Below the pieces are notes generated by a model. The model did not search any database. It was given only the letters and a program-made list of their open reading frames with translations, and was not told where the DNA came from. Position numbers and translations under genes: made by a program. Of a DNA stretch of 64,000 nucleotides, positions 1-64,000 are shown in pieces (positions within the stretch are counted from its first letter, which is position 1; each line of letters starts with the position of its first letter). Origin of the DNA: Trypanosoma brucei (lineage: Eukaryota); the NCBI GenBank assembly GCA_000002445.1, contig AE017150.2:960001-1024000 (forward strand), in the 5' to 3' direction.

Positions 1-279
1 GCTCGCGTACGTGGTGAAGGAGGTATCGAAGGTTTTGTATGCATATCGCACTCCAAATCCCTGCGGCGAAAGATAATTCACAGGTTAGCCAAAATACAGC
101 GAGACGGCCATCGTTATCATAGAGGATTTGTTTCTTGCGACACGCTTCCCTTCTGGTTTGAGGATGATTGTGTCGAGGGTCCTGAATTTCCAGATCCATT
201 GCGTGTGTTTGTTAAAATGATCAAACCTCTACCCATAGTAGAGTGGGCGAAAAAGAAAGCAAGATAAATGTGGAAGCAT
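1..279 (+). CDS. Partial CDS, 3' end of a gene that begins upstream of the window (frame 1 is open from base 1 to the TAA at 277-279)
   Basis: 93 stop-free codons from the window edge. No recognisable domain. Orientation matches the next plus-strand ORF. Confidence 0.25.
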
Positions 280-370
280 CTTGGGACAAGTTAAAGAGAA
301 GTTTCTGAAATTTGGTAAAGCAAAGGAGCTTCCAGAAGCACGAGGAGCGATAATAAATTCCACGGAATCT

Positions 371-865
371 ATGCAACTTTACAGACCGCGACCTCGTTTT
401 CCTGTGTTCAATGCCCTTGCTGTTGTGGATGGTAAAATGCCCACGGATGGCAAAGGGAGGAACAAAAAGAGGACAATGGTGATGTTTCAATGCACAGTTG
501 CCGGCCGTCATGATATCACAACACAAGCTGTCGTGAGAATGCTGAAAGGACTTGCTCCTCCAACGAGTCGCGAGAATGAAGCGGCACTTTGGAGAGGTGT
601 GATAAATAAGTTTGACTGGGAAATGATTTATGTGCAACAAGCTGGCGCCGAGCCAATTAGAGACAAACAGCGGTGCCAATACAAAGGCGGTTCGGATAGG
701 GATTCCGACTACAGTTTTGCCAAGAAGTTTTGGGATGAAAATGTTAAACAATATATTGTGAAGTTTGATGCCAGTGTTGTCGCCGCACTGGACTTGGCGC
801 TTATGCAGAAAGAAGCATGTTGCTCCGATAACAGCGAAAGAGAAGAAAATGATGCAGATGAATAA
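371..865 (+). CDS. Hypothetical protein of about 164 aa, trimmed to the first in-frame ATG at 371 (ORF-track entry 281..865 starts at TTG)
   Basis: Non-repetitive, charged C-terminus. Plus-strand orientation consistent with a cluster ending at the convergent strand-switch region. The overlapping 310-aa minus-strand ORF is low-complexity. Confidence 0.35.
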   Translation: MQLYRPRPRFPVFNALAVVDGKMPTDGKGRNKKRTMVMFQCTVAGRHDITTQAVVRMLKGLAPPTSRENEAALWRGVINKFDWEMIYVQQAGAEPIRDKQRCQYKGGSDRDSDYSFAKKFWDENVKQYIVKFDASVVAALDLALMQKEACCSDNSEREENDADE

Positions 866-2669
866 AGGAGTAGGTGTAGTTGTGCAACACTTACAGCAGG
901 AGTAGGAAGAGGAAGAGGTGAAGGGAGCAAAGGATTTTGCTTCAAAATCTGAAATGGCGGTTTGTGTCCTTCTTCTTCGGTCCGGATGCGTGTGCCCACG
1001 ACCGGATGCCATCTCGAAGCGGGTTACGTCCCTTCGAGGGCGCCCTTCAGCACCTTTTCGGATTTCATTGAAACAAACGCTAGAGAAGGAATGGGGAAGC
1101 CGAGGATTAGCAGCGCCCCCCCCCCCCCGTGGGCAAGCGGCAAGGAGCCCCAAACCTTAACTTTCTCAAACTCCCCAGGCGGAGGCACTTTGAATAAGAG
1201 CCCGCTGCTTTAAGGGTTGCGGTGGGTGGGTCGTTTCATCGCGGCTTCGCGCAAATTTACCCGTACGAGTTGAAAGCGAACGTGCATTCATTCACTTTAA
1301 GCCGAGGTGCGCCAGTTTGCGTAATGTAACGCGGTGTAAGGATTCCCAATGGGCAAGGAAGGTATAATTGTGGCGTGTGGGGGATATGTGCGCATTGAAA
1401 CCGTCCTTACCCGTTCCCAGCACCTGTTGCCTAACACATTTAGGGGGCCGCCGCTGGTTTGCCTTGTTTTCCCACTTTAAGCCATATCATGGCCACAACA
1501 TCCCTTCTTGACGCTTTAAACTGGCAGGCGTGTTGCTTCAGTACCGTCACCGATCAACTAGCGGGTTGCATGGGGATCCGGCAAGCACCGAAAGCAACTG
1601 CGCGCTCGCGCCCACGAGGAATCGGGCTCGGAGAGTTCCCATTGTCACCAGATGCCGGCGGTATTGCGTGCGGTCACTGTGGCCGACCACCGCCACACCC
1701 ATGTCATGAAGAAGATTCTGGTTTTTTCCTTCCCATTAGCGAGGTACCGACGGAACCCCTTCTTGAAATAGTCCCACCACTTTGGTTGAGGACAAGTTGT
1801 TAGCTTTCGGCAAAGCACGTTAAGGTCCCGTGCATTCCTTTTTCACACCCCGTGAGTGAAGGGAGTGTTGCGGGGAACCGGTAGACCGCACCTCCAGTGC
1901 ACGGTGGGCGGGGCGCCGTTGGACGCAAAAAATTGGTTCTCTGGTTCTCCCCCTCCCCCTTCCGAGACGTCTGCGTTGAGAAGGCGTTGAACAATCCTCA
2001 GAATCGCGTCCCAGAAACCATTTTCGGCTCTCTGAGGATCCGGTGCGTTGAGTACGGTTCCGGAACGCCCGGAAGGCGTCGTTCATCTCCTCGCTGCCCT
2101 ATCGTCGCACACGGGCTCGACTGCCACTCCCTCGTGTCCATTATGCTCCTGCTACCCTTGTAATCTGTCGGTCTACATCACAGGTAAAACAATCGCGGAG
2201 ACGATAGTTGCTTCCCATCGCAAGTCACAACAACGCGCCGCTGTCCGAGCGCTGGGTATGAGTGGGCGTTTGCACCACTGCGTCCGAAGCCCTAGAGGAC
2301 ATGGTAGTAAGACCACTCGGGCAACAGGGCGGGGAGTTACGGCCCACATACACACACACATCCCACAACAACCCCCTGGGTGCTCGAGTGCACGTTAGCT
2401 TCCAAGTGGCCGGGCAGGGACTAGCACAAGGTGTAGCCGACTCCTCCCAAGGTTTTAAAAAAAAAAATAGCGACCCCGAATCTTCAGCGCATTCTTCACT
2501 CCTCACAACACCGGGGAGTCCTGAGGGGTCAAAAACTAGCTTCAGGTACGCAGTAAGGAAGAAACAACGGAGGAAAATAGAGTTACGATGTTTCCACGAT
2601 ACCAAGCACGGTATCGTCCAGCATGGTTGAAAGCGGCAGCCGAAGAAAAAAACGCAGCGACCCACGATG
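866..2669. other. Convergent strand-switch region (putative transcription termination zone) between the plus-strand ORFs and the minus-strand ABC gene
   Basis: Gene orientation flips here: the plus ORF ends at 865 and the minus-strand ABC CDS ends at 2670. No long ORF with coding character. A 13-nt poly-C run at 1116-1128. No tRNA-like cloverleaf found by eye. Confidence 0.5.
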
Positions 2670-5600
2670 TTAAGCGTCAACAGAAGAGACCTTCAGCAAG
2701 CCGTCGGCGTATATGGCACTTTTGACATTGCCCTGTGTTCGCCCTTCCGGCCGCGCTGCGGAGCGCACGATCTGTAGGTCCTGTCCCCCAGCCGCTGAGC
2801 GGAGGAATGAATTCGAACGCAACTTACGTTCATCGGCTGGGCCCTGATACTCGAGCTGGCCGCCATCGAGGATCACCACGTGGGTTGCATATCGGATGGT
2901 TGAGAGGCGGTGGGACACCAGCAAAACGGTGACCTCAGGTTGTTGGATTGTGGTGAGGTTGCCGATGGCCTCCTCGACGTACGCGGCGGTGTGCCCATCC
3001 AAGTGTGACGTGGGTTCATCGAGAAGGCAGACGCCGAGACCGTGCCGCCCCACCAAAATAGCCCGTGCAAGTGCGAGGCGTTGTTTTTCGCCTGTGCTTA
3101 GCTCCTTCGACTTGTCGTCATAGCCAAGCGGCCGTGACTCGATAAACTCTTTGCATCGGCAAAGGGTGGCTGCTGCAACACATTCGTCTCTAGACACTCG
3201 CGGTGTGAAAAGGGAAATATTTTGAAGGAAACTTAGACCCTTGAAGGTGAAGGGAGTTTGCTCGAGCATGCCAACTGCTTGCCGCAGGAATGTGGTGGAG
3301 AAGCAGGTCAGGGGAATATCATCGATCGTCACGACGTTCTCGCAATTTCCTTCGTTAGCCTGTGGGAGTTGAGTGTCCAGGCAACGCTGCAGTACGGTTA
3401 TGAGGCCCTCACTTTCCTCCCACACGTGTCCTTCTTTCAGGGATACAACAGCCACTGGGTCGTACGTGCGCTTCAGCAGGCTCAGCAATGTACTCTTCCC
3501 TGACCCGGTTCTCCCGAGTATGGCTGTAATTTGAGTGGCGGGAAAATGAACCGTCACATTTGCTAAACTTGGCTGCAACGACCCGTCAGTTGCGCAGTGG
3601 TGCAATTCAGGATAGACAAACCACACCCCACGGAAATCAATACCTTTGCGGAGGTGAAAACCCTCGCTGATGCGCCCAGCATCATCAAATTGTATGCCCT
3701 CAACATGTTTTATTTTATTCCGCCAGAGCCCTCTTCGCGCCTTGAACACCGCTGAATAGTTATGGGGAGAGGCATCGTGTACGAATGTGGGCATGTAACG
3801 GGCCACCTGCTGTGTGAGTCGGAAGGGATGGTCGAGCTCGACACGTTCGTTTCCTCTCATTAGCGCGCGGTAGGCGCTCACTCGGTCCAGCAGCGAAGCA
3901 GCAGACCATTCTGCAGCAATGGTGGCGCCGCCGTCGCAGGCCCAACGGGTCGTAAACCATGTGGGCCAGACGCCCCAAATGGAGGTCAGATTTGAACGAT
4001 AACTTAGTAAGGAATAAAACAACAGAGTTTCAATAAACTCCGTCAAATGTAGAAGCAGCTGTCTGAACACGTTATGAAACGGTCTGGAGATTGGGTCTGA
4101 AAGGTCCATCGTAATAGTAAATGATTCAGCTCGCCGGACCGAAAGCGCCGCTCTTTGTGCGAAGACGGTGTCAAGGCCCAACTGACGAAGAATGAATCGC
4201 GGAGGCCTACTGAATACGTCGTCAAAGCCAAGCGTTGAAGGGATGCGGTTCATCGCCTGTGGACGTGCTAGCAGCGCCGCTTCTTCTGCATCTAGAGCCG
4301 CCTTGGCCCCTCCGTTCACGGCGTGTAGTTTTTCTGAACTATTGGCAGGAACAGTTTGGACTGTGTTCCTTTCCAACGCATGCTGAACCCTTTCCTTCAG
4401 CACAAATTCCCTGACACATGCGGCATTTTCCCTGAGGCCCCGTGCAATGGATAAAGCACCGTCGTTCGGTGAGCAGATAAACGAAGTGCAGGATAATGTA
4501 CAGGCCCTTTCACCGCTGACGACGGTGTCGAATAGTTTTTGTAGACGTCGAAGATATGCGACTTCGTCTGTTTGGGCCTTCTTATGGGTGGGGAGTGGGC
4601 CAACCGGCCAGTCAACGTGAAAAGTCCCCCCACAAGCAATCAGTGAGAGAAAATATCGAGAGTGACTTGCTCTGCTTCCATTTTGGACCGGAGCGTCCCC
4701 TTCCACTGGCGCATTCGTTCCTGTGGTGCCATCATTTTCCTCGGCCAATACCTCCAGCAGAAGTTGAAGTCCGTATCGGGGTTCCGCTGGCAAGGGCTCT
4801 TCCCCCATGCGTGCAATTTCGTGTTCGACACTCTTATCGAGCAGTAACCCGCACCAACGACCGATGGCCCGTGATATCTCGTAGCAGTTGAGCAAAGACG
4901 CTGCTGCAGCGAACGCGGCAACGTCCACTTCTTGTCGAAGCATTGCAGTGACCACTCCGATGATGAGCGATATGTACTTTTTTTGTTCGCAGTCAAAGTA
5001 ACCAAGCATCCGTGCTGCCGTGCTCTCCGCGTACTCGAACGAGCGAGCCAGAGGATTGCCCCCGCTTCTGCCCACACCTTCCGACGAGCACCGCCGCAAA
5101 AACGCCTCATCAGCAACAGCTATCTTGACATTCACTTCATGCAACACCTCGTCACGCAACATCACAAGTATTTTCCACCTGAAAACATCGTCAAAAGACC
5201 GAACGGCAGCCCCCACAGCGGCGGAAAGAGAAGCCCAAAGGACGCTTCGCGCGAAATCCATGAGTACGGCCCCACGGCCTTCTAGACACCCGGAAGATGA
5301 GAGCACGTAAGGTAGCATCCACCCTGCAAACACATTATACCGCGGCGCCCACAGGTTGATTGCAATGCGCACTGCGTGGCTGAGCGTTCGAAACCGCAGA
5401 AGCAACGTCAGCTTGCGTGTCAAATTTGCATCACGTAGCAATACATCGCGGCCCATGACCCCCTCCACCTTTTCAGAACTCTGTACACTAAAGATTCCAT
5501 CCATACCCTCCTCCATATCAGGTCCGTCACCTGAAACCAATTCCACACCTTCATACAACTTTTCCCGACAAAAGCGTTGCCGCGCCATCCTTCCCCTTTC

Positions 5601-6515
5601 CAACTGGCTCTTAGCTAGCGGTGCGGCAAATGTATTGAATAAACGGTCAATCTCTCTCCAGAGCCGCTTCCAGGACGGTGGGTACCTCCGCCGTATTGTG
5701 GCGTGGGCTACCCTTCGTGCCTGTCGCGTTCGAAGGCCGTCGACCAAAAACTTAAAGCTTAGTTGACCCATGATGAGTGGTAGAACGTCTGCGAGATCCT
5801 TCACCCATGTCTCCTCCGCACCACTGGTGAGGACGGCTTCAACAGGAAAGTAGCTTAAGGGAAGGCAAAGAAACTGCCCCACACCTGGGCTGGGGAGAGG
5901 TACAACCCAGAAGGGACGATGGCCCACGAGCCAAGGAGGGATGCGGGGCCTACGGATTTGTGCCTTCCCATTCTTTGTGTCACTTCCGTGCACGGCGCTG
6001 CGCCAGGCCGCCGCGTAGTACCGCGCCTCAGCCATAGTAGCCAGTCGTCGAAAAGCGGTGTACTTTATGATGTACCCCAACCGCTCCAATAACACCATGT
6101 CTTCCGGCAACGCCGCACAGAGCCGACGGCCAACATTCCACAGCTGTAACCACCGACTCAGGTCCACGCCCGGTGCATACGCCATGGATCGCATTGGCCC
6201 GTGGAAGGGTAACGCGTCCTGGACCTCCCCCCTTTCCTTTGCACCATGGTTGCTGAACAGAGAATCCTCTCCAATGTTCCCTTCTGGAGACCGCACAGCC
6301 AGCCAATGTTCCACCTCGCGTAAACAGAACTCTTCCCAGTCGTCCACAACTTGCTTGACAAACCTTACCAACACAACGCGGGAACGGAGCCGCATACGAC
6401 CTCGGTAACCACTTGCTAGCCACCAGACCGTCAAACCAAGCCCGAAAGAGAGCACCACGCTCGTAACCAAGACGCCCGCGTGGTAAGAGGAGGCCGCTGA
6501 TGCGTAAGCTACCAT
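2670..6515 (-). CDS. ABC transporter family protein, 1281 aa from the first ATG (complement of 6513-6515). It has an N-terminal hydrophobic/TM region and one C-terminal nucleotide-binding domain.
   Basis: Walker A ILGRTGSGKSTLLSLL, ABC signature LSTGEKQRLALARAIL, Walker B LLDEPTSHLD and a downstream H-loop-like SHRLST, all in the C-terminal 250 aa. N-terminus MVAYASAASSYHAGVLVTSVVLSFGLGLTVWWL is hydrophobic. The ORF-track start at 6590 is GTG. Confidence 0.85.
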   Translation of the reverse strand: MVAYASAASSYHAGVLVTSVVLSFGLGLTVWWLASGYRGRMRLRSRVVLVRFVKQVVDDWEEFCLREVEHWLAVRSPEGNIGEDSLFSNHGAKERGEVQDALPFHGPMRSMAYAPGVDLSRWLQLWNVGRRLCAALPEDMVLLERLGYIIKYTAFRRLATMAEARYYAAAWRSAVHGSDTKNGKAQIRRPRIPPWLVGHRPFWVVPLPSPGVGQFLCLPLSYFPVEAVLTSGAEETWVKDLADVLPLIMGQLSFKFLVDGLRTRQARRVAHATIRRRYPPSWKRLWREIDRLFNTFAAPLAKSQLERGRMARQRFCREKLYEGVELVSGDGPDMEEGMDGIFSVQSSEKVEGVMGRDVLLRDANLTRKLTLLLRFRTLSHAVRIAINLWAPRYNVFAGWMLPYVLSSSGCLEGRGAVLMDFARSVLWASLSAAVGAAVRSFDDVFRWKILVMLRDEVLHEVNVKIAVADEAFLRRCSSEGVGRSGGNPLARSFEYAESTAARMLGYFDCEQKKYISLIIGVVTAMLRQEVDVAAFAAAASLLNCYEISRAIGRWCGLLLDKSVEHEIARMGEEPLPAEPRYGLQLLLEVLAEENDGTTGTNAPVEGDAPVQNGSRASHSRYFLSLIACGGTFHVDWPVGPLPTHKKAQTDEVAYLRRLQKLFDTVVSGERACTLSCTSFICSPNDGALSIARGLRENAACVREFVLKERVQHALERNTVQTVPANSSEKLHAVNGGAKAALDAEEAALLARPQAMNRIPSTLGFDDVFSRPPRFILRQLGLDTVFAQRAALSVRRAESFTITMDLSDPISRPFHNVFRQLLLHLTEFIETLLFYSLLSYRSNLTSIWGVWPTWFTTRWACDGGATIAAEWSAASLLDRVSAYRALMRGNERVELDHPFRLTQQVARYMPTFVHDASPHNYSAVFKARRGLWRNKIKHVEGIQFDDAGRISEGFHLRKGIDFRGVWFVYPELHHCATDGSLQPSLANVTVHFPATQITAILGRTGSGKSTLLSLLKRTYDPVAVVSLKEGHVWEESEGLITVLQRCLDTQLPQANEGNCENVVTIDDIPLTCFSTTFLRQAVGMLEQTPFTFKGLSFLQNISLFTPRVSRDECVAAATLCRCKEFIESRPLGYDDKSKELSTGEKQRLALARAILVGRHGLGVCLLDEPTSHLDGHTAAYVEEAIGNLTTIQQPEVTVLLVSHRLSTIRYATHVVILDGGQLEYQGPADERKLRSNSFLRSAAGGQDLQIVRSAARPEGRTQGNVKSAIYADGLLKVSSVDA

Positions 6516-8194
6516 AATGGAGCCCTTTTCTTTGCGAGGGGAAACTGGACAGCGCGAACCTTGCCCCTTAACCCACCCTGCCTTTGTCACCAGTTATTGG
6601 TCGCGGTTACGAGGTAATAACACTCATAGGGAGGGAGTGAAAAACATAAACGAAAAGGTCTGATTTCTACCCAAGTGGGCAGCGCGTCCGTAGGGGAGAT
6701 ATATATCACATCAAGGGGAAGATTGAATGTACCCTTATTTCATCGAGGTGCTGCACTGCGGAACCCCTGCCCACTTACATACCCACACAAAAATATGTAC
6801 GCCCGGCGACTACCAGACAAGTAAACCACCGAACAAAAACGAAAATGTGTAACAGAGTTGTTGGTGTTGTTGTTTTAAGAAAAAAAACCAAAACTAAGCC
6901 ACCGATACGAGAAAAGGGGTAGAGAGATCCGTTCGAGTATCCACGCCTTCCCACTCCTACCCCAGCAAATTCCCTTTTACGTTCCTGCCCTCATGGCAGG
7001 GAAGCACACCGTTTGTCACGCGTGCCGAGCGTCCCATTTTGGTCCCGCTGTGGGACATCAACCCATACACATAGCCGGCGTCCAGACACCTCGACTTTCA
7101 TCACCTTAGGAGTGAAGATGCGGGTGATTCACCGGGATAATTTTTTTGGCATGTACTAAGTTAACAGCAATTAGTCTTTCAAACAAAAAAAAATAGGGTT
7201 AGACAAACAACGCATTGAGACGAGGAGCGGAGTGGTGGGTGAGGTGAGAAAAAGAATGATGTCGCGGGTGCATCGTTGCAAGCAAAAGTCACAGCGCAGC
7301 ACTCACCTGAAGGTAGCGGCGAGAGTGTCGGTGTATTTAACGGCAGGTGACGTACGTTCGAAAGCGCATAATATAAAAGTAACCCTCTTCCCCACCCCCG
7401 CAGCGAACCTGGGAATAAGAACGGATAAGACGAAACAAGTAAGGAAACAAGGTGAGGAAAAAATAGCAAAAAAAAAAGGAAATTTCTTACTACAACTGTA
7501 AAGGAAAGAAGGTACACGAAAAACAAACGGAAAAAATGGCACATATACAAACAAAAGAACTCCACATCTGTTAGCGTTTGGAGATGATGATAGTTTGCTC
7601 AAAAGCGTTGACCACTGCTCAGAGCACTATGGACCATTAGCGGTAAATACACACAATTCCCCACTTCCCTTTCTCACTAGCGAATAAAACAAACGAAGGC
7701 AAACACAAGCCTAGCACTCAGGGAAATTGAGGAAAGGGATAGAAAAAAAAGAGAGAGGAAATAACGCGTCGAAATTACAATTGCGCTAACCAGCAAGGCG
7801 AATACCCATTGATGTTACCCTCGTCCCATGATCTTGGATGCTTTTGCTTGAGTAGACACATCACTTGCGCCGTCTCTTCACAGATTTCAGGTGGTGAGCT
7901 CCATTCCTCCCTCGCCCCCACCTCCTCGTTTTTATGCTGCCAGCTCGTGCAAGCAACCGTTTACAAACTTCAGGTATCCTCCCGTTTCCTCCGCTTACCA
8001 CGCATGTTTCTTTTCTCTCTCAACTATCCCCCGCGAGTCGTCAGGAATGTACACGAACTTATGAGGCCGGTTTACGGCAGTCGTCGTTATACAGTCCTTC
8101 CCCCCCCCCCTATGGTTGGCCATGTGGGAGTTTGTTTGTTTGTTTTTGCTTCTTTTCTCCAACCCCTGGAACAATGAGACCTCAATAGACACAA

Positions 8195-8211
8195 ACACAC
8201 ACACACACACA
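8195..8211. repeat. (AC)8 microsatellite in the intergenic region between the ABC gene and paralog 1. Poly-C runs are also at 8099-8110 and 18617-18628 (mirrored).
   Basis: Direct reading. Confidence 0.7.
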
Positions 8212-8687
8212 AGCAGACGCATAATAACAAATACGAGTGTAAACTACGGAAAAGAAGGCAACAACATTATAATCATCATTTATTCCCCTCTTTTTTTAAG
8301 AAAAAATATTTTAGTGGGATGTGTTAGAAGTGTGTAGCGTTAGCTCAACAGTAGCAATAACTGATCAGTGTACCACCGCAAAAAAGGACTTCGGCCCCCT
8401 CTACCTTCTTTCGCGTGCTCCTCTCGGGCAGACATGCGTGCCGAAAGCTCAGGGGGGGTTTGGAAAGCGGCGGCAGGGTTATAGGGAAGGGAAAGGAAAA
8501 AAACAAAAAAAAAGGGAACAATGATGGCGGCCACGAGCGCGTCCCACCACCGGAGTGAGGAACAAGAGGTACAAAGCGTTGGAACGACAGGGGCTACCTG
8601 TGTTTACGCCGAATTATAAAACTATGAGCCAGCGTTAAAGACCCGGTCTCCTCCTTGGGTCAGGTGAATACACCGCCGTCATGCTGG

Positions 8688-11576
8688 CTAACGGGGCTGG
8701 TTGGCACGCGCTCGAAGCTCGGCTTCGGCGTCTTTCAACATTTTCGTCGCGTCGTTCAGAAGTCGGGTTTGTTCCTGCACGTAGCGCTTTAACCTATTTT
8801 TCTTTTCAGGATCTTCCTCGTGCTTGAGGCGTTCGATGCCTTCCTTATTCGCAGCCATTACGTACTTTACGAATCGTGTCACGGATCCGTTACGAAGCGG
8901 ATAGTTGTAGGTGGAATGCATTTTGCGGTGCAGCTCGAGGAGATTCTCTACAATCTCCTTGCCGTTGACCTCTTCATCGCTTTCGTCAGCCGTGGAGAGA
9001 CTCAACAGAAAGCATGTATGGGAAGGGCCACCGAGTACGAGATGAAAAAGCATGCAGTACTCATTCTTCACACGCGATATGGCAGAATCGTACGGGTGCG
9101 TGCCACTCCCAGAGGAGGCAAATACAAGTGAAGAGAGCAAAACATCACACGTACTCTCACCCGACTCTGTTCTTACTATACGGCTTTGCTTGACAAGAAG
9201 GAGGGCGACCAGGACACCACCCGTCATGGTGGAGAGAATTGGATCTGTACTGGCACGGCTTAACGCCTTGTTTAGGGACTCATCAAATGCCATGCTGGAC
9301 GTAACTTTGGTGTACCGCAACTGTGGAATACGCGGGCCATAAATCGGAGATGGCTGTACTTGCATCGTCTCAAACCTGCCACCGTTCAGGTCAAAAAGGT
9401 CTTTCACTTTGTCATCATGGAAAAACCCGAGAGCTGAAGTTACGCTCACGATGGAGTCAGCCGTTGTTTGACACCGCTGCAACACGCCGCGCACAATGCG
9501 AGTAAGATATGGCCACACAGGTGATCGAAACAGCATGTCGGAATTTGGCGCCTCCACGGAAAGCACAGAAGCGTTGTAGCCGTCACACACGGCATCCTTG
9601 ACACCGTTCAGAGTGGTAGAGTAAAAGTTCGTGCTACTGGGGTTGCGGATGACCACTTCATGGGCTTCATGCTTTGACCCACGGTAGCTAATGTTGTTTC
9701 CCTCGACCAAAAGCGGGGTTGAGGTGGACGGCACCTTCTCCACCAGTACAACTGTTTTTATACGGTTCGTTTTAAGGTCTTTCGGATGCCGCTGTTCCTC
9801 GTTTGTCCGCGTCCTTCGTTGACTTTCCTTGATGCTGGCGGTCTCTGTGACAGGTGTTGCACCGTCCGCCGCACGCGTATTCCCATCACAGAGGAGCTCC
9901 CCCTGAGAGCCTGGAGACTGGGTACGAGCAATATCCGGTCCACACCCGGTGCACCCATCCGTCGCCAGCTTCCCCCTTATGTCGGACTCCCCTGCTTGCA
10001 TGTGCGACCCTCGGTTCGTGTTTGGCCGCAAGCTCGCAAATTTTTCACCACCACCGGCCGTTTCCTCATTCGACGTCGGATGCAGCACATCACATGCTTC
10101 AGAAACCTGATTTCGCCGCGGCCGGTTGGTGTCGTGCGGGACTCCGGTGGAGTTTCTCGTATTTAAGATATCACCCTCAAGACTATCTTGAACTTCCTCC
10201 GCCTCTGGAAACTCAGCAATGGAAATATTAACCGCGTTAACACCACGCGGCCGGTGCAAAGAGGAACTCCGTTTCAAGAAAGGTCGCCTGTGGCGCCCGT
10301 ACGTGTTTGAGGTTTCGCCTTTACTTGCCACACTTGTTTGTTCTTGTGTATCCTCGGTGCCTTCCCCAAATGCGGACCCCACGCGCGCCAGTGGGTGCAC
10401 AACCTCCCCAACAGTCCTTGATAGCGGAATATCTAACGCCACGTTGTTGCTTTCTGCGGTTATAATCGTGCGACTCGACCCATCACTCACTGTCTCAACG
10501 ATTGCTCGGGTCGCTTCACACACAGGGGATGCATGCCCCTCCATGATGTGAAAATCTTCCGCGTCAGCAAGATCATAACTTGCCGGACTCTTAGTGCGAG
10601 CCTGCCGAGCATCAACTGCGAACGGGCTGTTCTTCCTGACGGGAGCCCCCTCTCTAGGATGGAGGGAGTGGGACTTGCCAGCGAACTTTTCTGCAATTCG
10701 CGATCCCAACGCTTGTGGAGGTTTCGCTTCACCCAGACCATTAGCCGACATCGTTGCTTCCCCGGCCACTGAAAATTTCCGGCCGACTTCGGATCGCGCG
10801 GGCTCCTTGGAAACACCACCGTCGATACCGTACAACGATTTTGAAACTTGTACGTAGTTGCTGGAGTTTGACCAGCTCAGTTGAGAAGGGCGGCGGAAGA
10901 ATCCCACCTGTGATGGCACCCGCCCGCGGTCTCGTCGGCTGCTGAACAGTTTTTGCACCGGCATTGAATCTTGGTAACCGCGGTACATGGAACCCCCGTC
11001 AACGGCCCCAAACCCGGAAGCACCGAAACTGCGGTAGCCACTACCCATCATGCCGTAAGTGGCGAAGTTTCCGTACTGCGAGGCACGGCACATCCCGGAA
11101 AAGCTGCTCTCCCGCTGGCCATATCCTCCGGCGCGGCTCATAAGAAAGCTGTTGTTGGGTAACCGTACCCCACTTCCGCACGATCTGCAACTCATGCTCC
11201 TCTGCGAGCCGTACTTATGACCATGGGGCCAAGTGCCTCCTTCGTGTGGAGGTCCGTGGGAGATATCATAATCCCCCGGAACAAAGCCTGTTTGGCAACC
11301 ATCCCTAAAACTTTGTCTTCGGAAACTCATTTTCTCTTTATTGTGCTCTTTTCTTTTCCTTGTTCGCTTCGCGGGGCCTCCAACTGGACTTCCCTTAGCG
11401 TTACCTTTTTTCTCCGTCGAAGCGTATGTGAAGTGGCGGTTGCACCTCTTGCTATACCCTATGAAAAAGGAAAAGATGCCGAAGAATACCAGACGTGCGA
11501 GAACTAGCAAGAGAGAAGCAGTTCCTACCAGCTCCAGACCGACAACGATCCGTGGTCGCACTACGTCAGTTTCCAT
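8688..11576 (-). CDS. Pseudo-kinesin family protein, paralog 1 (about 962 aa from the ATG at complement 11574-11576). It has a disordered Ser/Gly/Arg-rich N-terminal two-thirds and one degenerate kinesin-motor-like domain at the C-terminus.
   Basis: C-terminal block VLLSSLVFASSGSG ... MLFHLVLGGPSHTCFLLSLSTADESDEE ... LRNGSVTRFV aligns to the kinesin switch II and C-terminal motor consensus (LVDLAGSE ... LQDSLGGNsKT...SP ... RAKxIkN). No GxxxxGKT P-loop. Same family signature as the palindrome genes. The start could alternatively be a downstream Met (MSFRRQ). Confidence 0.7.
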   Translation of the reverse strand: METDVVRPRIVVGLELVGTASLLLVLARLVFFGIFSFFIGYSKRCNRHFTYASTEKKGNAKGSPVGGPAKRTRKRKEHNKEKMSFRRQSFRDGCQTGFVPGDYDISHGPPHEGGTWPHGHKYGSQRSMSCRSCGSGVRLPNNSFLMSRAGGYGQRESSFSGMCRASQYGNFATYGMMGSGYRSFGASGFGAVDGGSMYRGYQDSMPVQKLFSSRRDRGRVPSQVGFFRRPSQLSWSNSSNYVQVSKSLYGIDGGVSKEPARSEVGRKFSVAGEATMSANGLGEAKPPQALGSRIAEKFAGKSHSLHPREGAPVRKNSPFAVDARQARTKSPASYDLADAEDFHIMEGHASPVCEATRAIVETVSDGSSRTIITAESNNVALDIPLSRTVGEVVHPLARVGSAFGEGTEDTQEQTSVASKGETSNTYGRHRRPFLKRSSSLHRPRGVNAVNISIAEFPEAEEVQDSLEGDILNTRNSTGVPHDTNRPRRNQVSEACDVLHPTSNEETAGGGEKFASLRPNTNRGSHMQAGESDIRGKLATDGCTGCGPDIARTQSPGSQGELLCDGNTRAADGATPVTETASIKESQRRTRTNEEQRHPKDLKTNRIKTVVLVEKVPSTSTPLLVEGNNISYRGSKHEAHEVVIRNPSSTNFYSTTLNGVKDAVCDGYNASVLSVEAPNSDMLFRSPVWPYLTRIVRGVLQRCQTTADSIVSVTSALGFFHDDKVKDLFDLNGGRFETMQVQPSPIYGPRIPQLRYTKVTSSMAFDESLNKALSRASTDPILSTMTGGVLVALLLVKQSRIVRTESGESTCDVLLSSLVFASSGSGTHPYDSAISRVKNEYCMLFHLVLGGPSHTCFLLSLSTADESDEEVNGKEIVENLLELHRKMHSTYNYPLRNGSVTRFVKYVMAANKEGIERLKHEEDPEKKNRLKRYVQEQTRLLNDATKMLKDAEAELRARANQPR

Positions 11577-11862
11577 AAAATAACTTCGGAGCTGCACTCA
11601 GCAAAGACATGCGAAATGTTGCACTGACTCACCAACAGTTATACACCAAAGGTGATGCAACAAATGCGTGTCCGTCTGCGCGGGTACACCGCCACTGCAC
11701 CAGGTCCACTTCCACCCGCGAAGGCAGTACTTTGGTTTGTGTTGCCCCAACGGCATGCATGAATCCTTCATCCCAAATACCCCTACCACGGCACACCACC
11801 TTCTCTAGAGAAAGAGGTATCATCGGTCTGGGGTGCGTGCGGCTCGTCATACCACCACACAC

Positions 11863-12309
11863 TCACTCAAGCACACACGCACGCATACCTCGCGTGGTGC
11901 CACTCCCTCTTCCTCGCGTCCTTTCTGTGTGAAATGGAGCGGGCCATGCACGCGGTGGGCATGGAGAGTGATGCAGGGGCATCAACACTAGTATAATGTT
12001 GGGCTCACTTCCATTTGCCTCGGCAGCAGCCCACAGGTCCCCCTTAGGTATAATAAAACGACGTCTGGCTAACCGTATCAACTTCTGACTTGCTGTGTCC
12101 ACTATCCACTCAAGTTCCCCTTTCCGTTGCTGGATTTTAAACGCCTTCAACACACTGTTGAAAATCTCCACCTCGTCGGAAACTTGTCCCTTCCCTATAG
12201 ATGGCGTTAGCAGCTTCGTTCCACAATCTTTGCATTCCCACCACATCTCCGGTACACGCAGATGGTTGCACGGTGGCTGGTTGTGGCACCCACAGCTATG
12301 GTCTATCAT
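11863..12309 (-). CDS. Hypothetical Cys/His-rich small protein of about 148 aa from the first ATG (ORF-track entry starts at TTG)
   Basis: Motif DHSCGCHNQPPCNHL...WWECKDCGTKL suggests a zinc-binding module. Same strand as the neighbouring minus-strand cluster. Confidence 0.3.
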   Translation of the reverse strand: MIDHSCGCHNQPPCNHLRVPEMWWECKDCGTKLLTPSIGKGQVSDEVEIFNSVLKAFKIQQRKGELEWIVDTASQKLIRLARRRFIIPKGDLWAAAEANGSEPNIILVLMPLHHSPCPPRAWPAPFHTERTRGRGSGTTRGMRACVLE

Positions 12310-14363
12310 ACCGGTATGAACGGTGCCGAGTTTTTCCTGCTCTTCAATGTTATGTGCTGGTTCACGACGTCTGCAACGCCAGTGGCAAGGAAAGTCCACT
12401 AGCCTGATTGCCGCTGTCGTTCTTGCTGGCCTGCCCCAGCGCAAGGGGGAATGCAACGAAATCAGCCGCCTCTACTGTCTTTAACATCCCATTCGCACGC
12501 ACTTTCACGCACCCGAGGTTCCATAACCTTTAAATTGCGTCGCCAGAAACCCTAGGACTGAATATGGGAGAAAAACCGAGCGTGGTACATCTGTGCGTGG
12601 CGTCTGGTTGAAGAAAGCCCATCGCTTCTGTACCTTTTTGAAGCTCGTCTCTGCTATGGTAATATCAAAGGTGGAGATCCCTTGTTCCGCAGCTCTAATG
12701 GAAGGTAAGAAAAGCCTTATACACACATCTTTGCCGCAGCTGCGTCATCTTCCTCCAACAGCCCAACAAGTGATGTGGAGTTGTGACCCGCCGGCCGTTG
12801 GAGCAGATGGACCTCATCCAAGACACATTGATCAAGCACCTCGCTTTATTGCAGGTTTTCATCAAGCCTGTGATATCTTCCAAATACCACTAGCACAGTT
12901 ACGAATGTTTTTCTGGCCAACGTCGGGCCCTCAACCGTTTCGGCTCTGATGATCGCTAACATGTGTGTCCCATCTCCAAATGCGCTGTCCACGCCCCTCA
13001 CCTCCACCTTAATATTTGGCGCATGCGCCTTTACCTCCTAAGAGCCGCGCAGTAAACAATCGACAACTGAGCCAGTCATCGCCTCTTGGACCCCAAGAAA
13101 TTGAAAGGGATTGTGCTCCAGAGGACGTGCCAAAGGACGGGAGGAGCTCACGACTGGGGCTGCACGTATTGTTTGTTTGGTGCAGACAGTCCAACATCGG
13201 GAGAAAAAAAACAGCACCGACATTCCTTGACCAGGCCCCTTGTTTTTCCCGGCCTCCCGCTTCAAACCGACATGCATGAACGGACTTGTCGCGCAAACTA
13301 TGTATCTAACAGTTCCATCTACAAGCGCCCTACTGCTGAAACAGTCCAAAACTAGCTCTCAAGCGTCGAGCATTGAAGTGACGCTGCAGTCACTCGCACC
13401 AAGGAACAACACAAAAAAGCAATCGTACTACGCGCGAAGCTGAAGTTCGGGCAGTATATTCGTCAATTTGAACCACAGATGGGACGGCTATCTTCGAGAT
13501 AAAAGGGCTACAAACCAAGTGTGGAATACCTTCGCAAAGAAAACTATAGTCCAACCCGTGGGTGGCGGCACAAAAGAGTCAATAAAAATAGCCTTACAGA
13601 TAGCGGGTTCATTCGACAAGCCCCCAAAGAATAGCACGCTACAATCTATCCACCACGTCGGACTAAGAACCTTCGTTGGGAACGAATTTATGAGCGTTGT
13701 GTCATTTTTCCAAATGGTACCGTTCAAAAAAAAAACTGCATTCCAAGTTGATTTTTTTTACAAAGTTGCTTATGCGCATGTAACCAACGGAACCCACACC
13801 TTGCCTTCGTGAGCCTGCCAGCTTTGACAGGACCTTGTCTACCGTTAAGATGAGGAAAGGGAAGAGAGTCGCGAGGTCACATTACAGGAGCTCCAGTATA
13901 CGCTAGCATCGGCTCAATCCCAGCGAGTCTGACATGGTCGAATAAAACACTGCATTTTTTCCCAAACACGCGAATGACGGTACCCCACGCGTGGGTTATG
14001 ATTGGGACAAACAACAAATTGAAAGATGTACCGGCACAATTGAGCCTCATCAGGCAGAGAGGAGAAACAAAAATAAAAAAAATAGATTAATTAATGGAAT
14101 AACGATGAAGGGCTTTAGCGCCCACAATGGTGCCAGCCATCTGACTGCAGCAGCTACTATGAGTCCTTGTGCATAAAGGAATGACTGTGAAGAAAGTTTG
14201 TACAAAATAAAATATCCTCTTCCATCCCCAAGCACTGGACGATTGGACCCTCCATTATAGGCAAATACAAAACAAAACAAAGTCCTACGGGGAAGGGCAG
14301 TTAACATACTCAAGCATGAACTAAAAATAGAACAGAATATAGCAAACCCAGCTTTGCAAGGTA

Positions 14364-14383
14364 ATATATATATATATATATAT
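14364..14383. repeat. (AT)10 microsatellite, with a mirrored copy at 60329-60348
   Basis: Direct reading. Confidence 0.8.
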
Positions 14384-14912
14384 GAGGAAGACGACATTTC
14401 GTTCATTCGTTTCGGCACCACACGGGTCTACACACAGATCCCCCGTGGGTGCTGTTGTGAGGACCGCAGCGAGGGCCTGAGCGCCGCGAACGGTAGTTTG
14501 GTATTCGGTATACACCCATAAACCCCTTTGAAAACATAAATAATGCCTACCGACCCTGGAATTTGGACCTTCGTTTTCATTCTTTCTTGTTTGCGTGCGC
14601 TACCTCCTTATACGGCAAGCGCGCAAAAGTTATCAACACCCAAGAAAATGGGACTCGCGTGCACAGCGCAGTTGGTCACGACAGCACCGAAATAGTTCCT
14701 ACTGTGGACACTGGTTTGCGTCACCAGAAAGTTCAAAGATTGTGGTGAATCTAACTCTCGCGACTCCTACGATTTCGCCTCCGCGCGTGCACACTAGTTC
14801 GCTTTGCTTAATGCAGCAACGAACGAACACATACGCACATCCACCTACTAACACTTGTTTGGGCCTCAACCCTGTTCTCATTTGCCGCCTATGAATGCGG
14901 GTGGAGTGAAAC

Positions 14913-17207
14913 TTAAACAATGAGGTATCCCTTGGGCGCTGTGGTAATCGGATTAGCCAGCATCTCCTCCGCATCCCTTACTATCGACTCCATACGGCTT
15001 ACCAGTCTCGCCGTGGGCTCCTTCCCGGTGCTGTCCATATCCTTCATCTTCTCCTGCTGTCTGTTTATCTCCTTTTTCGCTGATTCCACACACCGAAGCA
15101 CACTACCGATCCGCGGTGGAGTGTTTTTCACTTCCCGCATCCTGCGTTCGACGTCGAGACTGTCGCTAGCGCCCGTGTCACATTGAGAGAGAATCAGGGT
15201 GGAAACTGTAACACTGCCGCCACCGATCGCGTATCGGAACAGCCGGTGTGGCTCGGACGTGTCCTTCTCCTTCAACGCGGCAAACCGCGAGACCTCTTCC
15301 TTAGCGAGCCCAATGCATAACGAAGAGAGGTATACATCCCCACCGTTGGCAGTTTTCTTCAGTTGTTTCAGGACGAAAAAACCGACGATGAGGTGCTTTG
15401 GATTATCAACGAGTTGCATAGCACTGTTAAACACCTCCATACACTCCTTAGAGGAGGTTGCCTTCTTCGTTTTCATCCCAAGCAAACACGGCCCGTACAC
15501 GGGATTGGATGCAAGCTGCACCCTTTCGTAGCCTTTCTTCTCAGTGTCGAGGAGATCAAGAATGCGGTCAGAGGATTCCATCATACCCAGCGTTATAGTT
15601 ACGTCGAAATACTTGCACTTCTCCTTGGCGCCTTCCACACTCTCAAGGCACCTTTGGAGAAAATCACCCGCAAAAGTCACCGATGTATCTCCACAGTTCC
15701 TCCCAGCCCCCACAAGCAGTGCAGAGGTACGGCCAGCTATCCAGTTCAGTCGGAGGTCGTTGAGTAACACAGAGTTCACATATGCCGACGCCTCGCTACG
15801 CTCAAGGCACTCATCGTTAACATGCTCCTCTTCTCCCCCATCGCTCCGTCTGAAGACCACCGTCCGAGGGTCCTTCACAGTCACAACTACCTTATCTGAG
15901 GGTCCCTCATCCTTATCGAGAATGACGAGCGAGTGAATGTTGTAGTTTTCGAGTACAAGGGTCTGTGCACTCGAGTCATCACCGGCAGGGGAACACTCAC
16001 TCTGGGAAGCAAGGGATCTCCCAGGGGAAGCCAGCACAGGTTTCAGCTCATCCGCAGACCGGCCCTCACCACCACATTTGGCCGCCCCGACGGCTACAAC
16101 ATTCCCACCACGCAGTCCACTTCTCTGCAGCGGCACGTGGTCCTTGATGGTTGCGATGACGGGGCACAAACTGGTCCTCAATGGTGATGGCACACGACCC
16201 ACTCCGTTGCCATATATGCTCCCCATCTGTGAGATACCATTACGGTTCCCATAAGAAGAATCATGCACCGCTGAGCCACATACTCCCGTGTCTGAGGTTC
16301 CGGGAACAAAGCAACGAAAACTGAGGGCGTAACCACATCCACCATAGATACTTTCTCCCGCGGCGGATGCATGCAGGTCACCGAGCTCCCTTTGGCTATG
16401 GAATGACCCTTGCTGCTGGAATGAGTTCCTCCGTTGAGGCAAGTGCCCAGCAAGCCTCCCTGGCAACGACGGAAAAGCATGACCCTCCCCATACACTGAG
16501 TAAGGGAGGGGGTTGGACACGTCACCCAGAGCAGGTCCGTGCACACTTTCACACACTGCCCCCTCATGTGCGCTCGTTCCCGTGGTATGTTGACGCACGC
16601 GTCCGCCACGCGCAAACCCGTCGAGAGCGTATCCACACACACTCCGTGCCCCACAACCAGTGGCGACAATCCCTCTGCCCCCGGAGGGAAACTGCCCTTG
16701 AAACAAACTCGGCGGCGGCGGAACAGCTGGGGGGTAGCCGGCCATCCTCCCCTGCAGCGGTGGGAAGACACAGCCTCCATTTCTTGCTGATGGATAAAAT
16801 GCGTTAGATGCAGACCCCGTCGGCGCGACACCATACGTATACCCGCCCATTGTCCCCCAATAGGCACCCCCTCCTGCGGCAGGCTCCTGCATGTTTCCCA
16901 TGACTCCCTGTCCCTGGAACAACCCCTGTCTTTGAGGTGGTACGGTGTTGCGGCTGCCCAATTGACCATTCGGTGGTGAGATCGGGATCACCTGACCCAA
17001 GCCGCTCGTGGGGGCTGGTGGTCGAGTGGCGGATGGTTGGGAGGTCTGAGCAGTGTCAACGGTTACAAGGTTCTGTGTGTGTGTAGTTCCTTCGCTCGCG
17101 CCACCACGTTTTTCCTCATTCTCTCCCATCTTCGACTTCGGTGCTGAACTTCTGCACTGAAGGATCGATCCTGTTGGTGCGGCGGCGGCTGCCTTTACCG
17201 TGGACAT
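14913..17207 (-). CDS. Pseudo-kinesin family protein, paralog 2 (764 aa, left-arm copy). It has a Gly/Tyr/Pro-rich N-terminal half and one degenerate kinesin-motor-like domain.
   Basis: ATG start confirmed (complement of 17205-17207). A purine-rich plus-strand stretch at 17305-17355 is the polypyrimidine tract on the coding strand. Motor-like blocks: KYFDVTITLGMMESSDRILDLLD (like YFEIY..IRDLL), VYLSSLCIGLAKEE (like LVDLAGSE), RLFRYAIGGGSVTVSTLILSQ (like LQDSLGGNsKT) and REVKNTPPRIGS (like RAKxIKNkPxvNe). The P-loop is replaced by GRTSALLVGAGRNCGDT. Confidence 0.8.
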   Translation of the reverse strand: MSTVKAAAAAPTGSILQCRSSAPKSKMGENEEKRGGASEGTTHTQNLVTVDTAQTSQPSATRPPAPTSGLGQVIPISPPNGQLGSRNTVPPQRQGLFQGQGVMGNMQEPAAGGGAYWGTMGGYTYGVAPTGSASNAFYPSARNGGCVFPPLQGRMAGYPPAVPPPPSLFQGQFPSGGRGIVATGCGARSVCGYALDGFARGGRVRQHTTGTSAHEGAVCESVHGPALGDVSNPLPYSVYGEGHAFPSLPGRLAGHLPQRRNSFQQQGSFHSQRELGDLHASAAGESIYGGCGYALSFRCFVPGTSDTGVCGSAVHDSSYGNRNGISQMGSIYGNGVGRVPSPLRTSLCPVIATIKDHVPLQRSGLRGGNVVAVGAAKCGGEGRSADELKPVLASPGRSLASQSECSPAGDDSSAQTLVLENYNIHSLVILDKDEGPSDKVVVTVKDPRTVVFRRSDGGEEEHVNDECLERSEASAYVNSVLLNDLRLNWIAGRTSALLVGAGRNCGDTSVTFAGDFLQRCLESVEGAKEKCKYFDVTITLGMMESSDRILDLLDTEKKGYERVQLASNPVYGPCLLGMKTKKATSSKECMEVFNSAMQLVDNPKHLIVGFFVLKQLKKTANGGDVYLSSLCIGLAKEEVSRFAALKEKDTSEPHRLFRYAIGGGSVTVSTLILSQCDTGASDSLDVERRMREVKNTPPRIGSVLRCVESAKKEINRQQEKMKDMDSTGKEPTARLVSRMESIVRDAEEMLANPITTAPKGYLIV

Positions 17208-18049
17208 TACAAATGCTTATCAGCACGTGGCCAAACCTGGGTGGCTTACACAACTTCCTCGTGTCACACGGAAATTTGCCTTACAATCTCACTCCTTGTT
17301 TGTACGGAGTAAACCAAAATATGGAAGAGGGAAGAGAAAAAAATCGCAAAAATCCTTTCATATCTGTGTGATTCAGTGGCAAGCCCATCATTGATAACCA
17401 CAGTACGCACAACCATAGCGGAAGGTAACGACAAACCATTTCACTACGCACAGCGGGGTAACGAGTGGGCCGTGGAGTTTAACACAGTGCCGCTGTCCAC
17501 GGCCACACAACCGTGATGGCATCACAGCCCTACAAACGGTATGATGACCATGAACATTCTAATCACACAAGGCCAGTAGAAGGAGGGGATAGGGCAACTC
17601 GCTGCGTAGTGACGGGACCTGTTGTACAGCCCGTAGGTTGCAACAAGTCGAGCAGCGGACGCTGTTACGTTGAAATGCGCCCCAACCAGTGATACTGGGT
17701 TGAATTGTTGTTTCAGTGTATCACACAAAGCAAGCACTTCCGGTCCACCCCGATGGTGTATAATGAGACGCTTGTTTGACTTCCCTAACCATAACGATAC
17801 TATGAGAGAAGGTACCGGGAAAAGAGATCAACAGGAAGCGATAAAGTTGAGCAGCACATGAAAACAATGCCCGACGGTCAGTGAGCACGCAACTGGGAGA
17901 GTAAAGTTTACCACCACACGCTCGGTAGCGTTTTAACCCTAAAAATACGCTGAATAAAAAAGGGAAGTAAAACGGGACAACTCGAATCAAAGAAACCAAT
18001 ACATGGGAATACGCACGTACAATGGGGAAGAAAAGAGGGGGAGAATAAA

Positions 18050-18073
18050 TAATAATAATAATAATAATAATAA
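18050..18073. repeat. (TAA)8 microsatellite. The mirrored copy at 56627-56662 is (TTA)12, an arm length polymorphism.
   Basis: The ORF-track poly-N runs have 9 versus 13 residues. This accounts for the 12 bp offset in outer-arm coordinate sums (74712 versus 74700). Confidence 0.85.
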
Positions 18074-18940
18074 CAAAGTATTGATAGAAATAGCAAATGG
18101 AAAGGGTTCCGAAAGAAAGGCAGTAGACATCACTAGGTGGACGGCACTAACATCTGGAGCAATGGTCAATCCACTTAATTCCCTAACTATGGGCAGCTGG
18201 CTGTATAGTGATTGGTTCAGAGGATTCGCTTCCACTCGACTCAAACACCTCTTGATATAGCTGCGAAGCTCACCATAAGCAACGTAGTTGCAACAGGCTG
18301 CAGTCATTTCACAATAAATAAATAAATAATCACAAGAAGGCACAATTAATAGCACAAACCACCGTCCTCCCTGGTAATGTTAATAAAGGAAGAGACGTAT
18401 AAAAGGGTTATGTACAAACGCGATGAGAATTTTGGGTCGAAGGAAATCAATATGCGAAGGGTATGGCGCTACATACAGGAGAACGCCCCCATAGGCAGTA
18501 CTTGGTGGCACTCGTTGTATGTTTGAAAGTGCAGAAGAAACACAACAAGGGAGCGGTGTGTAGGGTAATAGATATGCCAGGAAACACCAGGGTGTTTGGC
18601 ACCACAGTACAGCAACCCCCCCCCCCTCCCCAACTACCACCCGTTCATGTCAATCACTGTACGTTACTAGCCCATCATTCGCATGTATAACTTCCTGCTG
18701 CAGGAATTCACCTTCTTTTGCACTACTGTTAACTGGTTGTGAGCACACCTCTAAACTAGCCACAGGGTCCGTCGACAACTCCCCAACGGTCCTACCGAGA
18801 CGAGTACACACGCAAACACGGACGCATATGACCTATCGCTTACCTCAGAGCCTCTGTACGTGCAACGGTCGTTGTGCCCTTCCTATACTTCAAACCTCCT
18901 GGGGAGGCGGTCTGGAAAATAGCCGTCATTCACTACTTAC

Positions 18941-19585
18941 TTATGGCTTCCCATCGGTCGCGAAGGCCCGCCCAGTGCCATATAACTCTGTGTCCGTCTG
19001 CCGCAGCACGCACACATCTTCGGGCCTTTCTTCTCCCAGGCACACCATGTCCATTGGGTGCCACGGCTCGACTGGGACGCAGCACACCTCGACGTCGCCC
19101 CACACCCCACCTTCCTCCATTACCCGCTGACGGCGACTAGCCAGTGATCCGTAGTTGGTTCGCTCGCGCATTGGACCATTGGGCCGTTGCCGCAGTGGTT
19201 TATTTCCCAATACCCTTCGGCCTTCTTGACCGCGCAGGCCACAACTGAGCACCTTCTCGTCTCGGTTTGCCATGTCACCGTAATACTCACACAGAACGTC
19301 ACGGTCAGGATCATCTGTTCCCAGAAGGCAGCCCGACCCGGATAGCCCGACTCCGGTGCCTTGGCCACTCTCACGTCTTAAGGAGCTGCGGTGAATCATC
19401 AGGTCTTCCCACTCTTCCTCCGTCTGGGGTCCGCAGAACGACCTCCGGCGAGGGCCTATCCAACCCGCTGTCGAGATATCTTCAAACGTTCCGGGCTCCA
19501 TGGGCATTTCCACCCCCGTCGGAGGCATCACTGCCCAGTTGGAGGGTTCCATTGGGAGCACCAGCGGCTGAGAGTGCGGAAGCAT
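18941..19585 (-). CDS. Hypothetical protein of about 214 aa from the first ATG (left-arm copy; ORF-track entry starts at GTG)
   Basis: Sits between two minus-strand genes with spacing typical of such a cluster. Non-repetitive acidic/Pro-rich sequence. An overlapping plus-strand ORF of 140 aa was rejected on strand-consistency grounds. Confidence 0.35.
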   Translation of the reverse strand: MLPHSQPLVLPMEPSNWAVMPPTGVEMPMEPGTFEDISTAGWIGPRRRSFCGPQTEEEWEDLMIHRSSLRRESGQGTGVGLSGSGCLLGTDDPDRDVLCEYYGDMANRDEKVLSCGLRGQEGRRVLGNKPLRQRPNGPMRERTNYGSLASRRQRVMEEGGVWGDVEVCCVPVEPWHPMDMVCLGEERPEDVCVLRQTDTELYGTGRAFATDGKP

Positions 19586-21616
19586 CGGAGCACACGTACG
19601 GTGCTGTTGTTGCGCACAGTCCCGCCCCTTTTTCCAACTTCTGCAGTTACAGTGCCTTTCAGTCAGGTATATTATCTTCACTTGTTTGACCACTCGCTTT
19701 CCGCTCTTACTACGCGCAGGTTCGCCTCTAATGTAGGCTCCCTGAATGTATGCAGTGGTGGTGGCGGCGGTGTAACAACAGTGCTTTCCTCAGGTTAGCA
19801 ACCTAACTAGCATAAAACAGGGATGAGACGACGGGCAACACATGATAACAATGCTCATGTAAGAGGTACACAATATCAACTACGAGCAGGCGGAGGGGGT
19901 TTATAGGAAGGGAGGAACGACAGGCAGACGATGCCCAAGATGAGAAAGTACCACTTAACATAAACATTTCCTTCCACACCCCCCCCCTAATCGCTTATCC
20001 ACACACCTCTTCGACGGATAAGAAGGAACATTTATACAGTTGTGGGAGCGAGGACAGATTAACAAGTACTCACACATCCCTCGGACCGCACTGCCCCTGC
20101 ACTACTATGTTTGTTTCCCTGCCAACATGATTCTTTACCGTTCACACACGCAGTTTGGGCACAGGGATAACACGGTGACTAGCGCAGATGCAACTGCACA
20201 CCAGCAAAACATCGCATTTGCAAGTCAGCCAGGTGTTGACCTGCGAAGGACTCAGTTTTGCATAAGAAGCATTACGGAGCGTCCTCTGATCTGTAATCGA
20301 CTAGCGTGAGCCTTTGAATTGCAGCTGCGGGACTGCCGTGGTGAAGGAGTGGTAGAGGAAGGAAGAGGGAAACATAGTCACTTTGCCCAGCTTCGAAGCG
20401 AAGGGCGCGTAATGGAGTGGAAAACATACACATCCGTCAGGCGTGCAGGATGCACCCCAATGGATCACCAACACTACCACGGGGATGTAAAAACAAATAA
20501 TCAAAAACAACACACTGAGGATAATTGTGTAACTCCCAACGAAAAAATAAACAAATAATACGAGTGCAGAGCGGGTCTCCCATCAGCATGCCGACGGCAG
20601 ACCCACTGTCTACACATATTACAGGGCAAAAAGAAAGAGGATAATGAAGTAAGGAAAAAAAAACAGCAGGGAATGTACAGTACAGCAGAGGGAGGAATAA
20701 TAAAATAACTGGTAAAACAACGGACGCGAAATTCCGTGAAAAATAAAACTCGGTATTGGGAAGGACTGCTGCTACAATTGTCATACTCGGTGGAACTTCT
20801 TCGTCGTTTTCATCACTTACTGTTTCATATTAAACAGTCGCATGGTGCTGCTCAGACGAAAGGATGAGGGGCTTGCGCCCAACCTGCCTGCCGCGTCCGC
20901 TTCGACCCTCACGAAAAGAATCAATGTGACGTGACACATGAGGAGGAGCCTCCGCAGGAGAATAAAAATAACAAAGCGATAAATGAAACACAAAGAGAAA
21001 AAGTAACAAATAACTAAAGCGGACAGAGGGCTGATCTTTGATCGCATCTGCCTACTTTGTTAGAAACAAGAATTATTCTGCCAAATGCAGTAGACCAGTG
21101 GGAAAAGAGTCTTGTGACACTTTTGATTACACCCCTCACAGACGCACGGATACAACCCCCAACCTCACCGCTTCATTCATGGAGTTATTTTAATATTGAC
21201 ACGTGTTTAATCCGCTCCCCCCACGTGCAAAGAAAAAGGAAAGGTGGAAAAACATACGTGACGAACAGAAAGGAAAAAGTAGGTTGGCGATGCGTCTGAA
21301 CGGAGTGTAACGCCGCTCAACAGGCACCACTACTTTCGCCACACCAACAAGTGCAGATTTCAGCACGACTCGCACTTCTGCACAGTATCGAGAATTGGTG
21401 TCTTCTGAAATTTAATAGCCTTTCTTTACACACTTCAGGATAATTAGTACTAATCACAAAATAATAATAATAATAATAGCGCAAGTACAAACATACTTTC
21501 TAACGATGCAATTGACAGACACCACTTTTTCTGCTGGGTCAACGGATGCCACCCCCAGAAAAGCGTGTCCAGTCGTGTACAATGATAATATGCTTCCTAA
21601 CCCACACGCATGAAGA

Positions 21617-24600
21617 TTATCGCTCTTGCTTGTAGAGTGGTGGTGCACGACCTTCTGGGTTGCGCAAGAGTTCCTCTGCGTCAGCAAGCACCTTTTCCAC
21701 GTTCGTACTGCTCTCTCTGAGTCGCCCCCTGTCACTCTCCGGTGCCTTCTCCTGCAAGACGCGTAGTTGTTCAAGGGCCTTTGTCGAGAAGGCCACAAAG
21801 CGTTGTATACCACCAGTGCGGATGGTGCCGATTTTACTCCCGCGAACTTTTTTTGCCAGCCTAACGAAGGCTGTGGCTGTTTCAACATCGCTGTTACTCG
21901 TCGAGAGACCGAGGGCGAAGGCAGTGAGGCATGGACCACCAAGCGCATACTGGAACAGACCCCGTTCCTTCTGACGCTTCTCCAGAGCTTGAGTGTAAAT
22001 ATCCACTCTACTCCCGGCTAGGAAAAAGAAAAATGAAGACAGGAAGACGTCACCATCCGCGGGCTTCCGCTCCTTGTAAACAAAAAGACACAAAAGCGTA
22101 GATTTGTCTGCCTCGCATACCTGAATGGCGGACCTCACTTTCCGCAGCAGCGTATCCGGAGTTGTCGCAAGTTCAAACTTCGCATCAGCAACACAGGGCC
22201 CGAACAGTGGTGAAGAAGCGCACTGCAGTTGGTCGTACGTAGCGCCATCGCGTTGCAGATCCTTCGCTGAGCAGCAATCAGCCTTGATAGAAGCAAGCAC
22301 AACAAACAGTTCTCCGTCCGCATTTTTCTTCGTGAAGACGCTGCGGACCGTGTGTTCCAACAGGTTCTCTCCTGTCGAGAAACCATCGACATCGGCCGTG
22401 AGGAGGGCGACGTTGTACCCCTTTACAAAGTGATCAATGAGAAAATCGACCGAAGATGAACGGATTTTCGCTGCCTGACCTATGCGCCTCACCACCTCAT
22501 CAGCTGGGAACTCCGTTTCCTCCACAGAAGTTTTGATCGTGAACCCGTTGTCCTTGGCAATAACATTGCGCTTCTTTCCATCACGCTTATCGGTGAGGAC
22601 TGCGACCACGCGAACAGTGGAATCGGCCCCTCCGGACTCCTGGGATATCGACGGAACGTACGCGACGGGCTGTGTTTCGTTGGGCTTTTCCAGAAGTTTT
22701 TGTGCGTCGTGCAGAGCCTGTTTCTTGTCGCGCAAGACTTGCTCATGTCGCTCCCTCTCCTTTGCATCATCCACACTCTTTAGTTTCTCTTCAGCAGCCG
22801 TTATGGACTGCTCCACCACGCCAACAAACTTTCTGACGCTTCCACCCGGTTGCTTGTTGTTCTTCAGCGTTATTTCACGGTGCGCGTCAAGAGCCTTAAG
22901 TACATTGTCATCCACATCCCGATAGCTGACGAGTAGGGCACACGAACACGGACCCAGGAGTGCGTGCGCGAACAATGCATGCGGATGCGTCTCCTTTTTC
23001 TCCAGCGCATCCACGAACGGCTGCATGTCGGGAGCGCTCACGACAAATAATGACGAAACGCTTACATCAGCGGCGGTTACCTGCTTCAGCACTGCCGTGA
23101 AGACAATATATCCACTGTCCTTAAAGGCATCTTTCGCCTCCATCAAAGCGGCCTCGAGCACAGGTTCCACTTGTACCGCACTCCCCACCACCTTTGTTGT
23201 AGCTCCCTGTACCGTCACACCAAATATTGGAGACCTTGCGACAACAAGCTGTCGCTTTTCTGACGATCCAAGCAGGTCCAGCACGACTTTGTCACCTCTG
23301 AGGATGCTCATCTGCAGGGTACACTCATTTGTTACGCCATCCTTTTTGCTTAGTGCACCCTTCAGGATCGCCTTCACGAGACTCCATGTCACCTGATCCC
23401 CTGTAACTTCGTCAGGCACCATCTCCGCAGACAAGAGGGCTACGTTGTATCCTTGGGTAAGAATACCCTCCATACGCTTTGCAATAACGGAATCCACAGG
23501 TCTTACGCCGGTGCGTTGGATATATTCATCAACTTCGTCAGTTTTCTTCTCGCCTCCTGCAACAACCTCAGCGGTGCCGTTCGAGGGCCCCGACCCCGCA
23601 GTTACAATGATTTTGGCGGTCTTTTCCCACGGTTCTGTGGTGTGTGCTGGGGCAGGAGCCCCAATCACCTCCTGCTCCTTTGGCTCGGTCAGAGAATCAG
23701 CAGACGCGGGAGCTGGTGCTAACGTGGCGGCGCTGGGTCTGTCATCCTCTATGGAGGCACCATTTCTCACATTCCCGCCATCGTTCTCGACAGAGCCGTT
23801 CTTCACTGACTCTCGGCTTGGTGGATACACTTTTGCCCGCGTCTCCTCAGGGTCCGACAGCAGCTTCCGCGCGTCCGAGAGCATGATCTCCAACCTCCGA
23901 AGCGTCCGCTCGTGGCGCTCTCGCTCCGCCGCTTCCTTCGAACGTTCAATGGCAGCTTTACATTCCGTGAACTGGGTCTCCGCAAACTCAACAAAACGGG
24001 CGACGTTACCACTCCGTGGCGGTGTGTTTTTTACCCCCCGCAGCGCAGCGGTGTTGCTCAGGATCTTCGCGTCCACTGCCACGTCCTTACCTGATGCACC
24101 AACCACGGCAACCACACAGCTGCCTCCGCCCAAAACACTCTTCGCAAGTGGGAGAGGCACAACCTTCCCATTCATGTCAAGAAGATCTTGGAGGTGTTCG
24201 ACCCCATCCTTCACGAACAGGCATACGAAAGAGGAGACGTACACCGTAGGTGCAGCGCTGCTGGTTTTTCTGATCTGCTTCAACGTCGCATGCATAACAC
24301 CCAATGCCGCAGTGCCCGATGACTTTTTCAGTGCCTCTTGTACAAACACATCGACATCAGCATCGTCCCGTAGCACTGTCTCCTGCAGGTCCATCAGGCA
24401 CGCACCCAACATGGGATTGGAGCCATATCGAGCAATTTTCACTGCCTCGCTCTCCACGGCCAGAAGATCTCTGGCGGTCGCGATCGTTGGCACATCCGCT
24501 GCAGTCGCCAAAACCTCGTATTTGGTTCCATTTTCCGTCTCACCCTTCCTGAGTGCCGCCAATATGGATTTCATTACGGATGTAGTGACGCACGCAGAGA

Positions 24601-26185
24601 GAGTCTGCTGCGGTGTACTGTCGGACAAAATGAGAGCGGTGTTGTGGCCCAGTTCCACCTGCTGGACGATCATTTGTAGAAGTGCAGACTTTTCCACAGT
24701 GATCTCATCCCCGTGCACGACCTCGTCACCTTCGTAGTAAACGACCTCCTCGCCACTGCTCGCCACGCCCACCTTCCGCTCCTCCTCTTTTATTGTTACT
24801 TGCGGTCCTGCCTCACTGCTCACCACCATTAGTGTGCGAACGCTGTTGTCAGGCGGAACCTGAGCAACAGGAGAGTGTTTTACTTTCCCGTTTCCAGAAT
24901 CCAGGTCGCAGGGTTTCTTGGCGGTCTCGGCAGCGGGTCCTTTGTTGGTGAAAGTGGTAGGCTTCTTTCCGCCAGTAACGCGTGGCTCCTTCTCTTCCCT
25001 GTCCGGTTCCGCATCAGGCTTTGTTGTAACTCCTGCGGAAGGAGTGCTGGAGTTGCACGGCGCGGATTTAGGTACGGTGGGGCCTCGGCCTGGGTCACCC
25101 TCCTGAAATGCTTTGTTGTAGAGCAGCCCTCCCACACAGTACATCGGGCCGTGTCCCATCTGCGGACCGTACACGGAATCTGTCCTCGATGGTCGGCCGT
25201 ACATGGGCCCCACACAGTATATCGGGCCGTATCCCATCTGCGGACCGTACATGGAACCCGTGGGCCCTCCCACACCGTATATCGGGCCGTATCCCATCTG
25301 CGGACCGTACATGGAACCCATGGGCCCTCCCACGCCGTATATCGGGCCATATTCCATCCGCGGACCATACATGGAACCTGTTCTTGATGTTCTGCCATAC
25401 ATGGAACCCATGCCATAAATTGAGCCCATCCCATACATGGAACCTGTTCCTGATGTTCTGCCATACATGGAACCTATTCTCGATGTTCTGCCATACATGG
25501 AACCTATTCTCGATGTTCTGCCATACATGGAACCCATGCCATACATGGAACCTGTTCTTGATGTTCTGCCATACATGGAACCCATGCCATACATGGAACC
25601 TATTCTCGATGTTCTGCCATACATGGAACCCATGCCATACATGGAACCCGTTCTCGAGGTCTTGCTGTACGTGGGGTTCGTGCCATACATGGATCCGTTG
25701 TGTCGATCGTTTCCTCTGGATGTGGAATTACTGATTCCTGTCACGCCATAGAGGTCCCCCGATACCCCGAGTAATGGGCCGCGCCGCTGACCGGCTCCTC
25801 CACAATCAAATCGGCCGCCCTCCAAGCCAGGAAGTTTGTCGATCGCGGTTCGATTCCCATACGGGTTGGTTGGCCCTGACCCTGCCACTGGGCATTGAAG
25901 CTCTGTATATGAATCTCCGCGATTCGTTGAACCACGCACCACTGGGAAGGGTCTACCGCCGGGGGCTCCACAGTGTGGTCCCAGGCCCTGGGCGGCAAAG
26001 GCTGCCGAATGGTTGTTCACCCAAGTCGCTGGAGACGATATGGGTGGTTGTGCTCCGTAACCCGTAGGCCCAACCACTGAATGCAGGGGGTTACGCACCG
26101 TACCGTACGATGCCGGGTTTGTGTCCAATGTTGTAGTAGAATGCGGCTGGCTGACGTCGTTTGAGTTCAAGTTCTTTCTCATCAT
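21617..26185 (-). CDS. Pseudo-kinesin family protein, paralog 3 (about 1522 aa from the MMRKNL start, left-arm copy). It has an N-terminal Gly/Ser/Met/Tyr tandem-repeat region of about 400 aa, then three tandem degenerate kinesin-motor-like domains each followed by a short coiled-coil.
   Basis: The ORF-track start is TTG. The first ATGs (MM) at complement 26183-26185 are preceded on the coding strand by the polypyrimidine tract cctctgtttccctccccctctcctatttctacgtttctc plus AG sites. Three repeats of the family signature are present: GHNTALILSDS, GYNVALLSAE and GYNVALLTAD in place of the P-loop; VYVSSFVCLF, VSVSSLFVVS and VFLSSFFFFLAGSR as switch-II-like blocks; ALFAHALLGPCSC and GLFQYALGGPCLT as LGG blocks; LRGVKNTPPRSGN, LKNNKQPGGS and KKVRGSKIGTIRTGG as motor C-terminal blocks. 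Confidence 0.85.
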   Translation of the reverse strand: MMRKNLNSNDVSQPHSTTTLDTNPASYGTVRNPLHSVVGPTGYGAQPPISSPATWVNNHSAAFAAQGLGPHCGAPGGRPFPVVRGSTNRGDSYTELQCPVAGSGPTNPYGNRTAIDKLPGLEGGRFDCGGAGQRRGPLLGVSGDLYGVTGISNSTSRGNDRHNGSMYGTNPTYSKTSRTGSMYGMGSMYGRTSRIGSMYGMGSMYGRTSRTGSMYGMGSMYGRTSRIGSMYGRTSRIGSMYGRTSGTGSMYGMGSIYGMGSMYGRTSRTGSMYGPRMEYGPIYGVGGPMGSMYGPQMGYGPIYGVGGPTGSMYGPQMGYGPIYCVGPMYGRPSRTDSVYGPQMGHGPMYCVGGLLYNKAFQEGDPGRGPTVPKSAPCNSSTPSAGVTTKPDAEPDREEKEPRVTGGKKPTTFTNKGPAAETAKKPCDLDSGNGKVKHSPVAQVPPDNSVRTLMVVSSEAGPQVTIKEEERKVGVASSGEEVVYYEGDEVVHGDEITVEKSALLQMIVQQVELGHNTALILSDSTPQQTLSACVTTSVMKSILAALRKGETENGTKYEVLATAADVPTIATARDLLAVESEAVKIARYGSNPMLGACLMDLQETVLRDDADVDVFVQEALKKSSGTAALGVMHATLKQIRKTSSAAPTVYVSSFVCLFVKDGVEHLQDLLDMNGKVVPLPLAKSVLGGGSCVVAVVGASGKDVAVDAKILSNTAALRGVKNTPPRSGNVARFVEFAETQFTECKAAIERSKEAAERERHERTLRRLEIMLSDARKLLSDPEETRAKVYPPSRESVKNGSVENDGGNVRNGASIEDDRPSAATLAPAPASADSLTEPKEQEVIGAPAPAHTTEPWEKTAKIIVTAGSGPSNGTAEVVAGGEKKTDEVDEYIQRTGVRPVDSVIAKRMEGILTQGYNVALLSAEMVPDEVTGDQVTWSLVKAILKGALSKKDGVTNECTLQMSILRGDKVVLDLLGSSEKRQLVVARSPIFGVTVQGATTKVVGSAVQVEPVLEAALMEAKDAFKDSGYIVFTAVLKQVTAADVSVSSLFVVSAPDMQPFVDALEKKETHPHALFAHALLGPCSCALLVSYRDVDDNVLKALDAHREITLKNNKQPGGSVRKFVGVVEQSITAAEEKLKSVDDAKERERHEQVLRDKKQALHDAQKLLEKPNETQPVAYVPSISQESGGADSTVRVVAVLTDKRDGKKRNVIAKDNGFTIKTSVEETEFPADEVVRRIGQAAKIRSSSVDFLIDHFVKGYNVALLTADVDGFSTGENLLEHTVRSVFTKKNADGELFVVLASIKADCCSAKDLQRDGATYDQLQCASSPLFGPCVADAKFELATTPDTLLRKVRSAIQVCEADKSTLLCLFVYKERKPADGDVFLSSFFFFLAGSRVDIYTQALEKRQKERGLFQYALGGPCLTAFALGLSTSNSDVETATAFVRLAKKVRGSKIGTIRTGGIQRFVAFSTKALEQLRVLQEKAPESDRGRLRESSTNVEKVLADAEELLRNPEGRAPPLYKQER
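25100..25700 (-). repeat. Coding minisatellite (18/30/60-63 bp units) encoding GSMYGMGSMYGRTSR(I/T) and GPIYGVGGP(T/M)GSMYGPQMGY repeats in the N-terminus of paralog 3 (left copy)
   Basis: On the plus strand, repeated ccatacatggaacccatg and ccatacatggaacctattctcgatgttctg units. The mirrored array is at about 49000-49600. Confidence 0.85.
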
Positions 26186-28010
26186 TTTACGGTTACAAAA
26201 CTTACTTGCTTGACTTCCCTTGCTTTCGCTCCTCTTTCTGAAACCAAAGACAGCTTTTGAGAAACGTAGAAATAGGAGAGGGGGAGGGAAACAGAGGCGT
26301 TTGAACAACTAACTAGGCCGGGCTGACCACGGAACGTCTTACACCAAGTTGGAAAGTGGGACAAACCCAAGAACGTATGTGACTCGCATGAAACGTGTAA
26401 CCTCCGAGGCATGGCGCCACGCCGTCGACGGTAAAAACAAGTATCGTAGAGGTCTGGGAACCGTGCTGACAACACAGATGAGGAAGATTGCCGAGCATGT
26501 GTGTGTGCGTGACTACAAAGTAAGTCGGAGCACATCCGACAGGATCCCTTCTTGGGTACAAGGGGTATTATTCCCGTCCAAAGATGCTATGTAACTGCTC
26601 CCCAAGCCCACACAGAATTCTCCGCGCCAGCTCAGATTTTACCGAGATGCAATACGGAGACTTGTGCAGCCGTGGATTCGGCAGTTGAATCTTCTCACTC
26701 TGAAATATAATTACCAGTTTCAGCGGCGTGCCCTCACAGGGGTTTTGCTCAGTGCATTGCAAAGACCTTCTCAGTGAAGCTGCCGATCCTATTCGCGACT
26801 TGCTACGTTATCGGTGTGCAAGAGTAAAAGGAATGAAAGAATGAAGACATGATGTTATCCCGACAAAACCTTCCGTGCTGCCCTTGGGAAGGGCGCCCTA
26901 GTCACCGCAACAACAAGTCGTATGAAGCGATCGCTATTTAGTTTCCGCGGTGCATTCATTATTATTAGTAGTAAGCAGAGGATACCTGGAAAAAAATACA
27001 ATGGGCACACATGCTATTCATCGATGTAAGTGACTCCGCGTCAACGGAGCGCGACCCCAAAACAGTAGCAGTGGTACAAAGGGGGAGAACACGTAAGTAA
27101 ATGGTATATAAAAAATAAAAAGAGGCTGTGTCGGTACTTCCTCGGGTCGCTACTATGACCTTCCGCCCAACACGTGTAAAAAACTCTAGGGGAGGGGGGA
27201 AGGGTGGGTTCCCATCGAATAACCGCAAAAACACAGCAAAATTGAAATAAACACACACACACACAAAAAAAAAAACGCGCGTGACGGTCAGCACACACGG
27301 CTCACTTTATTTCCAACCACTCACTACGTTCACGAAGGGAACACTCCTTCCTACCTTTTCCCAAATGCGGACGCATTGCAGATAACAAAGGCGATGAAAG
27401 AAAGAGATAAATTTACGGCAACACGAAAAAAAACTAAAAAATGTACTAAGCACTTAAGACGATGCGCAGGAAGGGAATACACTAAACACACACACACACA
27501 TTATACTTACCACTCTCTGCGGAAGAGAGATCGGCTTACAGAAACCCTCAGAAAGAGGTAAAGCGAAGTCCCGCCCTAGCTCCCCCGCGGCAGCGAGACA
27601 AAGGTATCGCTTTTCACCCTTACCGCCCTTCAACGGCACGTGGGAGAAGCAAATTTATCGAAGTAAACAAGCGGTATCTTGGTAGCAGCAGCGTGCACCA
27701 GCAGGGAGAAGGGAACACTTATGGGGTACATATATATATATATATATACGCGCGTGTGTATGACATTTATATAACGACGCACACACAAATTTTGGCGTAT
27801 CCGAGCCACCGAATGGGCAACGCAACCAGAGGTAGTGTTAAGGTGGGGAAACCCAACATACTAGAAGTGTGTACCCACTTCCACAGCTCAACCGGACCCA
27901 TAGGGGTGCGAGCGTTCGGCAGTAGTGCACAAGTACCTTCATGCTAGCACACAAAGTGACAAGTAGATGAGGCTTGGAGTAATAAACGTCAGAATGGAGG
28001 CACACCAGCC

Positions 28011-31000
28011 TCAGTGCACCGACTTGTAAGCGCGTACGCAGCCCATTTCCCGTGGTGGGTTCTTGAGGAGTGACTCAACTTCTAGCAGGAAACGCCTTGC
28101 ACGGACGATCCTCACGCGGAGTTGGGCCTTTTCTTCCTCACTTTCTTCTTCCTGAAGCTGGACCCCCAGCACCTGAATTGTTTTCGTAAGTTCATCCATG
28201 CGCCGTAGAGCACTCGTGCGATGAGACGGCAGGTTTCGCACCTGGGAAAGCTTAGTTTGCACGGAAAGCAAGGCTTCCGCATCATCATCTTCGTCACACA
28301 ATCCAAGCGCGACGATAGTGAAACATGGCCCCCCCAACGCGAGCTTGAAAAGGTCCGTGAGCTCACTAGAGCGGTTTGACAAAATGTCGCTGTAGTGGGA
28401 AACGTGATCGAATACGGTGGTCACCATGAGCGAGGAAACAAACACGTCGTGTACAGGTTCTTCCACATGGTGTGTTAACTTTAAGGAAACAACCATCAGG
28501 CCGGGATCCTCGGCTTGTAGGGTGGGTACGACGTGCTCGACAGCCCCAACTAAAAAACGGTCAAAAGCCTCAGTGTCGGCGACAACGCGATGCGACACTC
28601 CCCGTACGTGGCGGTCGAAGAGTGGTGATATTTCCACCCCGAAGCGGTGAACCGCCTCGGATTCTTCAGCTGCCAATAGATCCACCGTAACACCGTTCTT
28701 AACGAGCGCCATTGAGAGGAGCAAGTCGCCACCCACCGGCCCGCAACCCACCCCTGCTTTCGTACTCTGCAGGATAAGGTACACTATCTTGCGGAGGATA
28801 AGCGGTGTGGAAGCGGAGTTGTGGCTATCTGCGGCAAGAACAGCAGTGCAATGCCCCGACATAAACTTCCGAACGAGCTCATCAAGAAGACGTGAACACA
28901 GAGTAGCATTACTGTCGCTGTCGGGCCCACGCAACACCACCTCGTCGACGCCATAGCGGCGGGTAATCGCCCCTGCTCGGGTAAATACGGAGTTACCTTG
29001 CACACCAGCGGTACCATCACTAAGGAGTCGTTGCTCGAAGAATAAAAGTGAATGAACCCTCCCCTCGTCCCCGGTTCTGGCTTTGGTCTCTAGGAGCGAC
29101 ACGCACCCCTTAGGCGACCTTGTCTCTTTGTCACTAAGATATGCGCGGGGGTCATTCGACTCGAAATTCTCCAAAAGCAATTCTGCGTCTCGCACCATTT
29201 CCTCGAGCCGGTACAATATATTATCTGACGGCTCACATTTATTCGACCCTTGAAACTTTTCACGAAGACTAGGCACGAGATCATCCCGGATTCCGCTAAT
29301 AAACTTCACGATGCTTCCGCGGTGTATCGGCCGGTTCACCACCTCTCCAATACACTTCTGCACGCGCAGCATATTTTCGGTCTGAGTCGTTGCGACATCA
29401 ATACTAAGCAACGCTACAGTATAACACGGTCCACCCAATGCGTAGTGAAATAGCGCACGCGGTGCGCGCGAGACACGGTTCAGCACGGATGTGTAGAGGT
29501 CAACGTTTTCCCCTGCCAAACTGACTGCGAGAGATGAGACAAGGACATCCCCATCCGCTTTCAGCTTCTGCTTTAGTACAACTGAGACGAACACCAACCC
29601 ATCATCGACCCCTGCGTTCTTGGCGCGACGAAGGGCTGATGCCAGTAGCGAGTCGAACCCGCTGCAGCTGCTAACAGGAAACCGGCGGGCGTTGTGAACA
29701 CACGGGCCGAAGATCGGCGACATAGCTATGACCAACCTCTCCGGCTCGCTGCTATCATCCAGCAGATCAAGCATGCGCTCTCCGCTCAATTTCACAATCG
29801 ATAAGCTGAGCAATCCTCTACGGTTGGAATTCTGGAGGCCCGAAGCATCAACAACCTCTGAAAGCACATTCCGTACGAGACCCCTAAGCACAGTTGATGA
29901 CACGGTTGAGGAACCACTCTCTGCAGTAAGGATAGCAGCGTTGCAACCCAAAACAAAAACATCAAACAGCTCACCCAACACCTTCGAAGGCACGTCACCG
30001 CAACCATCGCCCCATTTCACCACCTCGTCAACCTCGTATCCCTCATGAGAGCCGCCAGTTCTTAGGAAAGGCCCACCGTCATCGTTCCCGGCACCAATCA
30101 CGTGTCCACAACCCTGGTCGACCACAACAAGCGTTCTCACCTTAGAAGGTGCAGACATGGCACTGTGCAGCACATCATCCTCGCTGCCTTCTGCGCTCCG
30201 TGCGCTGCTGTCACTACCGCCGTCAGAAATTTGCTTCTTCTTGATGTCGGTGTGCACGCTGTTTTGGCTCGCATGAGCCACTTGCTTGCAAGTGAGGGTT
30301 GGGGAGCCCCCAGAGCATGCAACCGAGGCATCGGGCAGTTGTGGCTGTTCCCTCTGTCTGCAGAGTGCTGGGCCCTGCGAGATTCCGCAGTGCTCCACGG
30401 GCTCCACAACACCGGGGGGTCCCGTAAGGATTGGGTCGAATGGGAAGCAAGATGTCATGGAACACGGTGGTCCCCGTGCTGCCTTCAAGGATGGGAGAGA
30501 AAGGCCAGGGTCGTATTTCACCTTTGTGCTTATACCTGGGCATGAAAAAGCATCGGGCGTGGTAGAAGTTCTAACTTTTTCTGCATCAGGAACACCGGGT
30601 GTGTCAATCTTACAGGAGACCTCAGCATCATGCGAGGCCCCCCGAGCGGGGGTTAGCGAGAACAGCCGCTGTGAGTATGCACATGTCGTGTGGTCGGAGG
30701 AAGCTGAGGAAGGAAAACAACGGTGGGCTCTACGCTGCGTAGATGGCGCCAATTCCATTCCACATGTGGTTGCCAAAGGGCCCAGGGAGGGCAAACCCTC
30801 CCCCCTTTGGGGGTCCGACATACTGCAAGTCGTTGCGTAACTAGCTTGATCCGGCTCCACTGGAATGCTGAGTCTTCTGCTGGATGGCCTCACCTGGCGC
30901 TCCAGTCGGGGATCTCGGGGAGTGGGCATGCCTGCTGCGGTAACACAGGGCAAGCACGAGGGTGTTTTCCCCTCCCCATAATGATTGCGTTGTGGCAGCG

Positions 31001-34000
31001 ATGACGGTGGCGCGCCACCCATGAGCGTAACTCTAGTGTCGCCTTTGCTACTTGGTTTCAGCCACTGTGCCTCCGAGAAAAATTTTGGACATGGTTCTTG
31101 TCTCTGCTTACTACTTTGCCCTTCCTCCACACACAGCGCAGACGCCGCGTTGTGGGAATCCCCGCCACAAGCAGACACAGATGAGGACTGTGGTCCAGGG
31201 AACGGTTGCTTGTCAAATTTCACACCACAATGAACCCTCTTCTCAAGTCGTACTGATTCCTCCACGTCAACTACCAGTGAAAGCCCTTTGGGGTTATACA
31301 TAATATGTTTCGCAAGCGCTATGCGCTCAAGCAAGAATTGTTTTCTTTCCAATACAATTTGATCGTCAGTGGAACACCCAGCAACCTCCGCCTCCGCATT
31401 ATCGATCAACCGACTCACGCTTCCTACGGTACACGGTTGGTTGACAACGGAAGTGAACTTATGTTGGGCGCTCAGAAGCTGCAGAAGGTCTCTGTCCCTT
31501 TCACAGAGTGAGGAAACCACAACAGTGAAATAAGGACCACCCAACGCTTCATGGAATAGCTTTCGTGCACTTTGGTCACCTTCCCTCAGCAGCACATCAA
31601 GGTCGTTAGGGGTAGCACCACCCGTCACAAGCATCGACGACAAAATTACATCATTCACATCAATTTGTTTCAACATGACGGACAAAACTACACGACTTCC
31701 GACACAATTGTGCTTCAAATCGGCAACTTCGAGACCACGCGATAAAAGTGTGATGAAGTGATGTGCGCTCTTCAGTTTCATATGGGTGACGTTTTCAAAG
31801 GCAACCCAAGGAGCCATGACGGAGGAACTTAGAGTTCGCACCCCCCCTTCGGACTCAGAAAGCAAATCCCGTGCTGACTCCTGTCGTATTAGGACAACGG
31901 ACATAAACAACTCGCACTCATCATTGATGTCACGAAACACATGATTCATCACCTCAAAAACCGCACACCAGCCAGACAGTGGTACTGACTCACTTCCAGC
32001 AACAAACATGGCAACGTTCATGCCGCGGAGAAACTTTCCTTGAAGTTCCGCGAGTGTGACAGAGCACATATCATTGTCATCGGTGCATTCCAGGTATTCG
32101 TCCACGCTAAAGAAGTGTGGCAAGCCCTGTGGAGGACAGACTTCTAGCGTACTCTCTCCGCGGAGGTTTACTGCCGTCTGCACATCATTCTGTCCCGTTC
32201 CCGTTTTGTGGTTGAGTACAATCAAACGCACTCGGTTTGAAGGAACACTCTGTCGTTCCCTTGAAACCCTGATAATTGGTGACGACCCCCCCTCAACGAG
32301 ACACATCCCATCTTCAGCCACTTTAACCGTATGAGACCCAGACACTCCACCAGTACTAAGCTCGCTGCACGGATGCCATCTCTTTCGGGAAACAACTGCA
32401 GCCGGCGGGCGCACAAAGCTTTGAGATGCGGTAATGGACTCTGCACCCGCCACTAAACTGATCGATGACCCATTCATTCTCCCGGGGCCCTGAACTGCCT
32501 TTTCCCTGGAACGCTTCTGAATGGAAAGTTGCTCGCTTCCACCCATACATACCCCCTGTCCTACACCTTGATTCTTATCTAGACTACAACTGGCTGACCT
32601 GCATGTCGAACCTGGACGACTGTCGCCGCAACGAGCGATGCATGGGTTAATCGAACGAAGCTCCGTTCCGCATCGCAGATGCACACCCACAGAGCAGGAG
32701 ATATGAGACTGCAGATATTGCTCACACTCCCTTTCCATGCCCACAGACACCCCCTCGGCAGACAAAATAGCCCCCTCACCCTCTTCCGCAGTACAAATCG
32801 ACTGACGGGACGGCAAAGGTGAGCTTATAATCAAATTCGAGTCGCCTTTGAGGCCACTAAAGTACGGATACTCCATCCCCCCAATTAAACTATCCACCAA
32901 AGAGTTACATGATGGAGTTCCAACCCTGCCACGTGCGCGGTCAGTAAGAATGGCAGATATGGGAAGAGCTTTCGACGGCAAACTGAGTCCGGTACCTTCT
33001 TTGACGTCCCCTAACGGCCCTTCGGCGCCCACAAAGTCAGAGGCTGCAGAAGGACATGAAAACGTTTTTGGTAGTACGTCGCCGACCATGGTGAGCTCAA
33101 CGTTACCGGAAGCTTTTCCTTCCTCGGTACGCAGAGGCTGCGCGTTCACGACTCCGGTGGGAGCACCTATGATGTCCTCGCTGCACCTCTGATATACCGC
33201 TCCACTCGTCCCATTTGTCAGGGCACCAGTTCCTCGATCATCATGTCGAGGAAACAGCATCAGTTCATTGTTGGATCCACTGTCCCCACGGCGCATAACT
33301 CCCATGCATATCTCACTAGCTTTTTGCGTGTGCCCCTCACTGCAACTTCCACTCGAGAGAACACCGGGAATCCCGTTGTCTGTGCAAAGTAGCCCCAATA
33401 CCATATCCACATCATAAAGGGAACTCTCACTCACACCTAAGGTATCACAGCCCCTTGTAGTGCCCTGCGGAAGATTGCATTTTCCGTCAAAGGCCCGGAA
33501 AGACCACCTCAGCCACCTCTCCGATGTTCCGTTAGGAGATGTTTTGCCCTGCAGACTGTTGGCCTCTCGCAGCACACCTACGTCGTTTCGGAGGGGACTC
33601 TCACTTGCTACCGTCAAACTCGACTGCAGCCCACCAAACTGGGCGAGCCTATTCGATTGGCCATCTAGAACCCGTGGTGGAGAGGTCGTCACGGTCGATT
33701 GCAGGGGCCAGGGACCCAGCCGCATTCCGTGAATGAAGGCATCAAGCCCATAATCGTGGCTATTCAGGTCGGCATGTTCACTCTGGAAAGCGTACGAGCA
33801 GACATAGTCGAGATCATAATACGGATAGTTTTCCCCCTCCAATGTCGCCGCTAGGTCGCTGGGCCTCGTATCAACTGTCAGGGCAACGTTGTCAATGGTT
33901 GAGCGCCCCTGAGCAACGGACACGGGCCCGTCTCCATCTTTGGCATCAAGATATATGGAAGACCTCCTCCTCCCTAAGTCTCCGTCATCAAGGCCATCCG

Positions 34001-34193
34001 ATCCAGTAGCCCACTCTGCAGTATTACAAACAATACTTCCACGGTCATTGTTTCCCGTTACATGAACACCAGTAGGGGAATTCCAGCCGTCGCTGAAGGT
34101 GTCTACTACCTCTTGGTGTTGCATTACCGCCTCGGACGCAAGAATATGGGACTCCACATTAGAAAAGCTTATCGAACCCTCAACATCGGACAT
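28011..34193 (-). CDS. Pseudo-kinesin family protein, paralog 4 (about 2060 aa from MSDVEG, left-arm copy). It has a Cys/Ser-rich N-terminal region of about 640 aa and three degenerate kinesin-motor-like domains separated by long Ser/Pro/Cys-rich linkers.
   Basis: The ORF-track start is GTG. The first ATG at complement 34191-34193 lies just downstream of the polypyrimidine tract ttcactttcccccctcccccatcttc plus AG. LGG blocks KLFHEALGGPYFTVVVSSL, ALFHYALGGPCYTVALLSI and DLFKLALGGPCFTIVALGL. Switch-II-like VLVSSLAVSLAGEN. Motor C-terminal blocks VVNQPCTVGS, VVNRPIHRGS and VRNLPSHRTS. No GKT P-loop anywhere. C-terminal coiled-coil QEEESEEEKAQLRVRIVRARRF. Confidence 0.85.
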   Translation of the reverse strand: MSDVEGSISFSNVESHILASEAVMQHQEVVDTFSDGWNSPTGVHVTGNNDRGSIVCNTAEWATGSDGLDDGDLGRRRSSIYLDAKDGDGPVSVAQGRSTIDNVALTVDTRPSDLAATLEGENYPYYDLDYVCSYAFQSEHADLNSHDYGLDAFIHGMRLGPWPLQSTVTTSPPRVLDGQSNRLAQFGGLQSSLTVASESPLRNDVGVLREANSLQGKTSPNGTSERWLRWSFRAFDGKCNLPQGTTRGCDTLGVSESSLYDVDMVLGLLCTDNGIPGVLSSGSCSEGHTQKASEICMGVMRRGDSGSNNELMLFPRHDDRGTGALTNGTSGAVYQRCSEDIIGAPTGVVNAQPLRTEEGKASGNVELTMVGDVLPKTFSCPSAASDFVGAEGPLGDVKEGTGLSLPSKALPISAILTDRARGRVGTPSCNSLVDSLIGGMEYPYFSGLKGDSNLIISSPLPSRQSICTAEEGEGAILSAEGVSVGMERECEQYLQSHISCSVGVHLRCGTELRSINPCIARCGDSRPGSTCRSASCSLDKNQGVGQGVCMGGSEQLSIQKRSREKAVQGPGRMNGSSISLVAGAESITASQSFVRPPAAVVSRKRWHPCSELSTGGVSGSHTVKVAEDGMCLVEGGSSPIIRVSRERQSVPSNRVRLIVLNHKTGTGQNDVQTAVNLRGESTLEVCPPQGLPHFFSVDEYLECTDDNDMCSVTLAELQGKFLRGMNVAMFVAGSESVPLSGWCAVFEVMNHVFRDINDECELFMSVVLIRQESARDLLSESEGGVRTLSSSVMAPWVAFENVTHMKLKSAHHFITLLSRGLEVADLKHNCVGSRVVLSVMLKQIDVNDVILSSMLVTGGATPNDLDVLLREGDQSARKLFHEALGGPYFTVVVSSLCERDRDLLQLLSAQHKFTSVVNQPCTVGSVSRLIDNAEAEVAGCSTDDQIVLERKQFLLERIALAKHIMYNPKGLSLVVDVEESVRLEKRVHCGVKFDKQPFPGPQSSSVSACGGDSHNAASALCVEEGQSSKQRQEPCPKFFSEAQWLKPSSKGDTRVTLMGGAPPSSLPQRNHYGEGKTPSCLPCVTAAGMPTPRDPRLERQVRPSSRRLSIPVEPDQASYATTCSMSDPQRGEGLPSLGPLATTCGMELAPSTQRRAHRCFPSSASSDHTTCAYSQRLFSLTPARGASHDAEVSCKIDTPGVPDAEKVRTSTTPDAFSCPGISTKVKYDPGLSLPSLKAARGPPCSMTSCFPFDPILTGPPGVVEPVEHCGISQGPALCRQREQPQLPDASVACSGGSPTLTCKQVAHASQNSVHTDIKKKQISDGGSDSSARSAEGSEDDVLHSAMSAPSKVRTLVVVDQGCGHVIGAGNDDGGPFLRTGGSHEGYEVDEVVKWGDGCGDVPSKVLGELFDVFVLGCNAAILTAESGSSTVSSTVLRGLVRNVLSEVVDASGLQNSNRRGLLSLSIVKLSGERMLDLLDDSSEPERLVIAMSPIFGPCVHNARRFPVSSCSGFDSLLASALRRAKNAGVDDGLVFVSVVLKQKLKADGDVLVSSLAVSLAGENVDLYTSVLNRVSRAPRALFHYALGGPCYTVALLSIDVATTQTENMLRVQKCIGEVVNRPIHRGSIVKFISGIRDDLVPSLREKFQGSNKCEPSDNILYRLEEMVRDAELLLENFESNDPRAYLSDKETRSPKGCVSLLETKARTGDEGRVHSLLFFEQRLLSDGTAGVQGNSVFTRAGAITRRYGVDEVVLRGPDSDSNATLCSRLLDELVRKFMSGHCTAVLAADSHNSASTPLILRKIVYLILQSTKAGVGCGPVGGDLLLSMALVKNGVTVDLLAAEESEAVHRFGVEISPLFDRHVRGVSHRVVADTEAFDRFLVGAVEHVVPTLQAEDPGLMVVSLKLTHHVEEPVHDVFVSSLMVTTVFDHVSHYSDILSNRSSELTDLFKLALGGPCFTIVALGLCDEDDDAEALLSVQTKLSQVRNLPSHRTSALRRMDELTKTIQVLGVQLQEEESEEEKAQLRVRIVRARRFLLEVESLLKNPPREMGCVRAYKSVH

Positions 34194-34693
34194 GTACGCT
34201 TGAAGATGGGGGAGGGGGGAAAGTGAACCTTGATACCTCACCCGTCACAGTTGGCTTCCTACACCAGCTCCTTCCTATATGTAGCGTGGAATACCCTTCA
34301 GCAGAGAGTGCAAGGATGCAGTGAAGTGGCGTAAAGAAGTAAGCAACACAGAAATATGAAGACAGAAACGGACGTGGCTCCATAATATTGCTACCTGAAG
34401 TTGCCGAGCATTGCTGACTATTAAAAAAAAAAAAAAACAGCGCCAGCACACTCGTATTGCCTTTATGCAGGACAATGGAGCCACGTGCGAATAGTGGGTT
34501 GTGAATGCAATGAAAAAGACATATATGTTTATAAACCAACAAAGATACATGCGCTTCTTGGTGGACGCAGACAGTCTTGTCAGCCCTGCCCACTCCCAAA
34601 CTACACTTCTATATAGTGCGAAGAAGGCATAACGCATCCAACAATAATCTGGACGTGCACAGTGAGGAGAGGAAGTTCTTACAAGGAAAAATA

Positions 34694-34694
<1 letters not shown>

Positions 34695-34729
<35 letters not shown>
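34695..34729. repeat. (TA)17 microsatellite. The mirrored copy at 39978-40004 is (AT)13, an arm length polymorphism. The adjacent poly-C is 10 in the left arm versus 9 in the right.
   Basis: Counted directly. This accounts for the 9 bp offset between the arms (coordinate sums 74708 versus 74699). Confidence 0.85.
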
Positions 34730-34734
<5 letters not shown>

Positions 34735-36748
34735 CTACGCAAACAGTAGAATCATAACCCCCCCCCCGGTATTTTCCCCGCCGGGTGCCATCCACAACAA
34801 ACTAAAACCCGTTCTCACGGTAGAACGCCCGGATTCCGTTCCAGTAGTGATAATTCGAGTACTTGGTACAACATTTCTCTATCATGCCCTGATGACAAAT
34901 CAGTACAGCTCACCTAAGGAGAATAACAATAAATTCGTAGCTACTTTCTGAAGTGTAGTTTGGTAGACCGGGCCATGTTCCGCTCACAACATTCAGTGCC
35001 CAAATTTTCCATACATATGCAATTGGTCAGATGGTATATTGTCATCCAACTTTCTTGCGCCGTCGCGGGCAGCTGGATACCCCAGCAGACGGCAGTGTCT
35101 TTGTTGGAAACAATGTTATGTATGGGAAGGTGCGTACACACACAGGGTGGGGACCTTCATGGTTTTTTCCATGGCCCACTTCAATGCTACAAGTTAACCG
35201 ACCTGCTGTAGATGCAGTGGAAACCAACATACGTAAAAACTAATATGCCATGATAAATCCTTAGAGGAACACAACTGCTCAACGGTGTCATACGACCCCC
35301 ACACCTCCAGTAAACGTTTGAAATACTGATAAGTGCGTCCATGTATGGATCCACATCCCGAGACGCCGGCTGGCCGCCTTCAACAAGACACGGATTTCCA
35401 TTCAAGTACTAACACAGTAGCCAATACCGAGAGAAAATCCTCCACATAGTGTGCAACTAGAAACATCGGTTTCTCGCACCATGTTCGCATCGCAGCCGCC
35501 CCCCTCCAATCTCACCAAGAGGAAGTAGTGCATCACTGAGTCTGCCTTGTTGTACTTTCCACGCAGTCAAATAGTTATTACTCGCAGTTTCCTAGCGTTC
35601 AAACATAATCCAAGCTCCCCAATAGAAGGGTTGACGCTCGCACCCTGACAATCAGGTCAGTATGGCTAAGACAAATATGATGGTAACATAGAGCATATCG
35701 AATATAAATCATAGTATGATACTCACATTTCTACGCTGGGCAAACAGACGTTATTGAGACCCTTTTTTCTCACCAGAGGACGGGGATGAAAAGAAGAAAG
35801 CAAAGCACTCACTATTAACGCGGAAGGATATTGTGAAGGCGCACATATAGGTCTAAGATTGAGTTGTTTCGGATGCCTTCAAAGGGATTTGTGTCCAAAC
35901 AACTTCACATACACGGGATACGTATCCCATTCACGCACCTCCCAACCCCAACTTAGCGCACCCCAATGGGTTTACCACTCGGTGCATGCAACCTTTCGCC
36001 ATCTAAAAAATAAGTACTCGTTGTAGGTCATGGATCCTTGCTAAGCGCACCTCCTGAGGATATGCAACAACCTATCCATGGGTATACCACGGAACCGACG
36101 ACGTTAAAGATACGTAAACAAGGGAGAAAGATTATCTGAAGATTTCCTAACATGGTTTGAGTCGGTGACCAACAGCGTACATTCCCTTCCGTACCCCATC
36201 CCTAATAAAAACGTACACCCTTATCCCAGCCGTCCGCGATCACATCACTATTGCTATTTCTGTTTTTTAGAACTCTAAAACACATCAAGGGCCGTACTGA
36301 CAAACCTTCCGCACCCACCACCAAAACAGTGGCGAGGCCGCCGACCGCAGCAGTGGTAACCGGAAGAGGAAGGAAACAAACAATGGTGCGGTAGTAACCT
36401 GCTCTTCGAAATTCAGCAGTAGATGACAGATACTTGCTAGCTCTCTGCAAGTCCCACGCAGGATAGGCGTACGGCACAGTGCAACGTGTTACGGCTGCGC
36501 AGCAAGGTCAAGCACACGAAGTACCGGTTCGCTTCATCGTTGCATGACGCACGATCAGAAGATTCAATGGAATAATCGACACATAATATATTGGATCACC
36601 TAATTTTCTCTATACTGCCAATCCACCGTGGAAAACTGACGCACTTACAAAGGGTTAGAGGAAGTTCCACCGAAAAAAATATAGCATACTATGACCCGTG
36701 CTAAAAATCAGGGGCGGCTGCCACACCGTTATCGAACGCCCAGGCCGA

Positions 36749-36773
36749 ACACGCACGCACGCACGCACGCACG
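36749..36773. repeat. (ACGC)5-6 microsatellite near the centre, mirrored at 37935-37959
   Basis: acacgcacgcacgcacgcacgcacg. Confidence 0.8.
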
Positions 36774-36955
36774 TGACCGGCGCGGCAGAAACTTTGAGGC
36801 GCAGTAAATAAACCGACAGCGTCAGGCACCGACGGAAAGAGCACGTAAAACACCGCAAGTAGAATTTTACGTACCGGAAGGCTGTAAGTCACGCGAGAAC
36901 CGGGAAAGCAGCAGTACGCTCGGCCCGTATTAATCAAGTGTGCAGGCGACCTCTT

Positions 36956-36970
36956 GGGTTAGGGTTAGGG
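36956..36970 (+). repeat. Interstitial telomeric hexamers GGGTTAGGGTTAGGG (2.5 copies), with the G-strand pointing toward the palindrome centre
   Basis: Exact (TTAGGG) repeats. The mirrored ccctaaccctaaccc is at 37738-37752, so both copies point at the centre. Confidence 0.8.
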
Positions 36971-37286
36971 TCGGCCGCTTCAACCACCCACCGAAAATAC
37001 AACAAAAAAGGCAGAACTAGAAACAACAGCAGACCTCCACACGTGCGATGACACCCACAATAAAGGGCGACGTGGGCGGGGAAGGCGGTGGGGCTGAAGC
37101 GCGGAAGCGGCCGCACGAGGAGCCGTTCCTCGCCCTCCGCGTTTGGACGGACGGAAAGGGCACGGTTCCGCCGACGTCGCCCACACACAGCTATCCAGAC
37201 CCCTCTCACCCTCCAACAAGCGGGCGCAGGGCATCTAGACAACCAACCTCGTAGAACGAGGTGGGGAACCACATCCCCAACCCGGC

Positions 37287-37421
37287 CCAGCTGTCTAATT
37301 ATGCTATTAAAACCCAAAGTGCGGGAAGCGAGTCTCCGTACGCGAGTCCGATGGGTGCTTCTCGCAAGTTGAAAATGTTATGGTAACACGGCACCTCTGC
37401 CTTTACGTTTGGTTCCTTGGT
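37287..37421. other. 135 bp unique central spacer of the palindrome (symmetry centre about 37354)
   Basis: The arms end at ...ccccaacccggc (37286) and resume at gccgggttgggg... (37422). The sequence between has no inverted partner. Confidence 0.9.
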
Positions 37422-37737
37422 GCCGGGTTGGGGATGTGGTTCCCCACCTCGTTCTACGAGGTTGGTTGTCTAGATGCCCTGCGCCCGCTTGTTGGAGGGT
37501 GAGAGGGGTCTGGATAGCTGTGTGTGGGCGACGTCGGCGGAACCGTGCCCTTTCCGTCCGTCCAAACGCGGAGGGCGAGGAACGGCTCCTCGTGCGGCCG
37601 CTTCCGCGCTTCAGCCCCACCGCCTTCCCCGCCCACGTCGCCCTTTATTGTGGGTGTCATCGCACGTGTGGAGGTCTGCTGTTGTTTCTAGTTCTGCCTT
37701 TTTTGTTGTATTTTCGGTGGGTGGTTGAAGCGGCCGA

Positions 37738-37752
37738 CCCTAACCCTAACCC
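37738..37752 (-). repeat. Interstitial telomeric hexamers (mirror copy)
   Basis: ccctaaccctaaccc on the plus strand. Confidence 0.8.
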
Positions 37753-39972
37753 AAGAGGTCGCCTGCACACTTGATTAATACGGGCCGAGCGTACTGCTGC
37801 TTTCCCGGTTCTCGCGTGACTTACAGCCTTCCGGTACGTAAAATTCTACTTGCGGTGTTTTACGTGCTCTTTCCGTCGGTGCCTGACGCTGTCGGTTTAT
37901 TTACTGCGCCTCAAAGTTTCTGCCGCGCCGGTCACGTGCGTGCGTGCGTGCGTGCGTGTTCGGCCTGGGCGTTCGATAACGGTGTGGCAGCCGCCCCTGA
38001 TTTTTAGCACGGGTCATAGTATGCTATATTTTTTTCGGTGGAACTTCCTCTAACCCTTTGTAAGTGCGTCAGTTTTCCACGGTGGATTGGCAGTATAGAG
38101 AAAATTAGGTGATCCAATATATTATGTGTCGATTATTCCATTGAATCTTCTGATCGTGCGTCATGCAACGATGAAGCGAACCGGTACTTCGTGTGCTTGA
38201 CCTTGCTGCGCAGCCGTAACACGTTGCACTGTGCCGTACGCCTATCCTGCGTGGGACTTGCAGAGAGCTAGCAAGTATCTGTCATCTACTGCTGAATTTC
38301 GAAGAGCAGGTTACTACCGCACCATTGTTTGTTTCCTTCCTCTTCCGGTTACCACTGCTGCGGTCGGCGGCCTCGCCACTGTTTTGGTGGTGGGTGCGGA
38401 AGGTTTGTCAGTACGGCCCTTGATGTGTTTTAGAGTTCTAAAAAACAGAAATAGCAATAGTGATGTGATCGCGGACGGCTGGGATAAGGGTGTACGTTTT
38501 TATTAGGGATGGGGTACGGAAGGGAATGTACGCTGTTGGTCACCGACTCAAACCATGTTAGGAAATCTTCAGATAATCTTTCTCCCTTGTTTACGTATCT
38601 TTAACGTCGTCGGTTCCGTGGTATACCCATGGATAGGTTGTTGCATATCCTCAGGAGGTGCGCTTAGCAAGGATCCATGACCTACAACGAGTACTTATTT
38701 TTTAGATGGCGAAAGGTTGCATGCACCGAGTGGTAAACCCATTGGGGTGCGCTAAGTTGGGGTTGGGAGGTGCGTGAATGGGATACGTATCCCGTGTATG
38801 TGAAGTTGTTTGGACACAAATCCCTTTGAAGGCATCCGAAACAACTCAATCTTAGACCTATATGTGCGCCTTCACAATATCCTTCCGCGTTAATAGTGAG
38901 TGCTTTGCTTTCTTCTTTTCATCCCCGTCCTCTGGTGAGAAAAAAGGGTCTCAATAACGTCTGTTTGCCCAGCGTAGAAATGTGAGTATCATACTATGAT
39001 TTATATTCGATATGCTCTATGTTACCATCATATTTGTCTTAGCCATACTGACCTGATTGTCAGGGTGCGAGCGTCAACCCTTCTATTGGGGAGCTTGGAT
39101 TATGTTTGAACGCTAGGAAACTGCGAGTAATAACTATTTGACTGCGTGGAAAGTACAACAAGGCAGACTCAGTGATGCACTACTTCCTCTTGGTGAGATT
39201 GGAGGGGGGCGGCTGCGATGCGAACATGGTGCGAGAAACCGATGTTTCTAGTTGCACACTATGTGGAGGATTTTCTCTCGGTATTGGCTACTGTGTTAGT
39301 ACTTGAATGGAAATCCGTGTCTTGTTGAAGGCGGCCAGCCGGCGTCTCGGGATGTGGATCCATACATGGACGCACTTATCAGTATTTCAAACGTTTACTG
39401 GAGGTGTGGGGGTCGTATGACACCGTTGAGCAGTTGTGTTCCTCTAAGGATTTATCATGGCATATTAGTTTTTACGTATGTTGGTTTCCACTGCATCTAC
39501 AGCAGGTCGGTTAACTTGTAGCATTGAAGTGGGCCATGGAAAAAACCATGAAGGTCCCCACCCTGTGTGTGTACGCACCTTCCCATACATAACATTGTTT
39601 CCAACAAAGACACTGCCGTCTGCTGGGGTATCCAGCTGCCCGCGACGGCGCAAGAAAGTTGGATGACAATATACCATCTGACCAATTGCATATGTATGGA
39701 AAATTTGGGCACTGAATGTTGTGAGCGGAACATGGCCCGGTCTACCAAACTACACTTCAGAAAGTAGCTACGAATTTATTGTTATTCTCCTTAGGTGAGC
39801 TGTACTGATTTGTCATCAGGGCATGATAGAGAAATGTTGTACCAAGTACTCGAATTATCACTACTGGAACGGAATCCGGGCGTTCTACCGTGAGAACGGG
39901 TTTTAGTTTGTTGTGGATGGCACCCGGCGGGGAAAATACCGGGGGGGGGTTATGATTCTACTGTTTGCGTAG

Positions 39973-40004
<32 letters not shown>

Positions 40005-40261
40005 CTATTTTTCCTTGTAAGAACTTCCTCTCCTCACTGTGCACGTCCAGATTATTGTTGGATGCGTTATGCCTTCTTCGCACTATATAGAAGTGTAGTT
40101 TGGGAGTGGGCAGGGCTGACAAGACTGTCTGCGTCCACCAAGAAGCGCATGTATCTTTGTTGGTTTATAAACATATATGTCTTTTTCATTGCATTCACAA
40201 CCCACTATTCGCACGTGGCTCCATTGTCCTGCATAAAGGCAATACGAGTGTGCTGGCGCTG

Positions 40262-40282
40262 TTTTTTTTTTTTTTTAATAGT
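40262..40282 (+). promoter_or_regulatory. Candidate polypyrimidine tract (T15) plus first downstream AG, a trans-splice acceptor-type signal upstream of paralog 4 (right copy). A second tract is at 40474-40499. The mirror in the left arm is A15 at 34423-34437.
   Basis: gttttttttttttttttaatAGtcagc about 225 nt upstream of the ATG at 40506. A second tract, ttcactttcccccctcccccatcttcaAG, lies immediately upstream of the ATG. Confidence 0.5.
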
Positions 40283-40505
40283 CAGCAATGCTCGGCAACT
40301 TCAGGTAGCAATATTATGGAGCCACGTCCGTTTCTGTCTTCATATTTCTGTGTTGCTTACTTCTTTACGCCACTTCACTGCATCCTTGCACTCTCTGCTG
40401 AAGGGTATTCCACGCTACATATAGGAAGGAGCTGGTGTAGGAAGCCAACTGTGACGGGTGAGGTATCAAGGTTCACTTTCCCCCCTCCCCCATCTTCAAG
40501 CGTAC

Positions 40506-43500
40506 ATGTCCGATGTTGAGGGTTCGATAAGCTTTTCTAATGTGGAGTCCCATATTCTTGCGTCCGAGGCGGTAATGCAACACCAAGAGGTAGTAGACAC
40601 CTTCAGCGACGGCTGGAATTCCCCTACTGGTGTTCATGTAACGGGAAACAATGACCGTGGAAGTATTGTTTGTAATACTGCAGAGTGGGCTACTGGATCG
40701 GATGGCCTTGATGACGGAGACTTAGGGAGGAGGAGGTCTTCCATATATCTTGATGCCAAAGATGGAGACGGGCCCGTGTCCGTTGCTCAGGGGCGCTCAA
40801 CCATTGACAACGTTGCCCTGACAGTTGATACGAGGCCCAGCGACCTAGCGGCGACATTGGAGGGGGAAAACTATCCGTATTATGATCTCGACTATGTCTG
40901 CTCGTACGCTTTCCAGAGTGAACATGCCGACCTGAATAGCCACGATTATGGGCTTGATGCCTTCATTCACGGAATGCGGCTGGGTCCCTGGCCCCTGCAA
41001 TCGACCGTGACGACCTCTCCACCACGGGTTCTAGATGGCCAATCGAATAGGCTCGCCCAGTTTGGTGGGCTGCAGTCGAGTTTGACGGTAGCAAGTGAGA
41101 GTCCCCTCCGAAACGACGTAGGTGTGCTGCGAGAGGCCAACAGTCTGCAGGACAAAACATCTCCTAACGGAACATCGGAGAGGTGGCTGAGGTGGTCTTT
41201 CCGGGCCTTTGACGGAAAATGCAATCTTCCGCAGGGCACTACAAGGGGCTGTGATACCTTAGGTGTGAGTGAGAGTTCCCTTTATGATGTGGATATGGTA
41301 TTGGGGCTACTTTGCACAGACAACGGGATTCCCGGTGTTCTCTCGAGTGGAAGTTGCAGTGAGGGGCACACGCAAAAAGCTAGTGAGATATGCATGGGAG
41401 TTATGCGCCGTGGGGACAGTGGATCCAACAATGAACTGATGCTGTTTCCTCGACATGATGATCGAGGAACTGGTGCCCTGACAAATGGGACGAGTGGAGC
41501 GGTATATCCGAGGTGCAGCGAGGACATCATAGGTGCTCCCACCGGAGTCGTGAACGCGCAGCCTCTGCGTACCGAGGAAGGAAAAGCTTCCGGTAACGTT
41601 GAGCTCACCATGGTCGGCGACGTACTACCAAAAACGTTTTCATGTCCTTCTGCAGCCTCTGACTTTGTGGGCGCCGAAGGGCCGTTAGGGGACGTCAAAG
41701 AAGGTACCGGACTCAGTTTGCCGTCGAAAGCTCTTCCCATATCTGCCATTCTTACTGACCGCGCACGTGGCAGGGTTGGAACTCCATCATGTAACTCTTT
41801 GGTGGATAGTTTAATTGGGGGGATGGAGTATCCGTACTTTAGTGGCCTCAAAGGCGACTCGAATTTGATTATAAGCTCACCTTTGCCGTCCCGTCAGTCG
41901 ATTTGTACTGCGGAAGAGGGTGAGGGGGCTATTTTGTCTGCCGAGGGGGTGTCTGTGGGCATGGAAAGGGAGTGTGAGCAATATCTGCAGTCTCATATCT
42001 CCTGCTCTGTGGGTGTGCATCTGCGATGCGGAACGGAGCTTCGTTCGATTAACCCATGCATCGCTCGTTGCGGCGACAGTCGTCCAGGTTCGACATGCAG
42101 GCCAGCCAGTTGTAGTCTAGATAAGAATCAAGGTGTAGGACAGGGGGTATGTATGGGTGGAAGCGAGCAACTTTCCATTCAGAAGCGTTCCAGGGAAAAG
42201 GCAGTTCAGGGCCCCGGGAGAATGAATGGGTCATCGATCAGTTTAGTGGCGGGTGCAGAGTCCATTACCGCATCTCAAAGCTTTGTGCGCCCGCCGGCTG
42301 CAGTTGTTTCCCGAAAGAGATGGCATCCGTGCAGCGAGCTTAGTACTGGTGGAGTGTCTGGGTCTCATACGGTTAAAGTGGCTGAAGATGGGATGTGTCT
42401 CGTTGAGGGGGGGTCGTCACCAATTATCAGGGTTTCAAGGGAACGACAGAGTGTTCCTTCAAACCGAGTGCGTTTGATTGTACTCAACCACAAAACGGGA
42501 ACGGGACAGAATGATGTGCAGACGGCAGTAAACCTCCGCGGAGAGAGTACGCTAGAAGTCTGTCCTCCACAGGGCTTGCCACACTTCTTTAGCGTGGACG
42601 AATACCTGGAATGCACCGATGACAATGATATGTGCTCTGTCACACTCGCGGAACTTCAAGGAAAGTTTCTCCGCGGCATGAACGTTGCCATGTTTGTTGC
42701 TGGAAGTGAGTCAGTACCACTGTCTGGCTGGTGTGCGGTTTTTGAGGTGATGAATCATGTGTTTCGTGACATCAATGATGAGTGCGAGTTGTTTATGTCC
42801 GTTGTCCTAATACGACAGGAGTCAGCACGGGATTTGCTTTCTGAGTCCGAAGGGGGGGTGCGAACTCTAAGTTCCTCCGTCATGGCTCCTTGGGTTGCCT
42901 TTGAAAACGTCACCCATATGAAACTGAAGAGCGCACATCACTTCATCACACTTTTATCGCGTGGTCTCGAAGTTGCCGATTTGAAGCACAATTGTGTCGG
43001 AAGTCGTGTAGTTTTGTCCGTCATGTTGAAACAAATTGATGTGAATGATGTAATTTTGTCGTCGATGCTTGTGACGGGTGGTGCTACCCCTAACGACCTT
43101 GATGTGCTACTGAGGGAAGGTGACCAAAGTGCACGAAAGCTATTCCATGAAGCGTTGGGTGGTCCTTATTTCACTGTTGTGGTTTCCTCACTCTGTGAAA
43201 GGGACAGAGACCTTCTGCAGCTTCTGAGCGCCCAACATAAGTTCACTTCCGTTGTCAACCAACCGTGTACCGTAGGAAGCGTGAGTCGGTTGATCGATAA
43301 TGCGGAGGCGGAGGTTGCTGGGTGTTCCACTGACGATCAAATTGTATTGGAAAGAAAACAATTCTTGCTTGAGCGCATAGCGCTTGCGAAACATATTATG
43401 TATAACCCCAAAGGGCTTTCACTGGTAGTTGACGTGGAGGAATCAGTACGACTTGAGAAGAGGGTTCATTGTGGTGTGAAATTTGACAAGCAACCGTTCC

Positions 43501-46500
43501 CTGGACCACAGTCCTCATCTGTGTCTGCTTGTGGCGGGGATTCCCACAACGCGGCGTCTGCGCTGTGTGTGGAGGAAGGGCAAAGTAGTAAGCAGAGACA
43601 AGAACCATGTCCAAAATTTTTCTCGGAGGCACAGTGGCTGAAACCAAGTAGCAAAGGCGACACTAGAGTTACGCTCATGGGTGGCGCGCCACCGTCATCG
43701 CTGCCACAACGCAATCATTATGGGGAGGGGAAAACACCCTCGTGCTTGCCCTGTGTTACCGCAGCAGGCATGCCCACTCCCCGAGATCCCCGACTGGAGC
43801 GCCAGGTGAGGCCATCCAGCAGAAGACTCAGCATTCCAGTGGAGCCGGATCAAGCTAGTTACGCAACGACTTGCAGTATGTCGGACCCCCAAAGGGGGGA
43901 GGGTTTGCCCTCCCTGGGCCCTTTGGCAACCACATGTGGAATGGAATTGGCGCCATCTACGCAGCGTAGAGCCCACCGTTGTTTTCCTTCCTCAGCTTCC
44001 TCCGACCACACGACATGTGCATACTCACAGCGGCTGTTCTCGCTAACCCCCGCTCGGGGGGCCTCGCATGATGCTGAGGTCTCCTGTAAGATTGACACAC
44101 CCGGTGTTCCTGATGCAGAAAAAGTTAGAACTTCTACCACGCCCGATGCTTTTTCATGCCCAGGTATAAGCACAAAGGTGAAATACGACCCTGGCCTTTC
44201 TCTCCCATCCTTGAAGGCAGCACGGGGACCACCGTGTTCCATGACATCTTGCTTCCCATTCGACCCAATCCTTACGGGACCCCCCGGTGTTGTGGAGCCC
44301 GTGGAGCACTGCGGAATCTCGCAGGGCCCAGCACTCTGCAGACAGAGGGAACAGCCACAACTGCCCGATGCCTCGGTTGCATGCTCTGGGGGCTCCCCAA
44401 CCCTCACTTGCAAGCAAGTGGCTCATGCGAGCCAAAACAGCGTGCACACCGACATCAAGAAGAAGCAAATTTCTGACGGCGGTAGTGACAGCAGCGCACG
44501 GAGCGCAGAAGGCAGCGAGGATGATGTGCTGCACAGTGCCATGTCTGCACCTTCTAAGGTGAGAACGCTTGTTGTGGTCGACCAGGGTTGTGGACACGTG
44601 ATTGGTGCCGGGAACGATGACGGTGGGCCTTTCCTAAGAACTGGCGGCTCTCATGAGGGATACGAGGTTGACGAGGTGGTGAAATGGGGCGATGGTTGCG
44701 GTGACGTGCCTTCGAAGGTGTTGGGTGAGCTGTTTGATGTTTTTGTTTTGGGTTGCAACGCTGCTATCCTTACTGCAGAGAGTGGTTCCTCAACCGTGTC
44801 ATCAACTGTGCTTAGGGGTCTCGTACGGAATGTGCTTTCAGAGGTTGTTGATGCTTCGGGCCTCCAGAATTCCAACCGTAGAGGATTGCTCAGCTTATCG
44901 ATTGTGAAATTGAGCGGAGAGCGCATGCTTGATCTGCTGGATGATAGCAGCGAGCCGGAGAGGTTGGTCATAGCTATGTCGCCGATCTTCGGCCCGTGTG
45001 TTCACAACGCCCGCCGGTTTCCTGTTAGCAGCTGCAGCGGGTTCGACTCGCTACTGGCATCAGCCCTTCGTCGCGCCAAGAACGCAGGGGTCGATGATGG
45101 GTTGGTGTTCGTCTCAGTTGTACTAAAGCAGAAGCTGAAAGCGGATGGGGATGTCCTTGTCTCATCTCTCGCAGTCAGTTTGGCAGGGGAAAACGTTGAC
45201 CTCTACACATCCGTGCTGAACCGTGTCTCGCGCGCACCGCGTGCGCTATTTCACTACGCATTGGGTGGACCGTGTTATACTGTAGCGTTGCTTAGTATTG
45301 ATGTCGCAACGACTCAGACCGAAAATATGCTGCGCGTGCAGAAGTGTATTGGAGAGGTGGTGAACCGGCCGATACACCGCGGAAGCATCGTGAAGTTTAT
45401 TAGCGGAATCCGGGATGATCTCGTGCCTAGTCTTCGTGAAAAGTTTCAAGGGTCGAATAAATGTGAGCCGTCAGATAATATATTGTACCGGCTCGAGGAA
45501 ATGGTGCGAGACGCAGAATTGCTTTTGGAGAATTTCGAGTCGAATGACCCCCGCGCATATCTTAGTGACAAAGAGACAAGGTCGCCTAAGGGGTGCGTGT
45601 CGCTCCTAGAGACCAAAGCCAGAACCGGGGACGAGGGGAGGGTTCATTCACTTTTATTCTTCGAGCAACGACTCCTTAGTGATGGTACCGCTGGTGTGCA
45701 AGGTAACTCCGTATTTACCCGAGCAGGGGCGATTACCCGCCGCTATGGCGTCGACGAGGTGGTGTTGCGTGGGCCCGACAGCGACAGTAATGCTACTCTG
45801 TGTTCACGTCTTCTTGATGAGCTCGTTCGGAAGTTTATGTCGGGGCATTGCACTGCTGTTCTTGCCGCAGATAGCCACAACTCCGCTTCCACACCGCTTA
45901 TCCTCCGCAAGATAGTGTACCTTATCCTGCAGAGTACGAAAGCAGGGGTGGGTTGCGGGCCGGTGGGTGGCGACTTGCTCCTCTCAATGGCGCTCGTTAA
46001 GAACGGTGTTACGGTGGATCTATTGGCAGCTGAAGAATCCGAGGCGGTTCACCGCTTCGGGGTGGAAATATCACCACTCTTCGACCGCCACGTACGGGGA
46101 GTGTCGCATCGCGTTGTCGCCGACACTGAGGCTTTTGACCGTTTTTTAGTTGGGGCTGTCGAGCACGTCGTACCCACCCTACAAGCCGAGGATCCCGGCC
46201 TGATGGTTGTTTCCTTAAAGTTAACACACCATGTGGAAGAACCTGTACACGACGTGTTTGTTTCCTCGCTCATGGTGACCACCGTATTCGATCACGTTTC
46301 CCACTACAGCGACATTTTGTCAAACCGCTCTAGTGAGCTCACGGACCTTTTCAAGCTCGCGTTGGGGGGGCCATGTTTCACTATCGTCGCGCTTGGATTG
46401 TGTGACGAAGATGATGATGCGGAAGCCTTGCTTTCCGTGCAAACTAAGCTTTCCCAGGTGCGAAACCTGCCGTCTCATCGCACGAGTGCTCTACGGCGCA

Positions 46501-46688
46501 TGGATGAACTTACGAAAACAATTCAGGTGCTGGGGGTCCAGCTTCAGGAAGAAGAAAGTGAGGAAGAAAAGGCCCAACTCCGCGTGAGGATCGTCCGTGC
46601 AAGGCGTTTCCTGCTAGAAGTTGAGTCACTCCTCAAGAACCCACCACGGGAAATGGGCTGCGTACGCGCTTACAAGTCGGTGCACTGA
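40506..46688 (+). CDS. Pseudo-kinesin family protein, paralog 4 (right-arm copy)
   Basis: Mirror of 28011..34193. The ATG at 40506 was checked. It differs from the left copy at three or more residues (G/D, Q/P, S/P). Confidence 0.85.
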   Translation: MSDVEGSISFSNVESHILASEAVMQHQEVVDTFSDGWNSPTGVHVTGNNDRGSIVCNTAEWATGSDGLDDGDLGRRRSSIYLDAKDGDGPVSVAQGRSTIDNVALTVDTRPSDLAATLEGENYPYYDLDYVCSYAFQSEHADLNSHDYGLDAFIHGMRLGPWPLQSTVTTSPPRVLDGQSNRLAQFGGLQSSLTVASESPLRNDVGVLREANSLQDKTSPNGTSERWLRWSFRAFDGKCNLPQGTTRGCDTLGVSESSLYDVDMVLGLLCTDNGIPGVLSSGSCSEGHTQKASEICMGVMRRGDSGSNNELMLFPRHDDRGTGALTNGTSGAVYPRCSEDIIGAPTGVVNAQPLRTEEGKASGNVELTMVGDVLPKTFSCPSAASDFVGAEGPLGDVKEGTGLSLPSKALPISAILTDRARGRVGTPSCNSLVDSLIGGMEYPYFSGLKGDSNLIISSPLPSRQSICTAEEGEGAILSAEGVSVGMERECEQYLQSHISCSVGVHLRCGTELRSINPCIARCGDSRPGSTCRPASCSLDKNQGVGQGVCMGGSEQLSIQKRSREKAVQGPGRMNGSSISLVAGAESITASQSFVRPPAAVVSRKRWHPCSELSTGGVSGSHTVKVAEDGMCLVEGGSSPIIRVSRERQSVPSNRVRLIVLNHKTGTGQNDVQTAVNLRGESTLEVCPPQGLPHFFSVDEYLECTDDNDMCSVTLAELQGKFLRGMNVAMFVAGSESVPLSGWCAVFEVMNHVFRDINDECELFMSVVLIRQESARDLLSESEGGVRTLSSSVMAPWVAFENVTHMKLKSAHHFITLLSRGLEVADLKHNCVGSRVVLSVMLKQIDVNDVILSSMLVTGGATPNDLDVLLREGDQSARKLFHEALGGPYFTVVVSSLCERDRDLLQLLSAQHKFTSVVNQPCTVGSVSRLIDNAEAEVAGCSTDDQIVLERKQFLLERIALAKHIMYNPKGLSLVVDVEESVRLEKRVHCGVKFDKQPFPGPQSSSVSACGGDSHNAASALCVEEGQSSKQRQEPCPKFFSEAQWLKPSSKGDTRVTLMGGAPPSSLPQRNHYGEGKTPSCLPCVTAAGMPTPRDPRLERQVRPSSRRLSIPVEPDQASYATTCSMSDPQRGEGLPSLGPLATTCGMELAPSTQRRAHRCFPSSASSDHTTCAYSQRLFSLTPARGASHDAEVSCKIDTPGVPDAEKVRTSTTPDAFSCPGISTKVKYDPGLSLPSLKAARGPPCSMTSCFPFDPILTGPPGVVEPVEHCGISQGPALCRQREQPQLPDASVACSGGSPTLTCKQVAHASQNSVHTDIKKKQISDGGSDSSARSAEGSEDDVLHSAMSAPSKVRTLVVVDQGCGHVIGAGNDDGGPFLRTGGSHEGYEVDEVVKWGDGCGDVPSKVLGELFDVFVLGCNAAILTAESGSSTVSSTVLRGLVRNVLSEVVDASGLQNSNRRGLLSLSIVKLSGERMLDLLDDSSEPERLVIAMSPIFGPCVHNARRFPVSSCSGFDSLLASALRRAKNAGVDDGLVFVSVVLKQKLKADGDVLVSSLAVSLAGENVDLYTSVLNRVSRAPRALFHYALGGPCYTVALLSIDVATTQTENMLRVQKCIGEVVNRPIHRGSIVKFISGIRDDLVPSLREKFQGSNKCEPSDNILYRLEEMVRDAELLLENFESNDPRAYLSDKETRSPKGCVSLLETKARTGDEGRVHSLLFFEQRLLSDGTAGVQGNSVFTRAGAITRRYGVDEVVLRGPDSDSNATLCSRLLDELVRKFMSGHCTAVLAADSHNSASTPLILRKIVYLILQSTKAGVGCGPVGGDLLLSMALVKNGVTVDLLAAEESEAVHRFGVEISPLFDRHVRGVSHRVVADTEAFDRFLVGAVEHVVPTLQAEDPGLMVVSLKLTHHVEEPVHDVFVSSLMVTTVFDHVSHYSDILSNRSSELTDLFKLALGGPCFTIVALGLCDEDDDAEALLSVQTKLSQVRNLPSHRTSALRRMDELTKTIQVLGVQLQEEESEEEKAQLRVRIVRARRFLLEVESLLKNPPREMGCVRAYKSVH

Positions 46689-48401
46689 GGCTGGTGTGCC
46701 TCCATTCTGACGTTTATTACTCCAAGCCTCATCTACTTGTCACTTTGTGTGCTAGCATGAAGGTACTTGTGCACTACTGCCGAACGCTCGCACCCCTATG
46801 GGTCCGGTTGAGCTGTGGAAGTGGGTACACACTTCTAGTATGTTGGGTTTCCCCACCTTAACACTACCTCTGGTTGCGTTGCCCATTCGGTGGCTCGGAT
46901 ACGCCAAAATTTGTGTGTGCGTCGTTATATAAATGTCATACACACGCGCGTATATATATATATATATATGTACCCCATAAGTGTTCCCTTCTCCCTGCTG
47001 GTGCACGCTGCTGCTACCAAGATACCGCTTGTTTACTTCGATAAATTTGCTTCTCCCACGTGCCGTTGAAGGGCGGTAAGGGTGAAAAGCGATACCTTTG
47101 TCTCGCTGCCGCGGGGGAGCTAGGGCGGGACTTCGCTTTACCTCTTTCTGAGGGTTTCTGTAAGCCGATCTCTCTTCCGCAGAGAGTGGTAAGTATAATG
47201 TGTGTGTGTGTGTTTAGTGTATTCCCTTCCTGCGCATCGTCTTAAGTGCTTAGTACATTTTTTAGTTTTTTTTCGTGTTGCCGTAAATTTATCTCTTTCT
47301 TTCATCGCCTTTGTTATCTGCAATGCGTCCGCATTTGGGAAAAGGTAGGAAGGAGTGTTCCCTTCGTGAACGTAGTGAGTGGTTGGAAATAAAGTGAGCC
47401 GTGTGTGCTGACCGTCACGCGCGTTTTTTTTTTGTGTGTGTGTGTGTGTTTATTTCAATTTTGCTGTGTTTTTGCGGTTATTCGATGGGAACCCACCCTT
47501 CCCCCCTCCCCTAGAGTTTTTTACACGTGTTGGGCGGAAGGTCATAGTAGCGACCCGAGGAAGTACCGACACAGCCTCTTTTTATTTTTTATATACCATT
47601 TACTTACGTGTTCTCCCCCTTTGTACCACTGCTACTGTTTTGGGGTCGCGCTCCGTTGACGCGGAGTCACTTACATCGATGAATAGCATGTGTGCCCATT
47701 GTATTTTTTTCCAGGTATCCTCTGCTTACTACTAATAATAATGAATGCACCGCGGAAACTAAATAGCGATCGCTTCATACGACTTGTTGTTGCGGTGACT
47801 AGGGCGCCCTTCCCAAGGGCAGCACGGAAGGTTTTGTCGGGATAACATCATGTCTTCATTCTTTCATTCCTTTTACTCTTGCACACCGATAACGTAGCAA
47901 GTCGCGAATAGGATCGGCAGCTTCACTGAGAAGGTCTTTGCAATGCACTGAGCAAAACCCCTGTGAGGGCACGCCGCTGAAACTGGTAATTATATTTCAG
48001 AGTGAGAAGATTCAACTGCCGAATCCACGGCTGCACAAGTCTCCGTATTGCATCTCGGTAAAATCTGAGCTGGCGCGGAGAATTCTGTGTGGGCTTGGGG
48101 AGCAGTTACATAGCATCTTTGGACGGGAATAATACCCCTTGTACCCAAGAAGGGATCCTGTCGGATGTGCTCCGACTTACTTTGTAGTCACGCACACACA
48201 CATGCTCGGCAATCTTCCTCATCTGTGTTGTCAGCACGGTTCCCAGACCTCTACGATACTTGTTTTTACCGTCGACGGCGTGGCGCCATGCCTCGGAGGT
48301 TACACGTTTCATGCGAGTCACATACGTTCTTGGGTTTGTCCCACTTTCCAACTTGGTGTAAGACGTTCCGTGGTCAGCCCGGCCTAGTTAGTTGTTCAAA
48401 C

Positions 48402-48460
48402 GCCTCTGTTTCCCTCCCCCTCTCCTATTTCTACGTTTCTCAAAAGCTGTCTTTGGTTTC
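48402..48460 (+). promoter_or_regulatory. Candidate polypyrimidine tract plus AG acceptor cluster upstream of paralog 3 (right copy). The mirror is at about 26240-26298 on the minus strand.
   Basis: cctctgtttccctccccctctcctatttctacgtttctcaaaAGctgtctttggtttcAG, followed by the ATG at 48515. Confidence 0.5.
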
Positions 48461-48514
48461 AGAAAGAGGAGCGAAAGCAAGGGAAGTCAAGCAAGTAAGT
48501 TTTGTAACCGTAAA

Positions 48515-51500
48515 ATGATGAGAAAGAACTTGAACTCAAACGACGTCAGCCAGCCGCATTCTACTACAACATTGGACACAAACCCGGCATCGTACGGTAC
48601 GGTGCGTAACCCCCTGCATTCAGTGGTTGGGCCTACGGGTTACGGAGCACAACCACCCATATCGTCTCCAGCGACTTGGGTGAACAACCATTCGGCAGCC
48701 TTTGCCGCCCAGGGCCTGGGACCACACTGTGGAGCCCCCGGCGGTAGACCCTTCCCAGTGGTGCGTGGTTCAACGAATCGCGGAGATTCATATACAGAGC
48801 TTCAATGCCCAGTGGCAGGGTCAGGGCCAACCAACCCGTATGGGAATCGAACCGCGATCGACAAACTTCCTGGCTTGGAGGGCGGCCGATTTGATTGTGG
48901 AGGAGCCGGTCAGCGGCGCGGCCCATTACTCGGGGTATCGGGGGACCTCTATGGCGTGACAGGAATCAGTAATTCCACATCCAGAGGAAACGATCGACAC
49001 AACGGATCCATGTATGGCACGAACCCCACGTACAGCAAGACCTCGAGAACGGGTTCCATGTATGGCATGGGTTCCATGTATGGCAGAACATCGAGAATAG
49101 GTTCCATGTATGGCATGGGTTCCATGTATGGCAGAACATCAAGAACAGGTTCCATGTATGGCATGGGTTCCATGTATGGCAGAACATCGAGAATAGGTTC
49201 CATGTATGGCAGAACATCGAGAATAGGTTCCATGTATGGCAGAACATCAGGAACAGGTTCCATGTATGGGATGGGCTCAATTTATGGCATGGGTTCCATG
49301 TATGGCAGAACATCAAGAACAGGTTCCATGTATGGTCCGCGGATGGAATATGGCCCGATATACGGCGTGGGAGGGCCCATGGGTTCCATGTACGGTCCGC
49401 AGATGGGATACGGCCCGATATACGGTGTGGGAGGGCCCACGGGTTCCATGTACGGTCCGCAGATGGGATACGGCCCGATATACTGTGTGGGGCCCATGTA
49501 CGGCCGACCATCGAGGACAGATTCCGTGTACGGTCCGCAGATGGGACACGGCCCGATGTACTGTGTGGGAGGGCTGCTCTACAACAAAGCATTTCAGGAG
49601 GGTGACCCAGGCCGAGGCCCCACCGTACCTAAATCCGCGCCGTGCAACTCCAGCACTCCTTCCGCAGGAGTTACAACAAAGCCTGACGCGGAACCGGACA
49701 GGGAAGAGAAGGAGCCACGCGTTACTGGCGGAAAGAAGCCTACCACTTTCACCAACAAAGGACCCGCTGCCGAGACCGCCAAGAAACCCTGCGACCTGGA
49801 TTCTGGAAACGGGAAAGTAAAACACTCTCCTGTTGCTCAGGTTCCGCCTGACAACAGCGTTCGCACACTAATGGTGGTGAGCAGTGAGGCAGGACCGCAA
49901 GTAACAATAAAAGAGGAGGAGCGGAAGGTGGGCGTGGCGAGCAGTGGCGAGGAGGTCGTTTACTACGAAGGTGACGAGGTCGTGCACGGGGATGAGATCA
50001 CTGTGGAAAAGTCTGCACTTCTACAAATGATCGTCCAGCAGGTGGAACTGGGCCACAACACCGCTCTCATTTTGTCCGACAGTACACCGCAGCAGACTCT
50101 CTCTGCGTGCGTCACTACATCCGTAATGAAATCCATATTGGCGGCACTCAGGAAGGGTGAGACGGAAAATGGAACCAAATACGAGGTTTTGGCGACTGCA
50201 GCGGATGTGCCAACGATCGCGACCGCCAGAGATCTTCTGGCCGTGGAGAGCGAGGCAGTGAAAATTGCTCGATATGGCTCCAATCCCATGTTGGGTGCGT
50301 GCCTGATGGACCTGCAGGAGACAGTGCTACGGGACGATGCTGATGTCGATGTGTTTGTACAAGAGGCACTGAAAAAGTCATCGGGCACTGCGGCATTGGG
50401 TGTTATGCATGCGACGTTGAAGCAGATCAGAAAAACCAGCAGCGCTGCACCTACGGTGTACGTCTCCTCTTTCGTATGCCTGTTCGTGAAGGATGGGGTC
50501 GAACACCTCCAAGATCTTCTTGACATGAATGGGAAGGTTGTGCCTCTCCCACTTGCGAAGAGTGTTTTGGGCGGAGGCAGCTGTGTGGTTGCCGTGGTTG
50601 GTGCATCAGGTAAGGACGTGGCAGTGGACGCGAAGATCCTGAGCAACACCGCTGCGCTGCGGGGGGTAAAAAACACACCGCCACGGAGTGGTAACGTCGC
50701 CCGTTTTGTTGAGTTTGCGGAGACCCAGTTCACGGAATGTAAAGCTGCCATTGAACGTTCGAAGGAAGCGGCGGAGCGAGAGCGCCACGAGCGGACGCTT
50801 CGGAGGTTGGAGATCATGCTCTCGGACGCGCGGAAGCTGCTGTCGGACCCTGAGGAGACGCGGGCAAAAGTGTATCCACCAAGCCGAGAGTCAGTGAAGA
50901 ACGGCTCTGTCGAGAACGATGGCGGGAATGTGAGAAATGGTGCCTCCATAGAGGATGACAGACCCAGCGCCGCCACGTTAGCACCAGCTCCCGCGTCTGC
51001 TGATTCTCTGACCGAGCCAAAGGAGCAGGAGGTGATTGGGGCTCCTGCCCCAGCACACACCACAGAACCGTGGGAAAAGACCGCCAAAATCATTGTAACT
51101 GCGGGGTCGGGGCCCTCGAACGGCACCGCTGAGGTTGTTGCAGGAGGCGAGAAGAAAACTGACGAAGTTGATGAATATATCCAACGCACCGGCGTAAGAC
51201 CTGTGGATTCCGTTATTGCAAAGCGTATGGAGGGTATTCTTACCCAAGGATACAACGTAGCCCTCTTGTCTGCGGAGATGGTGCCTGACGAAGTTACAGG
51301 GGATCAGGTGACATGGAGTCTCGTGAAGGCGATCCTGAAGGGTGCACTAAGCAAAAAGGATGGCGTAACAAATGAGTGTACCCTGCAGATGAGCATCCTC
51401 AGAGGTGACAAAGTCGTGCTGGACCTGCTTGGATCGTCAGAAAAGCGACAGCTTGTTGTCGCAAGGTCTCCAATATTTGGTGTGACGGTACAGGGAGCTA

Positions 51501-53083
51501 CAACAAAGGTGGTGGGGAGTGCGGTACAAGTGGAACCTGTGCTCGAGGCCGCTTTGATGGAGGCGAAAGATGCCTTTAAGGACAGTGGATATATTGTCTT
51601 CACGGCAGTGCTGAAGCAGGTAACCGCCGCTGATGTAAGCGTTTCGTCATTATTTGTCGTGAGCGCTCCCGACATGCAGCCGTTCGTGGATGCGCTGGAG
51701 AAAAAGGAGACGCATCCGCATGCATTGTTCGCGCACGCACTCCTGGGTCCGTGTTCGTGTGCCCTACTCGTCAGCTATCGGGATGTGGATGACAATGTAC
51801 TTAAGGCTCTTGACGCGCACCGTGAAATAACGCTGAAGAACAACAAGCAACCGGGTGGAAGCGTCAGAAAGTTTGTTGGCGTGGTGGAGCAGTCCATAAC
51901 GGCTGCTGAAGAGAAACTAAAGAGTGTGGATGATGCAAAGGAGAGGGAGCGACATGAGCAAGTCTTGCGCGACAAGAAACAGGCTCTGCACGACGCACAA
52001 AAACTTCTGGAAAAGCCCAACGAAACACAGCCCGTCGCGTACGTTCCGTCGATATCCCAGGAGTCCGGAGGGGCCGATTCCACTGTTCGCGTGGTCGCAG
52101 TCCTCACCGATAAACGTGATGGAAAGAAGCGCAATGTTATTGCCAAGGACAACGGGTTCACGATCAAAACTTCTGTGGAGGAAACGGAGTTCCCAGCTGA
52201 TGAGGTGGTGAGGCGCATAGGTCAGGCAGCGAAAATCCGTTCATCTTCGGTCGATTTTCTCATTGATCACTTTGTAAAGGGGTACAACGTCGCCCTCCTC
52301 ACGGCCGATGTCGATGGTTTCTCGACAGGAGAGAACCTGTTGGAACACACGGTCCGCAGCGTCTTCACGAAGAAAAATGCGGACGGAGAACTGTTTGTTG
52401 TGCTTGCTTCTATCAAGGCTGATTGCTGCTCAGCGAAGGATCTGCAACGCGATGGCGCTACGTACGACCAACTGCAGTGCGCTTCTTCACCACTGTTCGG
52501 GCCCTGTGTTGCTGATGCGAAGTTTGAACTTGCGACAACTCCGGATACGCTGCTGCGGAAAGTGAGGTCCGCCATTCAGGTATGCGAGGCAGACAAATCT
52601 ACGCTTTTGTGTCTTTTTGTTTACAAGGAGCGGAAGCCCGCGGATGGTGACGTCTTCCTGTCTTCATTTTTCTTTTTCCTAGCCGGGAGTAGAGTGGATA
52701 TTTACACTCAAGCTCTGGAGAAGCGTCAGAAGGAACGGGGTCTGTTCCAGTATGCGCTTGGTGGTCCATGCCTCACTGCCTTCGCCCTCGGTCTCTCGAC
52801 GAGTAACAGCGATGTTGAAACAGCCACAGCCTTCGTTAGGCTGGCAAAAAAAGTTCGCGGGAGTAAAATCGGCACCATCCGCACTGGTGGTATACAACGC
52901 TTTGTGGCCTTCTCGACAAAGGCCCTTGAACAACTACGCGTCTTGCAGGAGAAGGCACCGGAGAGTGACAGGGGGCGACTCAGAGAGAGCAGTACGAACG
53001 TGGAAAAGGTGCTTGCTGACGCAGAGGAACTCTTGCGCAACCCAGAAGGTCGTGCACCACCACTCTACAAGCAAGAGCGATAA
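48515..53083 (+). CDS. Pseudo-kinesin family protein, paralog 3 (right-arm copy)
   Basis: Mirror of 21617..26185. The ATG at 48515 follows the polypyrimidine tract at about 48402-48440. The translated product appears identical to the left copy in the ORF track. Confidence 0.85.
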   Translation: MMRKNLNSNDVSQPHSTTTLDTNPASYGTVRNPLHSVVGPTGYGAQPPISSPATWVNNHSAAFAAQGLGPHCGAPGGRPFPVVRGSTNRGDSYTELQCPVAGSGPTNPYGNRTAIDKLPGLEGGRFDCGGAGQRRGPLLGVSGDLYGVTGISNSTSRGNDRHNGSMYGTNPTYSKTSRTGSMYGMGSMYGRTSRIGSMYGMGSMYGRTSRTGSMYGMGSMYGRTSRIGSMYGRTSRIGSMYGRTSGTGSMYGMGSIYGMGSMYGRTSRTGSMYGPRMEYGPIYGVGGPMGSMYGPQMGYGPIYGVGGPTGSMYGPQMGYGPIYCVGPMYGRPSRTDSVYGPQMGHGPMYCVGGLLYNKAFQEGDPGRGPTVPKSAPCNSSTPSAGVTTKPDAEPDREEKEPRVTGGKKPTTFTNKGPAAETAKKPCDLDSGNGKVKHSPVAQVPPDNSVRTLMVVSSEAGPQVTIKEEERKVGVASSGEEVVYYEGDEVVHGDEITVEKSALLQMIVQQVELGHNTALILSDSTPQQTLSACVTTSVMKSILAALRKGETENGTKYEVLATAADVPTIATARDLLAVESEAVKIARYGSNPMLGACLMDLQETVLRDDADVDVFVQEALKKSSGTAALGVMHATLKQIRKTSSAAPTVYVSSFVCLFVKDGVEHLQDLLDMNGKVVPLPLAKSVLGGGSCVVAVVGASGKDVAVDAKILSNTAALRGVKNTPPRSGNVARFVEFAETQFTECKAAIERSKEAAERERHERTLRRLEIMLSDARKLLSDPEETRAKVYPPSRESVKNGSVENDGGNVRNGASIEDDRPSAATLAPAPASADSLTEPKEQEVIGAPAPAHTTEPWEKTAKIIVTAGSGPSNGTAEVVAGGEKKTDEVDEYIQRTGVRPVDSVIAKRMEGILTQGYNVALLSAEMVPDEVTGDQVTWSLVKAILKGALSKKDGVTNECTLQMSILRGDKVVLDLLGSSEKRQLVVARSPIFGVTVQGATTKVVGSAVQVEPVLEAALMEAKDAFKDSGYIVFTAVLKQVTAADVSVSSLFVVSAPDMQPFVDALEKKETHPHALFAHALLGPCSCALLVSYRDVDDNVLKALDAHREITLKNNKQPGGSVRKFVGVVEQSITAAEEKLKSVDDAKERERHEQVLRDKKQALHDAQKLLEKPNETQPVAYVPSISQESGGADSTVRVVAVLTDKRDGKKRNVIAKDNGFTIKTSVEETEFPADEVVRRIGQAAKIRSSSVDFLIDHFVKGYNVALLTADVDGFSTGENLLEHTVRSVFTKKNADGELFVVLASIKADCCSAKDLQRDGATYDQLQCASSPLFGPCVADAKFELATTPDTLLRKVRSAIQVCEADKSTLLCLFVYKERKPADGDVFLSSFFFFLAGSRVDIYTQALEKRQKERGLFQYALGGPCLTAFALGLSTSNSDVETATAFVRLAKKVRGSKIGTIRTGGIQRFVAFSTKALEQLRVLQEKAPESDRGRLRESSTNVEKVLADAEELLRNPEGRAPPLYKQER
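49000..49600 (+). repeat. Coding minisatellite in paralog 3 (right copy)
   Basis: Mirror of 25100-25700. Confidence 0.85.
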
Positions 53084-55114
53084 TCTTCATGCGTGTGGGT
53101 TAGGAAGCATATTATCATTGTACACGACTGGACACGCTTTTCTGGGGGTGGCATCCGTTGACCCAGCAGAAAAAGTGGTGTCTGTCAATTGCATCGTTAG
53201 AAAGTATGTTTGTACTTGCGCTATTATTATTATTATTATTTTGTGATTAGTACTAATTATCCTGAAGTGTGTAAAGAAAGGCTATTAAATTTCAGAGGAC
53301 ACCAATTCTCGATACTGTGCAGAAGTGCGAGTCGTGCTGAAATCTGCACTTGTTGGTGTGACGAAAGTAGTGGTGCCTGTTGAGCGGCGTTACACTCCGT
53401 TCAGACGCATCGCCAACCTACTTTTTCCTTTCTGTTCGTCACGTATGTTTTTCCACCTTTCCTTTTTCTTTGCACGTGGGGGGAGCGGATTAAACACGTG
53501 TCAATATTAAAATAACTCCATGAATGAAGCGGTGAGGTTGGGGGTTGTATCCGTGCGTCTGTGAGGGGTGTAATCAAAAGTGTCACAAGACTCTTTTCCC
53601 ACTGGTCTACTGCATTTGGCAGAATAATTCTTGTTTCTAACAAAGTAGGCAGATGCGATCAAAGATCAGCCCTCTGTCCGCTTTAGTTATTTGTTACTTT
53701 TTCTCTTTGTGTTTCATTTATCGCTTTGTTATTTTTATTCTCCTGCGGAGGCTCCTCCTCATGTGTCACGTCACATTGATTCTTTTCGTGAGGGTCGAAG
53801 CGGACGCGGCAGGCAGGTTGGGCGCAAGCCCCTCATCCTTTCGTCTGAGCAGCACCATGCGACTGTTTAATATGAAACAGTAAGTGATGAAAACGACGAA
53901 GAAGTTCCACCGAGTATGACAATTGTAGCAGCAGTCCTTCCCAATACCGAGTTTTATTTTTCACGGAATTTCGCGTCCGTTGTTTTACCAGTTATTTTAT
54001 TATTCCTCCCTCTGCTGTACTGTACATTCCCTGCTGTTTTTTTTTCCTTACTTCATTATCCTCTTTCTTTTTGCCCTGCAATATGTGTAGACAGTGGGTC
54101 TGCCGTCGGCATGCTGATGAGAGACCCGCTCTGCACTCGTATTATTTGTTTATTTTTTCGTTGGGAGTTACACAATTATCCTCAGTGTGTTGTTTTTGAT
54201 TATTTGTTTTTACATCCCCGTGGTAGTGTTGGTGATCCATTGGGGTGCATCCTGCACGCCTGACGGATGTGTATGTTTTCCACTCCATTACGCGCCCTTC
54301 GCTTCGAAGCTGGGCAAAGTGACTATGTTTCCCTCTTCCTTCCTCTACCACTCCTTCACCACGGCAGTCCCGCAGCTGCAATTCAAAGGCTCACGCTAGT
54401 CGATTACAGATCAGAGGACGCTCCGTAATGCTTCTTATGCAAAACTGAGTCCTTCGCAGGTCAACACCTGGCTGACTTGCAAATGCGATGTTTTGCTGGT
54501 GTGCAGTTGCATCTGCGCTAGTCACCGTGTTATCCCTGTGCCCAAACTGCGTGTGTGAACGGTAAAGAATCATGTTGGCAGGGAAACAAACATAGTAGTG
54601 CAGGGGCAGTGCGGTCCGAGGGATGTGTGAGTACTTGTTAATCTGTCCTCGCTCCCACAACTGTATAAATGTTCCTTCTTATCCGTCGAAGAGGTGTGTG
54701 GATAAGCGATTAGGGGGGGGGTGTGGAAGGAAATGTTTATGTTAAGTGGTACTTTCTCATCTTGGGCATCGTCTGCCTGTCGTTCCTCCCTTCCTATAAA
54801 CCCCCTCCGCCTGCTCGTAGTTGATATTGTGTACCTCTTACATGAGCATTGTTATCATGTGTTGCCCGTCGTCTCATCCCTGTTTTATGCTAGTTAGGTT
54901 GCTAACCTGAGGAAAGCACTGTTGTTACACCGCCGCCACCACCACTGCATACATTCAGGGAGCCTACATTAGAGGCGAACCTGCGCGTAGTAAGAGCGGA
55001 AAGCGAGTGGTCAAACAAGTGAAGATAATATACCTGACTGAAAGGCACTGTAACTGCAGAAGTTGGAAAAAGGGGCGGGACTGTGCGCAACAACAGCACC
55101 GTACGTGTGCTCCG

Positions 55115-55759
55115 ATGCTTCCGCACTCTCAGCCGCTGGTGCTCCCAATGGAACCCTCCAACTGGGCAGTGATGCCTCCGACGGGGGTGGAAATGCCCAT
55201 GGAGCCCGGAACGTTTGAAGATATCTCGACAGCGGGTTGGATAGGCCCTCGCCGGAGGTCGTTCTGCGGACCCCAGACGGAGGAAGAGTGGGAAGACCTG
55301 ATGATTCACCGCAGCTCCTTAAGACGTGAGAGTGGCCAAGGCACCGGAGTCGGGCTATCCGGGTCGGGCTGCCTTCTGGGAACAGATGATCCTGACCGTG
55401 ACGTTCTGTGTGAGTATTACGGTGACATGGCAAACCGAGACGAGAAGGTGCTCAGTTGTGGCCTGCGCGGTCAAGAAGGCCGAAGGGTATTGGGAAATAA
55501 ACCACTGCGGCAACGGCCCAATGGTCCAATGCGCGAGCGAACCAACTACGGATCACTGGCTAGTCGCCGTCAGCGGGTAATGGAGGAAGGTGGGGTGTGG
55601 GGCGACGTCGAGGTGTGCTGCGTCCCAGTCGAGCCGTGGCACCCAATGGACATGGTGTGCCTGGGAGAAGAAAGGCCCGAAGATGTGTGCGTGCTGCGGC
55701 AGACGGACACAGAGTTATATGGCACTGGGCGGGCCTTCGCGACCGATGGGAAGCCATAA
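55115..55759 (+). CDS. Hypothetical protein of about 214 aa (right-arm copy)
   Basis: Mirror of 18941..19585. The ATG at 55115 was checked. Confidence 0.35.
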   Translation: MLPHSQPLVLPMEPSNWAVMPPTGVEMPMEPGTFEDISTAGWIGPRRRSFCGPQTEEEWEDLMIHRSSLRRESGQGTGVGLSGSGCLLGTDDPDRDVLCEYYGDMANRDEKVLSCGLRGQEGRRVLGNKPLRQRPNGPMRERTNYGSLASRRQRVMEEGGVWGDVEVCCVPVEPWHPMDMVCLGEERPEDVCVLRQTDTELYGTGRAFATDGKP

Positions 55760-56622
55760 GTAAGTAGTGAATGACGGCTATTTTCCAGACCGCCTCCCCA
55801 GGAGGTTTGAAGTATAGGAAGGGCACAACGACCGTTGCACGTACAGAGGCTCTGAGGTAAGCGATAGGTCATATGCGTCCGTGTTTGCGTGTGTACTCGT
55901 CTCGGTAGGACCGTTGGGGAGTTGTCGACGGACCCTGTGGCTAGTTTAGAGGTGTGCTCACAACCAGTTAACAGTAGTGCAAAAGAAGGTGAATTCCTGC
56001 AGCAGGAAGTTATACATGCGAATGATGGGCTAGTAACGTACAGTGATTGACATGAACGGGTGGTAGTTGGGGAGGGGGGGGGGGTTGCTGTACTGTGGTG
56101 CCAAACACCCTGGTGTTTCCTGGCATATCTATTACCCTACACACCGCTCCCTTGTTGTGTTTCTTCTGCACTTTCAAACATACAACGAGTGCCACCAAGT
56201 ACTGCCTATGGGGGCGTTCTCCTGTATGTAGCGCCATACCCTTCGCATATTGATTTCCTTCGACCCAAAATTCTCATCGCGTTTGTACATAACCCTTTTA
56301 TACGTCTCTTCCTTTATTAACATTACCAGGGAGGACGGTGGTTTGTGCTATTAATTGTGCCTTCTTGTGATTATTTATTTATTTATTGTGAAATGACTGC
56401 AGCCTGTTGCAACTACGTTGCTTATGGTGAGCTTCGCAGCTATATCAAGAGGTGTTTGAGTCGAGTGGAAGCGAATCCTCTGAACCAATCACTATACAGC
56501 CAGCTGCCCATAGTTAGGGAATTAAGTGGATTGACCATTGCTCCAGATGTTAGTGCCGTCCACCTAGTGATGTCTACTGCCTTTCTTTCGGAACCCTTTC
56601 CATTTGCTATTTCTATCAATAC

Positions 56623-56664
<42 letters not shown>

Positions 56665-57356
56665 TATTCTCCCCCTCTTTTCTTCCCCATTGTACGTGCG
56701 TATTCCCATGTATTGGTTTCTTTGATTCGAGTTGTCCCGTTTTACTTCCCTTTTTTATTCAGCGTATTTTTAGGGTTAAAACGCTACCGAGCGTGTGGTG
56801 GTAAACTTTACTCTCCCAGTTGCGTGCTCACTGACCGTCGGGCATTGTTTTCATGTGCTGCTCAACTTTATCGCTTCCTGTTGATCTCTTTTCCCGGTAC
56901 CTTCTCTCATAGTATCGTTATGGTTAGGGAAGTCAAACAAGCGTCTCATTATACACCATCGGGGTGGACCGGAAGTGCTTGCTTTGTGTGATACACTGAA
57001 ACAACAATTCAACCCAGTATCACTGGTTGGGGCGCATTTCAACGTAACAGCGTCCGCTGCTCGACTTGTTGCAACCTACGGGCTGTACAACAGGTCCCGT
57101 CACTACGCAGCGAGTTGCCCTATCCCCTCCTTCTACTGGTCTTGTGTGATTAGAATGTTCATGGTCATCATACCGTTTGTAGGGCTGTGATGCCATCACG
57201 GTTGTGTGGCCGTGGACAGCGGCACTGTGTTAAACTCCACGGCCCACTCGTTACCCCGCTGTGCGTAGTGAAATGGTTTGTCGTTACCTTCCGCTATGGT
57301 TGTGCGTACTGTGGTTATCAATGATGGGCTTGCCACTGAATCACACAGATATGAAA

Positions 57357-57407
57357 GGATTTTTGCGATTTTTTTCTCTTCCCTCTTCCATATTTTGGTT
57401 TACTCCG
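57357..57407 (+). promoter_or_regulatory. Candidate polypyrimidine tract upstream of paralog 2 (right copy). The mirror is at 17305-17355 on the minus strand.
   Basis: gatttttttctcttccctcttccatattttggtttactcc about 100 nt upstream of the ATG at 57505. Confidence 0.45.
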
Positions 57408-57504
57408 TACAAACAAGGAGTGAGATTGTAAGGCAAATTTCCGTGTGACACGAGGAAGTTGTGTAAGCCACCCAGGTTTGGCCACGTGCTGATAAGCATT
57501 TGTA

Positions 57505-59799
57505 ATGTCCACGGTACAGGCAGCCGCCGCCGCACCAACAGGATCGATCCTTCAGTGCAGAAGTTCAGCACCGAAGTCGAAGATGGGAGAGAATGAGGAA
57601 AAACGTGGTGGCGCGAGCGAAGGAACTACACACACACAGAACCTTGTAACCGTTGACACTGCTCAGACCTCCCAACCATCCGCCACTCGACCACCAGCCC
57701 CCACGAGCGGCTTGGGTCAGGTGATCCCGATCTCACCACCGAATGGTCAATTGGGCAGCCGCAACACCGTACCACCTCAAAGACAGGGGTTGTTCCAGGG
57801 ACAGGGAGTCATGGGAAACATGCAGGAGCCTGCCGCAGGAGGGGGTGCCTATTGGGGGACAATGGGCGGGTATACGTATGGTGTCGCGCCGACGGGGTCT
57901 GCATCTAACGCATTTTATCCATCAGCAAGAAATGGAGGCTGTGTCTTCCCACCGCTGCAGGGGAGGATGGCCGGCTACCCCCCAGCTGTTCCGCCGCCGC
58001 CGAGTTTGTTTCAAGGGCAGTTTCCCTCCGGGGGCAGAGGGATTGTCGCCACTGGTTGTGGGGCACGGAGTGTGTGTGGATACGCTCTCGACGGGTTTGC
58101 GCGTGGCGGACGCGTGCGTCAACATACCACGGGAACGAGCGCACATGAGGGGGCAGTGTGTGAAAGTGTGCACGGACCTGCTCTGGGTGACGTGTCCAAC
58201 CCCCTCCCTTACTCAGTGTATGGGGAGGGTCATGCTTTTCCGTCGTTGCCAGGGAGGCTTGCTGGGCACTTGCCTCAACGGAGGAACTCATTCCAGCAGC
58301 AAGGGTCATTCCATAGCCAAAGGGAGCTCGGTGACCTGCATGCATCCGCCGCGGGAGAAAGTATCTATGGTGGATGTGGTTACGCCCTCAGTTTTCGTTG
58401 CTTTGTTCCCGGAACCTCAGACACGGGAGTATGTGGCTCAGCGGTGCATGATTCTTCTTATGGGAACCGTAATGGTATCTCACAGATGGGGAGCATATAT
58501 GGCAACGGAGTGGGTCGTGTGCCATCACCATTGAGGACCAGTTTGTGCCCCGTCATCGCAACCATCAAGGACCACGTGCCGCTGCAGAGAAGTGGACTGC
58601 GTGGTGGGAATGTTGTAGCCGTCGGGGCGGCCAAATGTGGTGGTGAGGGCCGGTCTGCGGATGAGCTGAAACCTGTGCTGGCTTCCCCTGGGAGATCCCT
58701 TGCTTCCCAGAGTGAGTGTTCCCCTGCCGGTGATGACTCGAGTGCACAGACCCTTGTACTCGAAAACTACAACATTCACTCGCTCGTCATTCTCGATAAG
58801 GATGAGGGACCCTCAGATAAGGTAGTTGTGACTGTGAAGGACCCTCGGACGGTGGTCTTCAGACGGAGCGATGGGGGAGAAGAGGAGCATGTTAACGATG
58901 AGTGCCTTGAGCGTAGCGAGGCGTCGGCATATGTGAACTCTGTGTTACTCAACGACCTCCGACTGAACTGGATAGCTGGCCGTACCTCTGCACTGCTTGT
59001 GGGGGCTGGGAGGAACTGTGGAGATACATCGGTGACTTTTGCGGGTGATTTTCTCCAAAGGTGCCTTGAGAGTGTGGAAGGCGCCAAGGAGAAGTGCAAG
59101 TATTTCGACGTAACTATAACGCTGGGTATGATGGAATCCTCTGACCGCATTCTTGATCTCCTCGACACTGAGAAGAAAGGCTACGAAAGGGTGCAGCTTG
59201 CATCCAATCCCGTGTACGGGCCGTGTTTGCTTGGGATGAAAACGAAGAAGGCAACCTCCTCTAAGGAGTGTATGGAGGTGTTTAACAGTGCTATGCAACT
59301 CGTTGATAATCCAAAGCACCTCATCGTCGGTTTTTTCGTCCTGAAACAACTGAAGAAAACTGCCAACGGTGGGGATGTATACCTCTCTTCGTTATGCATT
59401 GGGCTCGCTAAGGAAGAGGTCTCGCGGTTTGCCGCGTTGAAGGAGAAGGACACGTCCGAGCCACACCGGCTGTTCCGATACGCGATCGGTGGCGGCAGTG
59501 TTACAGTTTCCACCCTGATTCTCTCTCAATGTGACACGGGCGCTAGCGACAGTCTCGACGTCGAACGCAGGATGCGGGAAGTGAAAAACACTCCACCGCG
59601 GATCGGTAGTGTGCTTCGGTGTGTGGAATCAGCGAAAAAGGAGATAAACAGACAGCAGGAGAAGATGAAGGATATGGACAGCACCGGGAAGGAGCCCACG
59701 GCGAGACTGGTAAGCCGTATGGAGTCGATAGTAAGGGATGCGGAGGAGATGCTGGCTAATCCGATTACCACAGCGCCCAAGGGATACCTCATTGTTTAA
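57505..59799 (+). CDS. Pseudo-kinesin family protein, paralog 2 (764 aa, right-arm copy)
   Basis: Mirror of 14913..17207. The one visible amino-acid difference is K5 versus Q5. Confidence 0.8.
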   Translation: MSTVQAAAAAPTGSILQCRSSAPKSKMGENEEKRGGASEGTTHTQNLVTVDTAQTSQPSATRPPAPTSGLGQVIPISPPNGQLGSRNTVPPQRQGLFQGQGVMGNMQEPAAGGGAYWGTMGGYTYGVAPTGSASNAFYPSARNGGCVFPPLQGRMAGYPPAVPPPPSLFQGQFPSGGRGIVATGCGARSVCGYALDGFARGGRVRQHTTGTSAHEGAVCESVHGPALGDVSNPLPYSVYGEGHAFPSLPGRLAGHLPQRRNSFQQQGSFHSQRELGDLHASAAGESIYGGCGYALSFRCFVPGTSDTGVCGSAVHDSSYGNRNGISQMGSIYGNGVGRVPSPLRTSLCPVIATIKDHVPLQRSGLRGGNVVAVGAAKCGGEGRSADELKPVLASPGRSLASQSECSPAGDDSSAQTLVLENYNIHSLVILDKDEGPSDKVVVTVKDPRTVVFRRSDGGEEEHVNDECLERSEASAYVNSVLLNDLRLNWIAGRTSALLVGAGRNCGDTSVTFAGDFLQRCLESVEGAKEKCKYFDVTITLGMMESSDRILDLLDTEKKGYERVQLASNPVYGPCLLGMKTKKATSSKECMEVFNSAMQLVDNPKHLIVGFFVLKQLKKTANGGDVYLSSLCIGLAKEEVSRFAALKEKDTSEPHRLFRYAIGGGSVTVSTLILSQCDTGASDSLDVERRMREVKNTPPRIGSVLRCVESAKKEINRQQEKMKDMDSTGKEPTARLVSRMESIVRDAEEMLANPITTAPKGYLIV

Positions 59800-61718
59800 G
59801 TTTCACTCCACCCGCATTCATAGGCGGCAAATGAGAACAGGGTTGAGGCCCAAACAAGTGTTAGTAGGTGGATGTGCGTATGTGTTCGTTCGTTGCTGCA
59901 TTAAGCAAAGCGAACTAGTGTGCACGCGCGGAGGCGAAATCGTAGGAGTCGCGAGAGTTAGATTCACCACAATCTTTGAACTTTCTGGTGACGCAAACCA
60001 GTGTCCACAGTAGGAACTATTTCGGTGCTGTCGTGACCAACTGCGCTGTGCACGCGAGTCCCATTTTCTTGGGTGTTGATAACTTTTGCGCGCTTGCCGT
60101 ATAAGGAGGTAGCGCACGCAAACAAGAAAGAATGAAAACGAAGGTCCAAATTCCAGGGTCGGTAGGCATTATTTATGTTTTCAAAGGGGTTTATGGGTGT
60201 ATACCGAATACCAAACTACCGTTCGCGGCGCTCAGGCCCTCGCTGCGGTCCTCACAACAGCACCCACGGGGGATCTGTGTGTAGACCCGTGTGGTGCCGA
60301 AACGAATGAACGAAATGTCGTCTTCCTCATATATATATATATATATATTACCTTGCAAAGCTGGGTTTGCTATATTCTGTTCTATTTTTAGTTCATGCTT
60401 GAGTATGTTAACTGCCCTTCCCCGTAGGACTTTGTTTTGTTTTGTATTTGCCTATAATGGAGGGTCCAATCGTCCAGTGCTTGGGGATGGAAGAGGATAT
60501 TTTATTTTGTACAAACTTTCTTCACAGTCATTCCTTTATGCACAAGGACTCATAGTAGCTGCTGCAGTCAGATGGCTGGCACCATTGTGGGCGCTAAAGC
60601 CCTTCATCGTTATTCCATTAATTAATCTATTTTTTTTATTTTTGTTTCTCCTCTCTGCCTGATGAGGCTCAATTGTGCCGGTACATCTTTCAATTTGTTG
60701 TTTGTCCCAATCATAACCCACGCGTGGGGTACCGTCATTCGCGTGTTTGGGAAAAAATGCAGTGTTTTATTCGACCATGTCAGACTCGCTGGGATTGAGC
60801 CGATGCTAGCGTATACTGGAGCTCCTGTAATGTGACCTCGCGACTCTCTTCCCTTTCCTCATCTTAACGGTAGACAAGGTCCTGTCAAAGCTGGCAGGCT
60901 CACGAAGGCAAGGTGTGGGTTCCGTTGGTTACATGCGCATAAGCAACTTTGTAAATTTTGTATTTTTTGCAGTGCGCTTGTGTGCGAAGCTTTCACATGT
61001 ATGTACGTTTAGTCACTTCTTCGTCGGTTTGCACTAGGTAGTAATTGGTGCAGATCTCTAGCTTTGCTGGGTGTGGAGGTGTTTCTACGAAAGGAATGTG
61101 TTAAAACAATTTTACAATTAATTTCTCCTTTGTTATTTAAAGGAAAGGAACTACTCTATTTTTCACGTGCAGATGCAGTGATCACAATCGAAATGTAATG
61201 TTGTAGGGGGAAAGGAGGGGCTTCCTTCAAAAAGTGAGCAATCGGGGTGTTGGTCTTGTCATCACTTGAATGAAGATTGGCCGCTGTCCTTATTTATTGT
61301 CGGTAACGAGGAGATTGTGTGGCACCCTTTTTTGCAACATATATTTACGTATTTGAGCTGTTTCTAGTGGCGTATGAGCGAGGTGAGTAAGAGTTTTCCT
61401 GAACGGGAGATACGGGAATGGAAATTGTGAGGTTGATGCTTGTTATCTTCTGTCCTCGTAGTTGTTCGCAATTGGTTCTCTTTAAGGCGGTAACTGTGTA
61501 TGTGTCCGTTTGTTTGTCTGACGTCTTTCTGACTCTTCCACTGCCGTAGGAAAGGAACGGGAAATATATACTTTAGTAAATAGATATCACTCTTTAACCG
61601 GTAAGGCGTCGGCTGTATCACTGTACGTCCCCAAAGGCACAGTTACTGGGGAAGGAAATAAGCACCACTCTTGAGAGGAAGAGGCCCATCAACAGCAAAT
61701 ATTTGTGGTACTGCGACC

Positions 61719-62501
61719 ATGGCGGTACTGAGCGAAGATGTCCTCTTATACCTCAAGGAGAAAAACATCCCCATGCTTTTTGAGCAAATCGTTCAGAATA
61801 TCATTTCCGATGCCCCGGAAAGGCCAATGAGTTACATCGGAGATCTGATGCGCCGCGGCATCCCTTTGCAAATATTCATTGCTGGTCCCGCCGGCAGCGG
61901 CAAGCGCACACAATGCAAAAACATCGCGGACCGGCTCGGTGTGGTGTTAATCTCTTCCGGCCAGGTTCTTACTCGCGGCGTGGAAAGTGGCAGCGAGACA
62001 AGCCAACTGGCACATTCCTATGTTTCACGTGGTGAGCGGGTGCCGGACACGCTGGTGTCAATGATAATGAAAGACCGATTGTCGCAAAGCGACGCGCGTG
62101 AGAAAGGTTGGTTGGTCGAGGGCTACCCACGCAACGCACAACAGGCACAGGCCGTGGAGGAGTGTGGTGTGATACCACAGGTCTTTATACTGTTGGATCT
62201 GCCTGAAGATTTGTCCTTCAGGCGCCTTGAGCATCGCCGCTACGACCCCGCCACCAATAAAGAGTACCACATGCTGGATAATCCACCACCGGCGGAGGAT
62301 GTCGCGTTATGCGAGCGGCTCGTGCAGAGGGATGCAGACTTTCATGAGTCAATCGCGAAGCGCCTGGCACAGTACTACGAAAGCATTGAGGGCGTTAAGA
62401 AGCACCTCGGGGCCGTTATTGAAGTAGTGGATGCCAGAAAATCTGTTGAGGATGTTGAGCGGGACATACTTGCCGCGGTGGAGAAGCACCGCTTTCGCTA
62501 A
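61719..62501 (+). CDS. ADK: Adenylate kinase with a DPY-30/RIIa-like N-terminal extension (260 aa from ATG 61719; ORF-track entry starts at TTG 61671)
   Basis: P-loop IFIAGPAGSGKRTQC; NMP-binding region ...LISSGQVLTRG...; LID/CORE motifs GWLVEGYPRNAQQAQAVEE and FILLDLPEDLSFRRL. The N-terminal 40 aa LLYLKEKNIPMLFEQIVQNIISDAPERPMSYIGDLM resemble the DPY-30 dimerisation/docking motif used by flagellar adenylate kinases. Confidence 0.85.
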   Translation: MAVLSEDVLLYLKEKNIPMLFEQIVQNIISDAPERPMSYIGDLMRRGIPLQIFIAGPAGSGKRTQCKNIADRLGVVLISSGQVLTRGVESGSETSQLAHSYVSRGERVPDTLVSMIMKDRLSQSDAREKGWLVEGYPRNAQQAQAVEECGVIPQVFILLDLPEDLSFRRLEHRRYDPATNKEYHMLDNPPPAEDVALCERLVQRDADFHESIAKRLAQYYESIEGVKKHLGAVIEVVDARKSVEDVERDILAAVEKHRFR

Positions 62502-64000
62502 GAATCCAACGTTTCCCTAATATTCCCTGCGGGTCCCTTATACACCTTTAAAGTAAAATAAAGAAGAGTAAAGGAAGGTACGACATTATGGAACGTGCCA
62601 GACGAAGATGAAGGATATGTTATTTAAGATATTTTAACAGTTCGTATGTGCACAGTTTCTTTGTATGAGTAGCAGGTCAGCAGCAGCACTGCTACATCCC
62701 TTCTTCCCTTCCCCGTTGTACCTTTTATTTGCCTTCTTTTGTTGATGTTCTTGCGACAACTTTGTGCGGTTGCGACGTCATAGTGAAGCGGGGGTCGCTT
62801 TGTTCGCGCAATTTTGTAAGCAGCCTCGGTCCCCTCCCCAATGTCCAATATGCCTCTAAAGGGCACGTGAAGTGTATGTTCGTGTGCTCGTGCCGAAGGG
62901 CTGAATGTAAATATATACAAACCACGACGTGCGAGAGGCTTAAGAGAGGAACATACGATTACGTGGACCTGTTCATTTTTGCATGAAAGTTTAGACGGGC
63001 CCCTTGATGCCCTTTTTTATTTTCTCTCGAACTCACGAATTGTAACATGGGCGCCGCACAACCTTAGTGTGCCCTATCCTTACTGGCCACGCTCCCCACA
63101 ACCGGAGGGAAGCACTCACTTGCGCCTCTCTGTCCCTCATTTGTTTCTATTTTAGCACCATTTGGGTACTTTGTGTGGCTGCATGGAGTGGGTGTACTCT
63201 CCTGGCCAACTGTGAACACATGCATTGGCGTCCGCCCCCAGGGTGATAATAAGTAAATAGGGGTTTGCGCTCGGTGGAGAATGTGTTTCAAATGCCTCCA
63301 GAGTGTGTTAAAGGGATCTCCCGGTGCTCGAGAATGTAAGTAGTAGGGGGTACGTAGTTGGGGCGCAGCACATCACAACTTGTACGGCGTTTGCCGTCCC
63401 TGTTTCAGCTACGCCGTATTGAATGCGTGAAACTGTTACTAACAAGTGCACGGCTGCGAATGGGGGCCCCTTCCCCGTTTCAGTTCGTGGGAGACCGGTT
63501 GACCCACCATTTGTGTTGCCGCTAAAGCCCCTCACTTTAAGTGTCCCATATTATAACTGCTCAATTACCGTTCGCGACGAACGGTAAGAAACACACTGAA
63601 AACCACTAACGCAGCAGACGCATAGAATCGGCCAGGAAAAAGTGCCCACAAGCACCCTCTTCGCTGTTGTGATTATTACCGCGGCCAAATATCCAATGAC
63701 AAAGCAAAGAGAAAGGGGAGCTTTAGCGATATATTTTTTTAAAGGGCTGGCAAATAAAGGAAACAAGGTGGGGTATGCTTGCCGAGATGCCCTCAAGCCA
63801 ATTCGGGTTGCAGGACTGATGAACTCCTGCCACTCAGGTGTTGTGCCTATTCATTAGGGTCCGGTAACCCGATACTCTTCTGCATCAAGTTCCTTGATTA
63901 CATTTTTCCAACGCCATAACTTGTTCGTGTGGATACGACGGTGCCGGCGCTGTTGACGTTTAACTTGTTACACTTCATCAGAACTTAGGGTGTCCGTTCG

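What the first reader, a model, noticed from the sequence alone, without database searches (positions are those of the whole stretch)
8688..34193. Tandem cluster of four paralogous pseudo-kinesins: P-loop-less kinesin-motor-like domains, up to three per polypeptide, fused to low-complexity N-terminal regions
Paralogs 1 to 4 (about 962, 764, about 1522 and about 2060 aa) lie consecutively on the minus strand; the last three are duplicated in the right arm. They share blocks that align to the conserved core of the kinesin motor. A YF[DE]V..(I/L).DLL block matches the beta5/loop8 YFEIYnE..rDLL. A V(Y/F/L)(L/V)SS(L/F)xxxLAG(S/E) block matches switch II LVDLAGSE. An LF(H/Q/R)(Y/E)ALGGP(C/Y)xT block matches LQDSLGGNsKT. 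A (V/L)(K/R/V)N.P...(G/S) block matches the motor C-terminus RAKxIKNkPxvNe. The nucleotide-binding P-loop GQTGSGKT is replaced in every domain by a family-specific G(Y/H/M/C)N(V/T/A)A(L/I/M)(L/F)..(A/S)(E/D) block. Switch I SSRSH is also lost, so ATPase activity is very unlikely. Paralogs 3 and 4 each contain three such domains in tandem, each followed by a short coiled-coil. I do not recognise this multi-motor architecture from characterised kinesins. The N-terminal regions are Gly/Tyr/Met/Ser-rich (GSMYG repeats), Gly/Tyr/Pro-rich or Cys/Ser-rich. A tandemly organised, recently duplicated family of dead multi-head kinesin-like proteins could be a cytoskeletal scaffold or microtubule-binding lattice, for example in flagellar or subpellicular structures.
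Basis: partly seen in the sequence, partly recalled or inferred. Interest (0 to 1): 0.8.

Follow-up and report, generated by a model that had tools for sequence, protein, structure and literature searches.

The report
Dead-kinesin adhesion-family genes in Trypanosoma brucei

Summary
Four minus-strand genes encode proteins of 962 (probably 880), 764, 1522 and 2060 aa. They carry 1, 1, 3 and 3 homologous domains of about 320 aa, so 8 domains, not 10. The last three genes are repeated in a 99.9%-identical inverted arm.

The window is T. brucei chromosome 2. Paralog 3 is POMP22 (Tb927.2.5530 and Tb927.2.5610). Owino et al. (PNAS, 20 July 2026) named this family ARND, for Adhesion Related NTPase-like Domain. 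They reported kinesin-like domains without Walker A, several per protein. They showed KIAP4 is essential for Leishmania adhesion. The three T. congolense proteins they localised to the adhered flagellum are the orthologs of paralogs 1, 2 and 3 here.

Verdict: real and correctly read as dead multi-domain kinesin-like proteins, but already known. A non-enzymatic scaffold role is supported. A microtubule lattice is not.

The parts
8688..11576 (-). Paralog 1 (XP_951710.1 / Q586E4). It is 962 aa as annotated, but the real start is probably M at 11330, giving 880 aa. It is the ortholog of T. congolense TcIL3000_2_1450.
   Evidence: Cluster look-up gives 99% identity to T. brucei entries. BLASTP gives 48% identity over 885 aa to P0030, starting at ORF residue 90. 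The published tagging primer translates to the P0030 N-terminus. Coordinates checked.
8697..9725 (-). p1 kinesin-like (ARND) domain with its C-terminal helices
   Evidence: hmmsearch with the family HMM gives E 1.1e-91.
14913..17207 (-). Paralog 2 (XP_951711.1 / Q586E3), 764 aa. The Gly/Ser/Ala/Pro-rich N-terminus is followed by one ARND domain at 14916-15896. It is the ortholog of TcIL3000_0_08690.
21617..26185 (-). Paralog 3, POMP22 (Tb927.2.5530 or Tb927.2.5610; which arm carries which ID was not determined; XP_951713.1 and XP_951716.1), 1522 aa. It is the ortholog of TcIL3000_0_08720.
   Evidence: [quoted passage not shown] Gene IDs come.
25131..25693 (-). Tandem DNA repeats encoding the GSMYG / Gly-Met-Tyr-rich low-complexity region of p3
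   Evidence: Tandem Repeats Finder arrays. MYG repeats are conserved in the T. congolense, T. vivax and T. cruzi orthologs and in T. theileri.
23816..24808 (-). p3 ARND domain 1
   Evidence: hmmsearch E 2.9e-85
22649..23599 (-). p3 ARND domain 2
   Evidence: hmmsearch E 1.2e-90. Included in the two-domain model.
21623..22576 (-). p3 ARND domain 3. It keeps an 'LAGS' remnant of switch II.
28011..34193 (-). Paralog 4, 2060 aa. It has a Ser/Gly-rich N-terminus, ARND domain 1, a 390-aa Ser/Pro-rich linker, then ARND domains 2 and 3.
   Evidence: The T. theileri ortholog TM35_000232180 is 50% identical over the C-terminal two domains.
31257..32183 (-). p4 ARND domain 1
   Evidence: hmmsearch E 1.9e-70
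29130..30092 (-). p4 ARND domain 2. This is the domain that was modelled, and it gives the best Pfam Kinesin match.
28023..29021 (-). p4 ARND domain 3
   Evidence: hmmsearch E 2.2e-87
40506..46688 (+). Second copy of paralog 4 (right arm), 3 aa differences from the left copy
48515..53083 (+). Second copy of paralog 3 (the other POMP22 gene), identical protein
57505..59799 (+). Second copy of paralog 2 (XP_951718.1 / Q586D6), 1 aa difference
13757..60955 (.). Inverted duplication (palindrome) that carries p2, p3 and p4 twice. The arms are 13757-37286 and 37422-60955, around a 135-nt centre.
   Evidence: the repeat finder. 14 substitutions and 3 register shifts. Two of the shifts lie at the (AAT)n and (TA)n microsatellites.

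Best explanation
The region is the Trypanosoma brucei chromosome 2 cluster of the ARND (Adhesion Related NTPase-like Domain) family, whose founding member is Leishmania KIAP4. There are four distinct paralogs and seven gene copies in the window.

Each protein has a long disordered Gly/Ser-rich N-terminal region. In p3 this region is Gly-Met-Tyr repeats. It is followed by one or three self-contained modules. Each module has a kinesin motor core, a neck-linker-like strand, a two-helix hairpin and a conserved 'DA..LL..P....P..Y' tail.

Shown here: the modules have lost the P-loop, switch I and the switch II aspartate, so they are not NTPases. They have also lost most of the L11/α4/L12/α5 tubulin-binding face.

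Inferred from the family's published biology: the proteins act as non-enzymatic structural building blocks. The dead kinesin modules are rigid protein-protein interaction units strung on flexible linkers. They help assemble the cytoskeletal attachment plaque that fixes the flagellum of insect-stage parasites to vector tissue. For T. brucei this means epimastigotes in the tsetse salivary gland. p3/POMP22 is additionally found at the mitochondrial outer membrane in non-adhered procyclic cells.
For: Identity:
- p1, p2 and p3 match T. brucei TREU927, gambiense and equiperdum proteins at 96-100% identity. p3 carries the name POMP22.
- Owino et al. 2026 name Tb927.2.5610 (POMP22B) as a KIAP4 paralog and count eight T. 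brucei paralogs.

Fold:
- The domain profile hits only kinesins in the PDB, at E 1.2e-11 and 1.1e-14.
- AF2 gives pLDDT 92.5 and pTM 0.91.
- Foldseek finds 346 hits with E<=1e-3, and the 50 best listed are all kinesin structures, best 7.9e-17.

Dead site:
- The motif table for all 8 domains is.
- No kinesin-type P-loop occurs in any family member.
- The same conclusion was reached for the L. mexicana members.

Family breadth:
- 148 representative proteins reach E<=1e-10; every member whose source was looked up is a trypanosomatid, and a few true kinesins sit at the tail of the list.
- Members carry 1-4 domains each.
- The cluster is syntenic in T. theileri.

Function (published):
- KIAP4 deletion abolishes Leishmania adhesion and stomodeal-valve colonisation.
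- Seven ARND proteins localise to the adhered flagellum.
- Three T. congolense members localise to the laterally adhered flagellum, including on detergent-extracted cytoskeletons. By their tagging primers, these three are the orthologs of window p1, p2 and p3.
- Four of the eight T. brucei paralogs rise after RBP6 induction.
- The POMP22-1 and POMP22B mRNAs are listed among transcripts with normal up-regulation in RBP6-induced cells.

Modularity: the two-domain model has confident domains (pLDDT 85), a low pTM of 0.54, and a linker with pLDDT below 50.
Against: - No experiment has tested adhesion for any T. brucei member. RBP6-induced T. brucei cells do not adhere in culture.
- TrypTag signals in procyclic forms are weak, cytoplasmic or punctate. 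For POMP22B the signal is clearly mitochondrial.
- None of the C. fasciculata paralogs is up-regulated on adhesion, and some L. mexicana members give only weak plaque signal. Not every member need act in adhesion.
- The protein-protein interaction role of the dead domain is inference. No binding partner or interface was shown here or in the paper.
Confidence: 0.7

Rival explanations
1. The dead kinesin heads still bind microtubules in a nucleotide-independent way, as the Vik1/Cik1 motor-homology domain does. The multi-head proteins would then form a static lattice on subpellicular or axonemal microtubules.
For: - The kinesin fold is well supported.
- The T. congolense orthologs resist detergent extraction.
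- A kinesin-fold chain occurs in the T. brucei doublet-microtubule structure 9e5c.
- The L8-equivalent 'SP.FGP' motif is among the most conserved in the family.
Against: - Aligning a true kinesin to the family HMM shows the family lacks about 43 residues across L11, the N-terminal half of α4, L12 and the start of α5.
- The model has only 7- and 4-residue helices where α4 and α5 should be.
- Published localisations are at the plaque, or cytoplasmic or mitochondrial, and not along microtubule arrays.
Confidence: 0.1
2. At least paralog 3 (POMP22) works mainly at the mitochondrial outer membrane, for example in organelle positioning or morphology, and the adhesion link is secondary or absent in T. 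brucei.
For: [quoted passage not shown]
- TrypTag shows a clear mitochondrial localisation for Tb927.2.5610.
- The L. mexicana relative LmxM.32.2890 gives weak mitochondrial signal.
- The Leptomonas homolog is annotated 'putative mitochondrial'.
Against: - The T. congolense ortholog of p3 (TcIL3000_0_08720) localises to the adhered flagellum.
- Its mRNA is among those rising normally on RBP6 induction.
- No transmembrane or presequence feature was established here.
- The two roles are not mutually exclusive.
Confidence: 0.2
3. The domains are still active, highly divergent NTPases that use a non-canonical nucleotide pocket.
For: Only that the loop between β3 and α2 still exists (5 residues in the model) and is Ser/Gly-rich in some domains, for example 'ESGSST' in p4 domain 2.
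Against: - There is no lysine or GK[ST] at the site in any of the 8 domains.
- The site is not conserved across the 50 diverse domains aligned in A2.
- Switch I and the switch II aspartate are also gone.
- The same result holds for the Leishmania members.
Confidence: 0.02

Closest known systems
ARND (Adhesion Related NTPase-like Domain) family / KIAP4 of Leishmania mexicana (Owino et al., PNAS 2026, PMC13416946)
   Same: It is the same family. Both have one to several kinesin-like domains without Walker A, plus coiled-coil or helical segments and disordered regions. Both are encoded in a chromosomal array and are conserved across kinetoplastids. POMP22B is named as a paralog, and the T. congolense proteins tagged in the paper are orthologs of p1-p3.
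   Different: The T. brucei members have not been tested for adhesion. One of them (POMP22B) is mitochondrial in procyclic cells. Three points are not stated in the parts of the paper's text and supplements that I read or searched:
- the deletion of the L11/α4/L12/α5 face;
- the hairpin's likeness to the kinesin-3 neck;
- the 47-kb inverted duplication.
Kinesin-3 motor domain with neck coil and CC1 (KIF13B, KIF1A, KIF14, KLP-6)
   Same: - These are the best sequence-profile hits.
- They are also the best Foldseek hits. The top two are auto-inhibited KIF13B (6a20) and full-length KLP-6 (7wrg), and 7wrg has the highest TM-score among the top 50 (0.62-0.63, against 0.49-0.59 for all other listed hits).
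- HMMER extends the alignment through the KIF13B neck region, residues 308-408.
   Different: - There is no P-loop, switch I or switch II.
- About 43 residues of the microtubule-binding face are absent.
- There is no FHA or cargo-binding tail.
- Up to four modules occur in one chain.
Vik1/Cik1 motor-homology domain (yeast Kar3 partners)
   Different: There is no detectable sequence relationship. Vik1 works as a heterodimer with an active motor and binds microtubules (my own knowledge). ARND proteins have no known active partner and lack the canonical tubulin-binding face.
Inactive calpain-like proteins of kinetoplastids (including KIAP3)
   Same: An enzyme fold has been repurposed as a cytoskeletal scaffold and expanded in kinetoplastids. 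The ARND authors draw this analogy, and KIAP3 is the bait that found the family.
   Different: The fold is unrelated (cysteine protease, not P-loop NTPase).

Membership tests
ARND family (KIAP4-like) | At least one domain whose best structural match is a kinesin motor | tested here: met
   [not shown]
ARND family (KIAP4-like) | Walker A (P-loop) motif not conserved | tested here: met
   all 8 domains; no kinesin-type P-loop in any family member among 164 proteins.
ARND family (KIAP4-like) | Sequence homology to named members | tested here: met
   p3 is POMP22, and Tb927.2.5610 is named as a KIAP4 paralog. p1, p2 and p3 are 48-62% identical to the three T. congolense members tagged in the paper. 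Walker-site peptides of the L. mexicana members resemble those of homologs found here, for example 'GRFDSPVW' against p1 'FRSPVW'.
ARND family (KIAP4-like) | Coiled-coil or helical segments and intrinsically disordered regions | tested here: met
   A two-helix hairpin follows each modelled domain. The N-terminal regions are Gly/Ser-rich with tandem repeats. Disorder is inferred from composition and was not predicted with a dedicated tool.
ARND family (KIAP4-like) | Localisation to, and requirement for, the flagellar adhesion plaque | not testable with these tools
   Shown in the literature for Leishmania KIAP4 and for the T. congolense orthologs of p1-p3. Not shown for T. brucei.
Kinesin superfamily (functional motor) | Kinesin motor fold | tested here: met
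Kinesin superfamily (functional motor) | P-loop GQT..GK[ST] | tested here: not met
Kinesin superfamily (functional motor) | Switch I (SSRSH) and switch II (DLAGSE) | tested here: not met
   No SSRSH in any domain. The switch II aspartate is absent in all. An 'LAG[SE]' remnant survives only in p3 domain 3 and p4 domain 2.
Kinesin superfamily (functional motor) | Intact L11/α4/L12/α5 microtubule-binding face | tested here: not met
   About 43 residues are missing relative to a true kinesin. The helices are 7 and 4 residues in the model. Binding itself was not tested.
Kinesin superfamily (functional motor) | Pfam PF00225 above gathering score | tested here: inconclusive
   p4 gives 31.7 bits against a 29.3 cut-off. 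p3 gives 13.5 bits. p1 and p2 give no hit.

The most novel reading that the evidence does not exclude
The ARND module may be a fossilised, permanently 'locked' kinesin-3-type unit. It would consist of the motor core, a docked neck linker and a neck-coil/CC1-like hairpin, as in auto-inhibited KIF13B and KLP-6. Its nucleotide pocket and tubulin-binding face were both deleted.

Multi-module proteins would then be flexible bead chains. Their conserved Gly-Met-Tyr or Gly/Ser low-complexity heads would self-associate to form the electron-dense attachment plaque. POMP22 might additionally tether the mitochondrion.

None of this is in the parts of the 2026 paper that I read or searched. That paper suggests a septin-like filament analogy instead.
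Probability: 0.2. Interest if true: 0.5.

Novelty: already known. Interest (0 to 1): 0.25.

Why it matters
Attachment of trypanosomatids to their insect vectors is needed for transmission. For T. brucei, that means epimastigotes attaching in the tsetse salivary gland. The ARND family is the first large set of plaque components to be identified. This window shows that seven of the eight reported T. brucei copies appear to sit in one palindromic cluster, which gives a compact target for deletion.

The structural details found here narrow what the domain can do. It has lost the catalytic site, most of the tubulin-binding face is deleted, and it keeps a kinesin-3-like neck hairpin. These points argue against a microtubule-based mechanism. 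As a discovery, the finding adds little to what was published in July 2026.

Tried and rejected
- Searching the 5.8-billion-protein word index with the 8-domain alignment returned nothing, not even the self hit. The whole p4 and a single p2 domain gave only 2 and 4 hits. The index is too insensitive for this fast-evolving family. The exhaustive profile search solved this.
- Pfam alone would have missed p1 and p2.
- A literature search for 'pseudokinesin' with Trypanosoma found nothing relevant. The family was reached only through the POMP22 name.
- I considered that the palindrome might be a long-read mirror-assembly artefact and rejected it. The arms differ by 14 substitutions and by microsatellite lengths. 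Both copies are annotated in TREU927 and in an independent T. b. equiperdum assembly.
- I considered an N-terminal membrane anchor for p1, which UniProt calls 'Transmembrane protein'. This is probably an upstream-start artefact, because the orthologs begin at MSFR....
- tRNA and Rfam scans of the window were empty.
- A search for kinesin-fold proteins in papers on the T. brucei doublet-microtubule structure gave nothing usable.
- The two-domain model gave no confident inter-domain packing (pTM 0.54). A rigid-rod arrangement is therefore not supported, but with only 20 sequences it is not excluded either.
Full report
**1. What is in the sequence**

The window has four long minus-strand ORFs between 8.7 and 34.2 kb.

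BLASTP of the four proteins against each other shows they share a module of about 320 aa. It occurs once in p1 and p2 and three times in p3 and p4, with pairwise E-values of 1e-9 to 1e-39 at 21-31% identity. An exhaustive HMM scan finds exactly eight modules, not ten.

Everything from 13757 to 60955 is a palindrome around a 135-nt centre. So p2, p3 and p4 occur again on the plus strand. The arms differ by 14 substitutions and three register shifts. Two of the shifts sit at the (AAT)n and (TA)n microsatellites. The duplicated proteins differ by 1, 0 and 3 residues. The flanking genes are an ABC transporter at 2670-6590 and an adenylate kinase at 61671-62501.

**2. Are the modules kinesin-like?**

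Yes.
- Pfam Kinesin passes its curated threshold for p4 only (31.7 against 29.3 bits). It is sub-threshold for p3 and absent for p1 and p2.
- A profile of the eight modules hits 90 PDB sequences at E<=1; the 60 best listed are all kinesin motors, best 1.2e-11.
- A profile of 50 diverse family modules improves this to 1.1e-14. Kinesin-3 members (KIF13B, KIF1A, KIF14) lead both lists.
- An AlphaFold2 model of p4 module 2, built on that 50-sequence alignment, is confident (pLDDT 92.5, pTM 0.91).
- Foldseek against the PDB returns 346 hits at E<=1e-3, and the 50 best listed are all kinesin structures, best 7.9e-17.

**3. Are they dead?**

Yes.
- The HMMER alignments show that the family block 'G[YH]N.A.L' corresponds to the kinesin β3 strand 'GYN..IFAYG'.
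- The P-loop that should follow is shortened by 8-12 residues. It contains no Lys and no G....GK[ST] in any of the eight modules.
- None of the 164 related proteins collected has a kinesin-type (GQT.SGKT-like) P-loop apart from a few true kinesins at the tail of the hit list. The broad pattern G..[GS].GK[ST] also gave single, unrelated matches in two family members, P0015 and P0040.
- The switch I site never reads SSRSH.
- The switch II aspartate is absent everywhere. An 'LAG[SE]' remnant survives only in p3 module 3 and p4 module 2.

**4. A further loss, not mentioned in the parts of the 2026 paper I read**

I aligned a genuine kinesin (P0147, which has GSTGSGKS, SSRSH and DLAGSE) to the family HMM. 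The family lacks about 43 residues spread over L11, the N-terminal half of α4, L12 and the start of α5. In the model only 7-residue and 4-residue helices remain between β7 and β8. This is the canonical tubulin-binding face (established knowledge of kinesin structure). Canonical microtubule binding is therefore unlikely, although it was not tested.

**5. What follows each core**

After α6 comes a conserved 'VKN.P.R.GS' neck-linker-like segment, then two helices (residues 262-282 and 288-309 of the module), then a conserved 'DA..LL..P....P..Y' tail.

Several results point to a kinesin-3-type neck:
- The two top Foldseek hits are auto-inhibited KIF13B (6a20) and full-length KLP-6 (7wrg). Both include the neck coil and CC1.
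- 7wrg has the highest TM-score normalised to the query among the top 50 hits: 0.62-0.63, against 0.49-0.59 for all other listed hits.
- HMMER carries the sequence alignment through KIF13B residues 308-408.

I infer that the 'short coiled-coil' is an intramolecular hairpin related to the kinesin-3 neck. This is a lead, not a demonstration.

A model of two adjacent modules (p3 905-1563) has confident domains (pLDDT 85) but pTM 0.54 and a linker with pLDDT below 50. Modules on flexible linkers fit this better than a rigid rod.

**6. Organism and identity**

Exact or near-exact cluster members identify the window as Trypanosoma brucei chromosome 2.
- p1 is XP_951710.1.
- p2 is XP_951711.1 and XP_951718.1.

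The gene IDs Tb927.2.5530 (POMP22-1) and Tb927.2.5610 (POMP22B) come from the literature. The flanking adenylate kinase is Tb927.2.5660.

Both copies of p2 and p3 are annotated separately in TREU927 and in T. b. equiperdum. The inverted duplication is therefore genuine.

p1's annotated N-terminal hydrophobic stretch is probably upstream of the real start. The T. congolense ortholog and the T. equiperdum annotation begin at 'MSFR...', which is window position 11330.

**7. The family**

The exhaustive profile search of 1.84 billion representatives gives 660 hits at E<=1e-3, 148 at E<=1e-10 and 101 at E<=1e-30.

The members I looked up are all 'hypothetical' proteins of trypanosomatids. They come from T. 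grayi, T. theileri, T. melophagium, T. conorhini, T. cruzi, T. vivax, T. congolense, Leptomonas, Lotmaria and Phytomonas.

Proteins carry 1-4 modules. The cluster is syntenic in T. theileri, which has an extra divergent paralog.

The Gly-Met-Tyr 'MYG' repeats of p3 are conserved in its T. congolense, T. vivax and T. cruzi orthologs.

**8. Comparison with the literature**

Searching for POMP22 led to Owino et al., PNAS, 20 July 2026 (PMC13416946).

What they did:
- Using TurboID on KIAP3 in adhered Leishmania mexicana haptomonads, they found an arrayed gene family on chromosome 32.
- They named it ARND (Adhesion Related NTPase-like Domain), with KIAP4 as the canonical member.

What they report:
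- Every predicted P-loop NTPase domain has a kinesin as its best Foldseek match and lacks Walker A. There are one to four such domains per protein (Dataset S3).
- All members have coiled-coil and disordered regions.
- The family is conserved across kinetoplastids except Bodo saltans and T. rangeli.
- T. brucei has eight paralogs, four of them up-regulated after RBP6 over-expression.
- POMP22B is the exception, with mitochondrial localisation in TrypTag.
- Three T. congolense paralogs localise to the laterally adhered flagellum, including on extracted cytoskeletons.
- KIAP4 deletion abolishes adhesion in vitro and stomodeal-valve colonisation in sand flies.

I translated their T. congolense tagging primers. 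TcIL3000_2_1450, TcIL3000_0_08690 and TcIL3000_0_08720 turn out to be the orthologs of window p1, p2 and p3 respectively.

A second paper lists the POMP22-1 and POMP22B mRNAs among those that still show normal up-regulation during RBP6-driven development.

The window's seven gene copies plus one elsewhere would account for the eight reported T. brucei paralogs. This is an inference, because the paper's tree was not readable here.

**9. Interpretation**

Its core interpretation, dead multi-head kinesin-like scaffold proteins, matches what is now published.

The specific idea of a microtubule-binding lattice is not supported, for two reasons. The tubulin-binding face is deleted. The experimentally determined location of the orthologs is the membrane-apposed attachment plaque.

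The most likely mechanism is non-enzymatic scaffolding of the flagellar attachment plaque in insect-attached stages. This rests partly on the family's published biology and partly on inference for T. brucei. The dead kinesin modules would act as interaction units, and the low-complexity heads may promote self-association.

p3/POMP22 may have an additional or alternative mitochondrial role.

**10. Verdict**

The finding is real, well observed and already known. What this analysis adds:
- exact domain boundaries;
- the correction about the GYN block;
- the deletion in the microtubule-binding face;
- the likeness of the hairpin to the kinesin-3 neck;
- the probable mis-annotated start of p1;
- the orthology of the window genes to the experimentally localised T. 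congolense proteins;
- the description of the 47-kb inverted duplication.

Noticed in passing
window 13757-60955 (centre 37287-37421): A 47-kb near-perfect palindrome carries p2, p3 and p4 twice, with genes pointing away from the centre as at a divergent strand-switch region. The arms differ by 14 substitutions and three register shifts. Two shifts lie at microsatellites: (AAT)n at 18048-18073 and (TA)n at 34695-34729. No long ORF, tRNA or Rfam hit lies in the central 6 kb.
   Followed up: partly
window 11331-11576 (-): The annotated start of p1 adds about 82 residues, including a hydrophobic stretch that earns the UniProt name 'Transmembrane protein'. The T. congolense ortholog and the T. equiperdum annotation start at 'MSFR...' (window 11330), so the membrane segment is probably not translated.
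   Followed up: partly
[not shown]
   Followed up: no
P0139, P0131, P0148 (tail of the representative search): Proteins of unknown origin carry two or three intact GQT[GS]SGKT P-loops in one polypeptide, for example P0139 (2770 aa, P-loops at 283 and 1803). Multi-motor chains with apparently live kinesin heads therefore exist elsewhere, although assembly or gene-model errors were not excluded.
   Followed up: no
L001 17937-23747 (T. theileri): T. theileri has an extra, very divergent 1936-aa paralog between the orthologs of p4 and p3. It has only weak similarity to the kinesin-like modules (BLASTP about 1e-6). No counterpart exists in the T. brucei window.
   Followed up: partly
window 25131-25693 and orthologs P0186, P0188, P0192: The Gly-Met-Tyr 'GSMYG' repeat region of p3 is conserved as a feature across Trypanosoma: 13-31 'MYG' units, with Gly 18-30% and Met 9-14%. 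This suggests selection on the low-complexity region itself.
   Followed up: partly
window 18941-19693 (-) and mirror 55007-55759 (+): A 250-codon ORF lies between p2 and p3 in both arms. It has no Pfam match. I did not determine whether it is a real gene.
   Followed up: no

What the first reader, a model, noticed from the sequence alone, without database searches (positions are those of the whole stretch)
13752..60952. A 47 kb near-perfect palindrome (two 23.5 kb inverted arms, 135 bp spacer) carries duplicated gene sets at the head of two divergent gene clusters
Every base of 13752-37286 reappears reverse-complemented at 37422-60952. The three giant ORFs, the small ORF between them, and all intergenic microsatellites are mirrored. 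The arms are about 99.9% identical, with differences I can see directly. One group is amino-acid-level substitutions in overlapping-frame ORF translations: for example K/Q at residue 5 of the 764-aa protein; G/D, Q/P and S/P in the 2076-aa protein; V/A plus G/R in the 20437/53916 ORF pair; A/T in 21190/53325. The other group is microsatellite length changes: (TAA)8 versus (TTA)12, (TA)17 versus (AT)13, C10 versus G9, and A11(CA)7 versus T10(GT)8. Both outer flanks are unique sequence: the Cys-rich ORF and paralog 1 on the left, adenylate kinase on the right. The repeat is therefore embedded, not at a sequence end. The unique 135 bp spacer, flanked by arms that begin with a short local hairpin motif (cctcgtagaacgagg), is the classic footprint of palindrome formation by hairpin-primed replication at a short inverted repeat. 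This is known from gene-amplification palindromes in Leishmania and yeast. If real, it places two copies of an entire gene set symmetrically around a transcription start region, with implications for dosage, gene conversion and chromosome stability. If it is an assembly artefact, it needs flagging.
Basis: seen in the sequence. Interest (0 to 1): 0.9.

Follow-up and report, generated by a model that had tools for sequence, protein, structure and literature searches.

The report
Conserved 47 kb trypanosome chromosomal palindrome
Trypanosoma brucei chromosome 2 carries a real 47 kb mirror-image duplication of four genes, three of them from an insect-adhesion-related family. It is shared by several subspecies, and its two halves are kept almost identical by ongoing copying between them, as in the large palindromes of human sex chromosomes.

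Summary
Arms 13757-37286 and 37422-60955 are reverse complements around a unique 135-nt spacer. They differ by 12 substitutions and 5 indels, four of them in simple repeats. The window is T. b. brucei TREU927 chromosome 2.

It is not an assembly artefact. The same centre and the same two outer junctions, to the base, occur in T. b. gambiense DAL972 and T. b. equiperdum IVM-t1. T. equiperdum OVI shows the centre and the left junction.

New result: the arms evolve in concert. Between TREU927 and IVM-t1, 104 substitutions are strain-specific and present on both arms. None inside the arms is arm-specific and shared between strains. One arm-specific site 25 nt from the outer edge is shared by gambiense and equiperdum. 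So the palindrome predates the subspecies and is homogenised by arm-to-arm gene conversion.

Each arm carries three ARND/KIAP4-family genes plus a 214-aa gene. The arms head two mirror-image gene clusters that diverge from a 6.3 kb non-coding centre. In T. vivax and T. theileri the innermost gene has same-strand upstream neighbours, so this divergent centre looks derived.

This is a new member of a known kind; interest is moderate.

The parts
13757..37286 (.). Left arm of the palindrome (23,530 nt); all genes on the - strand
37287..37421 (.). Unique asymmetric 135-nt spacer at the centre. It has no tRNA or Rfam match and is 99-100% conserved in DAL972, IVM-t1 and OVI. Its orientation relative to the flanks differs between assemblies.
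37422..60955 (.). Right arm of the palindrome (23,534 nt); all genes on the + strand
34242..40457 (.). 6.3 kb non-coding centre (3.05 kb of each arm plus the spacer). It forms a divergent strand-switch region between the two 2060/2076-aa genes, and the GC skew changes sign here.
28011..34241 (-). Left copy of the 2076-aa ORF (annotated as 2060 aa, start 34193). ARND-family protein with three NTPase-like domains and a weak Pfam Kinesin hit.
40458..46688 (+). Right copy of the 2076-aa ORF; differs from the left copy by G232D, Q351P, S549P and one synonymous site
21617..26308 (-). Left copy of the 1563-aa ORF. ARND-family, three domain copies, with an internal coding tandem-repeat block at 25131-25693.
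48392..53083 (+). Right copy of the 1563-aa ORF (two synonymous differences from the left copy)
18941..19693 (-). Left copy of a small conserved gene (250-aa ORF, annotated as 214 aa in other genomes). No Pfam family; an ortholog sits in the same position in T. congolense.
55007..55759 (+). Right copy of the small 214/250-aa gene
14913..17207 (-). Left copy of the 764-aa gene (XP_951711); ARND-family, one C-terminal domain
57505..59799 (+). Right copy of the 764-aa gene (XP_951718); K5Q relative to the left copy
8688..11597 (-). Unique left flank: 969-aa ARND-family paralog, outside the palindrome and continuing the leftward gene cluster
2670..6590 (-). Unique left flank: ABC transporter
61671..62501 (+). 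Unique right flank: adenylate kinase (260 aa from 61719). Taken to be ADKA, Tb927.2.5660, from the gene numbering.
18048..18073 (.). (AAT)n microsatellite, 12 nt shorter than its mirror at 56627-56664. One of four simple-repeat length differences; the others are at 27266, 34695-34729 versus 39978-40004, and 34758.

Best explanation
This is a genuine, evolutionarily maintained chromosomal palindrome on Trypanosoma brucei chromosome 2.

Shown:
- An ancestral inverted duplication of a 23.5 kb, four-gene segment is present in T. b. brucei, T. b. gambiense and T. b. equiperdum. The segment holds three ARND/KIAP4-family NTPase-like genes plus a 214-aa gene. The spacer and outer breakpoints are identical in all three.
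- Within each genome the arms are about 12-fold more alike (0.03-0.05% substitutions) than the same arm is between strains (about 0.6%).
- Strain-specific substitutions sit on both arms.

Inferred:
- The arms are continually homogenised by intrachromosomal arm-to-arm gene conversion. This is homologous recombination between the two arms of one chromatid or of sister chromatids.
- Occasional crossovers would flip the spacer.
- Conversion is weaker at the outer edge.

Consequence:
- Shown: the four genes are present at double dose, and the two copies head mirror-image gene clusters that diverge from a 6.3 kb non-coding centre.
- Inferred from trypanosome gene organisation: these are RNA polymerase II polycistronic units and the centre is their start region.
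- Inferred from outgroups: the orthologous innermost gene has same-strand upstream neighbours in T. vivax and T. theileri, so this divergent strand-switch region was probably created by the duplication itself.

Origin (inferred, weak): a replication or repair template switch, either a fold-back at the inner junction or a two-step switch, in the Trypanozoon ancestor or earlier.
For: Palindrome anatomy.

Identity of the window: the 764-aa protein is 100% identical to TREU927 XP_951711 and XP_951718 on a 1,193,948-bp contig.

Independent assemblies:
- IVM-t1 carries both copies of the 764-aa gene in opposite orientation, each running into a different unique flank.
- One gap-free IVM-t1 stretch carries 4 kb of arm, the spacer and 5.4 kb of the other arm.
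- The OVI contig ends 32 nt beyond the spacer. This is the pattern expected for collapsed arms.
- DAL972 has the complete left arm plus spacer. It also has, next to adenylate kinase, the outer 1.5 kb of the right arm in inverted orientation, with the rest of that arm replaced by a 100-N gap.

Concerted evolution:
- Outer 13.5 kb, four-way alignment: 81 substitutions of type TL=TR not equal to EL=ER. The 16 arm-specific shared sites all lie in the 60-nt unique flanks.
- Inner 4 kb: 23 versus 0.
- Six-way alignment of the outer 1.5 kb: 10 sites where the two arms of each lineage agree and the lineages differ, plus one arm-specific site shared by gambiense and equiperdum 25 nt from the edge.
- A gambiense-specific change 4 nt from the spacer is mirrored on both arms.

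Gene family:
- The four large proteins are paralogous, with 1-3 copies of a roughly 330-aa domain and weak kinesin P-loop hits.
- Tb927.2.5610 (POMP22B) is a KIAP4/ARND paralog. T. brucei has eight such paralogs, four of them up-regulated on RBP6 overexpression (PMC13416946).
- Tb927.2.5530 and Tb927.2.5610 appear as the POMP22-1/22B pair (PMC7952579).

Outgroups: in T. vivax, adenylate kinase is followed by the 2076-like and then the 1563-like gene, all on one strand. In T. theileri, same-strand genes lie upstream of the ortholog.
Against: - No raw reads or depth data were available. Copy number and single-molecule continuity across 47 kb were not tested directly.
- The other assemblies are not fully independent. 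DAL972 and IVM-t1 contigs were ordered against TREU927 (PMC2854126; PMC6395869).
- IVM-t1 had low PacBio coverage and Pilon polishing. That could artificially homogenise its arms.
- The gene-conversion inference therefore rests mainly on two things: the accuracy of the TREU927 arms, and the shared junctions.
- TREU927 is diploid, so some of the 12 arm differences could be allelic rather than arm-specific.
- Transcription initiation at the centre, dosage effects and any selective value were not tested.
- The mapping of Tb927.2.5530 and Tb927.2.5610 to a particular arm gene is by inference from gene numbering.
Confidence: 0.8

Rival explanations
1. Assembly artefact in the TREU927 reference. Under this reading a single-copy 23.5 kb segment was duplicated in silico by a haplotype join, a chimeric clone or a mis-assembled BAC, and the arm differences are allelic.
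For: The arm differences (12 SNPs and microsatellite lengths) are of the size expected for alleles. Long palindromes are hard to clone and assemble. DAL972 lacks most of the right arm.
Against: - The outer end of the arm is joined to two different unique flanks, in opposite orientations, in IVM-t1 and DAL972 as well as TREU927.
- The inner end is joined to both ends of the asymmetric spacer in IVM-t1 and OVI.
- Those sequences differ from TREU927 at about 0.6% of sites, so they were not copied from it.
- The DAL972 deficit coincides with a 100-N gap.
Confidence: 0.04
2. The palindrome is real but young, or arose independently in each lineage. Under this reading the arms are similar because there has been little time to diverge, and no gene conversion is needed.
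For: Arm identity of 99.95% is what a very recent duplication would show.
Against: - Spacer and both outer breakpoints are identical to the base in three subspecies. Independent origin is therefore implausible.
- A single origin before their split predicts arm divergence of at least the between-strain divergence (0.6%). Observed values are 0.03-0.05%, with 104 strain-specific substitutions present on both arms.
- An arm-specific variant is shared by gambiense and equiperdum at the edge.
- Caveat: T. brucei is sexual, so a recent spread of one palindrome haplotype cannot be excluded for any one pair of strains. It would not, however, explain strain-specific changes on both arms.
Confidence: 0.08
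3. A stress- or selection-driven gene-amplification palindrome of the Leishmania or yeast type. It would have formed by fold-back at a short inverted repeat, be peculiar to cultured laboratory stocks and be potentially unstable.
For: A short spacer (135 nt) and head-to-head arrangement are typical products of fold-back priming. Trypanosomatids are known to form inverted amplicons (PMC4028189 and PMC4256157, listed).
Against: - It is interstitial, with two unique flanks and exactly two copies.
- It is present in field-derived subspecies from different continents and hosts.
- No repeated element lies at the outer boundary.
Confidence: 0.05

Closest known systems
Large ampliconic palindromes of primate X and Y chromosomes (P1-P8 on the human Y; 26 X palindromes, PMC8327919)
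   Same: Both have inverted arms tens of kilobases long with over 99.9% identity around a unique spacer. In both, arm-to-arm identity is higher than the divergence between lineages, which means concerted evolution by gene conversion. Both structures are conserved across related taxa and carry a multi-copy gene family with stage- or tissue-restricted expression. Spacer inversion polymorphism is expected in both.
   Different: This one is on a diploid, recombining core chromosome of a protist. Its spacer is only 135 bp, against kilobases in primates. Its centre is a divergent start of polycistronic transcription units, so the duplication mirrors whole transcription units rather than isolated genes. 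Only one such palindrome was examined here.
Leishmania inverted-repeat-mediated linear amplicons and yeast fold-back / ODIRA inverted amplifications (PMC4028189, PMC4256157, PMC10766183)
   Same: These are head-to-head inverted duplications in a trypanosomatid or a microbe, with a short unique centre compatible with a fold-back or template-switch origin.
   Different: Those are recent, selected and often extrachromosomal, or are triplications. They form at pre-existing dispersed repeats and are unstable without selection. This one is a two-copy interstitial chromosomal structure, shared by subspecies, with no repeat at its outer boundary.
Trypanosoma brucei divergent strand-switch regions (RNA polymerase II transcription start regions)
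   Same: Two gene clusters diverge from a multi-kilobase non-coding region, and the GC skew changes sign there.
   Different: Ordinary strand-switch regions separate unrelated gene clusters. Here the two sides are mirror images for 23.5 kb. Chromatin marks and start sites were not examined.
Palindromic 177-bp-repeat cores of T. brucei minichromosomes (PMC419779, cited)
   Same: Both are large inverted structures tolerated in the same organism.
   Different: Those are satellite-repeat cores of small chromosomes without genes. This one is unique-sequence, gene-bearing DNA in a megabase chromosome core.

Membership tests
Large chromosomal palindrome maintained by arm-to-arm gene conversion (sex-chromosome type) | Two inverted arms over 8 kb long with over 99% identity | tested here: met
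   23.5 kb arms, 99.85% identity including gaps
Large chromosomal palindrome maintained by arm-to-arm gene conversion (sex-chromosome type) | Unique non-duplicated spacer between the arms | tested here: met
   135-nt asymmetric spacer at 37287-37421, conserved in four genomes
Large chromosomal palindrome maintained by arm-to-arm gene conversion (sex-chromosome type) | Orthologous palindrome with the same boundaries in related lineages | tested here: met
   Same outer breakpoint and spacer in TREU927, DAL972 and IVM-t1; centre and left junction in OVI. T. congolense could not be resolved.
Large chromosomal palindrome maintained by arm-to-arm gene conversion (sex-chromosome type) | Within-genome arm divergence far below between-lineage divergence, with lineage-specific changes on both arms | tested here: met
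   104 strain-specific both-arm substitutions against 0 arm-specific shared ones inside the arms. Arm divergence is 0.03-0.05% against 0.6% between strains. Caveat: polishing of the IVM-t1 assembly.
Large chromosomal palindrome maintained by arm-to-arm gene conversion (sex-chromosome type) | Two copies per haploid genome on single molecules (depth, spanning reads) | not testable with these tools
   No read data were available.
Fold-back / hairpin-primed amplification palindrome (Leishmania, yeast, Tetrahymena type) | Pre-existing short inverted repeat at the arm/spacer border in the unduplicated allele | tested here: inconclusive
No unduplicated allele was found. The DAL972 sequence beyond the spacer looked at first like one. 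Its identity to the arm decays 18/20, 10/20, 10/20, 5/20 and then to random without indels beside an N gap, so it is probably a poor read tail.
Fold-back / hairpin-primed amplification palindrome (Leishmania, yeast, Tetrahymena type) | Recent, strain- or selection-specific, terminal or extrachromosomal product | tested here: not met
   Interstitial, with unique flanks on both sides, and shared by subspecies
Divergent strand-switch region / Pol II transcription start region of T. brucei | Head-to-head gene clusters on opposite strands separated by a non-coding region | tested here: met
   All left-arm and left-flank ORFs are on -, and all right-arm and right-flank ORFs on +. The non-coding centre is 6.3 kb.
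Divergent strand-switch region / Pol II transcription start region of T. brucei | H2A.Z/H2B.V/H4K10ac enrichment and mapped start sites | not testable with these tools
   No chromatin or transcript-start data were accessible.
ARND (Adhesion Related NTPase-like Domain) / KIAP4 gene family | [quoted passage not shown] | tested here: inconclusive
   The four large proteins share a roughly 330-aa domain in 1-3 copies. The Pfam Kinesin hit is just above the cut-off in the 2076-aa protein only (31.7 bits against 29.3). No intact Walker A motif was found inside the repeated domains. They were not aligned directly with L. mexicana KIAP4.
ARND (Adhesion Related NTPase-like Domain) / KIAP4 gene family | Listed as a family member in the defining paper | tested here: inconclusive
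   PMC13416946 names Tb927.2.5610 (POMP22B) as a KIAP4 paralog and counts eight in T. brucei. Tb927.2.5660 is named ADKA in PMC2645819, and I take the window's adenylate kinase to be that gene. That would place 5610 inside the right arm, but the exact gene was inferred from numbering, not verified. Six arm genes, the 969-aa gene and one elsewhere would make eight.

The most novel reading that the evidence does not exclude
The inverted duplication did more than double four genes. It created a new divergent transcription start region de novo, and possibly a replication origin, in the ancestor of Trypanozoon. It did so by placing two copies of a former internal intergenic region head-to-head.

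Under this reading the resulting 47 kb palindrome has been kept since then by selection on the dose of tsetse-stage adhesion-family (ARND/KIAP4) genes, together with frequent arm-to-arm gene conversion and spacer flip-flop. That would also mean T. brucei tolerates a long palindrome with only a 135-bp spacer, a structure that is fragile in yeast and mammals.
Probability: 0.3. Interest if true: 0.65.

Novelty: new member of a known kind. Interest (0 to 1): 0.5.

Why it matters
1. Reference-genome users should treat Tb927.2.55xx-56xx as a true two-copy mirrored region. Short reads, RNAi, CRISPR guides and proteomics cannot tell the copies apart, and six of the eight T. brucei ARND/KIAP4 paralogs appear to lie in it.

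2. It is a natural, conserved substrate for studying intrachromosomal gene conversion, palindrome stability and spacer inversion in an organism whose antigenic variation depends on the same recombination machinery.

3. If the centre is an active start region created by the duplication, it shows how new polycistronic transcription units can be born in trypanosomes.

4. It flags collapsed or gapped assemblies at this locus in DAL972, OVI and IVM-t1.

Tried and rejected
- **RNA gene or tRNA at the centre.** I tested whether one could explain the spacer. Rfam at gathering threshold on the whole window, an E-value search on 34200-40500 and ARAGORN gave nothing credible.
- **DAL972 as a single-copy or pre-duplication allele.** The assembly puts adenylate kinase 5.8 kb from the 2060-aa gene, with 170 nt of novel sequence beyond an 18-nt inverted repeat. 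I rejected this reading for three reasons. There is a 100-N gap. The outer 1.5 kb of the right arm is present. The 'novel' 170 nt decays from 90% to random identity to the arm without indels, like a poor read tail.
- **A 2.2 kb tandem duplication in the IVM-t1 right arm.** I rejected it. It straddles a 100-N scaffold gap and is an unmerged contig overlap.
- **Spacer orientation.** It is opposite in IVM-t1 and OVI compared with TREU927 and DAL972. I do not count this as proven flip-flop. Collapsed arms, low long-read coverage and reference-guided scaffolding make the assembled orientation arbitrary.
- **T. congolense.** The adenylate kinase ortholog could not be located on a contig. The 764-aa ortholog lies on a 17 kb contig that shows the same gene order (1563-like, 250-like, 764-like) but ends before any junction.
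- **Reconstructing the ancestral arrangement from T. vivax.** Its adenylate kinase segment occurs in two contexts on separate contigs, so no unambiguous path could be derived.
- **Literature.** No held paper describes the palindrome. The chromosome II paper (El-Sayed et al. 2003) is not held. The T. b. gambiense genome paper does not list it among segmental duplications.
Full report

Yes. An inverted-repeat scan finds four contiguous 100%-complementary blocks that together cover 13757-37286 and 37422-60955. blastn of the left arm against the reverse complement of the right gives a single alignment of 23,547 columns, with 12 mismatches and 5 gap openings (23 gap bases), or 99.85% identity.

Listing every difference gives 12 substitutions. 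It also gives four length changes in simple repeats:
- (AAT)n at 18048
- the (CA)n/A-run at 27266
- (TA)n at 34695
- the C-run at 34758

The fifth gap opening is a single gap where the aligner ran 3 nt into the spacer.

The spacer is 37287-37421, 135 nt, and is not itself palindromic. Its list of amino-acid and microsatellite differences is correct: K5Q in the 764-aa ORF and G232D, Q351P and S549P in the 2076-aa ORF. The remaining 8 substitutions are 3 synonymous and 5 intergenic.

The flanks share no DNA similarity with each other or with the arms. Homology ends abruptly after ...AACTTTGTAAA on both sides.

**2. What is the sequence?**

The 764-aa protein is 100% identical to two T. b. brucei TREU927 entries, XP_951711 and XP_951718, on a contig of 1,193,948 bp. 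From memory this is chromosome 2. That is consistent with the Tb927.2 gene numbers and with the matching DAL972 and IVM-t1 chromosome-level records.

The eight consecutive protein accessions XP_951711-951718 fit four genes per arm. XP_951714 and XP_951715 are the two 2060-aa proteins.

The right flank encodes an adenylate kinase. Tb927.2.5660 is named ADKA in PMC2645819, and I take this to be that gene from the numbering. The left flank encodes a 969-aa paralog and an ABC transporter.

All left-side ORFs are on the - strand and all right-side ORFs on the + strand. The centre is therefore a divergent strand-switch region, with 3.05 kb of non-coding DNA on each side of the spacer. GC skew changes sign there. 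No tRNA or Rfam family is present at the centre.

**3. What do the arms carry?**

The 2076-, 1563-, 764- and 969-aa proteins are paralogs built from a roughly 330-aa domain. It is present three times in the two large proteins and once in the two smaller ones. The domain has weak similarity to the kinesin P-loop motor. The hit is 31.7 bits against a 29.3 cut-off in the 2076-aa protein and below the cut-off in the 1563-aa protein.

A 2026 paper defines the ARND (Adhesion Related NTPase-like Domain) family, whose founding member KIAP4 is needed for Leishmania attachment in the sand fly. It names Tb927.2.5610 (POMP22B) as a T. brucei paralog and counts eight T. brucei paralogs. It reports four of them up-regulated on RBP6 overexpression, and T. 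congolense paralogs at the attached epimastigote flagellum (PMC13416946).

Tb927.2.5530 and Tb927.2.5610 are listed as POMP22-1 and POMP22B (PMC7952579). With ADKA at 5660 immediately outside the right arm, these numbers fall in the two arms. Six arm genes, the 969-aa gene and one elsewhere would make eight. Which arm gene is 5610 is an inference I could not verify.

The fourth arm gene (214/250 aa) has no family assignment. It is conserved in position in T. congolense.

**4. Artefact or real?**

I recovered the locus from three other Trypanozoon genomes through exact-protein look-ups.

*T. b. equiperdum IVM-t1 (CM010673.1).* It has the 764-aa gene twice, in opposite orientation and 42.5 kb apart after correcting for a contig overlap. 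One copy continues into the ABC-side flank and the other into the adenylate-kinase flank. A gap-free stretch contains 4 kb of arm, the spacer and 5.4 kb of the opposite arm.

*T. equiperdum OVI (short-read scaffold CZPT02000137.1).* It runs from the ABC flank through one arm and the spacer, and stops 32 nt into the opposite arm. This is the signature of two collapsed arms.

*T. b. gambiense DAL972.* It has the full left arm and spacer. Next to adenylate kinase it has the outer 1.5 kb of the right arm in inverted orientation, followed by a 100-N gap where the rest of the arm should be.

These sequences differ from TREU927 at about 0.6% of sites, so they are not copies of the reference. In each genome the arm's outer end is attached to two different unique sequences, and its inner end to both ends of an asymmetric spacer. 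The simplest genome consistent with this is the palindrome.

Caveats:
- DAL972 and IVM-t1 contigs were ordered against TREU927.
- IVM-t1 had only 7,508 PacBio reads plus MiSeq and Pilon polishing.
- I had no reads or depth data.

**5. Concerted evolution**

This is the main new result. I aligned both arms of TREU927 (T) and IVM-t1 (E).

| Region | Both-arm strain-specific substitutions | Arm-specific shared inside the arm | T-only arm differences | E-only arm differences |
|---|---|---|---|---|
| Outer 13.5 kb | 81 | 0 | 9 | 18 |
| Inner 4 kb | 23 | 0 | 1 | 0 |

In the outer alignment, the 16 sites of the 'left = left, right = right' type all lie in the 60 nt of unique flank beyond the boundary. 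Ten of the 18 E-only differences cluster in the coding tandem repeat of the 1563-aa gene.

In the inner alignment, arm-to-arm distances are 0.025% (T) and 0% (E), against 0.58-0.60% between strains.

I then made a six-way alignment of the outer 1.5 kb that includes both gambiense arms.
- It shows the same boundary in all three lineages.
- Ten sites are identical on the two arms of each lineage but differ among lineages.
- One site, 25 nt from the boundary, is T on the left arm and C on the right arm in both gambiense and equiperdum.

A gambiense-specific change 4 nt from the spacer is mirrored on both arms: ACACGG / CCGTGT against ACCCGG / CCGGGT.

The logic is as follows. Identical breakpoints and spacer imply a single origin before these lineages separated. 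Without exchange, each arm would since have diverged from its partner by at least the between-lineage amount. Instead the arms are about 12-fold more similar, and lineage-specific changes are on both arms. Arm-to-arm gene conversion explains this, and the surviving arm-specific site at the extreme edge is what conversion tracts would leave. The argument holds even if polishing partly homogenised the IVM-t1 arms. It needs only the TREU927 arm identity and the shared junctions.

**6. Spacer orientation**

Read towards the ABC flank, the spacer is in one orientation in TREU927 and DAL972 and in the other in IVM-t1 and OVI. Crossing-over between arms would produce exactly this flip-flop. Given collapsed arms and reference-guided scaffolding, however, the assembled orientation may be arbitrary. 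I report it as a lead only.

**7. Ancestral state and origin**

In T. vivax the adenylate kinase gene is followed 0.5 kb downstream, on the same strand, by the 2076-like and then the 1563-like gene. In T. theileri the ortholog is preceded by same-strand genes and followed by family members. Neither shows an inverted copy within 10 kb. T. congolense keeps the order 1563-like, 250-like, 764-like, but the contig is too short to say more.

This suggests that the divergent strand-switch region at the T. brucei centre was created by the inverted duplication. Synteny around adenylate kinase differs between species, and T. vivax has its own 5.9 kb duplication of the adenylate kinase segment. I hold this inference at moderate confidence.

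On mechanism of origin, a 135-nt spacer is compatible with a fold-back or template switch at the inner junction.
- The structure is interstitial with a sharp second junction, so at least two switches or a second event are required.
- No unduplicated allele was found.

The one candidate for an unduplicated allele, the DAL972 sequence beyond the spacer, decays from 18/20 to random identity without indels beside an N gap. It is best read as a poor read tail.

**8. Comparison with known systems**

Functionally and evolutionarily, the closest match is the class of large palindromes on primate sex chromosomes. These have long, near-identical arms, a unique spacer, conservation across taxa and arm-to-arm gene conversion (PMC8327919, listed). 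All the sequence-level defining features I could test are met.

It does not fit the Leishmania or yeast amplification-palindrome class, because it is chromosomal, interstitial, two-copy and shared among subspecies.

It is also a divergent strand-switch region by gene orientation. Chromatin marks and start sites were not testable.

I found no held paper that describes the palindrome. The original chromosome II paper is not held, so prior mention there cannot be excluded. The duplicated genes are visible in the public annotation as POMP22-1/22B.

**9. Verdict**

The origin mechanism is unproven, and the amplification analogy is not the best one.

The added value is the evidence for conservation across Trypanozoon and for concerted evolution, and the link to the ARND/KIAP4 adhesion-related family. 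This is a new member of a known kind. Interest is moderate (0.5). It would be higher if the centre proves to be a start region or origin born from the duplication, or if the short-spacer palindrome reveals unusual tolerance of such structures.

Noticed in passing
L004 6510-6781 (= L014 7440-7727), T. b. gambiense DAL972 FN554965.1: The DAL972 reference lacks about 22 kb of the right arm, which is replaced by a 100-N gap. The contig end next to the gap carries about 170 nt whose identity to the expected arm decays from 90% to random without indels. This is probably a low-quality read tail left in the assembly.
   Followed up: yes
L007 9555-9654, T. b. equiperdum IVM-t1 CM010673.1 (about 611.2 kb): A 100-N scaffold gap is flanked by a 2.2 kb unmerged contig overlap (window-equivalent 40628-42851). 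It makes the right-arm 2060-aa gene appear as four fragments of 734, 578, 650 and 274 aa in the annotation.
   Followed up: yes
L010 5128-11072 versus L011/L012 5130-11072 (T. vivax GCA_021307395.1 contigs SOPI01000369, 142 and 148): A 5.9 kb segment holding a 328-aa gene, a CHAP-domain gene and adenylate kinase occurs at 98.8% identity in two different contexts. In one it follows the ABC transporter and is followed by two 764-like genes on the opposite strand. In the other it is followed by the 2076-like and 1563-like genes on the same strand. T. vivax may therefore have its own, possibly inverted, duplication flanking the same gene cluster.
   Followed up: partly
window 25131-25693 and 49043-49491: There is a block of degenerate coding tandem repeats (periods 18, 30, 48, 60, 78 and 96 nt) inside the 1563-aa gene. 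Ten of the 18 differences between the two IVM-t1 arms cluster here, so it may be a hotspot of variation or of assembly error.
   Followed up: partly
window 37287-37421 compared with L007 4001-4135 and L008 33-167: The orientation of the spacer relative to the unique flanks is opposite in the two T. equiperdum assemblies compared with TREU927 and DAL972. This could be true inversion by recombination between the arms, or an arbitrary assembly path.
   Followed up: partly
window 23445-24737 (+), 25108-25734 (+), 16178-16969 (-) and their mirrors: Long ORFs of 208-430 aa lie antisense to, or out of frame with, the large arm genes. They are most likely spurious products of biased composition.
   Followed up: no
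window 8688-11597 (-) and L009, L010, L022: The ARND-family genes form a conserved same-strand cluster in T. theileri, T. vivax and T. congolense (2076-like, 1563-like, small gene, 764-like, 969-like). A whole-library search with the 764-aa protein finds only 71 relatives at an E-value of 0.001 or below, so the family is narrow.
   Followed up: partly

What the first reader, a model, noticed from the sequence alone, without database searches (positions are those of the whole stretch)
36600..38110. The palindrome centre behaves as a divergent strand-switch region with GT-rich sense strands, head-to-head interstitial telomeric hexamers and (ACGC)n tracts
All genes left of the centre are on the minus strand and all genes right of it are on the plus strand, so transcription must initiate around the centre in both directions. 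The sense strand of each diverging arm is conspicuously GT-rich for about 700 bp. That is the sequence bias reported for transcription start regions of African trypanosomes, which lack conventional RNA polymerase II promoters. About 385 bp from the centre on each arm there is a GGGTTAGGGTTAGGG run whose G-strand polarity points toward the centre on both arms. This is the orientation a telomere would have if the centre had once been a chromosome end. A (GCAC)n tract lies a further 200 bp out. The combination suggests either an ancestral telomere-proximal locus fused head-to-head, or a start region carrying telomere-like protein-binding sites.
Basis: partly seen in the sequence, partly recalled or inferred. 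Interest (0 to 1): 0.7.

Follow-up and report, generated by a model that had tools for sequence, protein, structure and literature searches.

The report
Known trypanosome palindrome-centre transcription start region
The flagged 1.5 kb is the centre of a real 47-kb palindrome on Trypanosoma brucei chromosome 2 where two gene clusters are transcribed outward; it is already catalogued as a divergent start region and as a small-RNA-producing inverted repeat, and its short telomere-like run is real but shows no sign of marking an old chromosome end.

Summary
The window is T. brucei brucei TREU927 chromosome 2, positions 960,001-1,024,000. The arms are 23.5 kb and 99.85% identical, around a unique 128-nt spacer (37290-37417). 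GGGTTAGGGTTAGGG lies at 36956-36970 and 37738-37752. (CACG)6 lies at 36750-36773 and 37935-37958. The outward-reading strands are 59.5% G+T, against 53.7 +/- 3.0% along the arm.

The palindrome is real. Its centre recurs in three other Trypanozoon assemblies, and the arms are homogenised within each strain.

The divergent start-region reading is supported but not new. Kolev 2010 lists Tb927.2.5540->5410 (-) and Tb927.2.5600->5660 (+) as divergent Pol II units. It also maps transcripts absent from its splice-site table, one of them starting about 740 nt from the axis. Seventeen of Wedel 2017's start-region 10-mers lie on the sense strand before the first gene and none on the antisense strand; they include the (GTGC)n tract. 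Tschudi 2012 published the palindrome as Tb927_02_IR2, a source of AGO1-bound small RNAs.

The telomere-fusion idea is not supported. The two hexamer runs are one feature mirrored, 767 nt apart, with sharp edges, on the antisense strand. The asymmetric spacer points to a fold-back duplication. Interest is low.

The parts
13757..37289 (-). Left arm of the palindrome. Genes Tb927.2.5480 (764 aa), .5500 (214 aa), .5530 POMP22-1 and .5540 (2060 aa, kinesin-like), all on the minus strand.
   Evidence: 99.85% identical to the right arm; for gene names and IDs.
37290..37417 (.). Unique, non-palindromic 128-nt spacer at the centre (chr2 997,290-997,417). No tRNA or Rfam match.
   Evidence: Present in the T. 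equiperdum OVI, T. b. equiperdum IVM-t1 and T. b. gambiense assemblies.
37418..60955 (+). Right arm of the palindrome. Genes Tb927.2.5600, .5610 POMP22B, .5630 and .5650, all on the plus strand. It is followed at 60956 by unique sequence and adenylate kinase Tb927.2.5660.
36956..36970 (+). Short interstitial telomeric run GGGTTAGGGTTAGGG (2.5 repeats). The G-strand points to the centre and lies on the antisense strand of the leftward unit.
   Evidence: Conserved in the IVM-t1 assembly.
37738..37752 (-). Mirror copy of the telomeric run (CCCTAACCCTAACCC on the plus strand).
   Evidence: Conserved in the IVM-t1 and gambiense assemblies.
36750..36773 (-). (CACG)6 on the plus strand, which reads as (GTGC)n on the leftward sense strand.
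   Evidence: Its mirror copy on the right arm matches Wedel Dataset EV1 10-mers GTGCGTGCGT and TGCGTGCGTG; the same follows here by symmetry.
37935..37958 (+). (GTGC)n on the rightward sense strand. It holds 8 overlapping hits to start-region coding-strand 10-mers.
37418..38417 (+). Densest block of published start-region coding-strand 10-mers in the right half of the window: 13 sense, 0 antisense. Includes TGTGTGTGGG at 37519 and GGTGGGTGGT at 37716. The mirror block is 36291-37289 on the minus strand.
37048..37289 (.). GC-rich (65.7%) innermost part of the arm. Carries a G-run motif GGGCGACGTGGGCGGGGAAGGCGGTGGGG at 37065-37093 on the inward-reading strand. The mirror of the GC-rich stretch is 37418-37660, and the motif mirror is 37615-37643 on the minus strand.
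34413..36614 (-). Published novel transcript Tb2.NT.59 (chr2 996,614->994,413). It is not in the spliced-leader site table and starts about 740 nt from the axis.
   Evidence: Kolev 2010 supplementary files 23 and 28.
38940..40296 (+). Published novel transcript Tb2.NT.60 (chr2 998,940-1,000,296), upstream of the first spliced-leader acceptor of Tb927.2.5600 at window 40404.
28011..34193 (-). First gene of the leftward unit, Tb927.2.5540 (2060 aa, weak kinesin motor match).
40506..46688 (+). First gene of the rightward unit, Tb927.2.5600 (2060 aa). It differs from the left copy at 4 nt and 3 aa.

Best explanation
The region 36600-38110 is the core of a divergent strand-switch region. It is a dispersed, bidirectional RNA polymerase II start region of the usual T. 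brucei kind. It happens to sit at the centre of a real 47-kb palindrome on chromosome 2, published as Tb927_02_IR2.

Shown: the two flanking gene clusters diverge from here. The outward-reading strand of each arm carries the GT-rich, strand-biased 10-mers that mark the 5' ends of T. brucei start regions, including the (GTGC)n tract. Published RNA maps place outward transcripts that are absent from the splice-site table near the centre, one starting about 740 nt from the axis. They place the first trans-splice site 3.05 kb from it.

Inferred: GT-rich elements on each sense strand favour H2A.Z-type open chromatin and outward initiation. Weaker inward initiation from either mirror-image promoter reads through the 128-nt spacer into the other arm and gives a fold-back RNA. 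That would explain the AGO1-bound small RNAs reported for this repeat.

The palindrome most likely arose by a fold-back or template-switch inverted duplication and is kept nearly identical by arm-to-arm gene conversion. The 2.5-repeat TTAGGG run is a short interstitial telomeric sequence carried as a passenger and mirrored by the duplication.
For: - Identity and position: the proteins are 100% T. b. brucei TREU927 chromosome 2. Window position + 960,000 gives the Tb927_02_v4 coordinate, fixed by five published splice sites.
- Divergent orientation, with a cumulative GC-skew minimum at about 37 kb.
- Kolev 2010 Table S14 lists Tb927.2.5540->5410 (-) and Tb927.2.5600->5660 (+) as 'Divergent' Pol II units. 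The paper states that 5'-triphosphate reads were enriched at every divergent unit.
- Novel transcripts NT.59 and NT.60 run outward and are absent from the splice-site table.
- GT bias: 59.5% against 53.7 +/- 3.0%. GT-rich 10-mers are 58:8. Wedel Dataset EV1 10-mers are 13:0 in the first kb, the densest bin of the right half, and 17:0 over 3.1 kb at 8 independent sites. GTGCGTGCGT is itself 9:0 in region 1 of the published start regions.
- No tRNA or Rfam RNA could explain the switch.
- The palindrome is real. An IVM-t1 contig runs across the centre. The OVI contig starts with 35 nt of one arm, then the spacer, then the other arm. The gambiense assembly holds the spacer and the outer junction.
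- Arms are homogenised. TREU927 and IVM-t1 differ by 13-15 substitutions in the inner 2.2 kb, and apart from alignment noise in the last ~10 nt next to the spacer each difference is shared by both arms of a strain.
- Tschudi 2012 Table 3 lists Tb927_02_IR2 with 8,681 AGO1-bound small-RNA reads.
Against: - No ChIP or nascent-RNA signal could be examined here. The published tables name the units but give no start-site coordinates for this locus.
- Reads in the arms map to both copies, so arm-specific activity is unknown.
- GT enrichment is only about 2 sd above the arm average, and some 100-nt bins are near 0.51.
- Stable transcripts begin outside the flagged core, so initiation may occur mostly at or beyond its edges rather than at the axis.
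- The fold-back RNA route to the small RNAs is inferred, not shown. Tschudi's printed coordinates for IR2 ('994300/100060', repeat length 10,011) are inconsistent with the 23.5-kb arms measured here.
Confidence: 0.88

Rival explanations
1. Telomere-fusion relic. The centre was once a chromosome end, or two sister ends, and the head-to-head TTAGGG runs are what remains of the fused telomeres.
For: The 15-nt run is very unlikely by chance. Its G-strand points to the centre on both arms.
Against: - The mirrored orientation follows automatically from the palindrome, with a 50% prior.
- There are only 2.5 repeats, with sharp edges and no degenerate repeats nearby.
- 319 nt of non-telomeric sequence separates each run from the spacer, and the runs are 767 nt apart. 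Fusion ITSs are abutting head-to-head blocks.
- A unique asymmetric 128-nt spacer sits at the axis.
- The T. vivax contigs that carry the orthologous genes hold no run of two or more exact TTAGGG repeats within about 10 kb, and the genes lie among other genes.
Confidence: 0.03
2. The TTAGGG run is a functional protein-binding or base-J site within the start region. It could be a TbTRF dimer site or a J-nucleation site that acts as a boundary or insulator between the two promoters.
For: - The run is non-random and unchanged in three or four Trypanozoon assemblies, while nearby bases vary.
- TbTRF binds duplex TTAGGG through its Myb domain.
- From my own knowledge: base J is found in telomeric repeats and at the flanks of Pol II units in T. 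brucei.
Against: - Conservation among subspecies that are about 99% identical is weak evidence.
- 2.5 repeats is at most one dimer site.
- No paper reporting TRF or J at interstitial sites of T. brucei strand-switch regions was found.
- The run is not among the published start-region-enriched 10-mers.
Confidence: 0.1
3. Assembly artefact. The palindrome is a false fold-back join, so the 'centre' does not exist in the genome.
For: Near-perfect inverted repeats with a short spacer are a classic chimeric-read artefact. The gambiense assembly shows only one arm and a 100-N gap.
Against: - The centre recurs in three other assemblies made with different methods.
- The arms differ by 12 substitutions, 10 of them transitions, and by microsatellite lengths.
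- The gambiense assembly holds both the spacer and the outer arm/ADK junction.
- Both copies of each gene are annotated and were quantified together in RNA-seq.
- Tschudi 2012 lists the repeat. Their PCR checks were on IR3 and IR4, not IR2.
Confidence: 0.02
4. The flagged 1.5-kb core is mainly a silent gap between two separate start regions that lie further out in the arms. On this reading its features are not themselves promoter elements.
For: The one published novel transcript whose 5' end lies nearest the core, NT.59, starts at its outer edge (36614; the mirror position is 38094). Wedel describes start regions as broad, with initiation spread over kilobases. The GT bias continues for 3.1 kb.
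Against: The density of start-region 10-mers is highest in the first kb next to the spacer. In the published data such 10-mers are most enriched in the 5'-most fifth of start regions.
Confidence: 0.2

Closest known systems
T. brucei divergent strand-switch regions / dispersed GT-rich Pol II start regions (Siegel 2009; Kolev 2010, PMC2936537; Wedel 2017, PMC5579346)
   Same: Divergent gene clusters, a GC/AT-skew switch, no focused promoter, strand-biased GT-rich 10-mers on the coding strand, and outward transcripts absent from the published splice-site table near the switch. This very locus is in Kolev's list of divergent units.
   Different: The two halves are exact mirror copies because the switch lies at the axis of a 47-kb palindrome. 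The two promoters are therefore the same sequence, and inward transcripts can fold back.
Long inverted repeats of T. brucei that yield AGO1-bound small RNAs (Tschudi 2012, PMC3447711; Tb927_02_IR2)
   Same: It is the same locus. The midpoint of the published interval lies within 100 bp of the axis measured here. Identity is given as about 99% with 14 mismatches, against 12 mismatches plus indels here.
   Different: The paper gives a repeat length of 10,011 bp, while the arms measured here are 23.5 kb. In the text I could read, it does not connect the repeat with a divergent start region or mention the telomeric run.
Short interstitial telomeric sequences (s-ITS) of vertebrates (review PMC6410037)
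   Same: A few exact TTAGGG units at a chromosome-internal site with sharp boundaries.
   Different: Here the run is in a kinetoplastid, lies inside a Pol II start region, and is duplicated in mirror image by a palindrome. An origin by telomerase at a break is only conjecture.
Fusion ITS (e.g. human 2q13-q14)
   Same: Head-to-head polarity of the G-strands.
   Different: Fusion ITSs are abutting, often degenerate, arrays at the fusion point. Here two 15-nt runs are 767 nt apart, with unrelated sequence and a unique spacer between them.
Fold-back inverted duplications and large palindromes kept alike by arm-to-arm gene conversion (PMC3907307, PMC10622511; human Y-chromosome palindromes, from my own knowledge)
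   Same: Two long inverted arms, a short unique spacer, and arm-to-arm identity (99.95% counting substitutions only) far above between-strain identity (about 98.3-99.2%).
   Different: This one is interstitial, with both flanks retained. No microhomology is visible at the outer junction, and no pre-duplication allele is available to show the short inverted repeat that would have primed it.

Membership tests
T. brucei divergent strand-switch / Pol II start region | Two gene clusters transcribed away from each other, with no genes between them | tested here: met
   All genes left of 37354 are on the minus strand and all to the right are on the plus strand. The 6.3 kb between the first ATGs (34193 and 40506) has no ORF longer than 155 aa.
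T. brucei divergent strand-switch / Pol II start region | Strand-compositional switch (G over C and T over A on the coding strand) | tested here: met
   The cumulative GC skew reaches its minimum at 36-38 kb, and the AT skew changes sign there.
T. brucei divergent strand-switch / Pol II start region | GT-rich, strand-biased 10-mers on the coding strand, densest at the 5' end (Wedel 2017) | tested here: met
   EV1 10-mers are 13 sense and 0 antisense in the first kb, and 17:0 over 3.1 kb. G+T is 59.5% against 53.7 +/- 3.0%.
T. brucei divergent strand-switch / Pol II start region | 5'-triphosphate RNA, H2A.Z/H2B.V, H4K10ac and Pol II enrichment | not testable with these tools
   Read-level data are not available here. 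Kolev 2010 lists both units as 'Divergent' and reports enrichment at every divergent unit.
T. brucei divergent strand-switch / Pol II start region | The switch is not explained by a tRNA, snRNA or rRNA gene | tested here: met
   ARAGORN found 0 genes. Rfam found 0 matches at gathering score over the window and 0 at E<=1 in 36000-38700.
Telomere-fusion site (fusion ITS) | Head-to-head telomeric arrays that abut at the fusion point | tested here: not met
   The runs are 767 nt apart. Each is separated from a unique 128-nt spacer by 319 nt of non-telomeric sequence.
Telomere-fusion site (fusion ITS) | Degenerate telomere-like repeats flanking the exact run | tested here: not met
   No other 18-nt window within 36800-37289 matches (TTAGGG)n at 14 or more of 18 positions.
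Telomere-fusion site (fusion ITS) | The orthologous region is terminal in relatives | tested here: inconclusive
   T. vivax contigs with the orthologous genes show no run of two or more exact TTAGGG repeats and have genes on both sides, but synteny is rearranged and the contigs are partial.
Fold-back (hairpin-primed or template-switch) inverted duplication | Long inverted arms joined through a short unique spacer | tested here: met
   23.5-kb arms and a 128-nt spacer.
Fold-back (hairpin-primed or template-switch) inverted duplication | A short inverted repeat or microhomology at the turnaround in the pre-duplication sequence | not testable with these tools
   No unduplicated allele was found. 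All four Trypanozoon assemblies carry the spacer flanked by arm sequence.
Fold-back (hairpin-primed or template-switch) inverted duplication | Microhomology at the second (outer) junction | tested here: not met
   The bases just outside the arms differ at 13756 and 60956, and no shared bases are visible at the outer junction.
siRNA-producing long inverted repeat (Tschudi 2012) | A long near-identical inverted repeat with AGO1-bound 22-25-nt RNAs | tested here: met
   The repeat was measured here. Small RNAs are reported for Tb927_02_IR2, with 8,681 reads. The small-RNA data themselves were not re-examined.

The most novel reading that the evidence does not exclude
The inverted duplication itself created this divergent start region. 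A one-directional upstream region of the kinesin-like gene was mirrored by a fold-back event, giving birth to a bidirectional promoter and a second, short gene cluster. The 2.5 TTAGGG repeats would be the scar of telomerase acting on the break that started the event.

Weak support: in T. vivax contigs the ortholog of the kinesin-like gene lies 494 nt downstream of adenylate kinase on the same strand, not at a strand switch.
Probability: 0.1. Interest if true: 0.55.

Novelty: already known. Interest (0 to 1): 0.22.

Why it matters
Taken at face value, the finding would have suggested a new class of start region built on a fused telomere. The evidence shows something more ordinary: a catalogued divergent start region at the axis of a palindrome that has already been published as a small-RNA source.

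Three things remain useful.

- The locus is a natural case of two sequence-identical promoters placed head-to-head. The unique 128-nt spacer and a dozen arm-specific SNPs could be used to ask whether identical promoter DNA behaves identically.
- It offers a simple explanation for the small RNAs from Tb927_02_IR2: inward initiation followed by fold-back of the RNA.
- The short telomeric run is a defined, testable candidate site for TbTRF or base J inside a start region.

Tried and rejected
- tRNA, snRNA or other structured RNA at the centre: none found.
- Assembly artefact: rejected by three other assemblies and by the pattern of differences between the arms.
- Decayed telomere array: no degenerate repeats around the exact run.
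- Intramolecular G-quadruplex from the hexamer run: it has only three G-runs. The nearest four-run motif is at 37065-37093 and lies on the inward-reading strand.
- (CACG)n as a chance microsatellite: the arm holds roughly a dozen other simple repeats. This one, however, matches two published start-region 10-mers in the sense orientation, so I kept it as part of the GT-rich signal.
- Copies of the core elsewhere in the window: none apart from the mirror copy.
- Dating the duplication with outgroups: only T. vivax loci could be fetched, and synteny there is rearranged. T. congolense had no contig on record.
- El-Sayed 2003 (the chromosome II paper) could not be read, so I cannot say whether it already described the palindrome.
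- ORC/origin data from Tiengwe 2012: the supplements held nothing for this position.
- Wedel 2017 supplements: these hold no start-region coordinates.
- The 164 nt next to the gap in the gambiense assembly match nothing in the window. The match to TREU927 decays gradually just before them, which looks like a low-quality contig end. I left this unresolved.

Full report
**What the window is.** A 764-aa ORF is 100% identical to a hypothetical protein of Trypanosoma brucei brucei TREU927 on a 1,193,948-bp record, the size of chromosome 2. Exact look-ups of nine proteins gave consecutive NCBI accessions XP_951709 to XP_951719. Five published spliced-leader sites fix the position: window coordinate + 960,000 = Tb927_02_v4 coordinate. 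For example, Tb927.2.5600 has its splice site at 1,000,404 and a 102-nt 5' UTR, which puts its ATG at window 40506.

The genes, from left to right:
- Tb927.2.5410, an ABC transporter
- a 962-aa protein
- Tb927.2.5480 (764 aa)
- Tb927.2.5500 (214 aa)
- Tb927.2.5530, POMP22-1
- Tb927.2.5540 (2060 aa, weak kinesin-motor match)
- the centre
- Tb927.2.5600, .5610 (POMP22B), .5630 and .5650
- Tb927.2.5660, adenylate kinase

These assignments rest.

**Checking the observation.** The window holds a giant palindrome. Its arms are 13757-37289 and 37418-60955, with 23,547 aligned columns at 99.851% identity. There are 12 substitutions, 10 of them transitions, and 5 indels, mostly in (AAT)n, (CA)n, (TA)n and C-run tracts, with the fifth a single base at the spacer boundary. 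A unique 128-nt spacer occupies 37290-37417.

Every large ORF left of the centre is on the minus strand and every one to the right is on the plus strand. The 6.3 kb between the first ATGs has no ORF above 155 aa.

GGGTTAGGGTTAGGG is at 36956-36970 (+) and 37738-37752 (-). Even with 2 mismatches allowed these are the only matches in 64 kb, against 0.09 expected from shuffles. (CACG)6 is at 36750-36773, with its mirror at 37935-37958.

The first 693 nt of each outward-reading strand is 59.5% G+T. For 693-nt windows along the arm and flank the mean is 53.7% (sd 3.0), so this falls in the top 2.8%. The bias is uneven, with 100-nt bins from 0.51 to 0.68, and it continues at about 0.56 up to the first gene.

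Two qualifications apply. 'Conspicuously GT-rich' overstates a shift of about 2 sd. Each mirrored pair is one feature counted twice, so 'both G-strands point to the centre' carried a 50% prior.

**Is the palindrome real?** Yes.
- A T. b. equiperdum IVM-t1 contig runs without a break from 2.2 kb of one arm, through the spacer, into 5.4 kb of the other (L002).
- A T. equiperdum OVI contig begins with 35 nt of one arm, then the spacer, then the other arm at 99.96% identity. That is where a short-read assembler is expected to stop (L006).
- The T. b. gambiense DAL972 assembly shows one arm and a 100-N gap. It still holds the spacer with about 28 nt of the opposite arm, and also the outer junction between the arm end and the adenylate kinase flank. 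This is a collapsed palindrome (L003).

In the inner 2.2 kb, TREU927 and IVM-t1 differ at 13-15 positions. Apart from alignment noise in the last ~10 nt next to the spacer, each difference is shared by both arms within a strain, while the arms of one strain differ only by that boundary noise. The duplication therefore predates the split of these lineages, and the arms are kept alike by gene conversion. One caveat is that read mis-assignment in the long-read assembly could add to this pattern.

**What the centre does.** Three published data sets bear on it.
- Kolev et al. 2010, Table S14, lists Tb927.2.5540->Tb927.2.5410 (-) and Tb927.2.5600->Tb927.2.5660 (+) as 'Divergent' putative Pol II transcription units. 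The text says that 5'-triphosphate-end reads were enriched at every divergent unit.
- The same paper's list of novel transcripts has Tb2.NT.59 at 996,614->994,413 (-), which is window 36614->34413. It has Tb2.NT.60 at 998,940-1,000,296 (+), which is window 38940-40296. Neither appears in the splice-site table.
- Wedel et al. [quoted passage not shown] They also showed that synthetic GT-rich elements drive directional transcription and H2A.Z deposition.

I scanned the window with the 157 10-mers of Wedel's Dataset EV1. The first kb next to the spacer has 13 hits on the sense strand and none on the antisense strand, the densest bin in the right half of the window. The whole 3.1 kb upstream of the first gene has 17:0, at 8 independent sites. 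On the sense strand that tract reads (GTGC)n and matches GTGCGTGCGT (9:0 in region 1) and TGCGTGCGTG (9:1).

No tRNA or Rfam family is present. The divergent start-region reading is thus well supported, and it was already on record.

Tschudi et al. 2012 surveyed the genome for long inverted repeats and list this one as Tb927_02_IR2. The coordinates are printed as '994300/100060', with repeat length 10,011 bp, 99% identity, 14 mismatches and 8,681 AGO1-bound small-RNA reads. Reads fell to 56% without DCL1 and to 24% without DCL2. The midpoint of 994,300-1,000,600 is 997,450, and the axis measured here is at 997,353.5. The arms I measured are 23.5 kb, so the printed length understates the repeat.

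The authors noted that spacers of such repeats also yield small RNAs, which implies transcription of both strands. Kolev 2010 reported that initiation at start regions is bidirectional, with weaker antisense transcription. On that basis I infer that inward transcripts from either mirror-image promoter cross the 128-nt spacer and fold back on the opposite arm, giving Dicer substrates. This step is inference.

**The telomere idea.** The run is a genuine short interstitial telomeric sequence, but nothing supports a former chromosome end.
- It has sharp edges and no degenerate repeats near it.
- 319 nt of unrelated, partly GC-rich sequence (65.7% GC over 37048-37289) separates it from the spacer.
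- The two runs are 767 nt apart. Fusion ITSs are abutting head-to-head blocks.
- Its G-rich strand is the antisense strand of each arm, so it does not contribute to the GT-rich sense signal.
- It is not among the published start-region 10-mers.

A unique, asymmetric spacer at the axis is what a fold-back (hairpin-primed or template-switch) inverted duplication leaves. Such events are described in PMC3907307 and PMC10622511; I saw only their titles and abstracts. The outer junction (60955|60956) shows no microhomology, and no unduplicated allele was available, so the mechanism stays inferred.

Whether the run binds TbTRF, which recognises duplex TTAGGG, or carries base J is untested. Three literature searches found nothing on such sites in T. 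brucei strand-switch regions.

**Outgroups.** Only T. vivax could be fetched. There the adenylate kinase ortholog lies inside a plus-strand cluster. Two contigs share about 6 kb around it and then diverge. One continues into the 764-aa and 214-aa orthologs on the opposite strand. The other continues into the kinesin-like and POMP22 orthologs on the same strand, the first starting 494 nt after adenylate kinase. No run of two or more exact TTAGGG repeats is present in these loci.

The region is therefore rearrangement-prone in both species, and the kinesin-like gene is not at a strand switch in that T. vivax contig. This leaves open, weakly, that the T. brucei strand switch was created by the duplication.

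**Verdict.** The locus is already known both as a divergent Pol II unit boundary and as a small-RNA-producing inverted repeat. The only detail I could not find in print is the 2.5-repeat telomeric run. Interest is low.

Noticed in passing
window 35067-37289 and 37418-39641; L002 1-4590: Concerted evolution of the arms. TREU927 and IVM-t1 differ at 13-15 positions in the inner 2.2 kb. Apart from alignment noise next to the spacer, each difference is shared by both arms within a strain, so the arms are homogenised, presumably by gene conversion.
   Followed up: partly
window 37290-37417; L002 2228-2355: In the IVM-t1 record the 128-nt spacer is in the opposite orientation to TREU927 when both are read from the ABC-transporter side to the adenylate kinase side. 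This could be real flip-flop inversion or an arbitrary assembler choice, because no read spans a 23.5-kb arm.
   Followed up: partly
L003 6510-6781 (T. b. gambiense FN554965.1): The gambiense assembly collapses the palindrome to one arm with a 100-N gap. 164 nt next to the gap match nothing in the window, and the match to TREU927 decays gradually just before them, as at a low-quality contig end.
   Followed up: partly
window 8688-11576, 14913-17207, 21617-26185, 28011-34193 and their mirror copies: The 962-aa, 764-aa, POMP22 (1522 aa) and 2060-aa proteins share a domain of about 330 aa at 21-28% identity, repeated about three times in the two larger proteins. Pfam sees it only as a weak kinesin-motor match. 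The palindrome thus duplicates a cluster of paralogs.
   Followed up: partly
L007, L008, L009 (T. vivax GCA_021307395.1): Two contigs share about 6 kb around the adenylate kinase ortholog (98.8% identity) and then diverge into opposite ends of the orthologous gene block. One continues into <-764aa <-214aa, the other into kinesin-like-> POMP22->. This is consistent with an inverted duplication of the adenylate kinase segment flanking the block in T. vivax, or with assembly problems.
   Followed up: partly
window 25131-25699 and 49001-49569: Inside POMP22 there is a complex array of 18-, 30-, 48-, 60-, 78- and 96-nt tandem repeats. It gives the secondary 80-94% repeat matches seen when the arms are compared, and it differs in length between strains.
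   Followed up: no
L002 7778-7877 (T. b. equiperdum CM010673.1): A 100-N gap is flanked by redundant sequence. Window-equivalent 31848-34071 appears on both sides of it, which splits the kinesin-like gene into four annotated fragments.
   Followed up: no
window 8688-11576: The published splice site for Tb927.2.5440 (chr2 971,458, window 11458) lies inside the 962-aa ORF. The T. equiperdum orthologs are annotated as 880 aa. The real start codon is probably an internal ATG.
   Followed up: no
window 28011-34193 vs 40506-46688; 14913-17207 vs 57505-59799: Seven of the 12 arm-to-arm substitutions are in coding sequence and 4 change an amino acid: G216D, Q335P and S533P in the 2060-aa protein, and K5Q in the 764-aa protein.
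   Followed up: yes
window 37065-37093 (+) and 37615-37643 (-): The motif GGGCGACGTGGGCGGGGAAGGCGGTGGGG, a four-G-run quadruplex-type motif with loops up to 8 nt, lies on the inward-reading strand of each arm, inside the 65.7% GC stretch next to the spacer.
   Followed up: no
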